Shown here: piece by piece, positions 1 to 64,000 of the stretch | How positions within the stretch are numbered: the first letter of the stretch is position 1 | Layout of the letters: each line of letters starts with the position of its first letter | Assembly: GCF_030028105.1 (NCBI RefSeq) | Contig: NC_092375.1 | Span: 54,287,130 to 54,351,129 of the forward strand | Source of the DNA: Mobula birostris | Lineage: Eukaryota | Length of the DNA: 64,000 nt | Reading direction: 5' to 3' | Translations under genes and position numbers: made by a program | The notes under the pieces: generated by a model | The model's database searches: none | Told to the model about the DNA's origin: nothing | Seen by the model: the letters and a program-made list of their open reading frames with translations, nothing else

Positions 1-235
1 GAGGACACGGCCTTAGAATAGAAAGTTGTCCATTTGTATAGAGATAAGAAGGAATTCCTTTAGCCAAAGGGTTCTGAATCTGTGGTACTTATTGCCACAG
101 ATGGCTGTGGAAGCAAAGTCATTGGGTATATTTAAAACAGAGGTTGATAGGTTCTTGATTAGTAAAGGAAGAAGACAGGAGAATGGAATTGAGAGTGAAA
201 ATGAATCAGTCATGATGGAGTGGCAAAGCAGACTC
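1..235 (+). mobile_element. CR1 LINE 3' end fragment
   Basis: Same 3' tail as many other copies in the window (GAGGTTGATAGGTTCTTGATTAGTAAAGG...AATCAGTCATGATGGAGTGGCAAAGCAGACTC). Confidence 0.8.
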
Positions 236-274
236 TCTTTGAGCCTGTCTTATTTTGCCTCACCTAATTTGACT

Positions 275-845
275 TGAGGTTCCTTACGTTTGCTACAGCC
301 AGGGGAAGATGTAGTGGCGATGAGCTCCCACTAACTATTAAAATAACCCAGTGGTATGCTTCTCAAATAGCCTCTGACAACCAAATCTATCTCCTGGCCT
401 TCACATGTGGTTTAGCTTCAAAGGCCAGCAGAACTATTTCTACTGACAGGAGAAGAGGCAAAGGTGCCTTAAAACCAGTTACTCCGGGCAGATGGCTCTC
501 ATCAGCTAGGATTGGCAGCTTATCTAGTAGAAAGAAAACTCTGATCTCAAACCTCCACTGTCTTGTGCCTATAACCACTCATGGGGAAAGCGTCAGGAAT
601 AAACCCTGAGGAAAATTTAACAGCTGGAATCCCCAAGACAGCCCTACGTTGAGTTCAATGTTGACTGGCAACTCCTGTCAACACCATTGGAGCCAAACTG
701 TATTGATCTCTGCTGTTCCCTTTGGATTCATGGGCAACAGTTCGCTCTCCATATCGTACTGCCCGGGCTTGTGTATACAGCTAGGACACAACATCCATGG
801 TTGACCCCAACCAACAGAAGACTTGAGTTTGACTTGATTTCACTC
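275..845 (+). repeat. Interspersed non-coding repeat (family not resolved); an inverted copy lies at 3826-4235
   Basis: Shares blocks GATCTCAAACCTC and GTTCAATGTTGACTGGCAACTCCTG with the reverse complement of 3826-4235, roughly 70-75% identical by eye. Confidence 0.7.
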
Positions 846-1101
846 TTTTTCACTTCCTTGTATTGTTTCACTATCTGAATTTTCACTAGCTAAGAATATC
901 ACTGTTGGTCCAAATGTACCCCAAGGTCTCTCTTGGACCTTGCCACATCAATAATTCGACTTCCAGTGAGTTGTTACACAAGCACTTTTCAACTGAAATA
1001 TGATGGGAAAAGAACCTGTCAAAAATGTGCTAAAAAATGTCTCCCTTTAGCAGTCGGCATTAAATTTGTGATTCTGTGAAAACAAAAAGGAATTTCCTTA
1101 C

Positions 1102-1222
1102 CTTTTTTTAGCTTCTTGTGTTCTTATTCCAGTGGAAACACAACATTAAAAAATTATAGAAATTGCCAGTGGTCCTAAAATAATCCAAAAATAACGTTCT
1201 GTTCTAAATTCTGATGCATGTG
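1102..1222 (-). CDS. CD200-like: CD200/OX-2-like gene, exon 4 (membrane anchor); in-frame TAA at 1148-1146
   Basis: Acceptor ttctttttttgcttttcag| and donor AG|gtaagg. In the phase-1 frame it reads (A)HASEFRTERYFWIILGPLAISIIF*CCVSTGIRTQEAKK. The other two frames stop early and show no hydrophobic segment. Confidence 0.7.
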
Positions 1223-2289
1223 CTGAAAAGCAAAAAAAGAAGTATTAAATAATTGAAAATAGCAGATTAACCTTTTCATTTTCAATTGCAGAACAAATTT
1301 AAGTCCGGAAGATTGTGAAATGTCATTCTTTTTCTGAAACATACAGAGCATATTTGTTTCCTCTGACTTATTTTCCTGGCATTTTGAAGCGTCTCAAAGG
1401 AATTTCAAGGGAATTGCAGCCAGTTTTATGTTGAAATTTGCAGCTCTCTGTTGAAATTGGAATGAATTAGTCTAATGGAGGGGAGGATGTTTAACTAGCA
1501 CCATTAGGGGAAAAGAGGACAAGTTCAGAAGGGATGATGTGAACAGCACAGAATGGAACTGGCAGGAGATATGGAATCAGAGGCAAGTGAAGAGGGGAGA
1601 AAGATGTAGGGGGATTTGGAAATTCAAGAGTTGAGTTTCAAAACTAGAGGCAGTTGAAATTAATGGGTCAGGTCATCTATCCATCTGTGATACTGAATCA
1701 GTTTTTCTCTCTCAGTACAATCTGATCTGTTGAGTATATTCTGCAGCCCTTCAGTTTTTGACATTTACATTCCGTTGTCTGTGATTCGCTCTCTTTACTG
1801 CCGTCATTTCATGATTTTTATGAGAAAAGGACCATGTTATTTCTCTCCCTAAAGTTTCCATTAACTCATCAACTTGATTATGTTGTTTCCAGTTGATCAA
1901 TAGGGCAACTTTGGCATCATCCTTACAGAGATATAATCTTTGTCAGAACCAGAATCAGATTTATTGTCAGTGACACAAGTTGTAAAATTAGTTGTCCTAT
2001 CCAATAAGCCCTCCCCTACCCCATCCCATAATTTAATATATATATTTTCTCTCCCTTGCAGTTCTGACTTTAAGGTCTGTGACCTGAAACATTAAATATG
2101 TTTCTTTTTCTCCCCCCCAAATACTGTGTGGCCTTCTGCTCCCAATGGCTGCTTGGCCTCTTGCTCCAACTGTCAGAGTCGCTGCTTCCCACACTGGCCT
2201 CATTTGTCACCCTGGAATCCACAAAGCTGAAGCAGAAGCCAGTTGTCCTTGATGCTGAGGTGTGACCAAAGAAGAACATGAATATTGGA

Positions 2290-3650
2290 AAAAAAAGTAG
2301 GAAAACATGAACCTGCAGACAGCTTAGCCTAACATTAGTCATGAAGAAAATGATAGATACTATTAAAAAGAAATGGATATCATTACACTTCGAAAATATC
2401 AATGGGATTACACACAGACAACACAGATTTTTGGAAGGAAAGTTATGTTTGACAAACCCACTGGAGGTTTTGAGGATGTAGCTGTTAGGATTGATAAGGG
2501 GAAAATCAATGGGTGTGATTCACCTGGTCCTTAGAAAACCTTTAATAAGTACTGGGAACAATGTATTGGCACAAATTAGTAAACAGAAAATAGAACAGGA
2601 ATAAATAGATGGACAGCAAATAAAATGGTGAATGCTGTAATCCAAAACAAAAATAGAAATGTTGGAAGTACGCAGCCAGTCAAACAAAATCTGTAGAAAG
2701 AGACGCCAGTTAATGTTTCAAATCAAGGATCCTTCCTCATAATAAGTGGGACTTCTGAGTGCCAGGTGCCATGTATATTCACATATTGGGTGAGGAACCA
2801 AACATAATATTTCAACGTATGCTGGTGACACTGAACCACATTGATGGGAGGATGCAAAGAGGCTTCAAGGCAGCTGAAGTTGATGGAGTGAGTGGACAGT
2901 ATCTTACTAGGTGTGGTATAATATGGATAAATGTTTTCCATTCAGCAAGAAAACAGAAAGACATGTTAAATGGTTTTAGATTGGGAAGTGTTGAGGTAGA
3001 AAGAAACTTGGGTATCCTTGTACACCAATTACAGAAGGTATCAACTAAATGCAGCAAGTATTTAAGAATGCAAAGTAGTTTAGCCTTGAAAGCAAGAGGA
3101 TAGAGTACAGGAACAAGGATGCCCTGATACAATTCTACAAGACCTTGTTGAAACTGCATTTAGGACCTTGTCTACAGTTTTGGGTCTCCTTAACTAAGAA
3201 ACAATACACTTGCCATAGAGGGAGTGCAGTGAAGGTTAACGTAGGGACTGCTGTAATGAGGAGATATTAGGTTAACTATGTTTGTATCCATGGTAGTACA
3301 GAAGAATAAGAAGAAACCTAATTGAAATGCTGACAAGGCAAGATAGATGGCAAGCAAGAATGTGTTCCTTGGCTGTGGGTTGTGAGGAGTTCCAGTCTCA
3401 GGATAAGGGCTGAGGCACTTGAAACTGAGATGAGGAAAAATTTCTTCACTCAGAAGATGATGAACCTGTGGAATTCACCAGCATGAAGGGCTATACAGGA
3501 AAGGTCATAAATATATTTTAGAAGTAGTGAAAGAAAATTCTTAATGCTAAAGGCATTAAAGGTATTGGGAGAGAGCAGGAATCTGATATTAAGATAATGA
3601 TTAGCTGTGTTTCTATGGAATGGTGGAGAAGCCACAGAAAGGCTGAATGA
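2290..3650 (+). mobile_element. Decayed CR1 LINE (RT region and 3' end)
   Basis: Degenerate SLTxV / GKLCLTN / VDKG motifs, then the typical CR1 C-terminal RT and 3' tail; many stops. Confidence 0.75.
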
Positions 3651-3825
3651 TCTACTACTCTTAATTTACTGGACCCTGTGCATTTGTCATAATTGAGATG
3701 CCTGAAATATAACTTTTCTGCAAGATCTTTCAAAGATTATAGAGGCTGATGCCTAAAGTTTGCAAATGCCCAGGGCAGCTCGGTTATTCTTCAAGATAAA
3801 TTTCGATTTCCTTTACTGATGTGAG

Positions 3826-4235
3826 GGTCTCCGCTGGTTGGGAATGACTATGGATGTTGCATCCTAGCTATCAACATAGTTGATATGCAAGCCAGGATAG
3901 CACGATATGGAGAACAAGCTGTTGTTCATGCAGTAGGCCCCCTCTCTCCATGCAGCTGATGAACTTACAGGAATGGCAGAGACTAATACGGCTTGATAAC
4001 AGGAACAGCATTGCAGGAGTTGCCAGTCGACATTGAACACAGCACAGGGTTGCATTAGAGATCCCAGCTCCAGAATTTTTCTTGGAGCTATTCCCGAAGG
4101 CTTCCCCAACAGTTGTTATAGCTGGAAGGCAGCAGAGGTTTGAGATCAGAGTTTCCCTTCTCCCAGATAAGCTGTCAAGCACAGCTGATAAGTCCCATCT
4201 GCCCTGGTACTGATGAAAGTGATACAAAGTGTTGC
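3826..4235 (-). repeat. Inverted copy of the repeat at 275-845
   Basis: Reverse complement aligns to about 500-800. Confidence 0.7.
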
Positions 4236-5439
4236 CTTTATCGGACAGCTTCCAAAGCCTCAGACAGCAACAGTGACATTTTGATAGTTAAGGAAGCTTC
4301 TTGGAGAAAAAACATAATAATGACCATGTAGTTAGTTGAGATTAATTTTTGTGTCTACTGTTAAATAACAAAATGACACTTCCACCTAGAACCTCTAAGA
4401 AGATTGCTGCTTGACACATCTGCTCTTCATGGAATACTTTTAAAACCAATAATTCAGCCGAAGAACATGTCATACTTTTCAGATTGCTCGGGGAGACAAG
4501 CTCTATGATTGCCATATGATTTTGGGGTTCCAAGCAGCAGAAACAAGATACTGCAGATGCTCTGAATCTAAAATGAGGTTAAATGTTGATGCAGATCCTC
4601 AGCAGGTCAGGTAGCAAAGACAAAAAATCAGAGTTTCAGTTTTAGTCTAAGGAGCTTACACTAGAATAAGACAAAAAATGACTCTTCCATTTCTTCAGTC
4701 GATTCTGTCTTTCATCCCTTCTTCAGATCTTCAGCTTCTTCTTTGAGACCTTGAATAGTCCATCCTCAACAAAGGCCTCAGCTTCAACCACACATTTCTA
4801 TATTACAATCATTTCAAGCTCAAAATGATACCAAGAACTTCTTCCACTGCCTACACTTCCAGGTGAAGTTCCCTTTATTCAGGAGACTTCAACCAGAGCA
4901 TCGAACTATGGGAACATGGGAACATCAGTAGCCTCCCAAGCTTTTCTGGCATTTAAAGGGATGGCCATGCTTATCCATTGACCTATAACTTCAAATAAAC
5001 TTGGTTACCAAAAATCTACCAAACTCAGTTTTAAAAATAACAAAATACCAAAGAACACGTGATTTTTATAAAATGATATCACAAGCTTCTTCAACTCTTT
5101 GCCTATGCACGCATTTCCTAACTTCACTTCTGACAGGACCCCTAATTGTTTAGACCATGCCACATGTCCAAGACTTCCCATTTAGTCAAAAAGCTGCACT
5201 CCATTTTCCCCGTTATTAACTTGGAAGATTTGATCAAATCATAGCTTAACTTTCTAAGTTTTACAAACGATAGATAACACAACATATTTGTGTAATTTCT
5301 AGTGAATTTCTTGTTCATGTATGATTTTGGCAAATTTATAGTGCATTCTACCAAAGGTCAATACATTATTTTCAAGGTGTGGCACCCAGAATTGCTCACA
5401 CTACCTCTGTACTAATCCAATTAGGGATTTCCATAGCTT

Positions 5440-7760
5440 AGTCATAGAGTCACAGAGCACTAAAGCACAGAAACAGGCCATTTGGCCCATCAATCCTGTG
5501 CCAAACTGTCATTCTGCCTAGTTCCAATGACCTGCACCTGGACCATAGACCTCCATACCCCTCCCACTCATATGCTTATCCAAACTACTTTTAAATGTTG
5601 AAATCCACTACTTCAGCTAGAAGTTTCACACACACACACACTCTCTCTCTACACCCTCTGAGTGAAGAATTTTTCCCTCATGGCTCCTTAAATATTTCAC
5701 CTTTCACCCTTAACATATAACCTACTTCCAGGCTTGCTTATCTTCAGTGGAAAAAAGCCTGCTTGCAGTTACCATATCTATAAATCTCATAATTTTGTAT
5801 ATTCTTTCAAATCTTCCTTCATTCTCCTACAGTCCCGGGAATAAAGTATGGTACTAAACTATTCAACCTCTACAGGTAACTCAGATCAGTAAGTCGCAGC
5901 AGCATCCTCGTAATATGTTTTTTCGTACTCTTTCAATCTTATTAAAATCTTTCCTGGAGGTAGGTGACCTAAACTTCACACAGTACTCCAAATTTGGCCT
6001 CACCAACATCTCATGCAACTTCAGCATAACATACCAACTCCTGTATTCAATACTTTCATTTATTAAAGCCAACATGCCAGAAGCTCTCTTTACGACCCTA
6101 TTTACATGTGACACTACTTAATGCATTAATTTCATCTGCCATTTTTAGCCCATTTTTTTCCAGCTTTTATACATCCCACTGTAGGCTTTGATAACCTTCT
6201 TTGCTGTCCGCTATGCTCACATTCTTAATGTTATCCACAAATTTGCTGATCCAGTTTGCCACTTTATCATCCAGATCACTTAGTTGACAAAGAACAATGG
6301 ACCCAGCATTAATCTCTGGCACACGACCAGTAACAGAAAGGCTACCATCTACCCTGGCGTCTTCTGCAAAGTTAAGCTTGAATCCAATTTACTACTTCAT
6401 CCTGAAAGGAGGGATTTTTTCAGCCAGAGTGGTGAGTCTGTAGGTTGAGGTCAACTCATGGGTATATTTAAAGCAGAAGTTGATAGATTCCTGACTGGTC
6501 AGGGCATCAAGGGATATGGTGAGAGGGCAGGTGTATGGCGTTGAATGGGATCTGGGATCAGCCATGCTGAAATGCCGGTGTAGACTCGATGGGCTGAATG
6601 GCCTAATTCTACTCTCGTGTCTAATGGTCTTATGGTCTAATGCCAAGCAACTGATACTTCTGGACCAGACTTTGTCAAAGGCCCTGGCTATCCAAATACT
6701 TACACATATATCCATTCCCTTACAATACCTTCCTATAATTCACCCACTATTCAGGTCAGGCTCATTAGCCTATAATTTCCAGGCTTATTCCAAGAGCCTT
6801 TCTTGAACAATGAAAGAACATTAGCTATCCTCCAGCCCTCCAGACCTCCAGCCCCTCACCTGTGGCTAAGGATGCTTTAACTATCTCTGGCTGGGCCTCT
6901 GCAATTTCTGCACTGGCCTCCCATATAGACCAAGAGGACGCCTTATCAGGCCCTGGGAATTACCTACCATAATTTTCCCTCAAGACAGCAAGCACGTCCT
7001 TCTCTGTAATTCAGATACAGTCTATGAATTCAGTAATGTTTTGCCTCAGTTCTATAGTCTCTGCATCCATCTCCCAAGAAAATAAATAATCAAAAATTCT
7101 ATTTAAAATCTAACACACTCTCCATCTCTTTTGTATAAATTACCACACTGATCTCATGTGGACTAATTTGGTCCATTGCTATCCTTTTGATCTTAATATA
7201 ATCTGTAGAAGCCCTTGGGATTCTCCTTCACATTGTTTGCCAGAGCAAGCTAATGCCTTCTTTTAGCCCTCCTCATTTTCCTTTTAAGTGTTCTCTTGCA
7301 TTCATTATACTCTTCAAGCATCTCATTTGTTCCTTGCTGCCTATACTTGCTGTGCTAAAACTTCTTCTTCTTCTTAACCAGGGCCTCAATATCCTTTGAA
7401 ACCAAGGTTCCCTAAACCCGTTAGACTTGCCTTTCATTCTTACAAGGAACATACAAACTCTGCACTCCCAGTATTTCACTTTTGAAGGTCCCCCATTTAC
7501 CAAAGATCCCTTTGCCAGAAAACAACCTAACCCAATCCACACTTGCTAGATCCTTTCTGATGGCATCAAAATTGGCTTTTCTCCATTTAAAATCTCAAAC
7601 CAAGGGCTAGTCCTATCCTTCTATGTGATTATCTTCAAACTAATATAATTATGATCACCAGATCCAAAGTGTTCGCCTATACATATTTCAGTCACCTGCC
7701 CTGACTCTTCTCTAATAAGAGATCCTGTACCACACTCTCTCCAATTGGAATCTCTATAGA
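5440..7760 (-). mobile_element. Decayed CR1 LINE, interrupted by an opposite-strand CR1 tail at 6388-6640
   Basis: ORFs 5881-6114 (LVRPNLEYCVKF) and 6392-6715 (ARAFDKV), plus CR1 ORF2 remnants out to 7760. Confidence 0.75.
6388..6640 (+). mobile_element. CR1 3' tail insertion
   Basis: GGGTATATTTAAAGCAGAAGTTGATAG...GGCCTAATTCTACTCTCGTGTCTAATGGTCTTATGGTCT. Confidence 0.75.
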
Positions 7761-7764
7761 TTGA

Positions 7765-9920
7765 TTAAGACCATAAGGCCATGAAAGATAGGAACAGAAT
7801 TAGGCTATTCGGTCCATTGAGTCTGCTCCACCATTCCATCATTGCTGATTTATTATCCTTCCCAATCCTGTTCTCCTGCCTTCTACCTGTAACCTTTGAC
7901 GACCTTACTACTCAAGAACCTATCAATCTCCACTTTAAATATATCAAACGACTTGGCCTCCACAGCCGTCTGTAGCAATGAATTCCACAGATTCACCACC
8001 TTCTGGCAAAAGCATTTCCTCCTCATAGTTGTTGTAAAGGGACATCCCTCTATTTTGAGGCTGTGCCCTCTGGGCCTAGACTCCCGCACAAGAGAACATC
8101 CACTCGTTCAAAGACTTAAAATATTCAGTAGGTTTCAATGAGGGAGCCCCTCATTCTTCTAAACTCCAGTGAATACTGGCCTAGAGCCATCAAACTCTGC
8201 TCATATATTAATTCTTTCATTCCTGGGATCATTTTTGTGAATATTTTCTGGACCCTCTCCAATGCCAGCACATCTTTTCTTAGACAAGGGGCCCAAAACT
8301 GCACACAATGCTCCAAGTGCAGTCTGACCAATGCCTTATAAAGCCTTAGCATTACATCCTTGAGTTTATATTGCAGTCCTCCCGAAATGAATGCTGACAA
8401 TGCATTTGCCTTCCTTACCACCGACTCAACTTGCAAGTTAATCTTTAGGGAACACTGCATGAGTTCTCCCAAGTCCCTTTGAACCTCTGAATTCTGAACT
8501 TGCTCCCCATTTGGAAAATAGTCCACACTTTTATTCCTTCTACCAAAGTGCATGACTATATTCTTTCCTACACTGTATCAATCCTCCACTTCATTGCCAA
8601 TTCTCCTAATCCTTCCAAGTCCTTCTGCTGACTCCCTGCTTCCTCAGCAGTACCTATCCCTCCACCTATCTTTGTATCGTCCGCAAACTTAGCCAGCAAA
8701 ACATCAATTTCAATCTCCAAATCATTGACATATCAAGTGAAAAGCTATCCCAACACAGACCCCTGTGGAACACTGCTAGTCCCAGGCAGTCAACACATAT
8801 AGGCACCCTTTATTCTGACTCTGCCTTCAATCAGTCTTCTATCTTTCCTACAATGCCATGGGCTCCTATCTTGTTCAGCAGCCTTGTCAAAGGCCTCCTG
8901 AAAATCCAAGTAAACAACATCCACTGACTCTCCTTCGCCTATCCTGGCTGTTATTTCCTCAAAGAATCCCAGCAGGTTTGTCAGGCAAGATTTCCCCTTA
9001 AGGAAACCATGCTGACATTCACCATATTCCTCCAAGTACTCCAGGTAACTCCTTAATAATGGATTCCAACATATTTACAACCACTAATGTAGGGCTAACT
9101 GGTCTATAATTTCCTTTTTTATGCCTTCCTCCCTTCTTAAAGAGTAGAGAGACACTTGTGATTTTCTAGTCCTCCAGAAACATTCTAGAATCTAACCATT
9201 CTTGAAAGGTCATTAAAAATGCCACCACAATCTCTTCAGGTACCATTTTCAGAACCCTGGGGTGTAGTCTGTCTGGTCAAGCTGTCTCACCTACTTTCAA
9301 ACGTTTCAGCTTCTCCTCAGTAAGAGCAACCATACTGACATCTGCCCTCTGATGCTCTCAAATTGTTGGCGTACTGCTGGTGTTTTCCACAGTGAACAAA
9401 ATACTTTTTAAGTTCATCTGCAATTTTTTCTCCCCCATGACTACATCTCAGGAATCTTTTTCCAGCAGTCTGATATTCATTCTTGCCTCTCTTTTACTCT
9501 TTACATATGTGAAAAAAATCTTGTGGTATCCTTTTTTATATTTTTTTGGGCAGCTTACCTTAATATATTAACTTTTCTCTCCTTATAGTTGCCTTCAGTT
9601 GGTGTTTAAAACCTTCCCAATTCTCTAACTTCCCACTGAGCTTTGCTGTATTATAAGCCCTCTCTTTTGCTCTTATGCTGTCATCCACTTCCCTTGACAG
9701 CCTCATCCTCCCTTTAGAATACTTCTTCTTCTTTGAGATGTATTGATTCTGTGACTTCTGAATTGCTTCCAGAAACTCCACCCATTGCTGTTCTGCTGTC
9801 ACCTCTGCTAGCGTCACTTTCCAATCAGCTTTGGCAAGCTCCTCTCTCATGCCTCCGTAATTCTCTTTACTCCACTGTAATACTGATACATCTGATTTTA
9901 ACTTCTCACTCTCAAACTGG
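7765..9920 (-). mobile_element. Decayed CR1 LINE ORF2 (RT) with 3' end at 7765
   Basis: ORFs 8790-9035 (QHGFLKGKSCLTNLLGFFEEIT..VDVVYLDFQEAFDK), 8125-8553 (MHFGRRNK...LVRLHLEHCVQFW) and 9560-10090. Confidence 0.9.
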
Positions 9921-10139
9921 TAGTACAGGATTTTTATCTGAGGTATGGAGGATTCAAATGTGAGATCTATTTGCTGCAGTTTTGGTAAATTTTCAAATTG
10001 TAAATACCATTTTTGTAATTTTATGGTTCCATCTACACATATCTGCATTTTTAAATTGTATATGTGGCTTTTTAATCCCATAAACTTCATTATTAATAAA
10101 CCACAGTGAATACTTTATGGGTCATTATTAACCATCGTC

Positions 10140-11460
10140 TGCCTTTAGACAACCTGTCTACCAGAGTCATTGTCAGAGTTGTACAGAATAGAAACAGGCC
10201 CTTCAGTCTACCACAATGTATTCTCACCATCATGTCTATTTATAGTCATTCCATTTGCCTGCATGAATTCCATATCTCTCTCTCCCTGGCTCATTTAAGT
10301 ACCTGTCAAGATGTCTCATATATATATTTCATCACCTCCTCTGACAGATCATTCCATTTACCAACTATTCTGGGTGTGAAAAATGGCCTCCTCAGATCTC
10401 TTTTAAACCTCCTCTTGGTCACCTTAAATCTACGCTTCTGATTTTAGTCATTTCCACCACAGGAAACAGACATTGCTATCTATGCTATTTATGCCTCTCA
10501 TAATTCTACATACCTCTAATCATGTCTCCTCCCAGCTTGCTACAGTCTAGGGGAAACAGACCCAGTGTATCCAATTCCTTCTGCTAACTCAAGTTCTCCA
10601 CTCCAGGCAACATAATTGTGAATCTTTTCTGCAGCCTCTGTTTTAATCGTATCTTTCCTGTAGCACGCTGACCAGAACCGCGCATAATATTCCAAGTGCA
10701 GACTAAGCAAACTGTTGTACAACTGACACCTGAAGTGCCAACATCCCTATTCAGTGCCTCAGCCAATGAATCTAAGCATGCCATATGCCTTTTTCACTAC
10801 CCTGTCTACTTGTATTCCCATTTTCAGGGAACTATGTCCACCATCTGCACAATCTCTGTGTCCAAGTTAAATTCCATCTGCCATTCCCTTTCTCAGTTGA
10901 TCTCTATCCTGTTGTAGTTTCACCTTCTTCAGTATCAATGACTCCACCATTTTTTTACGCCATCTACAAACTTACTCAATCACGCTACCTACATTCGCAT
11001 CCAAATCATTATGTGACAAACAACAGAGGATCCAGCAATGATCCCTGCAGCACACTACAGATCACAGGCCTCCCATCTGGAAAAGCAACCCTACACTATC
11101 ACTCTCTGCTTCCTCATCTATTGAAACTTCTCACTCTGAATCCATGTGTTCTAACCTTCTGTCACAGTCTACCATGTGGAAGACTTTGCTACAATGTCCA
11201 TGCAGAAAACATCTACTGCTGTGCTCACGTGTCTCTTGGTTACATCTTCAATAAAAAACTATTTAATTTGTGAGATGTGATTCTGCTAATCAGTCCTCAT
11301 CCTTCCAAATGCTAATAAACTCTTCCTCTGAAAATCCCTTCCAATAACTTTCCCACCACTTATGCAAGACTCACTTGCCTGCAGTTTGCTGAAGTAACCC
11401 TGCTGCTCTTCTTAAATAAAGGCACAATATTAACTATCCTCCCGTGCCACAGCTATGGCT
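10140..11460 (-). mobile_element. Decayed CR1 LINE
   Basis: HLEYYARFWSACYRKD motif (10540-10722) and a CR1-type tail near 10140-10200. Confidence 0.7.
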
Positions 11461-11975
11461 GACAAAGATACCAAGATCAGGGTCCTGGTGAGTGGGTAGG
11501 AAGTGGGAAACTCAAAGTCTTTGCAGGAGGGGTTGGAAGGTGGAATTGTAGGGAGCTTGGCAAGTATTAACTGATGAGCTAGAGACTAAACCTGTGTGAT
11601 TTCAGAATTGTCAAATTGTTGACTTTTGGAGCACTTCTCTAGGCACGTAATTCTCCATTAACTTCAGTGAAATGAATTTTAGAAACTTTAAAGTATTTTA
11701 GAAGTTTTAAAGTATAACTCCAATAATCCTCAGTTTTGTTTGTTTAAATGATACAGACTGGGATGAATTACTACCTCTGACCTTTTTGCAAATTTACTAT
11801 AGGTAATTAATTTGCCCAGGTCTTTGACTGAAATGAAAACTCATTTTCTCCCTCCATATTTATTACCCTATCTGCTAAGTGTTTTCAGTATTGTTCAAAA
11901 ATCTAATAATTCATTGATAGAAATGTTGTCCATGTCTTTGTTTCATTTTTCTGCTCATTAATGTATTATACTTAC

Positions 11976-12305
11976 CAGTTACAGTGAGGCAGGTCTTGCC
12001 AGAGCTTGAATCAATATCAGACGTATTAAAGAGACATTGATAACATCCTTCATCTTCAAGCTTTATTCCAGATAGTTCTATTGTGTACACTGACTCATTT
12101 GTTGATATAAAAGAAGCTCTTTTATCACGTTTCTCAAATGTATTGAGTTTTACATTAAATTTGATGATATTTTCCTCAGATTGACCTCTTAGCTTTTTCC
12201 ATATAACCTGTTGAATATTTTCTAATTGTGTTGTACAGCTGAAGTTAACGTTTGCACTTATAACTGCTGTCTTATTCTCTTGAGCCTCTTCATGTGGATT
12301 TTTTG
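11976..12305 (-). CDS. CD200-like: CD200/OX-2-like gene, exon 3 (second IgV domain; not in ORF track)
   Basis: Acceptor ttccatttcacag| and donor G|gtaagt; 330 nt, phase 1/1, no stops. Reads (A)KNPHEEAQENKTAVISANVNFSCTTQLENIQQVIWKKLRGQSEENIIKFNVKLNTFEKRDKRASFISTNESVYTIELSGIKLEDEGCYQCLFNTSDIDSSSGKTCLTVT, with the IgV C..W..EDEGCYxC core. Confidence 0.92.
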
Positions 12306-13529
12306 CTGTGAAATGGAAACAGAATACAGTTAAAATTTCCCGTCAAGACCTTGAAGTTTTCAAATTGGTATGAATGATTTTACCACAGTTTGGTAAAATG
12401 ATTCTCATCAGCTTTGTTCCACTCCAAAGCCCAAAGCACAAACCCTGGACTTGTACTTCCGTGCTGATTTGAAGGAGCAGCACTGTATTGGAAGTGTACT
12501 TTTCAACTGAGTTGGTAAATTGAGACCCTGACTGCTCCTCTGATACAAAGCTCTTTACAATGGACAGGGCAAGTTTTCTCCTGACCCTGGCCAATAGTGA
12601 TTGCAAATCATTTATTATTAATGACATTATTAAACTAATCCTTAAATAGTTCACACCTCAATCTGTAGTAAGTTTTCATAGGCAACAACACTTGAACTGG
12701 AAAACTAGAAGAATCTGTTGCTGGACAGCACCAAAAATACTTTTTTATTTACCTGAATATCATGTCAGAAGATGCAAGACAGCTGATCTTTATCTCAGTT
12801 ATCATATTGGTTTCTATAGCATTTCCTCTGGATGAAAAAGCACATAACTATGTATTTGGTTCCCAGTCACTACCCCATTATCTATCTCTGGTGCTTTTAA
12901 TAGCAATGCCTTATTTCTGGAGCATTATGAATACAACCTTTTCATGTTTCATAACAAGAGTGCCAGAAATTACTCATCCGAACTCTTGAACTCCCCTTGT
13001 TACTCATTATTTTAAGTCTAAAAGATAAAGAGCAATATTTGTGATATTCTTTATGGGGATAAAATAGCTACAGTTTGGTAAGACATTGTTAGTGAGCTAC
13101 TAGGAAACTACATGCATAAAAGTTGATCCCCAGTTGCTACAGGTCATTCATGTTTTTATAGATGTCCATAAGTTGATTTTGTCCATGATGGAAAATAAAC
13201 AACAAAATAAAACTCACTTGGTATCATAACCAATGGTAACCATACCTCCACAGTACTACAAGGAGTGGCATCAAAAGCACACACGACTGATAAAGAAAGA
13301 ACAGTTTTAAAAAGTGGAGTGAGAAGAAACTAATTCTGCTGTTTGTAAGTATGTACATTGAATTTTTGAATTTGAATTTTGTGAGCATGCCTGTATGTAG
13401 GGGTGTTCATAAGTTGAAAGTTCTTAACCCAGGAATATCCTACACTACTAAATACATTATTACATTAACTATGTGATAGTCTGCCTTGAAATCCATTCCA
13501 ATGATATCAATGGATTACAGCACAGAAAC

Positions 13530-13790
13530 AAGCTTTCCACCCCACCAAGTTTCACTAAGCAGCAAGCATCCATTCACAGTAGTCCCATTTTATTCTTCCC
13601 TCAACATTCCTGTCATTCATGCAATTTACTGCGGCCAATCTATCAATCTGCACATCTTTGATGTGTGAATGGAAACCACTGCAGCCAAAGGAAATCCATG
13701 TGGTCATGGAAAGAATGTCCAAATAACTGAGGTCAAGATTGAATCCGGGCACTGGAGCTCTGGGGCAACAGCTTTATTAGCGCATATTGT
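13530..13790 (-). mobile_element. Decayed V-SINE (HE1-like)
   Basis: Reverse complement resembles 19021-19345 (tRNA-like head, V-domain GGATTTCCTTTGGCTGCAGTGGTTTCC). Confidence 0.6.
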
Positions 13791-14588
13791 GGACAGCACT
13801 ATTTTGAATCTAGATTATTTAACCCACTGTTTACCTCAGGTCCTCAAATGAAATTTGAATTAACTTCTATTTCATCTTACTAGTCCTGCAATTTAACAAC
13901 TGACCACATGATTTCCTTAGCAATACACAAAGTACTCTCATAACTACTGATCCAGGCAGAATACCTGTCAGTGCAACAAGGAAAGTACAATGGTTTAAGA
14001 ACATACGATGCTAAGCACATAACTGAGCAACGTCCCATCCATGATCCAGTTAAACCCGAGGACTGTAGACTGCTAAATTGCCTGATTGCTTCTCAGCTGC
14101 AAGGTCAGCCTCATGGGAAATAAAACATCTTAATTAATCAACACACCATGAGATATGTGTTTCAAAATGATCCAAATTGAATTTTCTGTAGTAATAGACA
14201 ATACCTATTATCGACTAGACATAACTTATTGCTTATTCTTACCAATTAACATCAACTTCAGGTAAGTAAATATCAGTTGTATTTTTAAGTAAAAAGTAAA
14301 TATTTTAGTCACTTTTACATGAGATAATGAAGTTACAGATAGACTATCATAGATGATTTTAATTCAATCAATTCTATTTCAAGATAACAATTAACAAAAA
14401 AAGATTGAGAGTTTTGTTTGAATAGGTTAGTTTGAATGATGCAAGAATTAAAAAAATTCTGGAATCTTGCACGAGTTTGCATTCATGATTAAGTAGTCAC
14501 ATAGGGAATGTGGAAGGAGATAATTTAATGAGCCAAGTGGACTTCGGTGGTTGAAGACATACTTTATTTTTATTTGTACAAGTCTTAC

Positions 14589-14924
14589 CAAGTACATTCA
14601 GGCAGGTCTTCCCAATATTTGATCCATCTGGGAATGTCGTGAAGAGACACTGATAACATCCTTTATCTTCATATCTCACTCCAGAAAGTACAAGGGTGGA
14701 TTCTTGCAGCTTTGATGTCAAAATAGACACCCTATCCATAAATGGTCCAAATACTTTGGGTCCAACTTTTTCATTATAGATGGCGATGTTTTCCTCTGTT
14801 TGACCATTTAACTTTTGCCAGGTCACCTGTAGAATATCATTTAAATTTGTTGTACAAGTGAAGGAAAGACTTTCTCCGAAAACTGCTGTTATTTTTTCCT
14901 TTGTCTTTACAATTGGACTTTGAG
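14589..14924 (-). CDS. CD200-like: CD200/OX-2-like gene, exon 2 (first IgV domain)
   Basis: Acceptor tatttctgtttcacag| and donor G|gtaaga; 336 nt, phase 1/1. QSPIVKT..FTC..LQVTWQK..ENIAIYNEKVGPKV..EDKGCYQCLFTTFPDGSNIGKTCLNVL matches the CD200-family V-domain signature (QVTWQK, EN.A.Y, CYxCLF.T.PDGS..G.TCL). Confidence 0.93.
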
Positions 14925-15089
14925 CTGTGAAACAGAAATAAAATAGAATATTGTAAAGAAAACTAATCAACCATTTCACAAATATTTATTCCCAAAACAC
15001 TCAAAGGTATGCTAATTATACTGGACGTACATATGTCTTGGATGAGAATGCATGTGTCTGATAGCATATTTACAGAAGAGGTAAAAATT

Positions 15090-15190
15090 TGTGCCTGCTG
15101 AAGGGTCTCGGCCCGAAATGTAAACTGCACTTTTTTCTATTGATGCTGCCTGGCCTGTTGAGCTCCTCTAGCATTTTGTGTGTGTTGCAA
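15090..15190 (+). mobile_element. Penelope-like 3' terminal (pLTR) fragment with degenerate hammerhead core
   Basis: CCTGCTGAAGGGTCTCGGCCCGAAATG...TTTTGTGTGTGTTGC resembles the terminus at 55190-55289. Confidence 0.75.
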
Positions 15191-15199
15191 AAAATTGTG

Positions 15200-15660
15200 G
15201 AGGTTGTAGATAGCAAAAAAGGTAGCCTATGTGTACAGTGGGACACAGATCAGTCAGAAAGTTAAGCAGAGAAATGGTAAATGGAATGAGCTAATGCACC
15301 TTGGAAAGCAAATCCTTGTAGGATATGTACAGTAAATGGTAAGAACCTTAGGAGTATTGATGCATAGAGGGTGCAAGTCTATAGCTCACTGAAAATGGTA
15401 ACCTAGCTGCATAGGAAAACAAGGAAGACATTTTGTCTGCTTGGTTTCATAGGCTGAGATATTGAGTATAAGAGTTATGGTGTCATGTTATAGCTGTATG
15501 AAACATTGGTTAGACTACACTGGAGTGTTGGGTACAGCTCCATTTGCCACACTGGAGGGAGGGTGCTGTAACAATAGAAAGAGTGCAGAAGAGATTCACC
15601 AGATAGTTGCCTGGAATGGTGGGCTACACAGAAATTGAATAGCTGGGTTTATTCTTACTG
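15200..15660 (+). mobile_element. Decayed CR1 fragment
   Basis: Degenerate VRxHLEYCVQxW / IERVQKRFTR coding remnants. Confidence 0.65.
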
Positions 15661-15667
15661 GAACATA

Positions 15668-16100
15668 CAGTGTGCTAGAAAGTTTGTGAACCCTGTAGAA
15701 TTTTCTCTATTTTGGCATAAATATCACCTAAAATGTGATCAGATCTTCACATTAAGTCCTAAAATGAGATAAAGAGAACCCAATTAAATAAATGACACAA
15801 AATATTATACTTGTTCATTTACTTATTGAGAAAAATTATCTCTACAATTCTTCTTCTAAGGTCCTCTGAAAGTTGTTTTGATCACGGCATGGGGCACATA
15901 AACAGATCTTTCTTGAGAAGAGCAGACTCTGTCAGTAACCCGACTTGGTGAGCCTTTTTTATAAGACAGGGCACGTCCACAACCCACACCTCCAATCTCA
16001 CCACATTGATTGGAACATCTGACTCCAAATAGCTTTTGTAGAAGGCATTACCCAAGAGGTTCACATACTTTCACCAACAAATATATGTAATACTGTAATT
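15668..16100 (+). mobile_element. Tc1/mariner-type DNA transposon terminal fragment
   Basis: TA|CAGTGTGCTAGAAAGTTTGTGAACCC terminus, with a related inverted GAGGTTCACATACTTTC near 16055; no transposase ORF. Confidence 0.6.
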
Positions 16101-16119
16101 TTGTAATAATGTAATATAT

Positions 16120-16330
16120 GCAAATTTGCCTCCAACTTCCACCCTGCTCTCAAATTTACCCGGTCCATTTCTGACACCTCCCTCCCCTTTCTCAATCTCT
16201 CTGTCTCTATCTCTGGAGACAGCTTATCTACCGATGTCCACTATAAACCCATGGACTCTCACAGCTACTTGGACAATACCTCTTCCCACTATGGTACGTA
16301 TAAAAACGCAATCCCCTTCTCATAATGCCT
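16120..16330 (+). mobile_element. Penelope-like RT fragment
   Basis: Encodes FASNFHPALKFT..ISDTSLPFL.LSVSISGDSLSTDV.YKP.DSHSYLD, close to the minus-strand RT at 53161-54123. Confidence 0.85.
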
Positions 16331-16334
16331 CTTC

Positions 16335-17150
16335 CCCTCTCTTTTACCTTGTCCCTGTACGTTTCGAAACATCTAAACCTTGGAACAGCCAACAGCCATT
16401 CTGTTATCCAAGTCTCTATAATATCACAACATCGTAGTTCCATGTGCTGATCTACATTATAAGTGCATCACCCATGTTTCTGATACTCTTTGCATTAAAA
16501 TACTCACTTCAACACATCCTACTGACTGCAATTATACCCCATCCAGTACCTATTCTTCCTCACAGTCTGTCTGCATGCTGAATCTACCATTACACCTGCT
16601 GCCTATTTTCTGACCTTCCCGCCCCCTGCCAAACTAGTTGAAATCCTTCCCAATAGCTCAAGCAAATCTGCCCACAAGGATATTGGTCTCCCTTGAATTA
16701 AGGTATAGCTTGTCCCTTTTGTACAGGATATACCTTCTCTGGAAGAGTTTTCAATGATTCACAAATCTGAAACCAGCTCTTCAGCCACACATACACTTGC
16801 TAAATTATCCTATTATTATCCATACCAGTGCATGGCACAGGCTGCAATTCAGAGATTATTGCCCATGAGGTGCTGCTTTAGGATTCCTACCTAGCTCCTT
16901 CTATTTGCTCTTCAGGACTTCACATCCCTTTTCCTGCCGATGTCAATTGTATCAATATATACGACTTGCGGTTGTCCACCCTCCCCCTTAAGAATGCTAT
17001 GGACGCGATCTGAGATGTCTTTGATCCTGGAACCTTGAGGTAACAAAACATCTGGGAGCCTCTTTCGTATCCAGGAAATCTCCTCTCTGTTGCCTTAAGT
17101 ACTGAATCCTCTATCACCACCCCTCTTTCCTTCTACCTCTTCCCTTCTGA
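16335..17150 (-). mobile_element. CR1 endonuclease-region fragment
   Basis: ELRCCDIIETWITEW..VPRFRCF (16228-16443) and MVIEDS..GTERRF 5' remnants. Confidence 0.65.
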
Positions 17151-17694
17151 TCCACAGTGACTGTGATCCTCAGTGACTCGTAAGGGTACAAAGATTATGG
17201 GATGAAGGCAGGTGAATGGGGCTGAGGGGGAATAATAAATCAGCCATGACCGAATGGCACAGTAGACTCAATGGGCGTAATGGCCTAATTCTGCTCCTAT
17301 ATCTTATGGTCTTCCATACAGAGGGTGGTCGTTATCTGGAGGAGGTAGTGTGGCAGATACAATTACAACATTTTAAAGGCTAAATGACAGATAATTAGAT
17401 CAGAAAGGCATAGGAGGATATGGGCCAAATGCAAACAAATGGGATTAGTGTAATTAGACATCATGGGCCAAAAAGGACCTGTTTCTATGCTGACAATTCA
17501 ATGATTGTATGAGATGGGAAATAAACTTCATTATTACATCCAACAAAATAGTAAATAGTTGTTTTTTAATATAGCTAATCCAATTGTGTTTGGAATGCTG
17601 TTTATTATTAATAAAGAACTTACTCATTCTTGTAATAAACTTTGCACAGACTTTTGTCAATAATATTTTTTTCCTACTGTGAGAACAGGAGCAT

Positions 17695-18292
17695 AAATGT
17701 CAACCGAACAGCTACACTTCATTAGGAGTTTGAAGGGATTTGGCACGTCAATGAATACACTCAGAAACTTCTATAGTTGTACTGTGGAGAGCATTCTGAC
17801 AGGCTGCATCACTGTCTGGTATGGAGGGGCTACTGCACAGGACCGAAAGAAGCTGCAGAATCTAGTCAGCTCCACCTTGGGTACTAGCCTACAAAGTACC
17901 CAGGACATCTTCAGGCAGCTGTGTCTCAGAAAGGTCCATTACTAAGGTCCTCCAGCACCCAGGACATGCCCTTTTCTCACTGTTACCATCAGGTAGGAGA
18001 TACAGAAGCCTGAAGGCACACACTCAGCGATTCAGGAACAGCTTCTTCTCCTTTGCCATCCGATTCCTAAATGAACATTGAATCTTTGGACACTATCTCA
18101 CCTTTTTTAATATACAGTATTTATGTTTTTGCATGTTTTTAAAAATCTATTCAATGTACACAATTGATTCACTAGTATAGTTATTATTAGTTTTTTCTCT
18201 CTGCTACATTATGTATTGCATTGAACTGCTGCTGCTAAGTTAACAAATTTCACGTCACATGCCGGTGATAATAAACCTGATTTTGATTCTGA
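17695..18292 (+). mobile_element. Rex1/Babar-type LINE 3' end
   Basis: QLHFIRSLKGFG..TLRNFYSCTVESILTGCITVWYG (17697-17945); tail AATAAACCTGATTTTGATTCTGA. Confidence 0.85.
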
Positions 18293-19020
18293 AGTAGCTT
18301 CCACAGGCGTAGACAGTGACTCAAGACCACAAGTTTGAGCTCCAACACAGCAGCTGGGAAGTTAAATGTAATTTAATAAATCTATAATTACTAACGGTTA
18401 GCATGAAGTTACTAATGTACTTAAGGGAAAGAACCCTTGCCTACTTATTACTGATCAGCACGTGTGATTTCAGTCTGACTAACTTTCTCCTATGTTGACA
18501 TCAATAGGGATGGAGACTGAATGCTAGCTTTACAAGTTTCTTTACATCTCATGAACAAATAAGTAGAACAAAAGACCTGTTCCTGCAGTAGAGGCACCAG
18601 GTCATGAGGTCAGTCAGTATAGCAAGCAACTTCTTTTCTGTATGGGATTCCACACAATTTTGATGATCACTTCGAAGAGCATGGGGATATTACAAATATC
18701 TCTGCTGGGACATAAGATGGAGATCTATAGAACTGGCAGCTGACCCAAATTTATCCCTTACCCAACCAGTTAATGGTGCTTTGGTATTTTGAATTTTGTG
18801 GGAAATTTTGAATTTGTATTTAGATTCTTACAATAAGATCCATTTACATGGACCATAATATACTCCACTTCGAACAAAATAGAGTAGATTTAGATGAAGC
18901 ATCCGAAGAAAGACTGCTTTTCACACAAATATTTAGAAAATGGAAGCTTTATGGATATTTCAATGTAATTCTAAACTAGGAAGTTGGAGCACATACAAAA
19001 TTGCTGGAGGAACCATGGTG

Positions 19021-19345
19021 CCACGGTGGCGTAGCAGTTAGTGCGATGCTATTACAGCTCTGGGGATCGGAATTAGAGTTCAATCCCGGCATCCTCTGTA
19101 AGGAGTCTGTATGTCTTCCCTATGGAATGAGTGGGTTTTCTCCGGTGCTCCCATTTCCTCCCACAGTCCAAACATGCACTGGTTAGTTGGTTAAGTGGTC
19201 ATTGTAAATTGTCCCATGATTAGGTTAGGATTAATTCTGGTTGTCAGGGGTTGCTAGGCAGTGCAGCTAGAAACATAGAAACATAGAAAATAGGTGCAGG
19301 AGTAGACCATTCGGGGGCCAGAAAGGCCTATTCCACTCTGTATCT
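19021..19345 (+). mobile_element. tRNA-derived V-SINE (HE1-like)
   Basis: Head CCACGGTGGCGTAGCAGTTAG (A-box) ...GAGTTCAATCCC (B-box); V-domain GGGTTTTCTCCGGTGCTCCCATTTCCTCCCACAGTCCAAA; tail ending TGTATCTG(TAAA)n. Confidence 0.85.
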
Positions 19346-19354
19346 GTAAATAAA

Positions 19355-20585
19355 TAAATAAACAAATGAATTCCACAGGTCAGGCAGCATCTATGGAGGG
19401 TAGTAAACAATCAACATTTTGGGCTGATAACCTTCTTCATGATTGGAAAGGAAGGGGTCAGAAGCCAGAATAAGAAAGTGGAGGTGCGGGGGGGGGGGGG
19501 AGGAGAATACAAGCTGGCAGGTGGTAGGTAAGACCAGGTGAGGGGGAAGGTGGATGAAGTAAGAAGCAAGAAGCAGGGAGGGGATAGGTGGAATGGGCAA
19601 AGGGCTGAAGAAGAAGGAATGTGATAGGAGAGAACAGCAGATAATGGAGGAAAAGGAAGGAGGAGGGGAACTAGAGGGAGGTGATGGGCAGGTGAGAGGG
19701 TAGCCAAAGTGGGGAATAGAGAAAGAGAGGAGGGAGGGGGGAGAGATTACCAGAAATTGAAGAAATCAATGTTTATGCCATCAGGTTGGAGGTTACTTGT
19801 TCCTCCAATCTGAGTGCGGCCCTTTTGTGGCAGCAGAGGAGGCCATGAACAGAGAAGACCGAATGGGAATGGAAGTTGAATTGAAATGGATGGCCATCTG
19901 GAAATCCTGCCTTTTGTGGCTAACAGACTAAAGATGCTTGACAAAGCAGTCCCCAAATCTGTGTCAGGTCAGGTCCCACTGATGTAAAGGAGGCCACGCT
20001 GGGAGCAATGGATACAATAGATGACCCTAACAGACTTGCAGATGATGTATTGCCACACCTGGACGGACCATTTGGATCCTGAATGGTGGTGAGGGAGGAG
20101 GTGTAGGAGCAGGTGTAGCCCTGAGTGATGAGGCCAAACTCAGTTTTTAGTAATCTCTGCCCCATCCAACCTTCTATTCCCCACTCTGGCTACACTCTCA
20201 CCCCTTCCCTTCTCCTCAGTTGCCCATCATCTCCCTTTGGTTCCCTTCCTCCTTCCCTTTCTTCCATGATCCACTGTCCTTTCATATCAGATTCCTTCTA
20301 TCGTCCTTTACCTCTTCCACCTATCCTCTCCCAGCTTCTTACATCATCCCCCTCTCCCACCAATCTACTTTCCCTCTCCCTCCTATCACCTGTTAGCTTG
20401 CACTCCTACCTCCCTCCCACCATCTTCTTATTCTGGCTTCTGACCCCCTCCCTTTCCAATTATGCTGAAGGGTTTCAGACAAAAACCATCAACAGTTTAC
20501 TCCCCTTTATAGATGCTGCCTGTCTTGCTGAGTTCATCCAGCATTTTGTGTGTGTTGCTTACTATTATTAACATCTGCAGAAACT
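19355..20585. mobile_element. Old head-to-head Penelope-like pair (minus arm ~19355-20120, plus arm ~20150-20585)
   Basis: Minus arm carries decayed GIY-YIG sequence and a pLTR; plus arm is a pyrimidine-rich 3' UTR ending CAGCATTTTGTGTGTGTTGC. Confidence 0.7.
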
Positions 20586-22544
20586 TGAGTTCAGGAAACT
20601 AGGAATTGTTTTGTTTCTGTAAACTTGAAAAGGTCATAAGTAAATACAATAATAGGTTTCTGATTTATTGGAAGTCCTGATTGTACAACCAATGCACATA
20701 AATAACATGACAAGAGGCTCACTGTGCTATCGGCTCCTAGCATACCCCCATCATCATTCTTGAATATGGAATATTAGCTACCATTCTCAACTTTTCATTC
20801 TCTCCTCCATGCTTAACACTAGTACAAAGTATCCATTCAGGACACCACACATATCTGCTGGCCCTTCACAAGGACTTCCCTTTAGTTCCCAAGGTGATTT
20901 CCTCTTTTCCTAGCTACCCCCTTTGCTTCTAAAATACTATGGAAGTTTATGGAACTCTCTTTGATTCTGTTTATCTCAGAAGTGAATTCACTGGCTTCCC
21001 ATCTGAGAGGCAGGAATTATCCCCCCCAAAAGCGGCTTTCTACTTTTCTAATTTAGATTGTTGTTCTGTTCTCAATCCTTTCTGTCTGAAAGTACCACAA
21101 TTTCTTGGTACTTTCAAATCTTCTCATTTAGAGAATACTGGAGGATAGCCAGCAGTTTAAACTAACAAACACTTGTATTTTATTTATAGAAAGAAAATGA
21201 CAATGTTTCTTGACATAAACACTCAGTCTTTCTGGCAGCTTCCTGAATGAAACATGTAGCATTCAGTTAGTCACACTTAAATACTTTAACGTCTCATAAT
21301 ATTCCACATGTTACACCCCTGCTTGAGAGTGAAAAACAAAAAGTAAAGATCCAAGTCTAAAACATTTGTCTGCCTCAGGCTTTATCATAGCACAAGGTCC
21401 TCTAGATATTTGGGTTGTTGGCTCCATACTCGTTCCACTGATAAAGGAATGCCATCTTCATTGTGAATTAGTTTGATGCGTGATGAGGTGTGTGGAATCA
21501 CTGCTGATCTCTGCCATACCCAGCATCATTCTGATGGTTGGCCTCACCTCACTGGGTCTCCACATTTAGTGGCATCATATTTGTTGCAACTCTGTGCCTG
21601 TCCTGCCCCCCAGTTGCTTATTTACACTTTCTTGGGGTTCTGACTTTACTGCTCTAATCACCTGTTAATTGCATCAACACTATCTTCCCACTTTTGCCTT
21701 GCTATATCTTGGTCAGTCACATCTCTGTATTGTAAAACTTTCAAATAAGCTTTCTGATATGCCGCAATAAAATTCACAGCAATGTTCAGCAACACAAGAC
21801 ATTCTTGCAGATGCTGGAAATCTTGAGAAACACGCACAAAATGCTGGAGGAACTCAGCAAGTTAGGCAACATCTGTGGAGGAGAGTAAACAGTCAATGTT
21901 TCAGGCCACTGTGCCTTGGTTTCACCTTCTCCTAACCAGCTTTCACATAGCTTTGATGTACATTGAAGTCATAGTGGTACAGCACGCAAACGGAACCCTC
22001 AGCCTAAATGGTCATGCTAACCCCAGCGTCCTCCCGTCTAGTCCCATTACCTGCATTTGGTAAGAATCAATGACAAAGGTTGGTTTCAACTGCATTGTCT
22101 CAAGGTTGATAGCTTGCTTCAGGGCAACATTAACTGAGCAGAATTTTCAAGTTGATGTATCACTGGGTTGCCCTTGGACCAATATTTTGAAGCAGTATAT
22201 CTAATGTGTGTTCATTCAGCATATACACTAATTTTCTTCGGTGAGCAAATGCTGCCCTACCCATCCTATTTTCTTATGGTCTTTCCTAGGATGGCTCAAT
22301 TGTGAATCTAATCTTGTGCTGAACTGGGAGCCTGAATGTGACCTATAGCAAACTATAGCGTTTATTGTTCATTTAATTCATTGCAGCTGCTTTATATTTT
22401 ACTACACTGTAAGTTTTAAAACTGATTTCAAATGGATTGACCCTATTGCCATTGCTGTAATTTTTGATGAACTTTGTATAACATCAGAGTATTACAACAG
22501 AGTAAGTTTCAACAATCTACTGCTTGCCATATGTACTGGTTTAA

Positions 22545-25500
22545 ACTAATATGGCAGGGGGATGTGAATCAGGAGTATAGAGCTGACGAGGAGCCTGCAG
22601 GTTTACAAGTAGATGACGGATGTAACATGAATGTAAGGAAGGACAAGCCAATGAATGGGGCAAATGCAGACAGAGCAGAGTGTTAAATTGGACCACAGAG
22701 GCAAAATTCAAAAGGCCAAAGAATGCAGGACTGAAGGTGCTATATTTAAATGCGCTTAGCATTTGGAGTAAGGTGGAAGAACTTGTGGAGCAATTAGAGA
22801 TTGGTCGGTATGACGTTGTGGGCATCAATCGTGGCTGACAGAAGGCCATAGTTGGGAGCCTAACATCAATGGATATACTTTGTAACAAAAGGACAGGCAG
22901 GAAGGTAAAGGTGATGGTGTGGTTCTGTTTGTAAGAGATGGAATTATATCTTTAGAAAGAGGTGACATCGGGTCAGAGAATGTCAAATCTTTGTGGGTGG
23001 AATTGAGGAACTGCAAGGGTGAAAAAACCATTATGGGAATCATATATAGGCCTCCAAATAGTAACCAAGATGTGGGGTTGAGACTGCAATGGGAGCTGGA
23101 AAAGGCATGTAATAAGGGTAATGACACAATTGTAATGGGGGACTTCAATAAGCAAGGGGATTGGGAAAATCAGATTGGTATTGGATCACAAGAGAGGGAA
23201 TTTGTTGAATGCCTACAAGATAGCATTCTAGAGCAGCTTGTGCTTGAGCCTATTCAGGGAAAGGCTTAGATTGGGTGTTGTATAATAACACCAATCTTAT
23301 TAGGGAGCTCAATGTAAAGGAACACTTAAGAGCAGTGATAATAATATGATTGAATTCATACTGCAATTTCAGAGGGAATAGCATAAGTCACATGTATCAG
23401 TATCGCAATGGAATAAGGGGAATTACAGAGGCATGAGTGAGGAGCTTTCCCAGGTGGATGGGAGAAGGATAGGGGTGGGGATGATGGTAGAGCAGAGATG
23501 GCTGAAGTTTCTGGGAATAGTTCATAAGGCACAGGAGAGATATGTGTCACAGAAGAAGAAATTCTCGAATGGTGGGGGTAGGCAACCATGGCTGACAAGG
23601 GGAATTAAGGACTACATAAAAGCCAAAGAAAGGGCATATAAGGTAGCAAAAGTGAATGGAAAGTTGGATGATTGGGAAGCTTTTACAATCCACCAAAAGG
23701 CAAATAAAGGCTATAAGAAGGGAAAAGATGAAATATGAGGGTAAACTAGACAATAACATACAGCAGGATACCAAAAGTTTTTTCAGTTATATAAAGAGAA
23801 AAAGGAAGATGAATCTTGATATTGGACCACTGGAAAGTGATGCTGATGAGGTAGTAATGGGAGGACAAAGAAATGGCAGACGAACTTAATGGGTGCTTTG
23901 CATCTGGCTTCACTGTGGAAGACACTAACAGTGTGCCAGAGGTGTGAGAGTGTCAGGGAGCAGGAGTGAGTGCCATTGCTATTACAAACGGAAAAGGGCT
24001 AGACAAACTCAAAGGTCTTAAGGTGGATAAGTCACCCGGACCAGATGAACTACATCTCAGACTCCTGAGAGAGTCCTGAGGAGATCATGGGTGTAATGGT
24101 TATGATCTTTCAAGAATCAGTTGACTCTAGCATGGTCCCAGAGGACTGGAAGATTGCAAATGTCACTCCACTCTTTAAGAAGGAAGGAAAGCAAAGGAAA
24201 GGAAATTATAGGCCAGTTTGCCTAACCTCATTTCTTGTGAAAGTGTTGGAGTCTATTATTAAGGATGAGGCTTCGGGATACTTGGAGACTAATGATAAAA
24301 TAAGCCAAAGTCAGCAAAGTTTCTGTACAGGGAAATCTTGCCTGACAAATTTGTTAGATTTCTTCGAAGAAGTAGGGTGAACAGAGGAGAGGCAGTGGAT
24401 GTCACTTACTTGGATTTTCAGAAGGCATTTGGTAAAGTGCTACACATGAGGCTACTTAGCAAGATAAAATCCTACAATGTTACAGGAAAGATATTGGCAT
24501 GGATAGAGGAATGGCTGACAGGCAGGAGGCAGTGAGTGGGAATATAGGGGGCCTTTTCTGGTTGGCTGCTAATGACTAGTGGTGTTCCTCAGGAGTCAGT
24601 ATTGCGACCGATACTTTTCACTTTGTTTATCAAGGATTTGGATAACGGAATTGATAGCTTTGTGGCAAAGTTTGAGGATGATACAAAGATAGGTGGAGGG
24701 GTAGGTAGTTCTGAGGAAACAATGCAATTGCAGAAAGACTTACGACAAATTGGAAGAACGGGCAAAAAAGTGGCAGATGGATGACAGTGTTGGGAAATAT
24801 ACGAGAATGCATTTTGGTGAAAGGAACAATAGTGCAGACTACTATCTAAATGGGGAGAAAGTTCAAACTCAAAGGTGCAGAGGAGTCCTCGTGCAAGACT
24901 TCCAGAAGATTAATTTACAGCTTGGGTCTGTGGTAAAGAAAGCAAATGCAATGTTGACATTTATTTCAAGGGGAATAGAATATAAAAGCAAGGAGATAAT
25001 GCTGAGGCTTTATAAGACACTAGTCAGGGCTGCACTTGGAATATTGTCAACAGTTTTGGGCCCCATATCTCAGAAAAGATATGTTGACATAGGAGAGAAT
25101 CTAGAGGAGATTCATGAGGATGATTCCAGGAATAAAGGGGTTAATATATAAGGAGCGCTTGGCAGCTTTGGGCCTGAACTCACTGGAATTTAGATGAATG
25201 CAGGGGAATCTCATTGAAACCGACTGAATGTTGAAAAGACTAGATAGGGTGGATGTGGAGAGGATGTTTTCTATGGTGGGAGTATCCAGAACTAGAGGGC
25301 ACAGCCTCAAAATTGAAGGGTGACCTTTGAGGACAGAGGTAAAGAGGAAATTTGTTAGCCAGAGAGCAGTGAATCTGTGAATCTCTACAATGGAGGCCAA
25401 GTCCATGGGTATATTTAAGGCAGAAGTTGATCGTTTCTTGATTGGTCAAGGCATCAAAGGATATGACGAGAAGGCAGGTGTATGAGATTGAGTGGGATTC

Positions 25501-25565
25501 GGGATCAGCCATGGTGGAATGGCAGAGTAGACTCAACGGGCTGAATGGCCTAATTCTGCTATGTC
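22545..25565 (+). mobile_element. Near full-length CR1 ORF2 pseudogene (APE endonuclease + RT + 3' tail)
   Basis: Successive fragments: LWVELRN..GIIYRPPNS..VMGDFN, WKIANVTPLFKK..NYRPVCLTS, VDVTYLDFQKAFGKV, VPQESVLRPILF..KFEDDTK, MHFG.., then the CR1 tail; multiple frameshifts and stops. Confidence 0.93.
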
Positions 25566-27864
25566 TGCTATTGCTTTACTAATGTTTTACATCTAAATAC
25601 ATGGATTTTTCCTATATTCTTTGTTGCAAGGTGAAGTTATCAGTATCTCTCCTCTTCACCTACTCTAATATAAAAGAGAAAGAAAAATAGTCTTTCACTA
25701 TTAAATTTATTCTTGCACTCCACATCTCATCTACCCCATGAATTTACAATGTCTACTTAGTTGTGTACTTTTTGTGGAAATGAATTTACAGTTCACATCA
25801 ACCCACTTTTTCCTTTACAGAAGACATTACTTTTTTAGCCATTAATATTCTGGTCCATTATGCTTATAGGTGATCTTGGGCAAATTTCCCCTTAGCTTTT
25901 ATCATGCGCTAGTTCTCTCTAGTGATTAGAAAATAAAATAGGTGCTACATAAATTGATAATTCATTCATAGTTAGTTTTACAGTTGGCTGAAGATGACTT
26001 TCCACCCCCTCTTTTCACCCGTGAAGAAGCTTGATCCGCTAAAAGCCATGTATCACTGCTAATTTCATCCCAGATAATGATGTTTCCTGACAGAACTGGT
26101 ACAAAAATGCAGTCTGAAACCCCTCAGATAATTAAAATTGACTTATTTCTCAGATTTTAGAAGTGATTGATTTTTAAAATCGTACACTTAATTGTGTAAC
26201 TTTCAGCTTTCTAGATCAATATGGAATTAACCCAAACTATTTGCAACAATTACTTCTCATTTACATTTCATTTTTTAGTTTCTTCAAAATCTGTTAATTT
26301 ACTAGTATTTTGATCCCATATAAGAAAGAAAATGCTTTTGGAGCAAAGCACCTGGCTGAATTCAGTTTAGAAATAAAAAAATTACAAGAAGCTAATGTTA
26401 AATGTTAAGAAAAATAATCACTTTGTTGCGCAGTTGGTCTCAAGCATCTCTCTTCCTATAGAATCTCTGCTTTTATTGGTACAAAGTCTTAAAATCAGTT
26501 GTTAAAATAAAATAATTTTTAGGTGTTCTACCCTTGTGTCTACCATAATTTTTATGTGTATGTGAGATATCATTGACTTTGCTTATTGTTCCATCCTCAT
26601 TTCCAAGAAAATAAAAGCCCGTTGTGGTTCCTTAATGTTCTGTTCCAGAAATTAGTGTCTCATTATTTCAGTAAATTCTCCCTCAGATGCAACAATTGCT
26701 CACTCACATTTTGCATTTTGATCCCCTTGAGGAAGACTGAAATCCCCTAGTACAATAGTTTCCAATTTGGGAGTCTGCTAAATATCGCTAAGGTTCCAAA
26801 AAACTTTATTATTATTGAAGTAATTTAGTTAGTTAGAAAGTTCACGAAGTATGAAATAATTAAAAATGAACTTGTTACAACATCTGCCCTACCCACTGCC
26901 AACAGTTGCTGTAATTCTCTGGGACAGTCCAAATTCTTATCAGGAGTGACCCATGACTACATCAGGTGCCTATGTGGGTGGGGGGCAGACACAAATTTTA
27001 CACAGAGTGTGGAAGTAGTACTTTCCTTCAAGAAGAGTGAAAACTAATGACTGAGAATGGGTCCTGATGACCTGCCACACTGTTACCTTAATGTTTCCAT
27101 GAAGTAAGTTCAGTCCTTCACTTTAAATGCCATCAACTGAAGTAGTACCATTTTCATCATTCAATTCCATTGTAATTCAACTGTCTCAGATGAACATTGA
27201 TTCCCATCTCCTGCTTTATTTCCCTGATGCTTCTTAACAAGCACTGAATATTGAAAATGTATTTCTTAACCATCAGCCATTATTTTCTTCCAAACAGGTT
27301 GTTATTTCTACAACATTTTTTACTTTTCTAAGCATCAGTAATTCCAGCTTTAATTCTTTACACTCTCTACATTAATGAAAGTTCACTTCAGGTCCCAGCA
27401 CTAACCCTGCGGTATACCATTGATTCGTGACTTTCAGTCAGAAAATCAACGCACCTTGTGGTACACCACTGTTTACAGACTTGCAGTCAGTAAGATATCA
27501 TCTGTCTAACATCACCAGACTAATTCTGGATCCCATGTGGCCTGACTTTCTGGACCAGCCATTCATGCAGGGCCTTGTCAAAAGTCTGTGTATACAACAT
27601 TTACTGCCTTAAATTCACCAGTCTCAAAAAATCTGATTTGTGAGGCAGGATTTCTCATACACAAAACCATTCAGATCCCGCCTAAATATTCTCTGTCTTT
27701 CCAAGTGATTGAAAGTCCTATTCGCAAAATGTGGATACTCATTTGTTTTGGCTACAAATAAATTATGAATGTATTTGAGTATATCATCTTTAAATCTATT
27801 AAGAAGCTAATCACAGATTCCTAATACACTGTTCTATTTCTTATTGTTATCTCATTTTCACATA

Positions 27865-28340
27865 TTTAAAATTAGAGGTAGTTTGACACTGCTCTGTCCA
27901 TGACCACAAGAAACTGCAGAGAGCTGTGCATTTATTTCAGCACATCACAGAAACCAGCTTCCCCTCGACGGACTCTGCCTACACTTCTCACTGCCTCAGT
28001 ATAGAAGTCAGTATAAAGAACAACCCACCAACCTCAGACATTCTCTCTTTTCATTATTCCTATCAGGTAGAAGATACAAAAGCCTTAAAGCATACACCAC
28101 TAAGCTCAAGGAAAGCTTCCATCCCACTGTTGGAAAACTATTGAACAGTTCCCTACTATTATAAGAATGGCCTTTGACCTCACAATCTACCTTACAACCT
28201 TGCACTTTATTGTCCAATTGCACATGACTTTCTCTGTAATTGTTACACTTTATTCTGCAATCTGCTGTGGCTGTATCTCAATGCACTGTTGTCATAAATT
28301 GATCCGTATAAATGGTGTACAAGACAAGCTTTTCTTTGTA
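27865..28340 (+). mobile_element. Rex1/Babar-type LINE 3' end
   Basis: CCTATCAGGTAGAAGATACAAAAGCC..GGAAAGCTTCCATCCCACTG, similar to 17990-18060. Confidence 0.65.
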
Positions 28341-29469
28341 CCTTGGTACATTCACCTATTTCATTTTTGTGATAAGCCTGGTTTCATCTATAAGTTGCAG
28401 TTTAAAACTTAAAGATATCAAATGAACATGTAGAACGAGCTGCCAGTGCAAGTGGTGCATGTGAGCTTGATTTTATTGTTTAAGAGAAGCTTGGATAGGT
28501 ACATGGATAGTAGGGCTAGCGAGGGCTATGGTCCCAGTGCAGGTTGATGGGAGTAGGAAGCTTAAATGGTTTCAGCTTGGACAAGATGGGCCAAAGGTCC
28601 TCTTTCCGTGCTGTATTTTTCTATGACTCTGTGACTCTATCAAGGATAGCTTTGAAAAATAACACAAAACCTAGTCAGGTAGTGTAGGCTTGCGGTTATA
28701 TTGTTGTTGAATGAGTCATTTGAATGTGAGATCACAAAGATAACAAAATTTTAGGCAACATTTGCAGTCAGACCATTGTTTACTCCCAATAGCAGACAAA
28801 AAAAAAGTATTTTCAAACATTTCCCATCTGTGAAAATTCTAGTGCTTCCCCATTAAGCCAGTAAGCTTCTAACTCCTGGACAGGCATTGCAGTTTTGAGG
28901 ATAGACTACACTTAGTTTTCATTCAGGGTGGGAACACAAAATCTTGCTAAGCTTGGCATTTCTCTTCTAGGCAGTCCTTCAGGGTGCGGGTGGCTTGTTT
29001 CTACTCAAATTCTGAGGGTTATGTGGTCTGAGGTGTAATATGGCTTAAGAGGCCATTGTGGGACCTACTGATTCTGCTGGAAGGGCTTACTGGGATGGGC
29101 GGGTGGGTAGTTTGATGTCGATGCTCTCCTTCTGCTATTTTTTTACCAGGTTGTTGGCTGCTCCTGTCAAATAACCCTGCTTTCTGAATGGTCCTTCTCA
29201 ACTAGAAGTGGTCATTGGCCAGAGGTTCCCATAAGTCAAGTGAATTGTTGCATTTCTTCAAGGAGATGTCCTTGAGAACAGATTGAATTCCCTCCACTGT
29301 GCACCCAGCACTTTCTCCCCATGATAGGTTGGGGTGTCTGTTTCAGGAAGAATGTAGTCGTCATGCCAATCAGGTAGCCTGTCCAACAGAACGGATGGAA
29401 TGCATTAGAAATATTTTGCAAAAGTAGTTACTGGTGTTATTCCACCCCTCCCCTTGCTTTGAAGTGGCT

Positions 29470-30760
29470 GTTGTAAGCTGTCTGTAGCTTAGAGCGACGC
29501 TGGATGGCAGGGCTCGCTGCTGCTTAGTGGAACCTAGCACCAGGTTCGATTTCCTGATCCTCATGGGCTCTTTCCCTCAGCAAGGCGGCACTGGTTCACT
29601 GAAAGCAATGCCCGCCTTCAGAACGTTATAACTCTCGATTTACTGTAAGTATTACACATTTCCCAGGACTTTACTATCGGAGCGCAGTGTTGGCAGTGGA
29701 GCGTTGCAGTTGTTAGTATACGGCTCGTTCACTCACTTTCTTCGGTGAACAACTTAGCAATAATTTGGAAATCACAAGTATTACCTGCACATTACAACTT
29801 GACTGAAACGGTGGCAACCTTGATTCTGGGACAGAACTTTCCCTATTTGCTCTGTACATTATTCGATTCCAACAGTAAGCTTGTCTGAGTAACAGGCAAC
29901 AAGAAGCTACATATCCAATCTCCCATCTGAACACCGACAATCGGCAAACTAAGAGAAATGCTTATCGTAATACGTTGCAGAAATGCATATCATTCAGGGT
30001 CTTGACCCTAGCCTCTGCAAATGCTTTTCCCTTTCCAATACGCACCTCCCCACAACGAAATTGAGCACCAGGTATAGAGTGCAGAACAGACTATATTGGC
30101 GTACTCTTTAAAGAAACAAATCGGCAAGCCGATGTCGAATGCATCAGTTTGAAACATTATTTTCAATGCACTTACTATTGTTATTTCAGCTCTTTACACC
30201 GTTGCATTCTTTTTTAATTAAACTGGCTGCAAAATACAACTCAAACGCGTTGTTTTTTGCATGCCTTTGTGAAGCTGTATATTACTATACTAGTCTCTTT
30301 CCTTTAACATTCCTCCTCCTTTCTCCTCATCCTCAGCTGACCCCGATTTCCCAGTTCACTATCCTGTTAAGCCATTCGGCAGAACATACTGAGCTAAAGA
30401 AAACGTTAACGATTCTCACCGTCGGCCAGAGAGACCAGCAGAGCGAGCGCAAGGAGTTTCATTTGGAGATTGTCAAGCGGTTCGAAGATCCGGTTCCAAT
30501 TCGCCGCAGAAGGTAAACTATTTTTCCGGGTAAGATCCACTGAGCGCAGCCGGCTGGATGCCTGCACTTTATTGGGAAGCTATTTCGATAGTGAATTTGG
30601 CCCAGAACCAATTTACGCACACTCTGTTAAAATTACCGACATCCACATGCCTTTTATTTCAGTTCCCGAAATGAATACTAAATTGCTTGAAGGAAGTAAC
30701 GTGCACGCCCCTTTCTCAATTTACATCAATAGAGGAATATGAGTACGTGTGCGTGTGTCC
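29470..30760. promoter_or_regulatory. CpG-enriched, repeat-poor region around the first exon (probable promoter of the CD200-like gene)
   Basis: CpG density visibly above the depleted background; contains the ATG exon; TATA-like ATAAAAG on the minus strand near 30651-30657, about 190 nt upstream of the ATG. Confidence 0.55.
30420..30462 (-). CDS. CD200-like: CD200/OX-2-like gene, exon 1 (signal peptide)
   Basis: CCAAATG AAA CTC CTT GCG CTC GCT CTG CTG GTC TCT CTG GCC GAC G|gtgaga = MKLLALALLVSLAD(A). The phase-1 donor joins CT of exon 2 to give ...LADA-QSPIV, a plausible cleavage site. Confidence 0.82.
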
Positions 30761-30931
30761 GTAAACCCGATCACTTTAAAAACTTCCTTACTTCTGAGGG
30801 AGTATTAAACAACAGTTTCATTATCATTATTAGTTCACAACTCTAAACTATAGAATAATTATTTTACGTCTATACCGCGGGAAGCAAAAGACTTGGGGTT
30901 ACAAGGGTCGCTAATCTTTGTACCATTGATT

Positions 30932-31709
30932 ACGCTGGACAACAAAGATTTTAATTCCTGAATACTTTTGAATGGCTCTTATGGATTTTGGGCAGCAAAG
31001 GATTTCACCATGAAACATCCCTCTCAAGCACCATTTTAAAAATTCGCCTATATGTTATTTCAATTCATAATTCAACTGATGCCAAGATTAAGGAGGTACT
31101 TTTGTTGGTACGCAAATCAAAAGGTCATCAAAGACAGGTAATTCGAAGAATTTCTAGTGGGACCTGAGAAACTTGCATGGAAGGCATCCAAATATGTTGC
31201 TGAAAAATTTCTTTGCAAGTACAGAGCACCGAACATGCTTCAAGCCATACAGAATCACGAAGTGTAACATGTCACTAAAGATTCATTTTCTGCATTCCCA
31301 TTTAGACTTCTTCCCTACAAATCTGGGCACTGTCAGTGATGAGCATGGTGAATGGTTTCACTGGGACATTGTGGTCATGGAGAAATGCTATCAGGGTAAC
31401 CGGAATCCATCAACAACAGCAGATTATGGATGAACACGGACGCAAGAAGCCTCAGACACTGAGTAAAAACAGAAATCATCAATAAAACGTTTTAGCTTAG
31501 TCGAACTATTGCAAAGTGTCAGGATCATTGTGCAATTAAATGCATTTTTTCAATAAAAGTTAATTTCTTGTTTCTCCAAATTCCTACCCGATAGACTCCA
31601 AATTTCCACTTGATAGTTTGAAATATTTGTGTTCAGCCTCATGAGGTCTATAATAAACAAAAAAAAATTCTGAGGAAGCAATACTTACAAAAAAGATGTT
31701 GTCCAGTGT
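30932..31709 (+). mobile_element. Internally deleted DDE DNA transposon, Sola-like (subgroup not resolved)
   Basis: TIRs ACGCTGGACAACA (30932-30944) and TGTTGTCCAGTGT (31697-31709), 12/13 match; C-terminal transposase MSLKIHFLHSHLDFFPTNLGTVSDEHGEWFHWDIVVMEKCYQG. No clean TSD seen. Confidence 0.65.
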
Positions 31710-32489
31710 TTTTGCTAAGCCAAAACATGGGATGGGAGAAAGTTTTCCACACACGCTATTACTACTACTTGAAGGTTATAGCAAATGCCCTGGCATCAAG
31801 GACCCTAGGACCAACTGAGACACTTTGGATTATTGTTCAGTTTGTTCTGGAGCCCTGGTTTGTTAGGTTGGTTCTGTGCTTCTGAGTAACTTGTATACTC
31901 CTGCTACCAGCAGGTTTCCACTGAGACAGCCTGCAGAGTGGCCATTCATTCTGAATGGGGTAACAGAATCCAAAAAAAAATTAATCCCCAGCTCTAACAT
32001 AAATCGCTCCAGATCAGTACAGAGCCATAGAGTTATACAACACAAAAAAGGCTCTTTGACCCAACTTATCCCTGACCAAGGCTGAACTAGAACCATTTGG
32101 CTGCTGCATTTGGCCCCTACCCCTCAGAAGTTTTCCATAAACCTGTCTAACGCTTCTTTTGGCAGCTCCTTCTATACACCCATCACCCAATGTAATGAAA
32201 AATGTGCTTCTCACATCCCCTTTAAACCTTCCCTTCTTCTTGTTAATCTACGTCCTCTAATTTTAGAATCTTCGAACCATGGGAAAGGACTGTGACCATT
32301 CGCTTTACCTATGCCCCTCAATATAAAATGTTGTGCTTATTACAATGGATCTTATTGGTTTGCCTATGGAGTTGATAACTGATAACAGAAAGGGGTTGAG
32401 AGAGATGCGGTGGAATGGCAGAGCAGACCTGATGGGCTGAATAATCTAATTCTGCTCCTATGTCTTGTAGTCTGTTTACAAAGTTGTCA

Positions 32490-33055
32490 AAAGTTGAGAG
32501 TTCAGACTATATATAAATTAGCATATTCTCTTTGAGTTTATTTTCTTGCAAGCATTTACAGGGAAAAATGAGATACAATAGAATTTTACAAAAAAACTAT
32601 ATAAACAGACAAACAACACACACAAAAAATGCTGGTGAATGCAGCAGGCCAGGCAGCATCTATAGGAAGAGGTACAGTGGACGTTTCGGGCCAGGACCCT
32701 TTGTCAGGACTAACTGAAAGAAGAGATAGTAAGAGATTTGAAAGTGGGAAGTGGAGGGGGAGATCTGAAATGATAGGAGAGGAGATAAAGACTGATTAAC
32801 ACCAATATGCAAATCAGAATATACTGAGAACACGGGTTGTAAAGAGTCCTTGAGAGTGAATCTATAGGTCGTTAAATCTGCTCAGAATAGTAGTGAATGA
32901 AGTTATCCACACCAGTTCAGGAGCCTGATGGTTGTAAGCTAATAACTGTTCCTGGATCTGCTGATGTGGGACCTAAGGCTTCTGTATCTCCTGCTCGACG
33001 GTAGTAACAAGAAGGGGGCATGCCCTGGATGGTGGGGGACTTTGACGATGGTTTA
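32490..33055 (-). mobile_element. Rex1/Babar-type 3' end containing a Penelope pLTR fragment (~32605-32785)
   Basis: Rex-type tail on the minus strand; inner CACACAAAAAATGCTGG..GGACGTTTCGGGCCAGGACCCTTTGTCAGGACT. Confidence 0.65.
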
Positions 33056-33419
33056 AAGATAGAGTTGAAAATAATATCTACACATCAACTTGACAAATAT
33101 AGATCATTTTGGATATTCACCAGATGGAGCAGCAAAGTTAGCCAGGATAGGAACACTGTCAATCACCCACTCTAATGTTTTCCATATGCATTCTCTTTAT
33201 CACCAACTGAAAGTATCAGCTTAGGCCTTGGGGAAATCATATAACTCTGCAAAAATTCAGTTGAAGTTATTGTGGAGAGGGTGATGAATTCCTGTGGAAT
33301 ATCAAACCTCCTCCAGAATTGAACTGCTAGAAGCAGCAAAAACTGCTGATTCAGACAAACATTTGTGTTGTGTACAAGGACACATTCACACGGGAGGTTC
33401 TGCAACTTCAGACAATATA

Positions 33420-36005
33420 AGACCTTAAGTCTATAAGACCATAAGATACAGGAGCAGAATTAGGCCATTTGGCCCATTGAGTCCACCCTTCTATCCCATC
33501 ATGGCTGACGCATTCCTCCTCTCAGCCCCATTCTTCTTTCTTCTGGATGCATCCTTCATGCTCTAAGCTATCAAGAATCTATCAACCTCTGTCTTAAATA
33601 TAGACATTTAAGACTTGACCTCTACAGCTGCCCATGGCAATAAATTCTACAGATTCACCACTATTTGGCTAAATAATTTCCTATTCATCTCTGTTCTAAA
33701 AGGGCACTCCTCTATTCTGAGGCTGTGTCCTTTGGTCCTAGACTCTCCTACCATAGTAAACATCCTCTCCACATCCACTCTATCAAGGCCTTTCACCATT
33801 CAAAAGGTTTCAATTAGGTCACCCCTTATTCTTCTGAATTCTAGTGAATACAGGCCCAAACCTACCAAACACTCTTCATAAGACACAGCATACCATTTCT
33901 AAGATAAGGGGACTAAAACTGCTCACAATACTCCAAGTGAGGCCTCACCAGTACTTTATAAACCCTGAACATTCCATTCCTGCTTTTATATTCTAGTCCT
34001 CTTCAAATGAAATCTAACTCCTTCCTCACCACAGACTCATCCGGCAAATTAAACTTTAGGGAATCCTGCACAAAGACTCCAAAGTCCCCTTGCACCTCAG
34101 AGTTTTGAATTTTCTCTCCTATTAGAAAATAGTCTACCCTTTTATTTCTTCTACCAAAGTGCATGACTGTGCACTTCCTGACACTGTATTTCATTGCCCC
34201 TTCTCCTAATCTGTCTAAATCCTTCTGTAGCCTCTTTACTTCTTCAAAACTACCTACTCCACCACCTATCTTCATATTGTCTGCAAACTTTGCAACAAAG
34301 TCATCAATTCCATTATCCAAGTCATTGATATATAACATAAAAAGAAACAGTCCCAACACAGACCCCTCTGGAACACCACTAGTCACAAGCAGCCAACCAG
34401 AAGAGGCTCCCTTTATTCCCACTCTTTGTTTCCAGCCAATCAACCACTGCTTTAGCCATGCTGGAATCTTTCCTGTAATGCCATTGGCTCTTAACTTGTT
34501 AAGCAGCCTCATGTATGACAGCTTGTCAAAAGCCTTCAGAAAATCGAAGTACACAACAAACATCAACTGATTCTCCTTTGTCTATTCTGCTTGTTATTTC
34601 TTTAAATAATTCTAACATATTTGTCAGGCAAGGTTTTCCCTTTTGGAAATCATCCCGACTATGGCCTATTTTATCATGTGCTACCAAGTACCCCAAAACC
34701 ACATTCTTAACAATTGACTCCAACATCTTCCCAATCACTGAGGTCAGACCAATTGGCCTATAATGTCTTTTCTTCTGCCCCTCTCTCTTGTTGAAGAGTG
34801 GAATGACATTACAATTTTTCAATCTTCTGGAACCATTCCAGAATCTAGTGATTCCTGAAAGATTATTACTAACGCCTCCACAATTTCTTCAGCCACCTCT
34901 TCCTGAACATTGGGGTGTACACCATCTGGTCCAAGTGACTTATCTCCTTCAGACTTTTCAGTTTCCCAAGAACTTTCTCCCTAGTAATGGCAACTTCACA
35001 CACTTCCGACTCCTGACACTCTTGAACTTCCACCATACTGCTAGTGTCTTCCAAAGTGAAGACTGATACCCCGCTGAGGGTAACAGACACCAACAGAATC
35101 AAGAAACTCATTCGTAAGGCCAGTGATGTTGTGGGGATGGAACTGGACTCTCTCACGGTGGTGTCTGAAAAGAGGATGCTGTCTAAGTTGCATGCCATCT
35201 TGGACAATGTCTCCCATCCACTACATAATGTACTGGGTGGGCACAGGAGTACATTCAGCCAGAGACTCATTCCACCGTGATGTAACACAGAGTGTCATAG
35301 GAAGTCATTTCTGCCTGTGGCTATCAAACTTTACAACTGCTCCCTTGAATGGTCAGACACCCTGAGCCAATAGACTGGTCCTGGATTTATTTCATAATTT
35401 ACTGGCATAATTTACATATTACTATTTAACTATTTTTGGTTTTATTACTATTTATTATTTATGGTGCAACTGTAACGAAAACCAATTTCCCCCAGGATCA
35501 ATAAAGTATGACTATGACTAAATACTTATTCAGTTCATCAGCCATTTCCTTGTCCCCCATTATTACCTCTCCAGCATTGTTTTTCAGTGCCTGATGTCCA
35601 CTCTTGCCCCTCTTTTACACTTAATGTATCTGAAGGTATTTTTGGTATCCTCTTTAATATTACTGGCTAGATTTCTTTCATATTCCATCTTTTCCTTCTT
35701 AATGACTTTAAATAGTTACTTTCTGTTGGTTGTTAAAAACTTCCTAATCCTCTTCCCACTAATTTTTGCTCTATTACATGCCTTCTCTTTGGCTTTTATG
35801 TTGTCTTTGACATCTTTTGTTAGCCATAGTCATGTCATCTTGCCTTTAGATAATTTCTTCCTCTTTGGGATGTATATATCCTGTACCTTACAAATTGCTT
35901 TCAGAAATTCCAGCCATTGTTGCTCTGCTGTCATCCCTGCCACTGTTCTTTTCCAATCAATTTTGGACAACTCCTCTCTCATGCCTCTGTAATTCTCTTT
36001 ACTCC
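33420..36005 (-). mobile_element. Decayed CR1 ORF2 (RT) with 3' end at 33420, split by a Rex insertion
   Basis: ORFs 34003-34566 (VVYFDFLKAFDK..GVPEGSVLG..KFADNMK) and 34526-34822 (HYRPIGLTS..KGKPCLTN). Confidence 0.9.
35070..35520 (+). mobile_element. Rex1/Babar-type 5'-truncated LINE nested in CR1
   Basis: RIKKLIRKASDVVG..RMLSKLHAILDNVSHPLH..FSQRLI; tail ATCAATAAAGTATGACTATGACTA. Confidence 0.85.
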
Positions 36006-36269
36006 TTTGCAATATGTTCAGCTTCAGTGGAGGGCATGTAACACTATCCCATTAATGGGGATGGCATGGAACTATTGTCAAATGTTATCCATGCCAAAGC
36101 TGATTTGCAAATAGAACAAACGTACATCAATGCACATTATAATCCAACTATGAAGCAAAAATTAAACAAACTGACCTTTTAAAACAAAGCTAATGTAAAG
36201 ACTACTCATACAATAAGGTCTAGAATACACAGTTGCACAGTTGTTTTGAAAGTGTGGACACAATGTTGA

Positions 36270-37740
36270 AAAGGCATATGACGAGATGGGCCAAAACCAG
36301 CATGGTTCCTGAAAGGAAAATCCTGACCTGACTAACCTACTGCAATTTTTTTGAGGAAATTACAAGCAGGGTAGACAAAGGAGTAGGTGTGATGTACTTA
36401 GATTTTCAGAAGGCCTTTGACAAGTGCGGCACATGAGGCTGCTTAGCAAGATAAGATTCCATGGAATTACAGAGAGTTACTAGCATGGGTGGAACATTTC
36501 CTGATCAGCAGAAAACAGAATGGGAATAAAGGGAGCCTATTCTGGCTGGCTGCCAGTTACCAGTGGATTTCCACAGGGGTCGGTGTTGGGACCGCTGCTT
36601 TTTACGATGTATGTCAATGATTTGGACTATGGGATGAATGGATTTGTGGCTAAGTTTGCTGATGATATAAAGATAGGTGGAAGAGCGAGTAGTGTTGAGG
36701 AAACAGAGAGCCTGCAGAGGACTTAGATAGTTTAGGGGAATGAGAAAAGAAGTGGCAAAGGAAATACAATGTTGGAAAGTGTATGGTCATGCACTTTGGT
36801 AGAAGAAATAAACGGGCAGACTACTATTTAGATGGAGAGAGAATTCAAAATGCAGAGATGCAAAGGGACTTGGGAGTCCTTGTGCAAGATACCCTAAAGA
36901 CTAACCTCCAAGTTGAGTTGGTGGTGAAGGAGGCAAATGCAATGTTGGCATTCATTTCTAGAGGTATAGAATATAAGAGCAGGGGTGTGATGTTGAGGCT
37001 CTACAAGGCACTCGAGAGACCACATTTGGAGTATTGTGTGTGGTTTTGGTCTCCTTATTTTAGAAAGGATGTACTGACGTTGGAGAGGGTTCAGAGAAGA
37101 TTCACGAGAATGATTCCAGGAATGAGAGGGTTACCGTATGAGGAACGTCTGGCAGCTCTTGGGCTGTATTCCCTGGAGTTCAGGAGAATGAGGAGGGATC
37201 TCATAGGAACATCCCAAATGTTAAAAGGCCTGAACAGATAAGATATTTCCTATGTAGGGGAGTCCAGGACAAGAGGGCACGACTTTAGGATTGAAGGATG
37301 TCCATTTAGAACCGAGATGCAAAGAAATTACTTTAGTCAGAAGGTGATAAATCTAGAGCAGGGGTCCCCTATCTTTTTTGCACTGCGGACCGGTTTAATA
37401 TTGACAATATTCTTGCGGAATGGCTGACGGGGGAGGGGGGTGTTCCAGTTCAACAGTGCGTGACAGGGAATGAGGAAAGTTGCAGCTGACTCATATCGTT
37501 TCATATTGCCAAATCATATTGTTTTCTTGCGGCCTGGTAGCACATCTTTGTGGCCCAGTACCGGTCTGCGGCCTGGTGGTTGGGGATCACTGGCTCTAGA
37601 GCACAGTACCATTAAAGAGGACTACAAAGAACTGGCTGGGAGAGGTGGGGGAGCAAATTTGGGATTGCTTTGAGTCAGTGGACTAGACCACTTTCAAGGG
37701 TTTATCAATAGACCTAAATTAACATGTAACAATCAACACT
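36270..37740 (+). mobile_element. CR1 LINE RT 3' half
   Basis: ORFs 36520-36726 (FPQGSVLGPLLF..KFADDIK) and 36783-37241. Confidence 0.9.
37359..37592 (-). mobile_element. hAT (Charlie/Buster) MITE, short derivative of the 39987-41216 family
   Basis: CAGGGGTCCCC...GGGGATCACTG ends; flanks ATCTAGAG and CTCTAGAG (NTCTAGAN target, 7/8 match, 1 extra base); both ends match the 39987-41216 element inverted. Confidence 0.88.
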
Positions 37741-37804
37741 AATTTCATAAGAATGTGTATGGGTAAGTGTATAACCACAAAAATATTCTTTCTCAATGAG
37801 TAGT

Positions 37805-38600
37805 CCTGGATGAACCAGGAGATTCGGGACCTGCTGAGGACTAGAACTGAAGTGTTTAGGGCTGGTGATCCAGAGTCATATAAAGAAGAAGAAGAAGAAA
37901 GCCCTTAACTCTGAGTGGAGTCATTGGGACGCCATCATGATGGCGTTTTTTTAGCAGGCTTTCTTACTTTTACGAGACCGAGTTGCTAGCTCGACGCTCA
38001 ACCCAGCACGGATGGAAAGCGGGCAAGGGAACTGGCTGGATTCGAACTTGGGAGCATTCGCTCCGAAGTCCGGCGCTGATGCCACTACGCCATCAGCTGG
38101 CAGAGTCATATAGGAAGTCCATATATGATTGTAAGGCCATTACAAGCTCAAAGAGACAACTTCAGACTAAATTGAAATCACAGACACTGTAGATGCTTGA
38201 CAGCATTGGTAGAGATTGGACAATATTACTTTCTACAAGGTGAGATTAGTTAGCAAAAGTGGCAACAACCCATCACTCCCATCTGTTCAATGCCTTTTAT
38301 GCACACTTTGACAAGGAGAAGTATGGCACACATACAAATCCATACATCTCCAGATTACTCCATAATCTTAGTCTCTGAGGTTGATATTTGTGCTTCCTTC
38401 AAGACGGCGAACCCAAAAGATAGTGTACATACTGAATACTCAAGATCTGTACATAACAAGTGGCAGGAATGTGTATTGGTATATTCAGCCCCTTACTTCA
38501 GCAGTTTAAGGTTCCCATCTGCTTCAGAAAGGCATCTATTGTACCGGTTCCCAAGAAGATCTTGGTGATGTGCCTCAAATACTATTGTCCTGTTGCACAT
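37805..38600 (+). mobile_element. Rex1/Babar-type LINE fragment, host of a SINE
   Basis: WMNQEIRDLLRTRTEVFRAGDPESY|RKSIYD.. reads contiguously once the SINE is removed. Confidence 0.75.
37883..38101 (-). mobile_element. tRNA-derived SINE with (TTC)n tail and 11-bp TSD
   Basis: Minus-strand head GCCAGCTGATGGCGTAGTGGCATCAGCGCCGGACTTCGGAGCGAATGCTCCCAAGTTCGAATCC (A and B boxes); TSD AGAGTCATATA at 37872-37882 and 38102-38112. Confidence 0.85.
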
Positions 38601-39729
38601 ACGTCAACCATAACGTGACAGAAATTCAGTAAAGGCTGTAGTGTAGAGGGAGGGATACAGAAGTGTAATGAACAGTTGACTAAGTTTTTAATAAGAACTG
38701 TACAGAACAAAGAAAAATAATAAATACTAGGACAAAAGGGCTGCTAGCTAAGACTCACCGAACTAAAAACTAATGCGGTCACTGTGGCTTAGAGCAGTAA
38801 CTTAATATTAAATTAATAACCATGAGAAATTCTACAGAAACTGGAAATGGAAAGCAATGCACAGAAAATGCAGGAAGAACTAAGCAGATCAGGCAGCATC
38901 TAAGGAAATGAATAAGCAGTCAACATTTTGGGCTGAGACCTGCATGACCTGCTGAGTTCTTCAGCATTTTATGTGGGGTGTGCTAAATCAATACTGCTTC
39001 TTTACAGAGTCCATCTAAATCATTAATCTTCTTTCCCTCAATGTGGACATAGTAAGCAGGTTGCATTGCTATTGCTGTGCTTCAGTCAAGACCTGACAAG
39101 ACTGAAACGAAAAGAAGGGAGTTAATACAATTACGAAGAAACCCATAATTAACTGGAATATTCATTCTCATGTGAGTGATTACTGATCTCTTCTAGTTGC
39201 CCACCTACGAGAGCACCTAGACTTTTCTCCATAGTCTCTTACTGACCCTTGTCCTTGGCACAGGTCCAGGACCTCCTGACCTTGTTCTAGAAGGTCAAAA
39301 GCTCTTTTGAATACAACTACAAATTGCTGGAAAGACTGGGCTGCAGGACAACCTTGCTCTCATAGAGTGTTGAACAGGCTCTGTTGAGGTCCTTCTCAAA
39401 GGTTCACCATGGATCATCACTGAACCCACCTGGATGGGCCTGGAAAGTCGGCTCACACTGGGTAATAAAGTTTCTACAGCCTTCGGAGTCACTGGAGTTT
39501 CTGCCTGGTGGCGGAATGCTTGGTTCAGTCAGGATGCAGCAAGGGAATCAGGGCGTTAGTGGCTGAGGCTGATGCGAGTGCAATAGAGGAGATGGGGGAG
39601 GTGCTGGTACCAGAAGTGGGACTGTCCCGGCAGAGAGCTGCTGAATAGAGACAGTGAGAGCAGTTATAGCTGCCAACTGACTCTGTCTGTTTGCTGAACC
39701 ATCGTTGCAAGTGCTGATATATATTCTTT

Positions 39730-39890
39730 CAAACACGAGGATATCTGCAGATGCTGGAATTTCAAGCAACACACATAAAAGTTGCTGGTTAACACAGCAG
39801 GCCAGGCAGCATCTCTAGGAAGAGGTACAATTGATGTCTCGGCCCGAAACATCAACTGTACCTCTTCCTAGAGATGCTGACTGGCATGTG
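39730..39890. mobile_element. Fold-back Penelope terminal fragment
   Basis: AGCATCTCTAGGAAGAGGTACAATTGATG-loop-CATCAACTGTACCTCTTCCTAGAGATGCT inverted repeat. Confidence 0.8.
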
Positions 39891-39986
39891 CTATGATTGC
39901 TGTACTTGACTTCGGCAAAGGGAGGCCCAAGGTGAATTATCCATCAAATATGTTAAGAGTCATGCACCTGATTTTTTGCTTTAAAT

Positions 39987-41216
39987 CAGCGATCCCCAAC
40001 CACCGGGCCGCGTACCGGTACCGGGCTGCAAAGCATGTGCTACCGGGCCACGAGGAAACGATACGATTTGGCGATATGAGTCAGCTGCACCTTTCCTCAT
40101 TCCCTGTCATGCCCACTGTTGAGCTTGAACACACGTGAGGTCATTAACAGCGCGTCATCCATGTCAGCGCGGAAAGGAGATCAACTCCTCGAGCTTGCAA
40201 ATGACAGCGGGCTGAAAAGTATGTTTGTTATAACATCTCTGCCGGCATTCCGGATCAAAATCACGACTAAATATCCTGAGATAGCCACGAAAGCACTGAA
40301 AACGTTACTTCCATTTCCAACATATCTCTGCAATGAATGCAATGAAAACTAAATTGCGGAATAGACTGGACATAAGGAACCCCCTTCGAGTATCACTGTC
40401 TCCCATCACCCCTCGATAGGATCGTGTTGTTGCAGGAAAACAAGCCCAGGGCTCCCGCTGATTCAGCGATATTGGTGTGTTGCAATGATTTTATATGTTC
40501 ATACGGGGAAAATATGTGCTGTGTGTTTAATATCCAAACGTTACTTAAAATGTTATGATGCTATTGACTTATAAATGACTTATATAACCATATACCAATT
40601 ACAGCATGGAAACAGGCGATCTCGGCCCTTCTAGTCCGTGCCGAACGCTACTCTCCCTAATCCCACTGACCTGCACTCAGCCCACAAGCCTCCATTCCTT
40701 TCCTGTCCATATACCCATCCAATTTTTCTTTAAATGATAATATCGAACCTGCCTCTACCACTTCTACTGGAAGTTCGTTCAACACTTCAAGCTCCCCTGT
40801 CCTCCCCTGATAATTGACTTATCACTATTTTCATGCGAGGAAAATATGCGCTGTGCGTTTAATATTAAATTCGTTAGATAAACCCTTTTAAAAACGAAAT
40901 TGAGTGTATTAGCCACTTATCACCCATATTCCGGTCGTGATTCACACCCCTGAACAGAATCGCCAAAAACAATTTGTAGAAAAAAAAATGGCATGTACAC
41001 ACATGCGCAAGTCACGCATGTGCGCTGGTGCCCGCGCAAGGCCTCATGGTCATTGTAGTCTTTCAAGGGGTAAACAAGGTATTTGGCTGCTACTCTTGTC
41101 CACTGGCAACCCTACCCACACCACCGCGCCCCCCCCCCCCCCCCAGGTCGGCCGGTCTGCAAGAATATTGTCAATATTAAACCGGTCCGCAGTGCGAGAA
41201 AGGTTGGGGACCCCTG
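39987..41216 (+). mobile_element. Non-autonomous hAT (Charlie/Buster) transposon
   Basis: TIRs CAGCGATCCCCAACC / GGTTGGGGACCCCTG; perfect 8-bp TSD CTTTAAAT (39979-39986, 41217-41224); C-terminal transposase remnant KYPEIATKALKTLLPFPT.YLC..KTKLRNRLDIRNPLRVSLSPITPR. Confidence 0.93.
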
Positions 41217-42808
41217 CTTTAAATGCATATAATTTTTGCAAATGATTTACAAGCAAATCACTATTAATATATTAATTCACATGAACACTCATAGAGTCCT
41301 CATCCAATTACATTAAGGGATTTTCCTTCCACAAATATCCATCCATATTTTCACTCCACTGAAACTCTCACTTGGTGTGCTTGGTTCATATAACAATGAT
41401 CATCCTCAATCTGCCACCAGCATTTCAATAATCTTCTGGAAATTAGACCGAGTTTTCACAATTCTAAAGACACAAATCACTGTAAGTGCTGGAATCTGAA
41501 GCAAAGAACATGGGGCTGAAGAACTGATTGGGTCAGGCAGCACCTGTGGAGTAAAATGAACAATTGACATTTATCTGGACCAGTAGAAGGGTATCAACCC
41601 TGAGACATCCACTATTTATTTCCATCCACAGAGGCTGCCTGACCCATTCAGTTCCTGCAGCAGTGTGGAGACAAAAGAGACTTCAGATGCTGGAATATAG
41701 AGCAGCAATCTGCTGGTTTTGACCAGAAATTTTCCTTTCCTCACACAGATGTTGTTTGGCCCAGAGTTCCTCTAACAGGTTCTTCATTGTTTCACAATTC
41801 TATATTATTTTTGTGTGGTCAGCCCATAGCAGCAGACAGACTAATAACAAATGAGCTGCAAGTACAGTTATAATTTTTGACTTGTTCTAAGGTAGTATTT
41901 CTGAGCATGGAAGTCGTGAGGGAGACTTTTGTGAACAACCTTCTCATGTTCTTTTAACCCAATAACTGTCTGGTTTCTTCCTCTTTTGAGTGGGAAATAT
42001 AAAGTTCAGTCATCAGATAGGAAATTCTTATAAATTATTCATTTACAGAACGTAGGTGTGACTGACAAGATCAGTATTTATTGCTTATTCTTGACTGCCT
42101 GTCAGAAGTTAATGCTGAGCCGCCTTCTGAATCATATGGATCTTCTGATGGAAATACTTTTATTGCTTTGAGGGTGGGGAGTTCCATGATTTAGGTTCCC
42201 CCAAATGGCCACAAATATCACCATCAACCCATTGCAGATAGGAAAACATATTTGTGCTAATTATGATTTCAGTGCCAATGCAGGACTAACAGCACCCCAG
42301 CGCCAAATTCTGATTTCACAAGTGGTTAACAGTAGGAGTCTGAAGTGATTATGACTGACATTTTGCAAATGACTCAAGGCATAACACAGTTTTTAGATGT
42401 TCTTCTGAAGCGTTGATGTAAAAAGTGAGGAGGAGGAGATATATCTTTTTAATAGAGTAGGAGGTGATGGAATTTGGCCTCCATGTGAGCATATACAGTA
42501 ACCATTTCTGCATACTGCGTCTTGTTAACGCTACCTATAGTAAACTTGGTTTTGGAGTGGAGATGGTGTGGTTTGGACTATGTACCCATTTGCTCTGCTC
42601 ATTAGCCCTACTTCAGCAGGAAACTTGTCAAATGTGAGAACAATTGAGTTAAGCGTTGGGATAATGGTGTGGCTTTGCTTGTCACCACTCTCTGCACTGA
42701 GAATGAGCTGGAAGCTTTCTTCATGTCTTATAATGAGAAAAGCTTGTGAAACTCATGATCAATGTTAAGCAAGGTAATGCACTTGCGCAACATTTCGTAA
42801 CTAGGCCA

Positions 42809-44340
42809 TGTAGATCAGAGTGAGCCTGTGGTGTAACGATAGTTTAATAGCAATAAACGATAAATGTAATACTTCCTTCAAAATATATCTCAAAAATGTT
42901 TACCAATGTCAAGAAAGCATAAGACTCACTGATATTGCTGATCAAGGGCAAGTAAAGAGCGGCTGGAGATGGATATCTTTCTACACCACGTGCTTCAAGT
43001 CAACATCAGAATTAACCCACGCAAAATATAATGTTAAAAAACAGATTACCTACAGTAAGTGATGATCATACAAAATGAACAGTGTTTCTAGAGGCCAAAT
43101 AAACACTCCACCAAGACATCCATGGGATGTCAGGCTAACTACTGAAACTAAAAGGCAGATGGTTATTTCATTATGTCTTTGCCAAAAGAAGGACAGTCTC
43201 CAAGACTGGACTTGAAAATAGTCTTACCGCACAGTCTTTAACCATTCTTGCTTCGAAAATGTCACCTTTGTTGACATACTTGCTCGTGGCAGTGTCTGAT
43301 GAGCAGACCGGTGACACAGTGCTCACCCAGAATGACGCTTGGGTGAGGTAACTCTGAAGTAAATTGTGCTCTTTTAATACATCCTCCAACTCATAGTAAT
43401 TCTTCAGAGTCAACAGGGTTCACTAAGGTAACCTTGGATTGGAAGAAGTTCCCATTTTGTGATGCACTGTACTTCCTCTGCATAAATTTGTCTTTGAACA
43501 TCAAGCAGGATTCTAACCTTTTCCCAATTCCATTGCTCAACACTGAGATGTTGATTACACATTTGCCAACCACTTCAAAGGCTGTCTTTGGCTACTTCTA
43601 CAATATTCACTGTCATACAGAAACTACTCCCATAGGGTATGAAGTGACATTGGCACCCATTGTCCGGGACGTTAGTCTTAAATACGCTGACAGTAGGCTG
43701 ATGAGCATCATCAAGGCAGAATTCGTCCACTATGACCCAACCTGGTCCAATATTTGTGCATAAGGTGCATACTGAACTGATGCACTGTCCACATACCTTA
43801 TATGTATGGATGGTGTCTTGGTCAAGCAACAGAGTCCATTTGTCACTGGAATGTCTGTGCTGTACTTTTCAGCTCAAACAACATGCACACAAACTCAGAT
43901 AGGCCAAACAGGGTGCTAGCAGCAGTTTTGAGAATATCCCCTGTGCACAGAGGCACTTGATGGTAGCTCCTGGCTAAGACCACTTTAGAAAAAATTATCT
44001 TTCTGGCTAAAGGTGCTGAAAAGTGCTGGTGGGACTGGGTAATGACTGGGGGTGGTGGTCTCATTAAGGTGGTGGTGATTTCTACATGGACTGAAACCAA
44101 GAATGGGCTTAGAGACCATGTGGTTAGGTGATGACCAAGGGCTTTCCAACCTGCGTAAAATGCCAAACACTTTCATGTTAGCAAACTCAGCCTTTGTGCT
44201 GGCCAGCTTTTCTGAGTCCAGCCTACGCACAAAGGGATGGACCAGTAGGCCAGTTGTGGAAATGTGATGCTTACTGTCAGGCTTTGTTACTGTAGTGGAA
44301 AATGGGGACCTGGTGAGGTTTGGGAATTTTCCCAGCAGGT
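42809..44340 (-). mobile_element. Gypsy/BEL-Pao chimeric LTR element, copy A (3' LTR ~42809-43105)
   Basis: Gypsy RT N-half (SPWSSPNHMV..FSKV..YHQVP..LFELKSTAQTFQ) joined at ~43810 to BEL/Pao pol (VQRQIYAEEV..VGGCI..HCVTGLLIRHCHEQVCQQ, C-terminus PVLETVLLL*), then a PPT-like GGTGGAG and TGT...TACA. Confidence 0.75.
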
Positions 44341-45019
44341 GTGACAACTTGAGATGTAATGTCTCATGTCTCTAAAATGGTCACAAATACAAAACCTCTG
44401 TGGTGTTCTGGGAGGACTTTCTCTTTGGACAGTTGATAGGGGAGTTCAGGTCTGCTGAAGTCTAGATCTTCAGTAGGAATTCCAGAGTACTCAGGTCAAG
44501 GCTTCAGTCAGTGTTGAGTACTTTGAAGAGTTCCTTCTAGTTGATGATGTACATTGATTATTCAGTCTGTGGTTTCCCATCTACAAAGTTTGTATTTTCT
44601 GTTAGGATCAGTGAAAAAGTTTTATGGGAACAAAATGTAGGAGTTGTTGGAAGTAATAGATTTTGCAAAAGAGGTTTAATGTGAGAACACACCAATAAAG
44701 AGACAGCAAAGAACTGAAAAGTGTGAGCATTGGAGATTGAAGAGTACAGCACAATACTGCCATTCAGCCCACAATATTGTGCCATTCTTTTAAATTACTC
44801 CTTGATCAATCAAGCCCTTCCATTTTCTACATCCAAAAACCCTTCATTTTTTTCTTTTATCCATCTGCCTATCTAGCAGTCATATAAATGTCCCTAATGT
44901 ATCTGCCTTTTCCATCACCCCCTGCATTGCATTGCAAGCACTTACTGCTCCCTGTGTAAAAAAAACCTACCCCTGATAGTGTGGTAAGTGTATTGTTTAA
45001 AAAAAAGATTCTAAAATGT

Positions 45020-45115
45020 ATGTGTCATGTGCTTGTGTGTGTGTGTGTGCCCTGAATGTGCATGTGTGTGAATGTGATTTGTGTGTGTGAATGTGATCTG
45101 TGTGTGTGTGTGAAT
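45020..45115. repeat. Imperfect (TG)n microsatellite
   Basis: Direct reading. Confidence 0.9.
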
Positions 45116-45291
45116 GTTAGCATCAGTTGCCTGTACCAGACCTCTGAAGGACTCCAGTATTGGGCATGATTGTAAATTATGGATGAGAGATCAATAAGCA
45201 TATTAATAATTATATTATACGGTGGAATAGACTGTGTGAGTGTCTGCAAACGTGTATTAGAGAACAGAAACTGTGAGAAGACTGGAGGGTG

Positions 45292-46938
45292 TGTTACGTA
45301 CCCTGTAATGGGTTTAAGAACCAGCAGAAATGGAACACACCTGGAGTCTGGTTTTGCTTTTAACTAATGCTATTTTTATTAGTAACTACACAATACAGTA
45401 ATATAAAACCAGATAAATCAAACAGGTTGGCAAAAATTATGCATATATAGGTGTGTAAATATAAAACCCAAACTTCTTCAAGCTTAGGTGGTAAGGGATA
45501 CAGTCTTATGATGGAATGAAAACAAAGTCAGTTCTGTTCGTGTTATTGAGTTGAATAGAATTGAGGAGAGAGAGAGAGATGTTTTGTTGTTCACGTGAGC
45601 TGATGCCGTCGATTCTTCCCATTGTCTTCCGGAACTTGCAAGTTAGCCAAACTTTACCAACTTAAGAGCGCCGTCTTCAAGTGATAATCTACCAACCCAG
45701 GCAAGGGTTAGACACACTGGTAGACTCTACGGGGTCACTCTTTCATGCAGTAATAATCACAGATCGATTCCTCATAATCGATCCTCAGTCCCACACTCAT
45801 GGGCAAAGTGTAGTGGTAACTTCACAACACCTTAGTCCATCTGCATGTCCTTTTCTTCGGTGTCCTCCAAAATCCTCTAAAGTCACCGAATGTGACAACA
45901 GGAAGGACTGTCTTCTGTGGTAACGCTATCGACCTAGGCAAGGGTTGGACACACTGATAACTTCCCACCGGTCACCCCTTTTCCACACTGCGAGAGCCAC
46001 TGATCGATTCCCCCAATCGATCCTCCAAAACCCACCCTTCTGTGTGCACACAAAGCTGATGCAGTGTCCGAATTCATGTGTGTCTCACTCCACACACGAA
46101 GCATCACAATGGTGATCTTCAACAAATATCCTTTCAACACAAGTGGTACCACACCTGAATTCAGCTACGGGTCATCCCAAAGTGGTGGCCATAGGATACT
46201 CTAACAGAATCCACGTGTGGATTATCACCAACAGTAGCCTATCACAAAGGGGACCCTCTTCAAGGGAATCACCAAACACACAACTGTGATAGCCACTTAT
46301 CCAGTTCCACGACATACGAAATAACTCCAACAGTGATTTTCCACAGGGGTGCCTTTCTTCAGTGAACTACCACACCCAAACAAGGGTAACACACACGTGG
46401 TATTCACAAAGGTCTTTCTCTCACCGGAGAACCCACTCCTGCGGATTAATGAAGTGACAATCACACATTTGTGTTCGAATGGAACTCAAACTCACCCTTT
46501 TGAGCTACTTAGGAGAGAGTCCAAACAGTCACCTCTTTGTCACTAGGTTTCTTCTGTTTCAAACCTTCCTCTCCCGTCTACTCTTCCTGCAAACTTGTTC
46601 TAGTTGTAGAAACTTGTGAGTATCATTTATCAATACTCAGGATCGATCTAAACTCACCCCTTCTGGGCTACTGGAAGTTTACAGCAGGACCTCATTCACT
46701 GGTGTCTTTCATTGATTGAATCCATCTTGACTCTGAGCATGTGTTTCTGTGTGTCTGTAACTGTCCTTGTAAAAAGTAAACTCGCTGCAGAGAAGCCATA
46801 ACATCGATTGTCCATCAAATACCTCCACCTCCCTCTCTCTCTGTAGGAACTCACAAGCGGTGTCCAAAAGTCAGTCTCATTCTCCCGATGTTTAAAGTGA
46901 CAGTCCACAGAAAATATGAACCCTAGGGGTACATAACA
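45292..46938 (-). repeat. 3' LTR of Gmr1-type element
   Basis: Terminal inverted repeats; PPT adjacent at 46939-46950. Confidence 0.9.
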
Positions 46939-48641
46939 TCTACCCCCAAGAAATCAAAATTTTGATCAAAGAACAAAACTTTTTTAATTGTACATTACAG
47001 AATATAAAGCAATACATACGTGATTATCATGTAGCACATTACAAAAGCACATACAAATACTAGTTTCTATTTCACTTTTAAACTTAACATTCAGACAGTC
47101 AATCTACCATGATATTGTCTTTATTTTTCACATGCTTTAGTACAAAAAAGTCAAATTCCTGCAAAATCATATTGTGCTATATTCAAAATGGCATTTGATC
47201 ACCCATCGTCCCTTTTCCACTTAGAAACAGAACAATTAGTCATCAGGTGACCAGATTGCTTATCAGCTCAGATAACTGCCTGAACTTTACTCTACACCAG
47301 TGCCAACTCATCAACGTTTTCCAAACCAAGCACATTTGCTGAACTTATTGAAAACTGCACTTATAAAAAGTTCCAAATAAATCATTAATTCTATCTCTGA
47401 GACCTTCAGTTCCACAGGTTTCCATAGTAACACCCACAGATGGTCCCTCCTGATCAAAACAACACTTCAGGTTTTGTCTCTCCACACCACAAACTTGGTA
47501 ACAACCCCACGTTGTTTATTCCTAAATTCTAAAACAAACATACTAGCACACAACTTGTTACCAAACCACTGTCCCTTCAGTAAGGTCAATGGTCCTGAAA
47601 CCAATCCAGACTTTAAATTTACCTTATTCAAAGGTTCAGAAACAACACTTTTCTCAATATCTTCAATAACATTTACCTCACCAATTTTCATCTCATCACC
47701 AACTAACACAAGTGACTGAGAATCCTCAATTTCCACTGGTACCAAGGTTAACCCCTTATTCACTGAACCAAGTCCATCTGACACAAAAGGACTGCATTCC
47801 TTTTCAACTGAGTCAGACACCTCAGATCTAAACCGAGTTTCAACACAAGGTTCAGTACCCTGTGGACCCACAGGTACTTCAACAACCTGAACACAGGCGA
47901 TCGGAACAGGTCTCTTCTAGGCCTTCATCACTAGTCGCAGTTTCAAATTCCAGGTTACCCTGATCCTCCCAGCTGCTCTCTGGGAAACTCTCATCCGGAA
48001 TAAACTCAACCTTGTGGGTTAAAACAACATCGTCCGCTAGTCTAGCAAGGTAGCGGCATCCTTTTCATCTGAGTATGCCTTTACATCATCTGGAACACAC
48101 TTCTTAAATTCTTCAATCAAAACCAGCTCTATCAAGCTGTAAAAATCATCTGGGTCCAACACTGGACCTCCCAGCTGCCGACATCTCCCTCTCGAACTCT
48201 CTGTTTTCTTGCCTCTTCAGCCTCGAGCTGTTTTACTCATAACTCAAACTCGAGCTGTTGCTGTCTCCGCTTCTCCTCAGCCTCAATCTCTACCTTAAGT
48301 CTATCTAACTTAATTTGTTCCAGTTGTATCTGGATCTCCTCTTCACCTACAGGAAACCCCTTCAACACCTCCTCATGAAATTGCTCCACAGAGGTATAGT
48401 GTTCAGCTATCTTCCTTTGAATTTCCGCCTTTCTCATACCCTTCTTGACTTCCGTAAGTTTCAGTTCCTCAGCAATTTCCTGCAACTCATCTTTTCTAGC
48501 TTTCTTCAAAGCCACAGGGTCTGGTGAGGCCAGAATTTTCCTAACATCCATTTCTGCTGTTTTTCCACACAAGCAAACCAAAAGAGATTTTCCCCACTCA
48601 AATTGATTAAGCCCCCAACAATTTTAAAATGGCTCCAAACA

Positions 48642-48907
48642 CAAACACGAGGAATTTTGCAGATGCTGGAAATTCAAACAACACACATCAAAGTTGCTGG
48701 TGAACGCAGCAGTCCAGGCAGCATCTCTAGGAGGAGGTACAGTTGATGTTTCAGGCCGAGGCCCTTCGTCAGGACTGAGGCACAGTCGACGTTTCAGGCC
48801 GAGACCCTTTGTCAGGACAGATGAAGGGTCTCGGCCTGAAACGTCGACTGTACCACTTCCCAGAGATGCTGCCTGGCCTGCTGCGTTCACCAGCAACTTC
48901 GATGTGT
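48642..48907. mobile_element. 266-bp fold-back Penelope pLTR-only insertion with 13-bp TSD
   Basis: TSD ATGGCTCCAAACA at 48629-48641 and 48908-48920; inverted arms; three hammerhead-like cores. Confidence 0.9.
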
Positions 48908-48964
48908 ATGGCTCCAAACAATTTGTTCATATCCCGGATGCAGGCCCCAATTTTGTTAGAGACC

Positions 48965-49026
48965 TGGTTAAAGGAACCTGTTTGGTAAACAGGAGATCCT
49001 GAGTTTGAATCTCAGTGGTGCCTCCA
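48965..49026 (+). other. Extended primer-binding site: ~62-nt copy of the 3' part of tRNA-Thr including CCA
   Basis: TGGTTAAAGGAACCTGTTTGGTAAACAGGAGATCCTGAGTTTGAATCTCAGTGGTGCCTCCA aligns to vertebrate tRNA-Thr(AGT) as recalled (TGGTTAAAGCGCCTGTCTAGTAAACAGGAGATCCTGGGTTCGAATCCCAGCGGTGCCTCCA); 4 nt from the 5' LTR. Confidence 0.85.
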
Positions 49027-49030
49027 ATTT

Positions 49031-49301
49031 TGTTATGTACCCCGTAATGGGTTGAAGAACCAGCAGAAATGGAACACACCTGGTGTCTGGTTTTGCTTTT
49101 AAGTAATGTTATTTTTATTAGTAACCACACAATACAGTAATATAAAACCAGATAAATCAAACAGGTTAGCAAAGTTTATGCATATATAGGTGTGTAAATA
49201 TAAAACCCAAACTTCTTCAAGCTTAGGTGGTAAGGGATGCAGTGCTACGATGGAATGTAAATTAAGTCAGATCATTTTGTGTTATTGAGTTGAGTAGAAT
49301 T

Positions 49302-49339
<38 letters not shown>

Positions 49340-50665
49340 GTTTTGCTGTCCACATAAGCCATGCAATCGATTCTCCCATTGTCCTCCGAAACTTCCAAGT
49401 TAGCCAAACTTGACCAACTTAAGATCGCCGTCTTCAAGTGATAGTCTACCAACCCAGGCACACTGGTAGACTCCACAGGGTCGCTCTTTCACGCACCAAT
49501 AATCACAGATCGATCCCTCGTAATCGATCCTCAGTCCCACAGTCATGGGCACCTGAAAGTGTAGTGGTAACTTCACAACACCTTAGTGCGTCTGCATGTC
49601 CTTTTCTTCGGTGTCCTCCGAAATCCTTTAAAGTCACCGAATGTGACAACAAAAAGGAGACCGTCTTCTGTGGTAAAGCTATCGACACAGGCAAGGGTTG
49701 GACACACTGAGAACTTGCGAGAGCCACTGATTGATTAGCCCGATCGATCTTCCAAAACCCACCTTTCTGTGTGCACACAAAGCTGATGCAGTGTCCGAAT
49801 TCATGTGTGTCTCACTCCACACACGAAGCATCACAATGGTGATCTTCAACGAATATCCTTTCAACACAAGTGGTACCACACCCGAATTCAGCTACGGGAC
49901 ATCCCAAAGTGGTGGCCACAGGATACTCTAACAGAATCCACGTGTGGATTATCACCAACAGTAGCCTATCACAAGGGGACCCTCTTCAAGGGAATCACCA
50001 AACACACAACTGTGATAGCCACTTATCCAGTTCCACGACATACGAAATAACTCCAACAGTGATTTGCCACAGGGGTGCCTTCCTTCAGTGAACTACCACA
50101 CCCAAACAAGGGTAACACACACGTGGTATTCACAAAGGTCTTTCCCTCACCGGAGAACCCACTCCTGCAGATTAACGAAGTGACAATCACACCTTTGTGT
50201 TCGAATGGAACTCAAACTCACCCTTTTCAGCTACTTAGGAGAGAGTCCAAACAGTCACCTTTTTGTCACTAGGTTTCTTCTGTTTCAAACCTTCCTCTTT
50301 CCTCTACTCTTCCTGCAAACTTGTTCTAGTTGCAGAAAACTTGTGAGAGTCATTTATCAATATTCAGGATCGATCTAAACTCACCCCTTCTGGGCTACTA
50401 AAAGTTTACACCAGGACTTCATTCACTGGTGTCTTTCATTGATTGAATCCATCTTGACTCTGAGCATGTGTTTCTCTGTGTCTGTAACTGTCCTTGTAAA
50501 AAGTAAACTCGCTGCAGAGAAGCCATAGCATCGATTGTCCATCAAATACCTCCACCTCTCTCTCTCTCTGTAGGAACTCACAAGCAGTGTCCAAAAGTCA
50601 GTCTCATTCTCCCGATGTTTAAAGTGACAGTCCACAGAAAATATGAACCCTAGGGGTACATAACA
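49031..50665 (-). repeat. 5' LTR of Gmr1-type element
   Basis: Perfect 13-bp terminal inverted repeat TGTTATGTACCCC/GGGGTACATAACA; PBS adjacent. Confidence 0.9.
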
Positions 50666-52352
50666 GGTGGTCTGTGTTTACGTTAAATGCAAAAACAGTC
50701 AGGTAAATCCTGTAAAAAGCAGAGAAAATGAACAAAAGTAAAAGAAGAGAAAAACACGGAAAGAACAGGCAAAGCATCAAACATCTCAGTGATTGAAAAG
50801 GAACAATAAGCACCATAGTCTGAGGATGAACTAGATGCTGTATCCCTGACTTTCCCAGGCCCTGTTTGAACAAGGCTCATGCCAAGCAAGGCTTCTTGAG
50901 TATTCAGTGAGGTTGGCTTCAGCTGAAGCCGTGCCACAGGTAGTAGTTCCCAATACAACTACTGAAGGTGGAGGGGTGCAGAGGGAATGAATGAAATATT
51001 GATCTAAGTGTACCTCAAACTGATCCAGTGGGAGCTCGAAGAAATTGTTTCCCTTGGACTGTAGACTGGCATACAGAATCAGTGTTGGACAGGAGACAAT
51101 GATGTTAGTGAATATTGTGAATGCATGCATAAATGTTTTCAAAAGCATCCAGATTAACTCTACAAGTGGGGATGCCCATCCTAATAAATGTTAGGATAAA
51201 TAAGTTGCAGCCTAGATTATAGGAAAACATGTACTGTTACTTGTGTGTTACGAGAAAGTTAAGTAAAATTCCCAGTGCTTTACAATATTGCCAAAAACAA
51301 ATACAACATCAAGGGATTAAAGCTGTTAAGGGGAATGGGGCCAATACTTGTGTGAAACATCCCGAGCTGCTCCACTAAAAACTCTGGGCAATATTATACT
51401 CAACTGCCCTTGCAGTTCATTTGTACCAAGCTCAGCAGGCAGTTAAACACGTTCTCAAAAACCACCCGAGCTAGAAGCTTTCTACAGTTCTTTTAATCTG
51501 AAAAACATCTGACACTGCATAAAGATAAGTAAAATACATATTAGATTCAACATAGAATCATCTAACACCTGAATATACCAATACTATCAATTATTTTCAC
51601 GATCAATTTTAAACAAGTGAATACACTATATTGTGTAGATCAGAGTGAGCCTGTGGCGCAACAATAGCTTCATAGCAATAAATGATAAATGTAATACTTC
51701 TTTCAAAATATGTCTTCTAAATGTTTACCAATGTTAAGAAAGCTTATGACTCACAGATATTGATGTTTCAAGGGCAAATGAAGAGCGGGTGGAGATGGCT
51801 ATCTTTCTGCACCACGTTCTTCAAGCCAATAACTGAATTAACCTTTGCAAAAAATAATAAAGTAAAAAAAAGATTAGATTAGATTAGAATATGAGGATAC
51901 AGTCTTCTTTTATTGTCATTTAGTAATGCATGCATTAGGAAATGATACAATGTTCCTCCAGAATGATATCACAGAAACACAAGACAAATCAGAAATGATG
52001 TTCATACAAAATGAACAATGCTTCTAGAAACCAAAACACACAGTCCTGGCATCCATGGGATGTCAGGTTAACTACTGAAACTAAAAGGCGTATAGTCATT
52101 TCATTAAGTCTTTGGCAAAAGAAGGACTTGAAAACAGTCTTACCACACAGGACAGTCCTTAACAATTCTTGCTTCGAAAATGTCGCCCTTGATGACACAC
52201 TTGCTCGTGGCAGTGTCTGATGAGCAGACCGGTGACACAGTGCTCACCCAGAAGGACACTTGGTGAGGTAACTCTGAAGTGAATTGTGCTCTCCTAATAC
52301 ATCCTCCAACTCATAGTAATTCTTCAGAGTCAACAGGGTTCATTAAGGTAAT

Positions 52353-55289
52353 CACGCGGAATTCTGCAGATGCTGGAAATTCAAGCAACACACATCAAAG
52401 TTGCTGGTGAACGCAGCAGGCCAGGCAGCATCTCTAGGAAGAGGTACAGTCGACGTTTCAGACCGAGACCCTTCGTCAGGACTAACTGAAAGAAGAGCTA
52501 CTAAGAGATTTGAAAGTGGGAGGTGGAGGGGGAGATCCAAAATGATAGGAGAAGACAGGATGGAGCCAAGAGCTGGACAGGTGATTGGCAAAAGGGATAT
52601 GAGAGGATCATGGGACAGGAGGCCCAGGGAGAAGGAAAAGGGGGAGGGGGGAAAAACCCAGAGGATGGGTAAGGGGTATAGTCTGAGGGACAGAGGGAGA
52701 AAAAGGAGAGTGAGGGAAAGAATGTGTGTATAAAAATAAATAACGGATGGGGTACGAGGGGGAGGTGGGGTATTAGTGGAAGTTAGAGAAGTCAATGTTC
52801 ATGCCATCAGGTTGGAGGCTACCCAGACGAAATATAAGGTGTTGTTCCTCCAACCTGAGTGTGGCTTCATCTTTACAGTAGAGGAGGCTGTGGATAGACA
52901 TGTCAGAATGGGAATGGGATGCGGAATTAAAATGTGTGGCCACTGGGAGATCCTGCTTTCTCTGGCAGACAGAGCGTAGGTGTTCAGCAAAACAATCTCC
53001 CAGTCTGCGTCGGGTCTTGCCAATATATAGAAGACCACATCGGGAGCACCGGACGTGGTATATCACCCCAGCCGACTTACAGGTGAAGTGTCGCCTCACC
53101 TGGAAGGACTGTCTGGGGCCCTGAATGGTGATGAGGGAGGAAGTGTAGCACTTGTTCCGTTTACAAGGATAAGTGCCAGGAGGGAGACCAGTGGGGAGGG
53201 ATGGGGGGGACGAATGGACAAGGGAGTCGCGTAGGGAGCGATCCCTGTGGAAAGCTGAGGGGAGGGAGGGAAAGATGTGGTGGGATCCCGTTGGAGGTGG
53301 CGGAAGTTACGGGATTTAATATGTTGGACCTGAAGGCTGGTGGGGTGGTAGGTGAGGACCTGGGAACCCTTTTCCTAGTGGGGTGGCTGGAATGAATAGC
53401 CTCATCCTGACAGCAGATGTGGCAGAGATGGAGGAATTGCGAGAAGGGGATGGCATTTTTGCAAGAGACAGGGTGAGAAGAGGAATAGTCCAGATAGCTG
53501 TGAGAGTCAGTAGGCTTATAGTAGACATCGGTAGATAAGCTGTCTCCAGAGATAGAGACAGAAAGATCTAGAAAGGGGAGGGAGGTGTCAGAAATGGACC
53601 AGGTAAACTTGAGGGCAGGGTGAAAGTTGGAGGCAAAGTTAATGAAGTCAACGAGCTGAGCATGCATGCAGGAAGCAGCGCCAATGCAGTCGTCGATGTA
53701 GCGAAGGAAAAGTGGGGGACAGATACCAGAATAGGCACGGAACGTAGATTGTTCCACAAAACCAACAAAAAGACAGGCATAGCTAGGACCCATGCAGATG
53801 CCCATAGCTACACCTTTAGTTTGGAGGAAGTGGGAGGAGCCAAAGGAGAAATTATTAAGAGTAAGGACTAATTCCGCTAGACGGAGCAGAGTGGTGGTAG
53901 AGGGGAACTGTTTAGGTCTGGAATCCAAAAAGCAGCGGAGAGCTTTGAGACCTTCCTGATGGGGGATGGAAGTATATAGGGACTGGACATCCATGGTGAA
54001 AGTAAAGCGGTGGGGGCCAGGGAACTTAAAATCATCGAAAAGTTTAAGAGTGTGAGAAGTGTCACGAACATAGGTAGGAAGGGATTGAACAAGGGGGGAT
54101 AAAACCGTGTCGAGGTATGCCAAAACGAGCCGTATCTGCTCTCAGGATGAGGCTTTTCATTCCAGGACGAGGGAGATGTCCTCCTTTTTTAAAGAAAGGG
54201 GCTTCCCTTCCTCCACCATCAACTCTGCTCTCAAATACATCTCCCCCATTTCATGCACATCTGCTCTCACTCCATCCTCCCGCCACCCCACTAGGAATAG
54301 AGTTCCCTTGGTCCTCACCTACCACCCCACCAGCCTCTGGGTCCAACATATTATTCTCCGTAACTTCCGCCTCCTCCAACGGAATCCCACCACTAAGCAC
54401 ATCTTTCCCTCCCCCCCTCTCTTTCCGCAGGGATCGCTCCCTACGCGACTCCCTTGTCCATTCGTTCCCCCCATCCCTCTCCACTGATCTCCCTCCTGGC
54501 ACTTATCCTTGTAAGCGGAACAAGTGCTACACTTCCTCCCTCACCACCATTCAGGGCCCCAGACAGTCCTTCCAGGTGAGGCAACACTTCACCTGTGAGT
54601 CGGCTGGGGTGATATACTGTGTCCGGTGCTCCCGATGTGGCCTTCTATATATTGGCGAGACCCGACGCAGACTGGGAGATCGTTTTGCTGAACACCTATG
54701 CTCTGTCCGCCAGAGAAAGCAGGATCTCCCAGTGGCCACACATTTTAATTCCACATCCCATTCCCATTCTGACATGTCTATCCACGGCCTCCTCTGCTGT
54801 AAAGATGAAGCCACACTCAGGTTGGAGGAACAACACCTTATATTCCGTCTGGGTAGCCTCCAACCTGATGGCATGAACATTGACTTCTCTAACTTCCGCT
54901 AATGCCCCACCTCCCCCTCTATTTGTCTATTTATATACACACATTCTTTCTCTCACTCTCCTTTTTCTCCCTCTGTCCCTCTGGCTGTACCCCTTACCCA
55001 TCCTCTGAGTTCCCCCCCCCTCCCACTTTTCCTTCTCCCTGGGCCTCCTGTCCCTGATCCTCTCATATCCCTTTTGCCAATCAACTGTCCAGCTCTTGGC
55101 TCCATCCCTCCCCCTCCTGTCTTCTCCTATCATTTTGGATCTCCCCCTCCCCCTCCCACTTTCAAATCTCTTACATAGCTCTTCCTTCAGTTAGTCCTGA
55201 CGAAGGGTCTCGGTCTGGAACGTTGACTGTACCTCTTCCTCGAGATGCTGCCTGGCCTGCTGCGTTCACCAGCAACTTTGATGTGTGTT
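52353..55289. mobile_element. Head-to-head Penelope-like element with 15-bp TSD
   Basis: TSD GTTCATTAAGGTAAT (52338-52352, 55290-55304). Minus arm ~52353-54130 has RT (QTKGVAMG, LRYIDD; 53161-54123), GIY-YIG (52773-53099) and pLTR. Plus arm ~54131-55289 has the RT C-terminus, GIY-YIG (GVIYCVRCSRCGLLYIGETRRRLGDRFAEH) and pLTR. Confidence 0.95.
52448..52483 (-). ncRNA. Minimal type I hammerhead ribozyme motif in Penelope pLTR
   Basis: Minus strand AGTC-CTGACGA-AGGGTCTCGGTCT-GAAAC-GTC-GACT: intact CUGANGA and GAAA core, GUC triplet, stem I AGTC/GACT, palindromic ACGT stem III. Confidence 0.7.
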
Positions 55290-57549
55290 GTTCATTAAGG
55301 TAATGTTAGATTGGGAGAAGTTCCTGTTTTGTGATGCACTGTACTTTCTCTGCATAAGCTTGTCTTTTGAACAGCAAACAGGATTGTAACCTATTCCCGA
55401 TTCAGTTTCTCTGTGCTGAGAGGTTGCTTACAAATGTGCCAACCATCCAAAGGCTGACTTTGGCTAATCCTACAATATTCACTGTCGTATAGAAACTACT
55501 CCCATAGGGTCCGAAGTGACTTTTGCACCCATTCTCCAGGACATTAGTCTTAAATACGCTGACAGTACGCTGATGAGCACAATCAAGGGAGACCGCATTC
55601 TCTATGACCCAACCAGGTCCAATATTTGTGCGTAAGGTGCATAGTGAACTAATGCACTGTCCACGTACCTTATGTCCCTCCCAAGCAACAGAGTCATTAG
55701 TCGCTGGAATGTCTGTGCTGAATTTTTCAGCTCAAGTAGCATGCACAGAAACTCAAGTAGGCCAAACAGGGTTCTAACAGCAATTTTGAGAATACGTATC
55801 CCCAGTGCCCACAGGCACTTGATGGTAGCTCCTGAGTAAGACCACTTTAGAAAAAAATACCTTTCTGGCGAAGCGTGCTGAAAAGTGTTGGTGGGACTGG
55901 GTAATGACTGGGGGTGGTGGTGATTGCCGCATGGACAGCAACCAAGATTGGGCTTCGGGACCATGTGAAGGGGTGAAGCCCAAGGGCTTTTCATCCTGCG
56001 TATAATGCCAAGCATTTCCATGTTAACAAACTCAGCCTTCATGCTGGCCAGCTTTTCTGAGTCCAGCCTATGCACATGGACCAGTCAGTCAGCTGTGGAA
56101 ATGTAGTGCTCAACCCCAGGCTATGTAACTCTGGTACAAAATGGGGACTTGCTGAGGTTTGAGAATATGCCCAGCAGATGGGTAGTCACTTATGGTGGTC
56201 CATGCACTAGACAGAATTGTTGTGAGAAACTTACTGGGTCTATAGGGTAATGACCCAGAGCTCGTTGTGTCCACAATTTGGCAGTTCCTAAGATCTACTC
56301 ACCGTGTTTTGGTGCACAGGAAATATGCATAGAGCAGAGATCCAGCAACTTTAGCAAGATAAAGTTCATATGCAGCATTGACCACTGAAGCAAAGCATCA
56401 CGCGTTATGTCCCATAAGTCCGGATCCAGCTGCCGTTAGCGGCCTCCAGTGAGGGTCCTTTGTTCTCTACCTTTTAATCAATGGTCAATACTGGCAGCAA
56501 AGTTACTTGAGTGCATGTGTCACACAGGAAGCCTCACCTGAAAAGGTGTCCTTAATGAACAGCAGACTATCCTGGCAGCTATCCATGGAGTTCTCAGACC
56601 TCTGATGTCCCAATGCGCCTAGCACTGTCAAAGCTGTCACTTATTGGCATTCATGCTGAAGCGAGCATGTTAAAAACATAGACCTGGTATTGTCTGGTTT
56701 GGAGCCGTGGGCATGAGTCTGCTGGAAGGTCTGCTGACAGGGCTTATTGAGACAGGTAAAGAAGGAGGGACAATGCACCTCTGTCTGCCTAAGAAAGTCC
56801 ATTAGAGCAAGTTCCCCATCATCCTTCACGACTATTCAAATTTGATCAGGCAAAAAAGCTCTTTAAAAATAAAATATGGATGGTGATTGCCTAGTAGAAG
56901 TAGCACATAGTCTGTTAGTTCTGAAGGTCTAACATCATCCAGGCTGGGCAAATTGATCCACTGTTTGCTGTGCTCGGACTTAGACAGTTCAAAAGTCTGT
57001 AATGGGTGAGTTTTCAGAGTGACTTATTTATCAGTTGCAGGTGGGTCTTCTAGTAGACTCACCACTCTGGCTGCAGAGGAACTACTCAGCAATGCTATGG
57101 CATAGTAAGATCTGGTATGTCTGTGGGGATTTCTCAGTGCAAACTGGGCTTCTGTCTGTGCAAACATGTGGATGTATGCTGCTCCCAAAATTCCAGCAGC
57201 TTCAAACTGACTGCATTGGTTGACATATCATTGAGTAACTCCGGAATTATCCAAGTGTCAGGGTCACCAATGTAGGATTTTGTGAATAAAACGTGAATAA
57301 TGAAGGCCCACTTACCATATGCCTTCTTAATCACCTTATCAACTTGTGCGACAACTTTATGGGATCTATGGACATGGAATCCAAGGTCGTTCTCTTGTGT
57401 CACACTGCTAAGGATCCTGCCATTAACCATGTACTCTACCTTCAGGTTTGACCTTCCAAAGTGTATCACTTCAAACAACAAGCAACAGAACTCCCCAACT
57501 TCCAGAGGGCCAAATTACGCACAGCTCTTCCATATGAATGAGCATTTGG

Positions 57550-59800
57550 CAGAATCAGAATCAGTGGCATATGTTGTGAAATTTGTTGGTTTGCAGCAGT
57601 AATACAATACATAATAATAAAAAACTATAAATTACAACAAGATATATATATATATATATATATAAATTTATTTTAAACAAGTAGTGCAAAAAGAGAGCAA
57701 AAAAACCGGGGCAGTCTGTGTGGTTTATTCTTCATTCTGAAATCTGATGGTGGAGGGGAAGAACCTGTTCCTGATACACTGAGTAGGTGTCTTCAGGCCA
57801 CTTTGCTCATCCTTAATGGTAGAACTGAGAAGAGGTCATATCCAGGATGATTAGGGTCCCGACTGTTGGATGCCGCCTTTTCGAGACATCACCTTTTGAA
57901 TATGTCCTCAATGCTGGGAAGGCCAGTGCCCGCTCAGGAGCTGGCTGAATTTACAACTTTCTGATCCTGTGCAGTGGCCCATCCATACCAATTAGTGATG
58001 CGACCAGTTCGAATGCTCTCCATGGTACGTCTATAGAAATTTGCTAGAGTATTTGGTGACATACCAAGTCTTCTCAAACTCCCAGTGAAATACAGCTGCT
58101 GTTGTGCTTTCTTTGTAATTGCATCAATATGTTGGGCCCAGGATAGATCTTCAGAGATGTTGACACCCAGGAACTTGAAACTGCTTACACTTTCCATTGC
58201 TGACATGTCGATGAGAACTGGTGTGTGTGCCCGTGATTTCCCCTTCCTGAAGTCCACAACCAATTCCTTGGTCTTACTGACATTTAGTACAAGGTTGTTG
58301 CAATACCCCTCAACCAGCTGATCGATATCACTCCTGTACACATCCTCATCACCATCTGAAATTCTGCCAACAATAGTTATGTCATCGGCCCACTTATAGA
58401 CAGACTTTGAGCTGTGCTTAACCACACAGCCATAGGCATAATGAGAGTGAGCAGTGGGATAAGCACGCAACCTTGAGGTGTGCCATTGTTGATTGTCAGC
58501 AAGGAGGAGATGTTATTTTTGGCCCACACTGACCGTGGTCTCCTGATGAGGAAGACAAGGTTGCAGCTGCAGAGAGGAGTACAGAGGTCCAGATTTTAGA
58601 TTTAGATTAGATTAGATTAGATTCAACTTTATTGTCATTGTGCGGAGTACAGATACACAGCCAATGAAATACAGTTAGCATCTGACCAGAAATGCAAAGA
58701 ATAGTGTTGTTTACAAAATAACTGTGAATAAAAAGTAAGTGCTACAGCACACAAATATAAAAGTACTGAGACAGTACAATATGGATGCAATACTGCTTAG
58801 CGCTGTGATGTGAGTTTTATCAGGGTCACAGCCAAAGGGAAGAAGCTCTTCCTGTGCCTGCTGGTGTGGGAGCAGAGGCTCCTGTAGTGCCTACCAGATG
58901 GGAGGAGAGTAAAAAGTCCATGGTTAGGGTGAGATGCATCCTTGATAATGCTTTTCGCCTTATCCAGGCAGCATTTATGGTAGATGTTCTCAATGGTGGG
59001 CAATTGGGTGCCGATAATCCGCTGGGCAGTTTTCACCACATGCTGGAGTGCTTTGCGGTCCGATACAGGACAATTGCTGTACCACACTGAGATGCAGTTG
59101 GTGAGTATGCTCTCAATGATACAGCGGTAAAAGTCCATCAGTATCCTGGGACAGAGGTGAGTTTTCTTGATGCTCCGCAGGAAATAAAGGCGCTGTTGTC
59201 CCTTTTTGATCAGGATGGAGGGGTTCAGGGACCAGGTGAGATCCTCGGAAATGTGGACACGAAGGAACTTGAAGCTTGTTACATGCTCCACTAGCATGCC
59301 TGAAGTCCACAATGATCTCCTTGGTCTTCTGGGTGTTAAGGGCCAGGTTGTTGTCGGCACACCACACGGCCAGGTGCTGGACCTCGTCCCTGTAGGCTGT
59401 CTCATCATCCCCTCTGATCAGGCCGACAACCATGGTGTCATCTGTGAACTTGATTATGGAGTTAGAACCCTGTACAGGAACGCAGTCATAGGTGAAAAGG
59501 GAGTACAGAAGAGAGCTCAGCACACAGCCTTGAGGCACGCTGATGTTCAGGGTGAGAGTGGAGGAGGAGAGGCTGTCTAACTTAACTGATTGGGGTCAGT
59601 TAGTCAGTCTGTTAATCAACAAGCTCCAGAAATCTTGGAGCTTGTTGATTAGAACTGACAGTATGATTGTGTTGAATGTTGAGCTGTAATCAATAAACAG
59701 CGTGTCAGGGGCGTTGCTATTGTCTTGGTGATCGAAGGCTGAATGGAGAGCCAGTGACTGGGAGACTGCTGGGGTGGATTTATCAGCTGCTGTGAGGCTC
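57550..59800 (-). mobile_element. Rex1/Babar LINE (RT) with a second Rex-type LINE nested at ~58596-59580
   Basis: ORF 57934-58470 (YKWADDITIVGRI..NLVLNVSKTKELVVDFRK); nested ORFs 59113-59538 (PQGCVLSSLLYSLFT..KFTDD) and 58797-59408; tails (AGAATC)n and (AGATT)n. Confidence 0.88.
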
Positions 59801-60329
59801 GAGGCAGTTTTTTCTGAGTGGGAACTTCGTCTGCAGCTCTGGTGCAATGTTATGATCACAATGCATGTTCTATGTTCACTCAGCATACAGGAAATAAATC
59901 ATACTTTATTGCATGCTGAGCACTGATATTACCTAGTATAGATAATAGTTTTTCAACCACAATATGTTTGCATCTTTCAGAGAAATCAGAATGTTTGAGT
60001 TAAATGCCGTAGTTTAACACACAGATTGCCCTTTGTTGACCTATGTTTTATTTAAATATATTGTTGGGTGATCACATTTCCAACTTACAAATTCTTCAGG
60101 TTACAACCCAGCTTTCATGAACAGAACGCTGTCATAACCTGACACTGGAGCCAAAGAAGGCAGTACTAGACCACAACCAGGAGAGGTCACTATTGTAACG
60201 ATTGACCTGACTGAAGTCAGCAAAGTAACTTCAGGTAAGCTAAGAACTGCAGAAAAAAAAGTTTAGACCAATAAACTGATGTTGCCGAGAGCAGATGAGG
60301 GGGGAACAAAAGGAAAGCAGCAATTGTAA

Positions 60330-60645
60330 TGGCTGCAGCCTGGATTAGAAAGACCCTGGTATGAAAGTATCATGGGAAATACCTCAAGGAAGGCAGAATA
60401 TAAATCATTCCTCCAACAGACCTGGTGGGGGCCAGGACTGGGTAGACATGCAGGGAGATTCTTTTAGCTGTGTGTCATATTCATCCGAGCACTAGCAAGA
60501 GAGAGATAAAAGTAGAATTCAGCGTGACCACAGAGCCCCTACAAAGTCTACAAATGGATTTTGCCAGACCCTTGGAAAGTGGAGGAAACTGGTACTGGTT
60601 GGTAGTCACAGAGGATTCCGCCACTCGGAGAAAACATTTCTGATA
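60330..60645 (+). mobile_element. Possible endogenous retrovirus-like integrase relic
   Basis: Frameshifted QTWWGPGL..C and QSLQMDFARPLESGGNWYWLVVTEDS resemble the integrase H2C2 region and first catalytic Asp (LQMDF..PL..G..Y.LV.VD). Confidence 0.45.
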
Positions 60646-60730
60646 TGAAATTGTGCTTCTGGCACTATAGTGTGGATTATTCTTCAGAAAATCATTCCAT
60701 CAGGATGGATTTTGGTTGGAGATTATTTTA

Positions 60731-63700
60731 TGTCATATAACTTAATTCATAATAATAATTATTTACAAGAATAAACCACGCAATGCCTTTTAGATTAGAT
60801 TAGATTAGATTCAACTTTATTGTCATTGTGCCGAGTACAGATAAAAAGCCAATGAAATACAGTTAGCATCTGACCAGAAATGCAAAGAATAGTGTTATTT
60901 ACAAAATTCACTGCGAATAAAGAAAGTGCTACAGCACACAAATATAGAAGTACTGAGATGATACAATACGGATGCAATACTGCTTAGTGCTGTGATGAGA
61001 GGTTTTCATTCTTACATTAATGAATGGTAGTGGTAGTTGATAGGGTTATTCCCATTCCACTCAGTTAGCCGCTCCCACATGGGTGGAGTTCACATCATGT
61101 ACAAGTAGGGATCATTAAAGTTCAGTTAAATATACTGCATGCTGGCGTCCTGGTATGCTCTGCACTGTCCCTCAATATCGAATAGAACATGGTGTCAGAA
61201 GTGGTTGATCGTCAATGCTGCACACCAAATGAGATCTCCATCATGAAAGGGATTACAGTAGTACTGTTCTTGTTCCCATATATCAATGAAAAACATCCAG
61301 AGACTATCAACCTGAACTGTTGATGCTAGTTTGCTAAGTTGTATACACCAAGAGGCTTGAGCTGTAATAATCTGTGGCACACAAGCCTGGTGAATTACAC
61401 AGATGCAGCAGAGAAGTCAGTCAAATTCTCAGAGAGAGAAAAGAAGCTTTTCTAGTCCAAGTAAATAAAATAATAAATAAATAAACAGGAAAATGGAGCA
61501 AATACCTGCAGGTACCTGCTTATCTACTTCCCTAATAACCCCCCCCCCCCAAGATATTTGATTTTTCTAAACCAGGGGACATTGAGAGATGGCTCAGACA
61601 CTTTTAGAGATTTAGAGTTGCAAGCAATCTCACTCAGGCTTCAGAAGAGCATCAAGTAAGCACACTGATATACTGCATTGGTGACAAAGCAGATGATATC
61701 ATGGGTGGATTGGGACTGATGGATGTTCAGAAAAAAAAGTACAAAACAGTGCAGGACAAATTCAAAGAATATTCCACAGGAAAGCAAAATGTGATTATAT
61801 GAGAGGGCAAAGTTCAACTCCAGAAAACAGGAGTGAGATGGAAGTTAAAATGACTTCATCACAGCATTTTATGTTCTGTCAGACAACTCTGCAAATGAAA
61901 ATCTGAGATATGAGTTCATTAGAGACAGGATTATTGTCAGGCTACTAGACACCAAATTGTCAGAGAGACTTCAGTTGCAGGCAAATCTCACACTAGAGAA
62001 AGTCATGACTATGGTCAGGCGGAGTGAGAATGTTTATCAGCAACAGGCAGAACACAGGCAGAAAATTATGCCAAGGCAAAGATAGAAGCTGTACAAAAAG
62101 AATGGTACAAACAAATTGCAGTCAGAAAGGCTGCAGAAAAAGGTGACAGGAGAATACAGCTCAAACAAAACAGACAAGCAAAACAAAGAGCAGCAGAAAA
62201 TGTCCAACTGCAGGAGATGTGGCAACTCTTCATTCCATGTCAAAGAGCTCTGTCCAGCAAAAGAAGAGAAATGCCACCAATGCAATAGAGATGGTCATTA
62301 TAAAAGCCAGTGTCACTCCAAAACAGTTCTTCAGGAGGTCATAGAAGGCCATAATTCAGATGAACAAAGAGCTTTCATTGGGGTTTTAGATTCAAATAGA
62401 CAGGGCTGGTGTACTATAGTTCAGTTGCAAAATGAGGCTGTGTCGTTCAAAATAAACACTGAAGCAGATGTCACAGCCGTCCCCACATGTCAGTTCATAA
62501 AACTGGCGAGAAAAAACAGGCTTTACGCTAAACTTAACAAAGAAAATGCTCATGAGGCCAGGGAAACATAAGCTCAGTGTGAAAAGAATGTTCACTACTT
62601 CCATCTGTAAAATGATTAGCAGTTAAAAGAGGATATCTATGTTGTTCAGAATCTCTTCTCACCACTACTGGGACAACATGCCATCAAGAAGCTAAACCTC
62701 ATTACGAGGTTGGATTGGTTAAATAATGTTCAAGGCAGAACAAGTACCAGGAGTTATTCACAAGCCTGCGATTACTGAAAGAAGAGTACCTTATCCAACT
62801 GGGGCCAGGAGTGACGCCCCACTCTCTTACCACAGCAAAGCATATAACCGTCCCATTGATGAACAAAGTTAAAGCTGAACCTGAGAGATTGGAGGCACTC
62901 GATACCATAACTAGAGTGAATGGACCTACTGAGTAGTGTGCACGCATTGTCCCTGTTCAAAAGCCAGATGAAACAATTCTGCATTATTCACTGCAAGATT
63001 GAATAATGCCGTGAGGTGGGAAAAAATTATTCTGCCCTCTGAGCACACATTGGGTATGCTGGGTGGGGAAAAGTTCTTCAACAAACTAGATGCAAACTCA
63101 GGGGTTCTGTCAGATCTGTTTAGCTTCTGAGTCACAGTAGCCCATAACCTTTATCACACCATATGGGCTCTATGCCTTCAAGAGATTCCCTTTTGACATC
63201 TTATCAGCCCTTGAACCCTTTCAAAGTTTGGTTCATCCTCATCTGGAGGGACTGGAAGGAGTCGTCTGCCACATGGACGATATATTCTTCTTCAGAGGCA
63301 CAAGTGAGGAACATGACAAAAGAGTGGAAGCTGCCTTGGAGAAACTGAAACAGGCCAGAAACAGCCTGAACAAATAGAAATGTGAAAGTTCAAAGTTGAA
63401 GTTCTGAGGGCACAAACTGTCCTCAGATGGGGTCCATCCAGATTCAGACAAACTGGCAGGAGTTCAGAACAAGGAACAGCCTACAAATGTATTAGACAAT
63501 AGACAATAGGTGCAGGAGCAGGCCATTCGGCCCTTCGAGCCAGCACCGCCATTCGCTGTGATCATGGCTGATCACCCACAATCAGTATCCAGTTCCTGCC
63601 TTATCCCCATAACCTTTGATTCCGCTATCTTTAAGAGCTCTATCCATCTCTTTTTTGAAAGCATCTAGAGACTTGCCCTCCACAGACTTCTGGGGCAGAG

Positions 63701-64000
63701 CATTCCATATATCCACCACTCTCTGGGTGAAAAAGTTTTTCCTCAACTCCATTCTAAATGGCCTACCCCTAAACAGAGTTTAGGTGAGAAGGTGAGAGGT
63801 GAAACAGAGTTTATCGCTCTGCCTACAGTGGCGTTCTTTGATCTGAACAAAGCAACCAAGGTCTCAGCAGACACTTCCTCTTTTGGCCTGGGGGAGTGCT
63901 CATGTAATACTGCAGTGATGTATGGAAACCGGTGGCATATGCATCAAGAGCACTGACTCCTACTGAACAGCTTTATGCCCAGATCAAACAGGAGATACTG
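60731..64000 (+). mobile_element. Decayed Ty3/Gypsy element (5' LTR, tRNA-Leu PBS, gag-pro-RT-RNase H), truncated by the window end
   Basis: ...AACA|TGGTGTCAGAAGTGG PBS at 61190; gag from ~61493 (ERWLRHF.RFRVAS..HQVSTLIYCIGDKADD); CCHC knuckle CHQCNRDGHYKSQC; protease FKINTEADVTAVP; RT (KLDANSG, VVCHMDD); RNase H (VSADTSSFGLG, WKPVAYASRALTPTEQLYAQI). Contains a Rex tail (60790-61005) and a CR1 tail (63495-63775). The LTR start is approximate. Confidence 0.88.

What the first reader, a model, noticed from the sequence alone, without database searches (positions are those of the whole stretch)
1102..30462. CD200/OX-2-like gene with tandem V-V architecture (second V exon missing from the ORF track)
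Seen: four minus-strand exons with canonical splice sites and compatible phase 1 assemble into SP-V1-V2-anchor, 261 aa to the first stop. V2 is an evident paralogue of V1, sharing FSC/FTCTT.L..I.QV.W.KL.GQ.EENI, CYQCLF and GKTCL.V. Known: canonical CD200 is IgV + IgC2 + TM + short tail. Inference: an exon duplication gave a second V domain in place of the C2 domain, a possibly lineage-specific immune-ligand architecture. No C2 exon was found in the non-repeat parts of intron 3, but a diverged one could have been missed.
Basis: partly seen in the sequence, partly recalled or inferred. Interest (0 to 1): 0.7.

Follow-up and report, generated by a model that had tools for sequence, protein, structure and literature searches.

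The report
Two-V-domain CD200-like gene in rays
This manta-ray gene for a CD200-like immune ligand really has a duplicated V domain where the usual C2 domain sits; all sampled rays and many sharks share this, automatic annotation already has the gene, and in rays the protein ends in a tail that looks like a GPI-anchor signal.

Summary
Four minus-strand, phase-compatible exons splice into a 261-aa protein: signal peptide, V1, V2 and a short hydrophobic end. It is letter-for-letter the NCBI model 'OX-2 membrane glycoprotein-like [Mobula birostris]'. Both V exons are V-set domains. Both carry the extra F-G cysteine pair that is the hallmark of CD200. No C2 exon exists anywhere in the window.

The architecture is not specific to this species. 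All 6 batoids and all 9 galeomorph sharks sampled have V-V. Two squalomorph sharks and the chimaera keep the canonical V-C2-TM. The leader, V and anchor exons correspond across these forms, and V2 sits where C2 sits. V-domain trees do not unite ray and shark V2, so the cause is either parallel duplication or gene conversion; this stays unresolved.

The in-frame TAA is real and old. It is identical in the DNA of four batoids. It follows a frameshifting indel relative to the shark TM exon. It leaves a 14-15-residue hydrophobic C-terminus that looks like a GPI signal (inferred, not shown).

Verdict: a real, conserved variant of CD200. The gene model is already annotated. I found no description of the domain swap or the anchor change in the paper library. 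Interest is moderate.

The parts
30420..30462 (-). Exon 1 (coding part): ATG plus signal peptide, 14 codons and 1 nt, phase-1 donor GTGAG
   Evidence: The product equals P0001. The leader aligns with all 15 elasmobranch orthologues.
14925..30419 (-). Intron 1, 15.5 kb, with retroelement ORFs
   Evidence: One search lists reverse-transcriptase-like ORFs at 22919-25151 (+). No Ig exon was found by HMM.
14589..14924 (-). Exon 2 = V1, a membrane-distal V-set domain. It has the canonical B-F cysteines (C38, C107) and the CD200-type extra pair (C104, C122). It has no N-glycosylation sequon.
   Evidence: Pfam V-set 1.5e-12. PDB matches: nectin-1 D1 4e-16 and CD200 1.7e-11. Family V HMM 4e-54. Sequon count.
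12306..14588 (-). Intron 2, 2283 bp. No conserved leader exon that would give V2 its own transcript.
   Evidence: One search found only loose chance candidates and no copy of exon 1. V1/V2 DNA similarity covers the exon plus about 20 nt of flank.
11976..12305 (-). Exon 3 = V2, a membrane-proximal V-set domain and paralogue of V1. It has the same four cysteines (C150, C217; extra pair C214, C232) and four N-glycosylation sequons.
   Evidence: Pfam V-set 5.2e-12. The alignment to mouse CD200 (4bfi_B) puts both extra cysteines in register, and nectin-1 lacks both. Family V HMM 3.5e-51. Sequon count.
1223..11975 (-). Intron 3, 10.75 kb and rich in transposable elements. No C2 exon.
   Evidence: C2 HMM and tblastn were negative. 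The same intron is only about 0.9-1.1 kb in two skates and is also without C2. RT-like ORFs are listed.
1149..1222 (-). Exon 4, coding part: a stalk with small residues (T-A-H-A-S), an 8-residue polar spacer and a 14-residue hydrophobic C-terminus
   Evidence: It is homologous to the stalk/TM exon of shark CD200.
1146..1148 (-). Stop codon TAA directly after a T6 run. It is conserved in batoids.
   Evidence: TTT TAA is identical in the DNA of Mobula, Pristis, Rhinoraja and Leucoraja. All six batoid proteins end at the same alignment column.
1102..1145 (-). Post-stop part of exon 4 (44 nt) plus a conserved donor GTAAGG just beyond it (from 1101). This is the remnant of the second half of the TM and the basic tail of the ancestral exon, readable in the -1 frame.
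   Evidence: The block CCACTGGAATAAG is identical in Mobula and both skates, and Pristis differs at one base (CAACTGGAATAAG). The run AAAAAAAGGTAAGGAAA is shared by all four batoids. The flanking intron is not conserved.

Best explanation
This is the batoid form of the CD200 (OX-2) gene, a cell-surface immune-regulatory ligand. Its membrane-proximal C2 exon has been replaced by a tandem duplicate of the V exon. The protein is signal peptide, V1, V2, short stalk and a C-terminal hydrophobic tail. V1 evolves more slowly and carries few or no glycans. I infer that it is the receptor-binding domain, as the N-terminal V domain is in mammalian CD200. V2 evolves faster and is heavily glycosylated. 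I infer that it mainly acts as the spacer that keeps a two-domain height above the membrane. In the batoid ancestor, a frameshifting indel in the TM exon created a stop after 14-15 hydrophobic residues and removed the rest of the TM and the basic tail. The resulting C-terminus has the layout of a GPI-attachment signal, so the ray protein is probably GPI-anchored. Galeomorph sharks keep V-V with a full TM and a tail of about 12 aa. Shown here: the exons, the domains, the cysteine hallmark, the absence of C2, conservation across species, the exon-level correspondence, and the age of the stop. Inferred: receptor binding, the spacer role and GPI anchoring.
For: The spliced product is identical to the NCBI model P0001. 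Both exons are V-set domains. Both V domains have the F-G cysteine pair, aligned with mouse CD200 and absent from nectin-1. PMC3664923 says this disulfide is conserved in CD200 orthologues and is unusual in Ig domains. V-V is conserved in 15 elasmobranch species. V-C2-TM is found in Heptranchias, Pristiophorus and Callorhinchus, with homologous leader, V and stalk/TM regions. The loci show V2 in the position of C2 and no C2 in rays or Stegostoma. Mean pairwise identity among five of the batoids is 80% for V1 and 70% for V2. The V2 stem branch is 0.47 against 0.20 for V1. V2 has 2-4 sequons against 0-2 for V1. The stop is identical in four batoid genomes, and all six batoid proteins end at the same column. 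The tail has small residues at the candidate omega and omega+2 sites, a 6-8-residue spacer and 14-15 hydrophobic residues running to the very end. The stop lies 44 nt before a conserved donor (38 nt in Rhinoraja by my count on the alignment), inside the usual NMD-safe distance, which I cite from general knowledge. The AlphaFold model shows two beta-sandwich domains with mean pLDDT 76. Its best PDB fold matches are the two-V ectodomains of JAML and CD226. The nearest language-model cluster is Thy-1, a GPI-anchored V-set protein; this is only a weak lead.
Against: There is no transcript or protein evidence here. The NCBI models are predictions. By sequence alone, nectin-1 and nectin-3 score as well as or better than CD200 against solved structures. 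The CD200 assignment therefore rests on the cysteine hallmark, the two-domain architecture of the shark and chimaera orthologues, and their naming. No synteny with CD200 neighbours was tested. No GPI predictor or assay was available. Leucoraja has an Arg three residues from the end of the tail. Both V exons are symmetric (phase 1-1), so single-V isoforms are possible. A separate canonical V-C2 CD200 elsewhere in ray genomes was not excluded by a whole-genome search; it was only absent from protein searches.
Confidence: 0.75

Rival explanations
1. V1 and V2 are alternatively used exons (mutually exclusive or skipped). The main products would then be single-V proteins, and the V-V model would be a minor product or an artefact of prediction.
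For: Both V exons are phase 1-1 and of near-equal length (336 and 330 nt), so skipping either keeps the reading frame. NCBI lists several isoforms in related species. Squalomorph isoforms differ at the 3' end.
Against: The V-V model is predicted independently in 15 species. Batoid V2 has diverged strongly from V1 and has its own conserved sequons, which is not the usual pattern for interchangeable exons. A single-V product would halve the height of a ligand whose relatives all have two domains.
Confidence: 0.1
2. The gene is not the CD200 orthologue. It would be a separate nectin/CD226-like two-V paralogue with a different partner, and a canonical CD200 would exist elsewhere in ray and galeomorph genomes.
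For: Solved-structure searches rank nectin-1 first, and CD226 aligns over both domains. NCBI names several orthologues nectin-1-like or CD226-like. A second V-V copy exists on the same Mobula chromosome (P0010), so the family does duplicate.
Against: The F-G cysteine pair is shared with CD200 and absent from nectin-1. The closest non-V-V relatives are shark and chimaera proteins with CD200 architecture. They share the stalk/TM sequence (for example AHTSPN..WI..LVAILI) with the V-V genes. A V-C2 profile search returned no ray or galeomorph protein with a C2-set domain. There is no nectin-type third domain or long tail.
Confidence: 0.1
3. The TAA is a nonsense allele, a pseudogenising lesion or a homopolymer assembly error. 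The true product would then be a normal type I membrane protein, or nothing.
For: The stop sits right after a T6 run. The -1 frame downstream still reads like the rest of a TM plus a basic tail.
Against: The TTT TAA codon pair is identical in four independently assembled batoid genomes from three orders. All six batoid proteins end at the same column. The ectodomain ORF is intact, with all cysteines and the tryptophan conserved.
Confidence: 0.03

Closest known systems
CD200 / OX-2 membrane glycoprotein (mammalian; structure 4BFI; PMC3664923)
   Same: It has an N-terminal V-set domain with the unusual exposed F-G disulfide cysteines in register. The ectodomain has two Ig domains. There is a short stalk. 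No signalling tail is present.
   Different: The second domain is a V-set duplicate instead of C2. Rays have no complete TM or cytoplasmic tail and end in a GPI-signal-like tail. Binding to a receptor was not tested.
Chondrichthyan canonical CD200 (Callorhinchus NP_001279700; Heptranchias XP_067848935; Pristiophorus isoform X1)
   Same: The leader, V domain (49-60% identity to Mobula V1) and stalk/TM exon are homologous. Exon order and spacing are the same.
   Different: These genes have one V and one C2 exon and no second V exon in the locus. They have a full TM plus tail.
Galeomorph shark V-V proteins (for example Carcharodon 'OX-2 membrane glycoprotein isoform X1', Stegostoma 'nectin-1-like')
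   Same: They share the leader-V-V-anchor architecture and lack a C2 exon.
   Different: They have a full TM and a basic tail of about 12 aa. V1 and V2 are 65-90% identical to each other, with mosaic identity that suggests gene conversion. Their V2 does not group with ray V2 in trees.
CD226 (DNAM-1) and JAML
   Same: Their ectodomains are made of two V-like Ig domains. They are the best PDB fold matches to the model. The profile aligns over both CD226 domains.
   Different: No cytoplasmic signalling tail is present here. The CD226 and JAML matches show only 17-22% sequence identity. I did not check their cysteines against the CD200 F-G pair. They are receptors rather than a CD200-type ligand.
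Thy-1 (GPI-anchored V-set glycoprotein)
   Same: It is a small V-set surface glycoprotein that ends in a hydrophobic GPI signal. It is the nearest cluster by language-model features.
   Different: Thy-1 has a single domain. No specific sequence homology was shown. The match is only a lead.

Membership tests
CD200 (OX-2) family | N-terminal V-set Ig domain with the canonical B-F disulfide | tested here: met
   Pfam V-set is above cut-off for both exons. The B- and F-strand cysteines are invariant in 15 orthologues.
CD200 (OX-2) family | Extra F-G disulfide in the V domain. PMC3664923 says it is conserved in CD200 orthologues and unusual elsewhere. | tested here: met
   The G-C-Y-x-C ... T-C-L pattern is in both V1 and V2. 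It is aligned in register with mouse CD200 and is absent in nectin-1. This is a sequence-level test only; bond formation was not shown.
CD200 (OX-2) family | Membrane-proximal C2-set domain | tested here: not met
   There is no C2 exon in the window or in three other batoid loci by HMM or tblastn. A V-set domain occupies that position.
CD200 (OX-2) family | Single-pass TM and a short tail without signalling motifs | tested here: not met
   The ray proteins stop after 14-15 hydrophobic residues. Galeomorph orthologues do meet this feature.
CD200 (OX-2) family | Orthology to recognised CD200 genes (exon correspondence, synteny) | tested here: inconclusive
   The leader, V and stalk/TM exons correspond to shark and chimaera CD200, and V2 sits where C2 sits. 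Flanking-gene synteny was not tested, because no called neighbour lies within 10 kb.
CD200 (OX-2) family | Binds the inhibitory receptor CD200R through the V domain | not testable with these tools
   This needs a binding assay.
Nectin / nectin-like family | V-C2-C2 ectodomain, TM and a long tail with an afadin- or PDZ-binding end | tested here: not met
   There are only two domains, both V-set, and no tail. V-domain similarity to nectin-1 and nectin-3 is high and reflects the shared superfamily.
CD226 (DNAM-1) | Two Ig domains plus TM plus a cytoplasmic tail with tyrosine signalling motif | tested here: not met
   The two-V layout is shared. There is no cytoplasmic tail in rays and only a basic tail of about 12 aa in sharks.
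GPI-anchored proteins | C-terminal signal: small omega and omega+2 residues, a polar spacer of 5-10 residues, and a hydrophobic tail running to the C-terminus | tested here: inconclusive
   The pattern is present by inspection in all six batoids: A-H-A or D-G-S, then 6-8 polar residues, then 14-15 hydrophobic residues. No predictor or PI-PLC assay was available.

The most novel reading that the evidence does not exclude
The ray gene may make two products from one mRNA. Termination at the conserved UUU UAA would give the GPI-type form. An occasional -1 slip of the P-site tRNA on the U-run in front of the stop would give a full transmembrane form. The U-run is U6 in Mobula and both skates. In all four batoid genomes examined, the -1 frame after the U-run continues with a Leu codon. 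It then reads a hydrophobic stretch and a conserved W-N-K basic tail. It ends in its own stop in three species and runs open to the donor in the shark phase in Pristis. This post-stop block is conserved while the flanking intron is not. Separately, and more likely (about 0.4), the C2-to-V swap may have arisen twice, once in rays and once in galeomorph sharks.
Probability: 0.05. Interest if true: 0.8.

Novelty: new variant of a known kind. Interest (0 to 1): 0.45.

Why it matters
CD200-CD200R is a conserved inhibitory checkpoint of myeloid cells, and its ligand is normally V-C2-TM. Here a whole vertebrate group has swapped the membrane-proximal domain for a copy of the binding domain. Rays have also changed the anchor type through a fixed frameshift. 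The distribution is V-V in rays and galeomorph sharks but V-C2 in squalomorph sharks and the chimaera. That does not fit the species tree with one simple event. It therefore gives a clean case for studying exon duplication and loss, gene conversion and possible parallel evolution in an immune ligand. It also allows a test of whether only the height of the second domain matters, not its fold. The practical value is modest, because the gene is already annotated. The value lies in correct naming (the models are variously called nectin-1-like, CD226-like or OX-2-like) and in comparative immunology.

Tried and rejected
1. I looked for a hidden C2 exon. tblastn with the Pristiophorus C2 domain and a 157-sequence C2 HMM run on all six frames of the window gave nothing above noise. 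The same was true for the loci of Rhinoraja, Leucoraja, Pristis and Stegostoma. The top window hit, 1942..1754 (-), had E about 1 and was rejected.

2. I looked for extra V exons. Only the two exist. A weak hit at 52243..51992 (-) with E 0.02, inside retroelement sequence, was treated as noise.

3. I looked for a separate leader exon for V2 in intron 2. Only loose chance candidates turned up, and there is no copy of exon 1 or exon 4.

4. I looked for a relic V2 exon in the squalomorph locus, to test an ancestral V-V-C2 gene. None was found in 69.7 kb of Heptranchias.

5. I tested one origin of V2. The full-length tree groups ray V1 with ray V2 (85/74) and galeomorph V1 with V2 (84/83). The AU test rejects an all-V2 clade (p 0.0018). 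Half-domain trees are unresolved (p 0.02-0.03). Lamniform 5' halves are 92% identical against 67-72% in the 3' halves, and Heterodontus V1 and V2 are about 90% identical. Both point to gene conversion, so the number of origins cannot be decided.

6. I looked for codon-position bias in the -1 frame after the stop. The counts were about 3, 3 and 2 changes at positions 1, 2 and 3, counted by hand. That gives no signal of coding constraint, and the sample is tiny.

7. Three literature searches for CD200 in cartilaginous fish or teleosts found no description of this architecture.

8. DNA could not be fetched for the Mobula or Scyliorhinus torazame records because the files were too large. Lookups of P0008, P0164 and P0011, which are shorter isoforms, found nothing on record.

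Full report
**The observation.**
- Exon 1 is 30462..30420, exon 2 is 14924..14589, exon 3 is 12305..11976 and exon 4 is 1222..1102.
- Exons 2-4 have AG acceptors preceded by pyrimidine tracts, and every exon ends at a GT donor. Every junction is phase 1.
- The spliced reading frame gives 261 residues before a TAA at 1148..1146.
- This product is identical, residue for residue, to P0001, 'OX-2 membrane glycoprotein-like [Mobula birostris]'.
- The recorded gene range of that protein in assembly GCA_030028105.1 is 29,317 bp. That is exactly ATG to stop in the window.
- The window is therefore from the giant manta ray or a near-identical genome, and automatic annotation already has this model.
- V1 and V2 are 43% identical. 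They match each other at tblastn E about 2e-24. Both are V-set domains above Pfam's cut-off.

**Is there a C2 exon?** No.
- tblastn with the C2 domain of a sawshark CD200 found nothing in the window.
- A CD200 C2 HMM built from 157 domains found nothing in any frame, with filters off and a best E of about 1.
- A V HMM finds only the two exons.
- In two skates the intron between V2 and the anchor exon is only about 0.9-1.1 kb and also lacks C2.
- Pristis and the galeomorph shark Stegostoma lack C2 as well.
- The 10.75-kb intron 3 of Mobula is long because of retroelement insertions.

**Which family?**
- Against solved structures, V1 scores best with nectin-1 D1 (4e-16), then nectin-3, then CD200 (1.7e-11) and CD226.
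- A profile of the V-V proteins gives the same mix.
- Even a canonical shark V-C2 protein scores nectin-3 and CD200 about equally.
- Similarity to mammalian structures therefore does not decide the family.
- Two things do. First, both V domains carry an extra cysteine pair: one three residues before the F-strand cysteine and one in the G strand. HMMER aligns both in register with mouse CD200, and nectin-1 has neither.
- The CD200 structure paper says this exposed F-G disulfide is conserved in CD200 orthologues and unusual in Ig domains (PMC3664923).
- Second, the nearest relatives outside the V-V group have the CD200 architecture: leader, one V, one C2, TM and tail. They come from Callorhinchus, Heptranchias and Pristiophorus.
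- These relatives are named CD200/OX-2 by NCBI and UniProt. Their V domains are 49-60% identical to Mobula V1, and their stalk/TM sequence is clearly homologous.

**Distribution.**
- V-V without C2 is found in six batoids: Mobula, Hemitrygon, Pristis, Narcine, Rhinoraja and Leucoraja.
- It is also found in nine galeomorph sharks: Heterodontus, Carcharodon, Cetorhinus, two Scyliorhinus species, Mustelus, Stegostoma, Rhincodon and Chiloscyllium.
- V-C2 is found in two squalomorph sharks and the chimaera (taxonomy).
- A profile that includes the C2 domain returned no ray or galeomorph protein with a C2-set domain.
- In the Heptranchias locus the order is leader, V, C2 (1.7 kb after V), TM (8.9 kb later). 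There is no second V in 69.7 kb.
- In Stegostoma, the skates, Pristis and Mobula, V2 lies 1.5-2.3 kb after V1, where C2 would be.
The arrangement is not peculiar to this lineage.
- Tandem CD200-type V domains also appear in gene models of frogs. These are V-V with a hydrophobic end, in Rana, Discoglossus and Hyperolius.
- They also appear, followed by a further stretch long enough for a third domain, in newt and teleost models. I did not check those models for prediction artefacts.

**One duplication or two?**
- In the V-domain tree, ray V1 and V2 group together (85/74) and galeomorph V1 and V2 group together (84/83). Heterodontus V1 and V2 are sisters (96/89).
- The AU test rejects a clade of all V2 domains (p 0.0018).
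- This fits two independent duplications. It would also explain why squalomorphs, the sister group of galeomorphs, still have V-C2.
- Gene conversion is visibly at work in sharks, however. In lamniforms the first half of V1 and V2 is 92% identical and the second half 67-72%. In Heterodontus both halves are about 90% identical.
- Trees from half-domains are unresolved.
- The data do not separate parallel origin from one old duplication followed by homogenisation and loss.

**The end of the protein.**
- All six batoid proteins stop at the same column, 14-15 residues into the hydrophobic segment. The sharks continue with the rest of a TM and a basic tail of about 12 aa.
- At the DNA level the codon pair TTT TAA is identical in Mobula, Pristis, Rhinoraja and Leucoraja.
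- Relative to the shark exon, the rays have a frameshifting indel just before it.
- The stop is therefore neither an allele nor a homopolymer error. It dates to the batoid ancestor.
- What remains has small residues (A-H-A, or D-G-S in Narcine), a polar spacer of 6-8 residues and a hydrophobic tail to the last residue. That is the layout of a GPI-attachment signal.
- I could not run a GPI predictor or an assay, so this is an inference. The nearest language-model cluster being Thy-1 is only a weak hint.
- The stop lies 44 nt before a donor site that is conserved in rays and sharks. If that donor is used, the mRNA should escape nonsense-mediated decay; this rule comes from general knowledge.

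**An unexplained detail.**
- The roughly 40 nt after the stop are conserved among rays, while the intron beyond the donor is not.
- In the -1 frame they still read like the missing half of the TM plus a basic tail, with W-N-K invariant. In Pristis this frame is open to the donor in the shark phase.
- Before the stop, the T-run is six long in Mobula and the skates and four long in Pristis.
- This could be passive conservation of splicing signals in slowly evolving genomes. The few variable sites show no third-position bias, by my hand count.
- A low rate of -1 slippage giving a TM form cannot be excluded. I rate it at about 5%.

**How it probably works.**
- By analogy with the mouse CD200-CD200R complex, the N-terminal V domain would bind the receptor (PMC3664923).
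- V1 is the more conserved domain. Mean identity among five of the batoids is 80% for V1 against 70% for V2. V1 has no sequon in Mobula and V2 has four.
- The V2 stem branch is more than twice as long as that of V1.
- I read V2 as a glycosylated spacer that took over the role of C2, and V1 as the binding domain.
- The AlphaFold model shows two beta-sandwich domains (mean pLDDT 76, pTM 0.52). The linker is modelled with low confidence, so the relative orientation of the domains is not reliable.
- Its best fold matches are the two-V ectodomains of JAML and CD226.

**Novelty and verdict.**
- The gene model is known to annotation pipelines under inconsistent names: OX-2-like, nectin-1-like and CD226-like.
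- I found no paper in the library that describes CD200 in cartilaginous fish or this domain swap.
- It is a new variant of a known kind. It is real, conserved, of moderate interest to comparative immunology and ordinary in mechanism.
The cross-species DNA here supports the TM-to-GPI reading and rejects the other two.

Noticed in passing
not in the window; protein P0010 (XP_072115809, Mobula birostris, same 198-Mb record) and P0009 (Mobula hypostoma): A second V-V copy exists in Mobula. Its V1 is 86% identical to the window's V1, followed by the start of a V2. In M. birostris it is fused by the gene model to an unrelated upstream gene. The M. hypostoma model is a 140-aa fragment with a different C-terminus.
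   Followed up: partly
window 1102-1145 (-), with L002, L003, L005: The post-stop part of the anchor exon is conserved among four batoids. In the -1 frame it still reads like the rest of a TM plus a basic tail, with W-N-K invariant. A T-run precedes the stop.
   Followed up: partly
window 14014-14077 (-) and L001 19979-20042: A 64-nt stretch of intron 2, about 0.5 kb downstream of V1, matches a collinear position downstream of the V exon in Heptranchias (72% identity, E 3e-4). It may be a conserved intronic element.
   Followed up: no
proteins P0005, P0178 (lamniform sharks) and P0177 (Heterodontus): V1 and V2 show mosaic identity: 92% in the first half against 67-72% in the second half in lamniforms, and about 90% throughout in Heterodontus. 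This pattern points to exon-to-exon gene conversion.
   Followed up: partly
window 51992-52243 (-): A weak match to the V-domain HMM (E 0.02) lies inside the region that another note describes as LTR retroelement copies. It is probably chance.
   Followed up: no
window 5881-10090 (-) and 22919-25151 (+): Broken reverse-transcriptase and endonuclease-like ORFs of non-LTR retroelements fill introns 3 and 1. The same intron 3 is only about 1 kb in skates, so the manta gene has been expanded by insertions.
   Followed up: no
L002 21.0-22.1 kb and L003 26.6-27.8 kb (skate intron 2): A direct repeat of about 300 nt (73-74% identity) lies 0.1-0.4 kb after V1 and again 0.15-0.45 kb before V2. It is not collinear with the exon duplication and is probably an interspersed repeat.
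   Followed up: no

Follow-up and report, generated by a model that had tools for sequence, protein, structure and literature searches.

Neighbouring relics in a Mobula birostris contig join a Ty3/Gypsy front to a short BEL/Pao pol fragment

Template switching in reverse transcription puts pieces of host mRNA into LTR retrotransposons (LTR-mediated retroposition; Tan et al. 2016, PMC5131818), and complex insertions in Triticeae are a precedent for chimeric LTR retroelements (Sabot and Schulman 2007, PMC1950507). Two copies of a composite element, A (44341→42705) and B (57270→51468), were analyzed here within a 64,000-nucleotide stretch of Mobula birostris contig NC_092375.1 (the window; position 1 is its first letter). 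A and B, in both of which the element read on the minus strand, really were old, broken, neighbouring relics with a common architecture: a Ty3/Gypsy front, ending in a reverse transcriptase (RT) half, was joined to a short BEL/Pao piece in the same orientation. On the present evidence, the composite was old and dead, and nothing pointed to a function for the host.

The two copies matched over three segment pairs: (i) 42809–43048 of A and 51634–51876 of B (85%), (ii) 43057–43431 and 51993–52351 (84%), and (iii) 43418–44341 and 55290–56180 (81%). These matches at 81–85% bore out the proposal of the earlier note that two copies share one architecture. Likeness by segment ranged from 81 to 92%; for one mismatch count, the sequences flanking the Penelope-like insertion in B (see below) were joined. 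The surviving Gypsy sequence comprised a PBS-like sequence, gag, protease, and the first RT half in B and the RT half alone in A; the A–B similarity started at 44341, where A was cut mid-pol and adjoined single-copy DNA.

The N-terminal half of a Ty3/Gypsy RT (fingers/palm up to ...TFQxQMDSV; minus strand) was located at 43822–44356 in A and at 55668–56183 in B. It was identified in A with a Gypsy pol profile (44356–44030, E = 8e-31; 44028–43822, E = 6e-22) and by tblastn with the Gypsy proteins P0009 and P0018, and in B with the same profile (56183–55671, E = 2e-33). The Gypsy homology ended at 43822 in A and 55668 in B, which was the same profile position just before YxDD, and the earlier description of an RT half cut at this point was thereby upheld in both copies. 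The 160-aa RT piece of B had 1638 matches in a representative search, and the long matches were full Gypsy pols: RVT_1 and rve were detected in all nine that were scanned and RT_RNaseH and Integrase_H2C2 in eight, P0009 being the one without both. In a word search, the RT piece drew no family members, all its matches being distant fragments of RT with 46% identity or less across most of the query. Downstream of 43822 in A and 55668 in B, no profile match to Gypsy RNase H or integrase was found in any frame, with single pieces or with read-through translations carrying X at stops.

Gag and an aspartic protease were present upstream of RT in B only, A being cut before reaching them. The gag of B was of DUF7041 type and frameshifted (56853–57226, minus strand); in tblastn with P0009, residues 1–15 matched at 87% and residues 22–126 at 47%, and Pfam DUF7041 gave a weak match on 57027–57227 of B and strong matches in the homologues. 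The protease region (56378–56545, minus strand) matched P0009 residues 233–288 at 55% identity (E = 9e-12). A PBS-like sequence TGGTGACCCTGACAC, presumably of tRNA-Trp type, was recognized from sequence at 57256–57270 (minus strand), 27 nt ahead of the gag start. As to the earlier statement that B keeps a Gypsy gag and a tRNA-Trp PBS, the gag and a PBS-like sequence were thus found, but no tRNA or Rfam family was detected in the region by ARAGORN and Rfam.

The PBS-like sequence of B was preceded by at most 28 nt and, before these, by a LINE fragment (57299–57514), with LINE homology extending to 57299 at the DNA level and to 57275 at the protein level; a continuation of this fragment past the 3′ end of B, which would show insertion into the LINE, was absent. 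The sequence TGTAGGATTTTG (57271–57282), previously taken as a 5′ LTR end, fell inside these at most 28 nt; part of it read as LINE protein sequence and it had no significant match to the 3′ region, so B had no demonstrable 5′ LTR. The 28 nt ahead of the PBS were also aligned to the 3′ region as a candidate LTR, and this reading was rejected, the score being below the shuffle mean. The search for paired LTRs with a 4–6 bp target duplication revealed no direct repeat of the 3′ region upstream of the PBS.

The BEL/Pao pol fragment of A (43262–43712, minus strand) was ~450 bp in length, contained stops and one frameshift near 43450, and covered the post-RNase H linker plus the first (His-His) half of the integrase zinc finger. 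Two kinds of comparison supported the fragment: (i) a BEL profile, which matched 43453–43262 (E = 1.2e-11, or 1.1e-6 once the selection motif was masked) and 43604–43446 (E = 1e-3), and (ii) BEL/Pao locus L103, residues about 1501–1599 of which matched 43712–43440 at E = 2e-7 over a single-frame, motif-free stretch. The frame initially chosen by eye upstream of 43450 was discarded in favour of the frame supported by the BEL profile. In B, the linker end and the integrase His pair (…LLGEHCVTGLLIRHCHEQVCHQGRHF) were located at 52174–52337 (minus strand) by the BEL profile (52293–52174, E = 7e-11), translation, and tblastn, with the His pair reading HCHEQVCHQGRHF; weak BEL matches collinear with A were found at 55468–55358 and 55371–55318 (L103 against 55444–55310, E = 0.002). 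The profile matches (E = 1e-11 in A and 7e-11 in B) agreed with the earlier assignment of this part to the RNase H–integrase linker and the integrase His pair.

The tblastn comparison used proteins of 15 BEL/Pao loci, and these reference loci carried Peptidase_A17, DUF5641, DUF1759, and rve; the proteins had no other match in the 64 kb. The reference loci were chosen by a 9-residue motif from B, and the raw BEL scores were thus inflated. Among 120 motif-selected loci, similarity in the flanks of the motif was confined to BEL/Pao-like ones (scores 76–106, against at most 46 for the rest). As a specificity control, intact Gypsy integrases were scored on the BEL profile; none exceeded 6.8 bits or matched its linker positions 322–420. 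A BEL-like motif occurred in none of 220 retrieved Gypsy-type proteins. The Gypsy profile had no match in the BEL/Pao part and the BEL/Pao profile had none in the Gypsy part. The cross-superfamily composition thus holds, and the check whether profile models would place both halves in one superfamily ended with two separate profiles, each matching its own half only.

Compared with the BEL references, neither the sequence upstream of 43712 nor that downstream of 43262 gave a signal of BEL/Pao RT, protease, integrase core, or DUF5641 tail, and candidate BEL homology 3′ of the His pair, tail included, was rejected as not above shuffles except for one gapped, unconvincing alignment in B. The internal deletion to a terminal PV.E.VLLL* claimed earlier fell away, since that string was the second frame of the DNA encoding the C half of the zinc finger and no BEL signal lay downstream of 43262. 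Searches with short pieces returned little: (i) Pfam had no relevant match for individual stop-free pieces of the second half, (ii) a 42-aa zinc-finger piece gave no usable match in the ESM Atlas, (iii) phmmer against PDB gave a designed repeat protein only, and (iv) IMG/VR gave nothing with a 66-aa piece or the motif pattern.

The junction zone of A (43713–43821, minus strand), ~110 bp between the end of the Gypsy profile match at 43822 and the BEL start at 43712, had no significant match to Gypsy or BEL/Pao and contained a possible 'YVDS' remnant in a shifted frame. Its counterpart in B (55304–55667, minus strand) comprised the junction zone and the start of the BEL/Pao linker as far as the point of Penelope insertion, and was ~90% identical to 43560–43830 of A. 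A and B shared this junction and were ~90% alike across it, which points to a single origin, the breakpoint being placed to the ~110-bp zone rather than to the base. Candidate continuations of the Gypsy RT past YxDD ('YVDS...' and 'NPAxC...HH...P.LP') were rejected as unproven, the profile stopping at 43822 even with X at stops; in shuffle tests for such a continuation, B gave one marginal match (1/500) and A was at background there. No match was returned when the 109-aa ORF that spans the junction in B was used in a word search.

The 3′ region of A (42809–43261, minus strand; depth profile), read earlier as the rest of the integrase plus PPT and LTR, gave no BEL or Gypsy profile signal. No second copy of the 3′ region that could serve as an LTR was found in the window, and no LTR pair, PPT, or target duplication was shown for A or B. 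The 3′ region of B spanned 51468–52173 (minus strand), with the supposed terminus at 51634. The A–B similarity did not stop at the supposed terminal sequence TGTAGATCAGAG, as had been claimed, but ran on past it for about 105 bp (A) and 165 bp (B): 42705–42808 of A (minus strand), ~10× repeated, was still homologous, with indels, to 51468–51633 of B. In blastn with 7-base words, 42753–42783 matched 51597–51627 at 81%, and 42705–42753 matched 51468–51516 at 78% (E = 1e-5 window-wide). The outside flanks, described earlier as unrelated, were thus homologous past the supposed terminus, and flank homology, named earlier as a sign of local duplication, was found in part. The upstream neighbour of A was unrelated to the upstream sequence of B.

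Two further elements were recognized between and within the copies. The extra length of B, missed by the earlier note, was a Penelope-like insert: a ~2.9-kb element nested at 52352–55289, with RT at 53164–54141 (minus strand), GIY-YIG at 52776–53306 (minus strand) and 54078–54899 (plus strand), inverted arms at 52386–53391 and 54278–55290 (91.5%), and a 14-bp target duplication GTTCATTAAGGTAA at 52338–52351 and 55290–55303. RT and GIY-YIG were in the right order, and both were just under the Pfam cut-offs (RVT_1: E = 7e-5, 23.1 bits, cut-off 29.6; GIY-YIG: E = 2e-4, 21.8 bits, cut-off 22.6). A kept the empty site of this insertion at 43418–43431 and B had the 14-bp duplication, and the A/B composite was therefore older than the Penelope-like insertion. 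Element C, a younger LTR element outside the chimera, lay between A and B at 45292–50665 (minus strand), with LTRs at 45292–46938 and 49031–50665 (90.7%) and target duplication GGTG; without it, A and B were spaced by about 1.7–1.9 kb in the same orientation. The A/B copies would be older than both the Penelope-like insertion in B and the insertion of element C between them.

On balance, A and B probably descended from one ancestral Gypsy/BEL composite of template-switch origin, with the pair itself more likely a local duplication. In its 5′ part, this ancestor would have been Ty3/Gypsy from the PBS through gag and protease to the YxDD position of RT; about 450 bp of BEL/Pao pol transcript would have stood in place of its RNase H and integrase, followed by about 450–600 bp of 3′ sequence. 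An RT template switch between Gypsy RNA and BEL/Pao RNA packaged together would be the most likely origin. Such a composite would code for no working enzyme, and its movement would depend on help from other elements. For this pair, local duplication of a stretch of about 1.7 kb at the DNA level was somewhat more likely than two independent retrotranspositions; counted in its favour were the close spacing and same orientation, the homology past the supposed terminus, the mid-pol cut of A beside single-copy DNA, and the BEL part, in which A and B (about 92%) were closer than a third copy to A (about 83%). Counted against this explanation were the unrelated upstream neighbours, A being no simple tandem duplicate, and the ~110 bp at the junction plus the whole 3′ region, which matched neither superfamily.

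A recombinant that moved as a unit, as a non-autonomous LTR family with A and B as independent insertions, seems rather unlikely, and only tentatively could a Gypsy × BEL/Pao recombinant be seen as a non-autonomous family mobilized in trans and present at about ten or more loci before the two ray species split. Depth was taken from public contigs of two ray species at a likeness of at least 80%. A was multi-copy throughout from about 42650 to 44343 in both species, and outside these limits depth fell sharply to single copy (at 44344 on the upstream side), as would suit a mobile family; 42809–42966 was the most repeated piece of A (about 110× single copy), bins in 42643–42804 stood at about 10× single-copy depth, and joints 42723/42751→42942 were seen in other copies. 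Also in favour, the junction bin stood at about 8× single copy, the segment 43615–43776 between the two homologies stood at 13–18× in both ray species, and 18–21 other contigs ran past the truncation point of A as B does; the depths at the junction and in this segment fit several chimeric copies and make it less likely that A and B are the only ones. Against such a family, the junction bin dipped between neighbours at 18× and 46×, as expected if most copies do not cross, and the contigs bridging the junction, among the matches listed, were only A, B, and their orthologues (contigs of the second ray species covered A and both flanks at about 98.5% identity, placing an orthologue of A there). 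Toward the genome-wide junction count proposed earlier, contigs of the two ray species showed the parts to be multi-copy but no third bridging copy among the matches listed. That two low-copy members should by chance land co-oriented and at a spacing of about 1.7–1.9 kb would be very unlikely, and the 5′ truncation of A was atypical of integrase-mediated insertion. With the flanks related, the terminus misplaced, no 5′ LTR, no target duplication, A cut mid-pol at single-copy DNA, and the copies so close in the same orientation, the claim of two separate insertions of one mobile unit was left unsupported.

If the hybrid did spread as a family, the particles of one superfamily could package and copy the RNA of another, RNAs of different LTR-retrotransposon superfamilies would have been co-packaged and recombined in vertebrates, and the capture of host mRNA would be extended to exchange between superfamilies, as one route to new element architectures. 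Composites of this kind mislead repeat classifiers and consensus builders, through filing under two superfamilies or through false chimeric consensus sequences.

It is improbable that one element inserted into the other, that the 3′ half of Gypsy and most of BEL/Pao were later lost by deletion, and that the relic was then copied locally. The window was full of nesting (the Penelope-like element in B, element C, and the LINE abutting the PBS), the loss of the 5′ LTR from B means that large deletions certainly happened here, and a junction of ~110 bp and a 3′ region matching neither superfamily would be the picture expected from such a history too. However, several independent deletions would have had to leave the two parts co-oriented and in the order of pol (RT, then post-RNase H linker, then integrase), BEL/Pao sequence was absent ahead of the Gypsy part, as was a Gypsy 3′ LTR between the parts, and the sequence between the homologies was multi-copy. 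A chance likeness to BEL/Pao in decayed Gypsy or non-coding sequence, without any chimera, was rejected as very improbable: the empty single-piece searches of Pfam, ESM Atlas, PDB, and IMG/VR and the inflation of raw scores by motif selection would fit it, but A with the motif masked still reached E = 1e-6 on the BEL profile with a collinear second stretch, the motif-free stretch matched L103, flanking similarity was confined to BEL/Pao-like loci, and intact Gypsy pols had no match to the linker part of the profile.

The composite of probable template-switch origin and its passenger were compared with four known systems. The insert in B shared with Penelope-like elements the order of a candidate RT then a candidate GIY-YIG nuclease, a partial inverted duplication, and a long (14-bp) target duplication; it differed in that its Pfam scores were just under the curated cut-offs, and it was a passenger outside the chimera. 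With Ty3/Gypsy elements (Metaviridae) carrying a DUF7041-type gag (P0009 and P0018), the composite shared gag, protease, and RT fingers/palm in collinear order at 35–55% identity, but it lacked the rest of RT, RNase H, integrase, and demonstrable LTRs. With BEL/Pao (Belpaoviridae) pol of the metagenome loci L052, L103, and L085 (Peptidase_A17, rve, and DUF5641), it matched over ~150 residues of the linker and the His-His zinc-finger half, the common residues including ...VGGxIKRAQ...HPxxIL..H.VTxLLIRHxHEQVxHQGR; this was a fragment only, and BEL/Pao gag, protease, RT, integrase core, and DUF5641 tail were all absent. Relative to the template-switch chimeric LTR retroelements (PMC5131818 and PMC1950507), A and B had no demonstrated return switch to the Gypsy 3′ end, switch-point microsimilarity, paired LTRs, or repeated transposition. 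As in those chimeras, a foreign RNA-derived fragment would replace part of pol, and the product would be non-coding and movable only in trans; the captured piece in A and B, by contrast, was of the BEL/Pao superfamily and not host mRNA.

Copies A (44341 to 42705) and B (57270 to 51468), two relics whose coding remnants read along the minus strand, lay in repeat-rich vertebrate DNA with no N runs, and each joined a Ty3/Gypsy part to a piece of BEL/Pao pol; this composite is real and has a single origin. Self-comparison aligned A with B in three collinear matches: (i) 42809-43048 with 51634-51876 (85%), (ii) 43057-43431 with 51993-52351 (84%), and (iii) 43418-44341 with 55290-56180 (81%). An earlier note, made from the sequence alone, had described such a chimera; its composition and shared junction stood, while the termini, flanks, 5' LTR, C-terminal remnant, and cause of B's extra length had to be revised.

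The 160-aa stop-free piece of B (55605-56084, minus strand) had 1638 relatives among 1.84 billion representatives, the long ones being complete Ty3/Gypsy pols with DUF7041 gag, RVT_1, RT_RNaseH, Integrase_H2C2, and rve. Using these pols, tblastn located gag (57226 to 56853), protease (about 56545 to 56378), and RT (56177 to 55605) in B and RT (44359 to 43726/43828) in A, all on the minus strand. A Gypsy profile built from 15 of the long pols matched A at 44356 to 43822 and B at 56183 to 55668; both matches ended at profile position 332-335, just before YxDD, and thus the cut proposed there was correct to about 30 bp. This end was the same for DNA split at its stops and for DNA translated throughout with each stop as X, and the profile found no likeness to Gypsy RNase H or integrase 3' of the RT match in either copy. 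A continuation of RT past YxDD (shifted-frame 'YVDS' and possible 'NPAxC', seen by eye) gave inconsistent shuffle tests and was rejected as unproven. P0009 (938 aa), the Gypsy-type protein closest to B among these representatives, had no RNase H or zinc finger and had its RT joined to the integrase core, so that the Gypsy lineage of P0009 and copy B shows recurrent internal deletion right behind RT.

For the BEL/Pao part, single-piece searches of Pfam, ESM Atlas, PDB, and IMG/VR gave no match, and reference loci were drawn from metagenome contigs scanned for DNA encoding HEQVxHQGR, a motif from copy B. The scan gave 120 loci, 15 of which were similar to A's frame well past the motif (Smith-Waterman 76-106 vs. 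at most 46 in the others); the long ORFs of L052, L103, and L085 carried Peptidase_A17 (Pao peptidase), DUF5641, DUF1759, and rve, identifying them as BEL/Pao pols. When these proteins were compared with all 64 kb, their matches, all on the minus strand, were confined to A 43256-43501 (plus 43730) and B 52177-52308. A profile from nine of the 15 loci matched A at 43453 to 43262 (E = 1.2e-11) and 43604 to 43446 (E = 1e-3) and B at 52293 to 52174 (E = 7e-11); weaker collinear matches in B lay beyond a Penelope-like insert. Because the reference loci had been chosen with a motif taken from B, the motif was masked, and the masked profile matched A at E = 1.1e-6; part of L103 outside the motif (residues 1501-1599 or so) aligned with A 43712 to 43440 in one frame (E = 2e-7), and intact Gypsy integrases, used as control, reached at most 6.8 bits on the profile and never matched the linker positions. 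By these sequence comparisons, the fragment in A and B is BEL/Pao-specific. As in the earlier note, its span was the post-RNase H linker plus the His-His half of the integrase zinc finger; no BEL/Pao likeness above shuffles was found 3' of 43262 or 5' of 43712, and the supposed terminus 'PV.E.VLLL*' proved to be another frame of the DNA that encodes the zinc finger's C-terminal half.

Gypsy homology in A ended at 43822 and BEL/Pao homology started at 43712, with 110 bp of no assigned homology between them; across this zone A and B were about 90% identical with a 13-nt indel, which bears out the same junction in both copies and indicates one joining event ancestral to them. The 2.9-kb segment 52352-55289, present in B and missing from A, was a nested insertion with one RT, two inverted GIY-YIG nuclease remnants, and inverted arms of about 1 kb (52386-53391 and 54278-55290, 91.5% identity). 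The 14-bp direct repeat GTTCATTAAGGTAA lay on both sides of it and was single in A (43418-43431), where the empty site was kept; we take the insert for a Penelope-like element acquired by B when the two copies were already separate. Short stretches at 48643-48913, 39730-39888, and 32610-32783 resembled the outer 100-170 bp of the arms (85-93% identical); two of them formed small foldback or MITE-like units with inverted repeats, one of these within element C.

LINE homology next to the 5' end of B stopped at 57299 in DNA, against the window's other LINE copies, and at 57275 in protein, so at most 28 nt of possible LTR remnant preceded the PBS-like TGGTGACCCTGACAC. The proposed 5' LTR end TGTAGGATTTTG fell within these nucleotides, which did not match the 3' region significantly; no 5' LTR was demonstrable, and the break that removed the Gypsy 5' LTR of B lies a few bases at most from the PBS. 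The adjoining LINE RT fragment (57275-57514, 3'-truncated, same strand) had relatives at 8128-8577, 24705-25148, 34006-34581, and 36744-37238. At the other end, similarity had been said to stop exactly at TGTAGATCAGAG, but with 7-base words A-B matches went on past it: A 42753-42783 with B 51597-51627 (81%) and A 42705-42753 with B 51468-51516 (78%, E = 1e-5, the only non-self match in the window). No LTR pair, PPT, or target duplication was demonstrable in A or B.

Between the copies lay LTR element C (45292-50665), which postdates the A/B split. Its 1.65-kb LTRs (45292-46938 and 49031-50665; TGTTA...TAACA) were 90.7% alike, its target duplication was GGTG, and its interior contained a gag-like ORF with a coiled coil (48240-48623, minus strand). 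Elsewhere in the window, two open stretches at 11914-12342 and 14500-14985 (minus strand, 67% similar) had the look of immunoglobulin V-type domain exons (…FSCTT…W.K…LSG……EDEGCYQCLF) and may derive from a host gene, as tandem exons or paralogues, and a gag-like ORF at 62086-62568 (plus strand; two CCHC zinc knuckles, then a possible protease start) is part of another LTR retroelement, possibly running off the right window end.

Copy A was found in eight public runs from two studies, with about 90% of its words in four runs (organism A) and about 40% in four (organism B), these being two ray species. In organism B, copy A was present together with its flanking DNA on either side, at about 98.5% identity; A therefore predates the split of the two species. 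Contigs of two runs per organism were placed on 42400-44800 at likeness of at least 80%, and depth rose at about 42650 and fell at 44344, between the single-copy flanks 42400-42642 and 44344-44667. Relative to single copy, depth (which, as the tool warns, is not copy number) was about 10x at 42643-42804, 110x at 42805-42966, about 60x at 43048-43371, 22-53x at 43372-43533, 13-18x at 43615-43776, 8x in the junction bin 43777-43857, and 46x to 300x over the RT. The low value at the junction bin fits most copies not crossing the junction, but indels are also frequent in this bin. Beyond A's truncation point 18-21 contigs continued, their consensus agreeing with the sequence upstream in B, so A is a truncated member. 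In some other copies 13 or 39 unrelated letters were all that separated 42723 or 42751 from 42942, and these copies thus miss the stretch around the supposed terminus. About 160 bp inside that terminus (within 42752-42966) stood at about 110x, far over its neighbours, and the region 42752-42966 may be a separate small high-copy repeat within the element's 3' region.

A small family of chimeric copies is possible, as every segment was at multi-copy depth; the longest junction-bridging contigs among those listed differed exactly as expected of A, B, or orthologues, and a contig over 43216-43500 gave a genuine third copy of the BEL piece. The junction itself may have a third copy, though none was among these contigs. 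The cross-superfamily chimera of the earlier note holds, but over its two separate insertions we somewhat favour a local DNA-level duplication, given (i) the proximity of A and B in the same orientation (about 1.7-1.9 kb apart without element C, depending on the choice of B end), (ii) the sequence common to both beyond the supposed end, (iii) the truncation of A mid-pol against unique DNA, and (iv) the greater identity of A to B over the second half.

Template switching of reverse transcriptase between co-packaged RNAs is known to replace part of pol with foreign sequence and leave the element non-autonomous (PMC5131818, PMC1950507). Under such a model, the BEL/Pao piece would be an internal capture within a Gypsy element rather than a 3' half of BEL origin ending in its own BEL LTR; the 3' region gave no homology to either superfamily. 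The A/B composite, an old dead relic, resembles that precedent in having part of pol swapped for foreign sequence.
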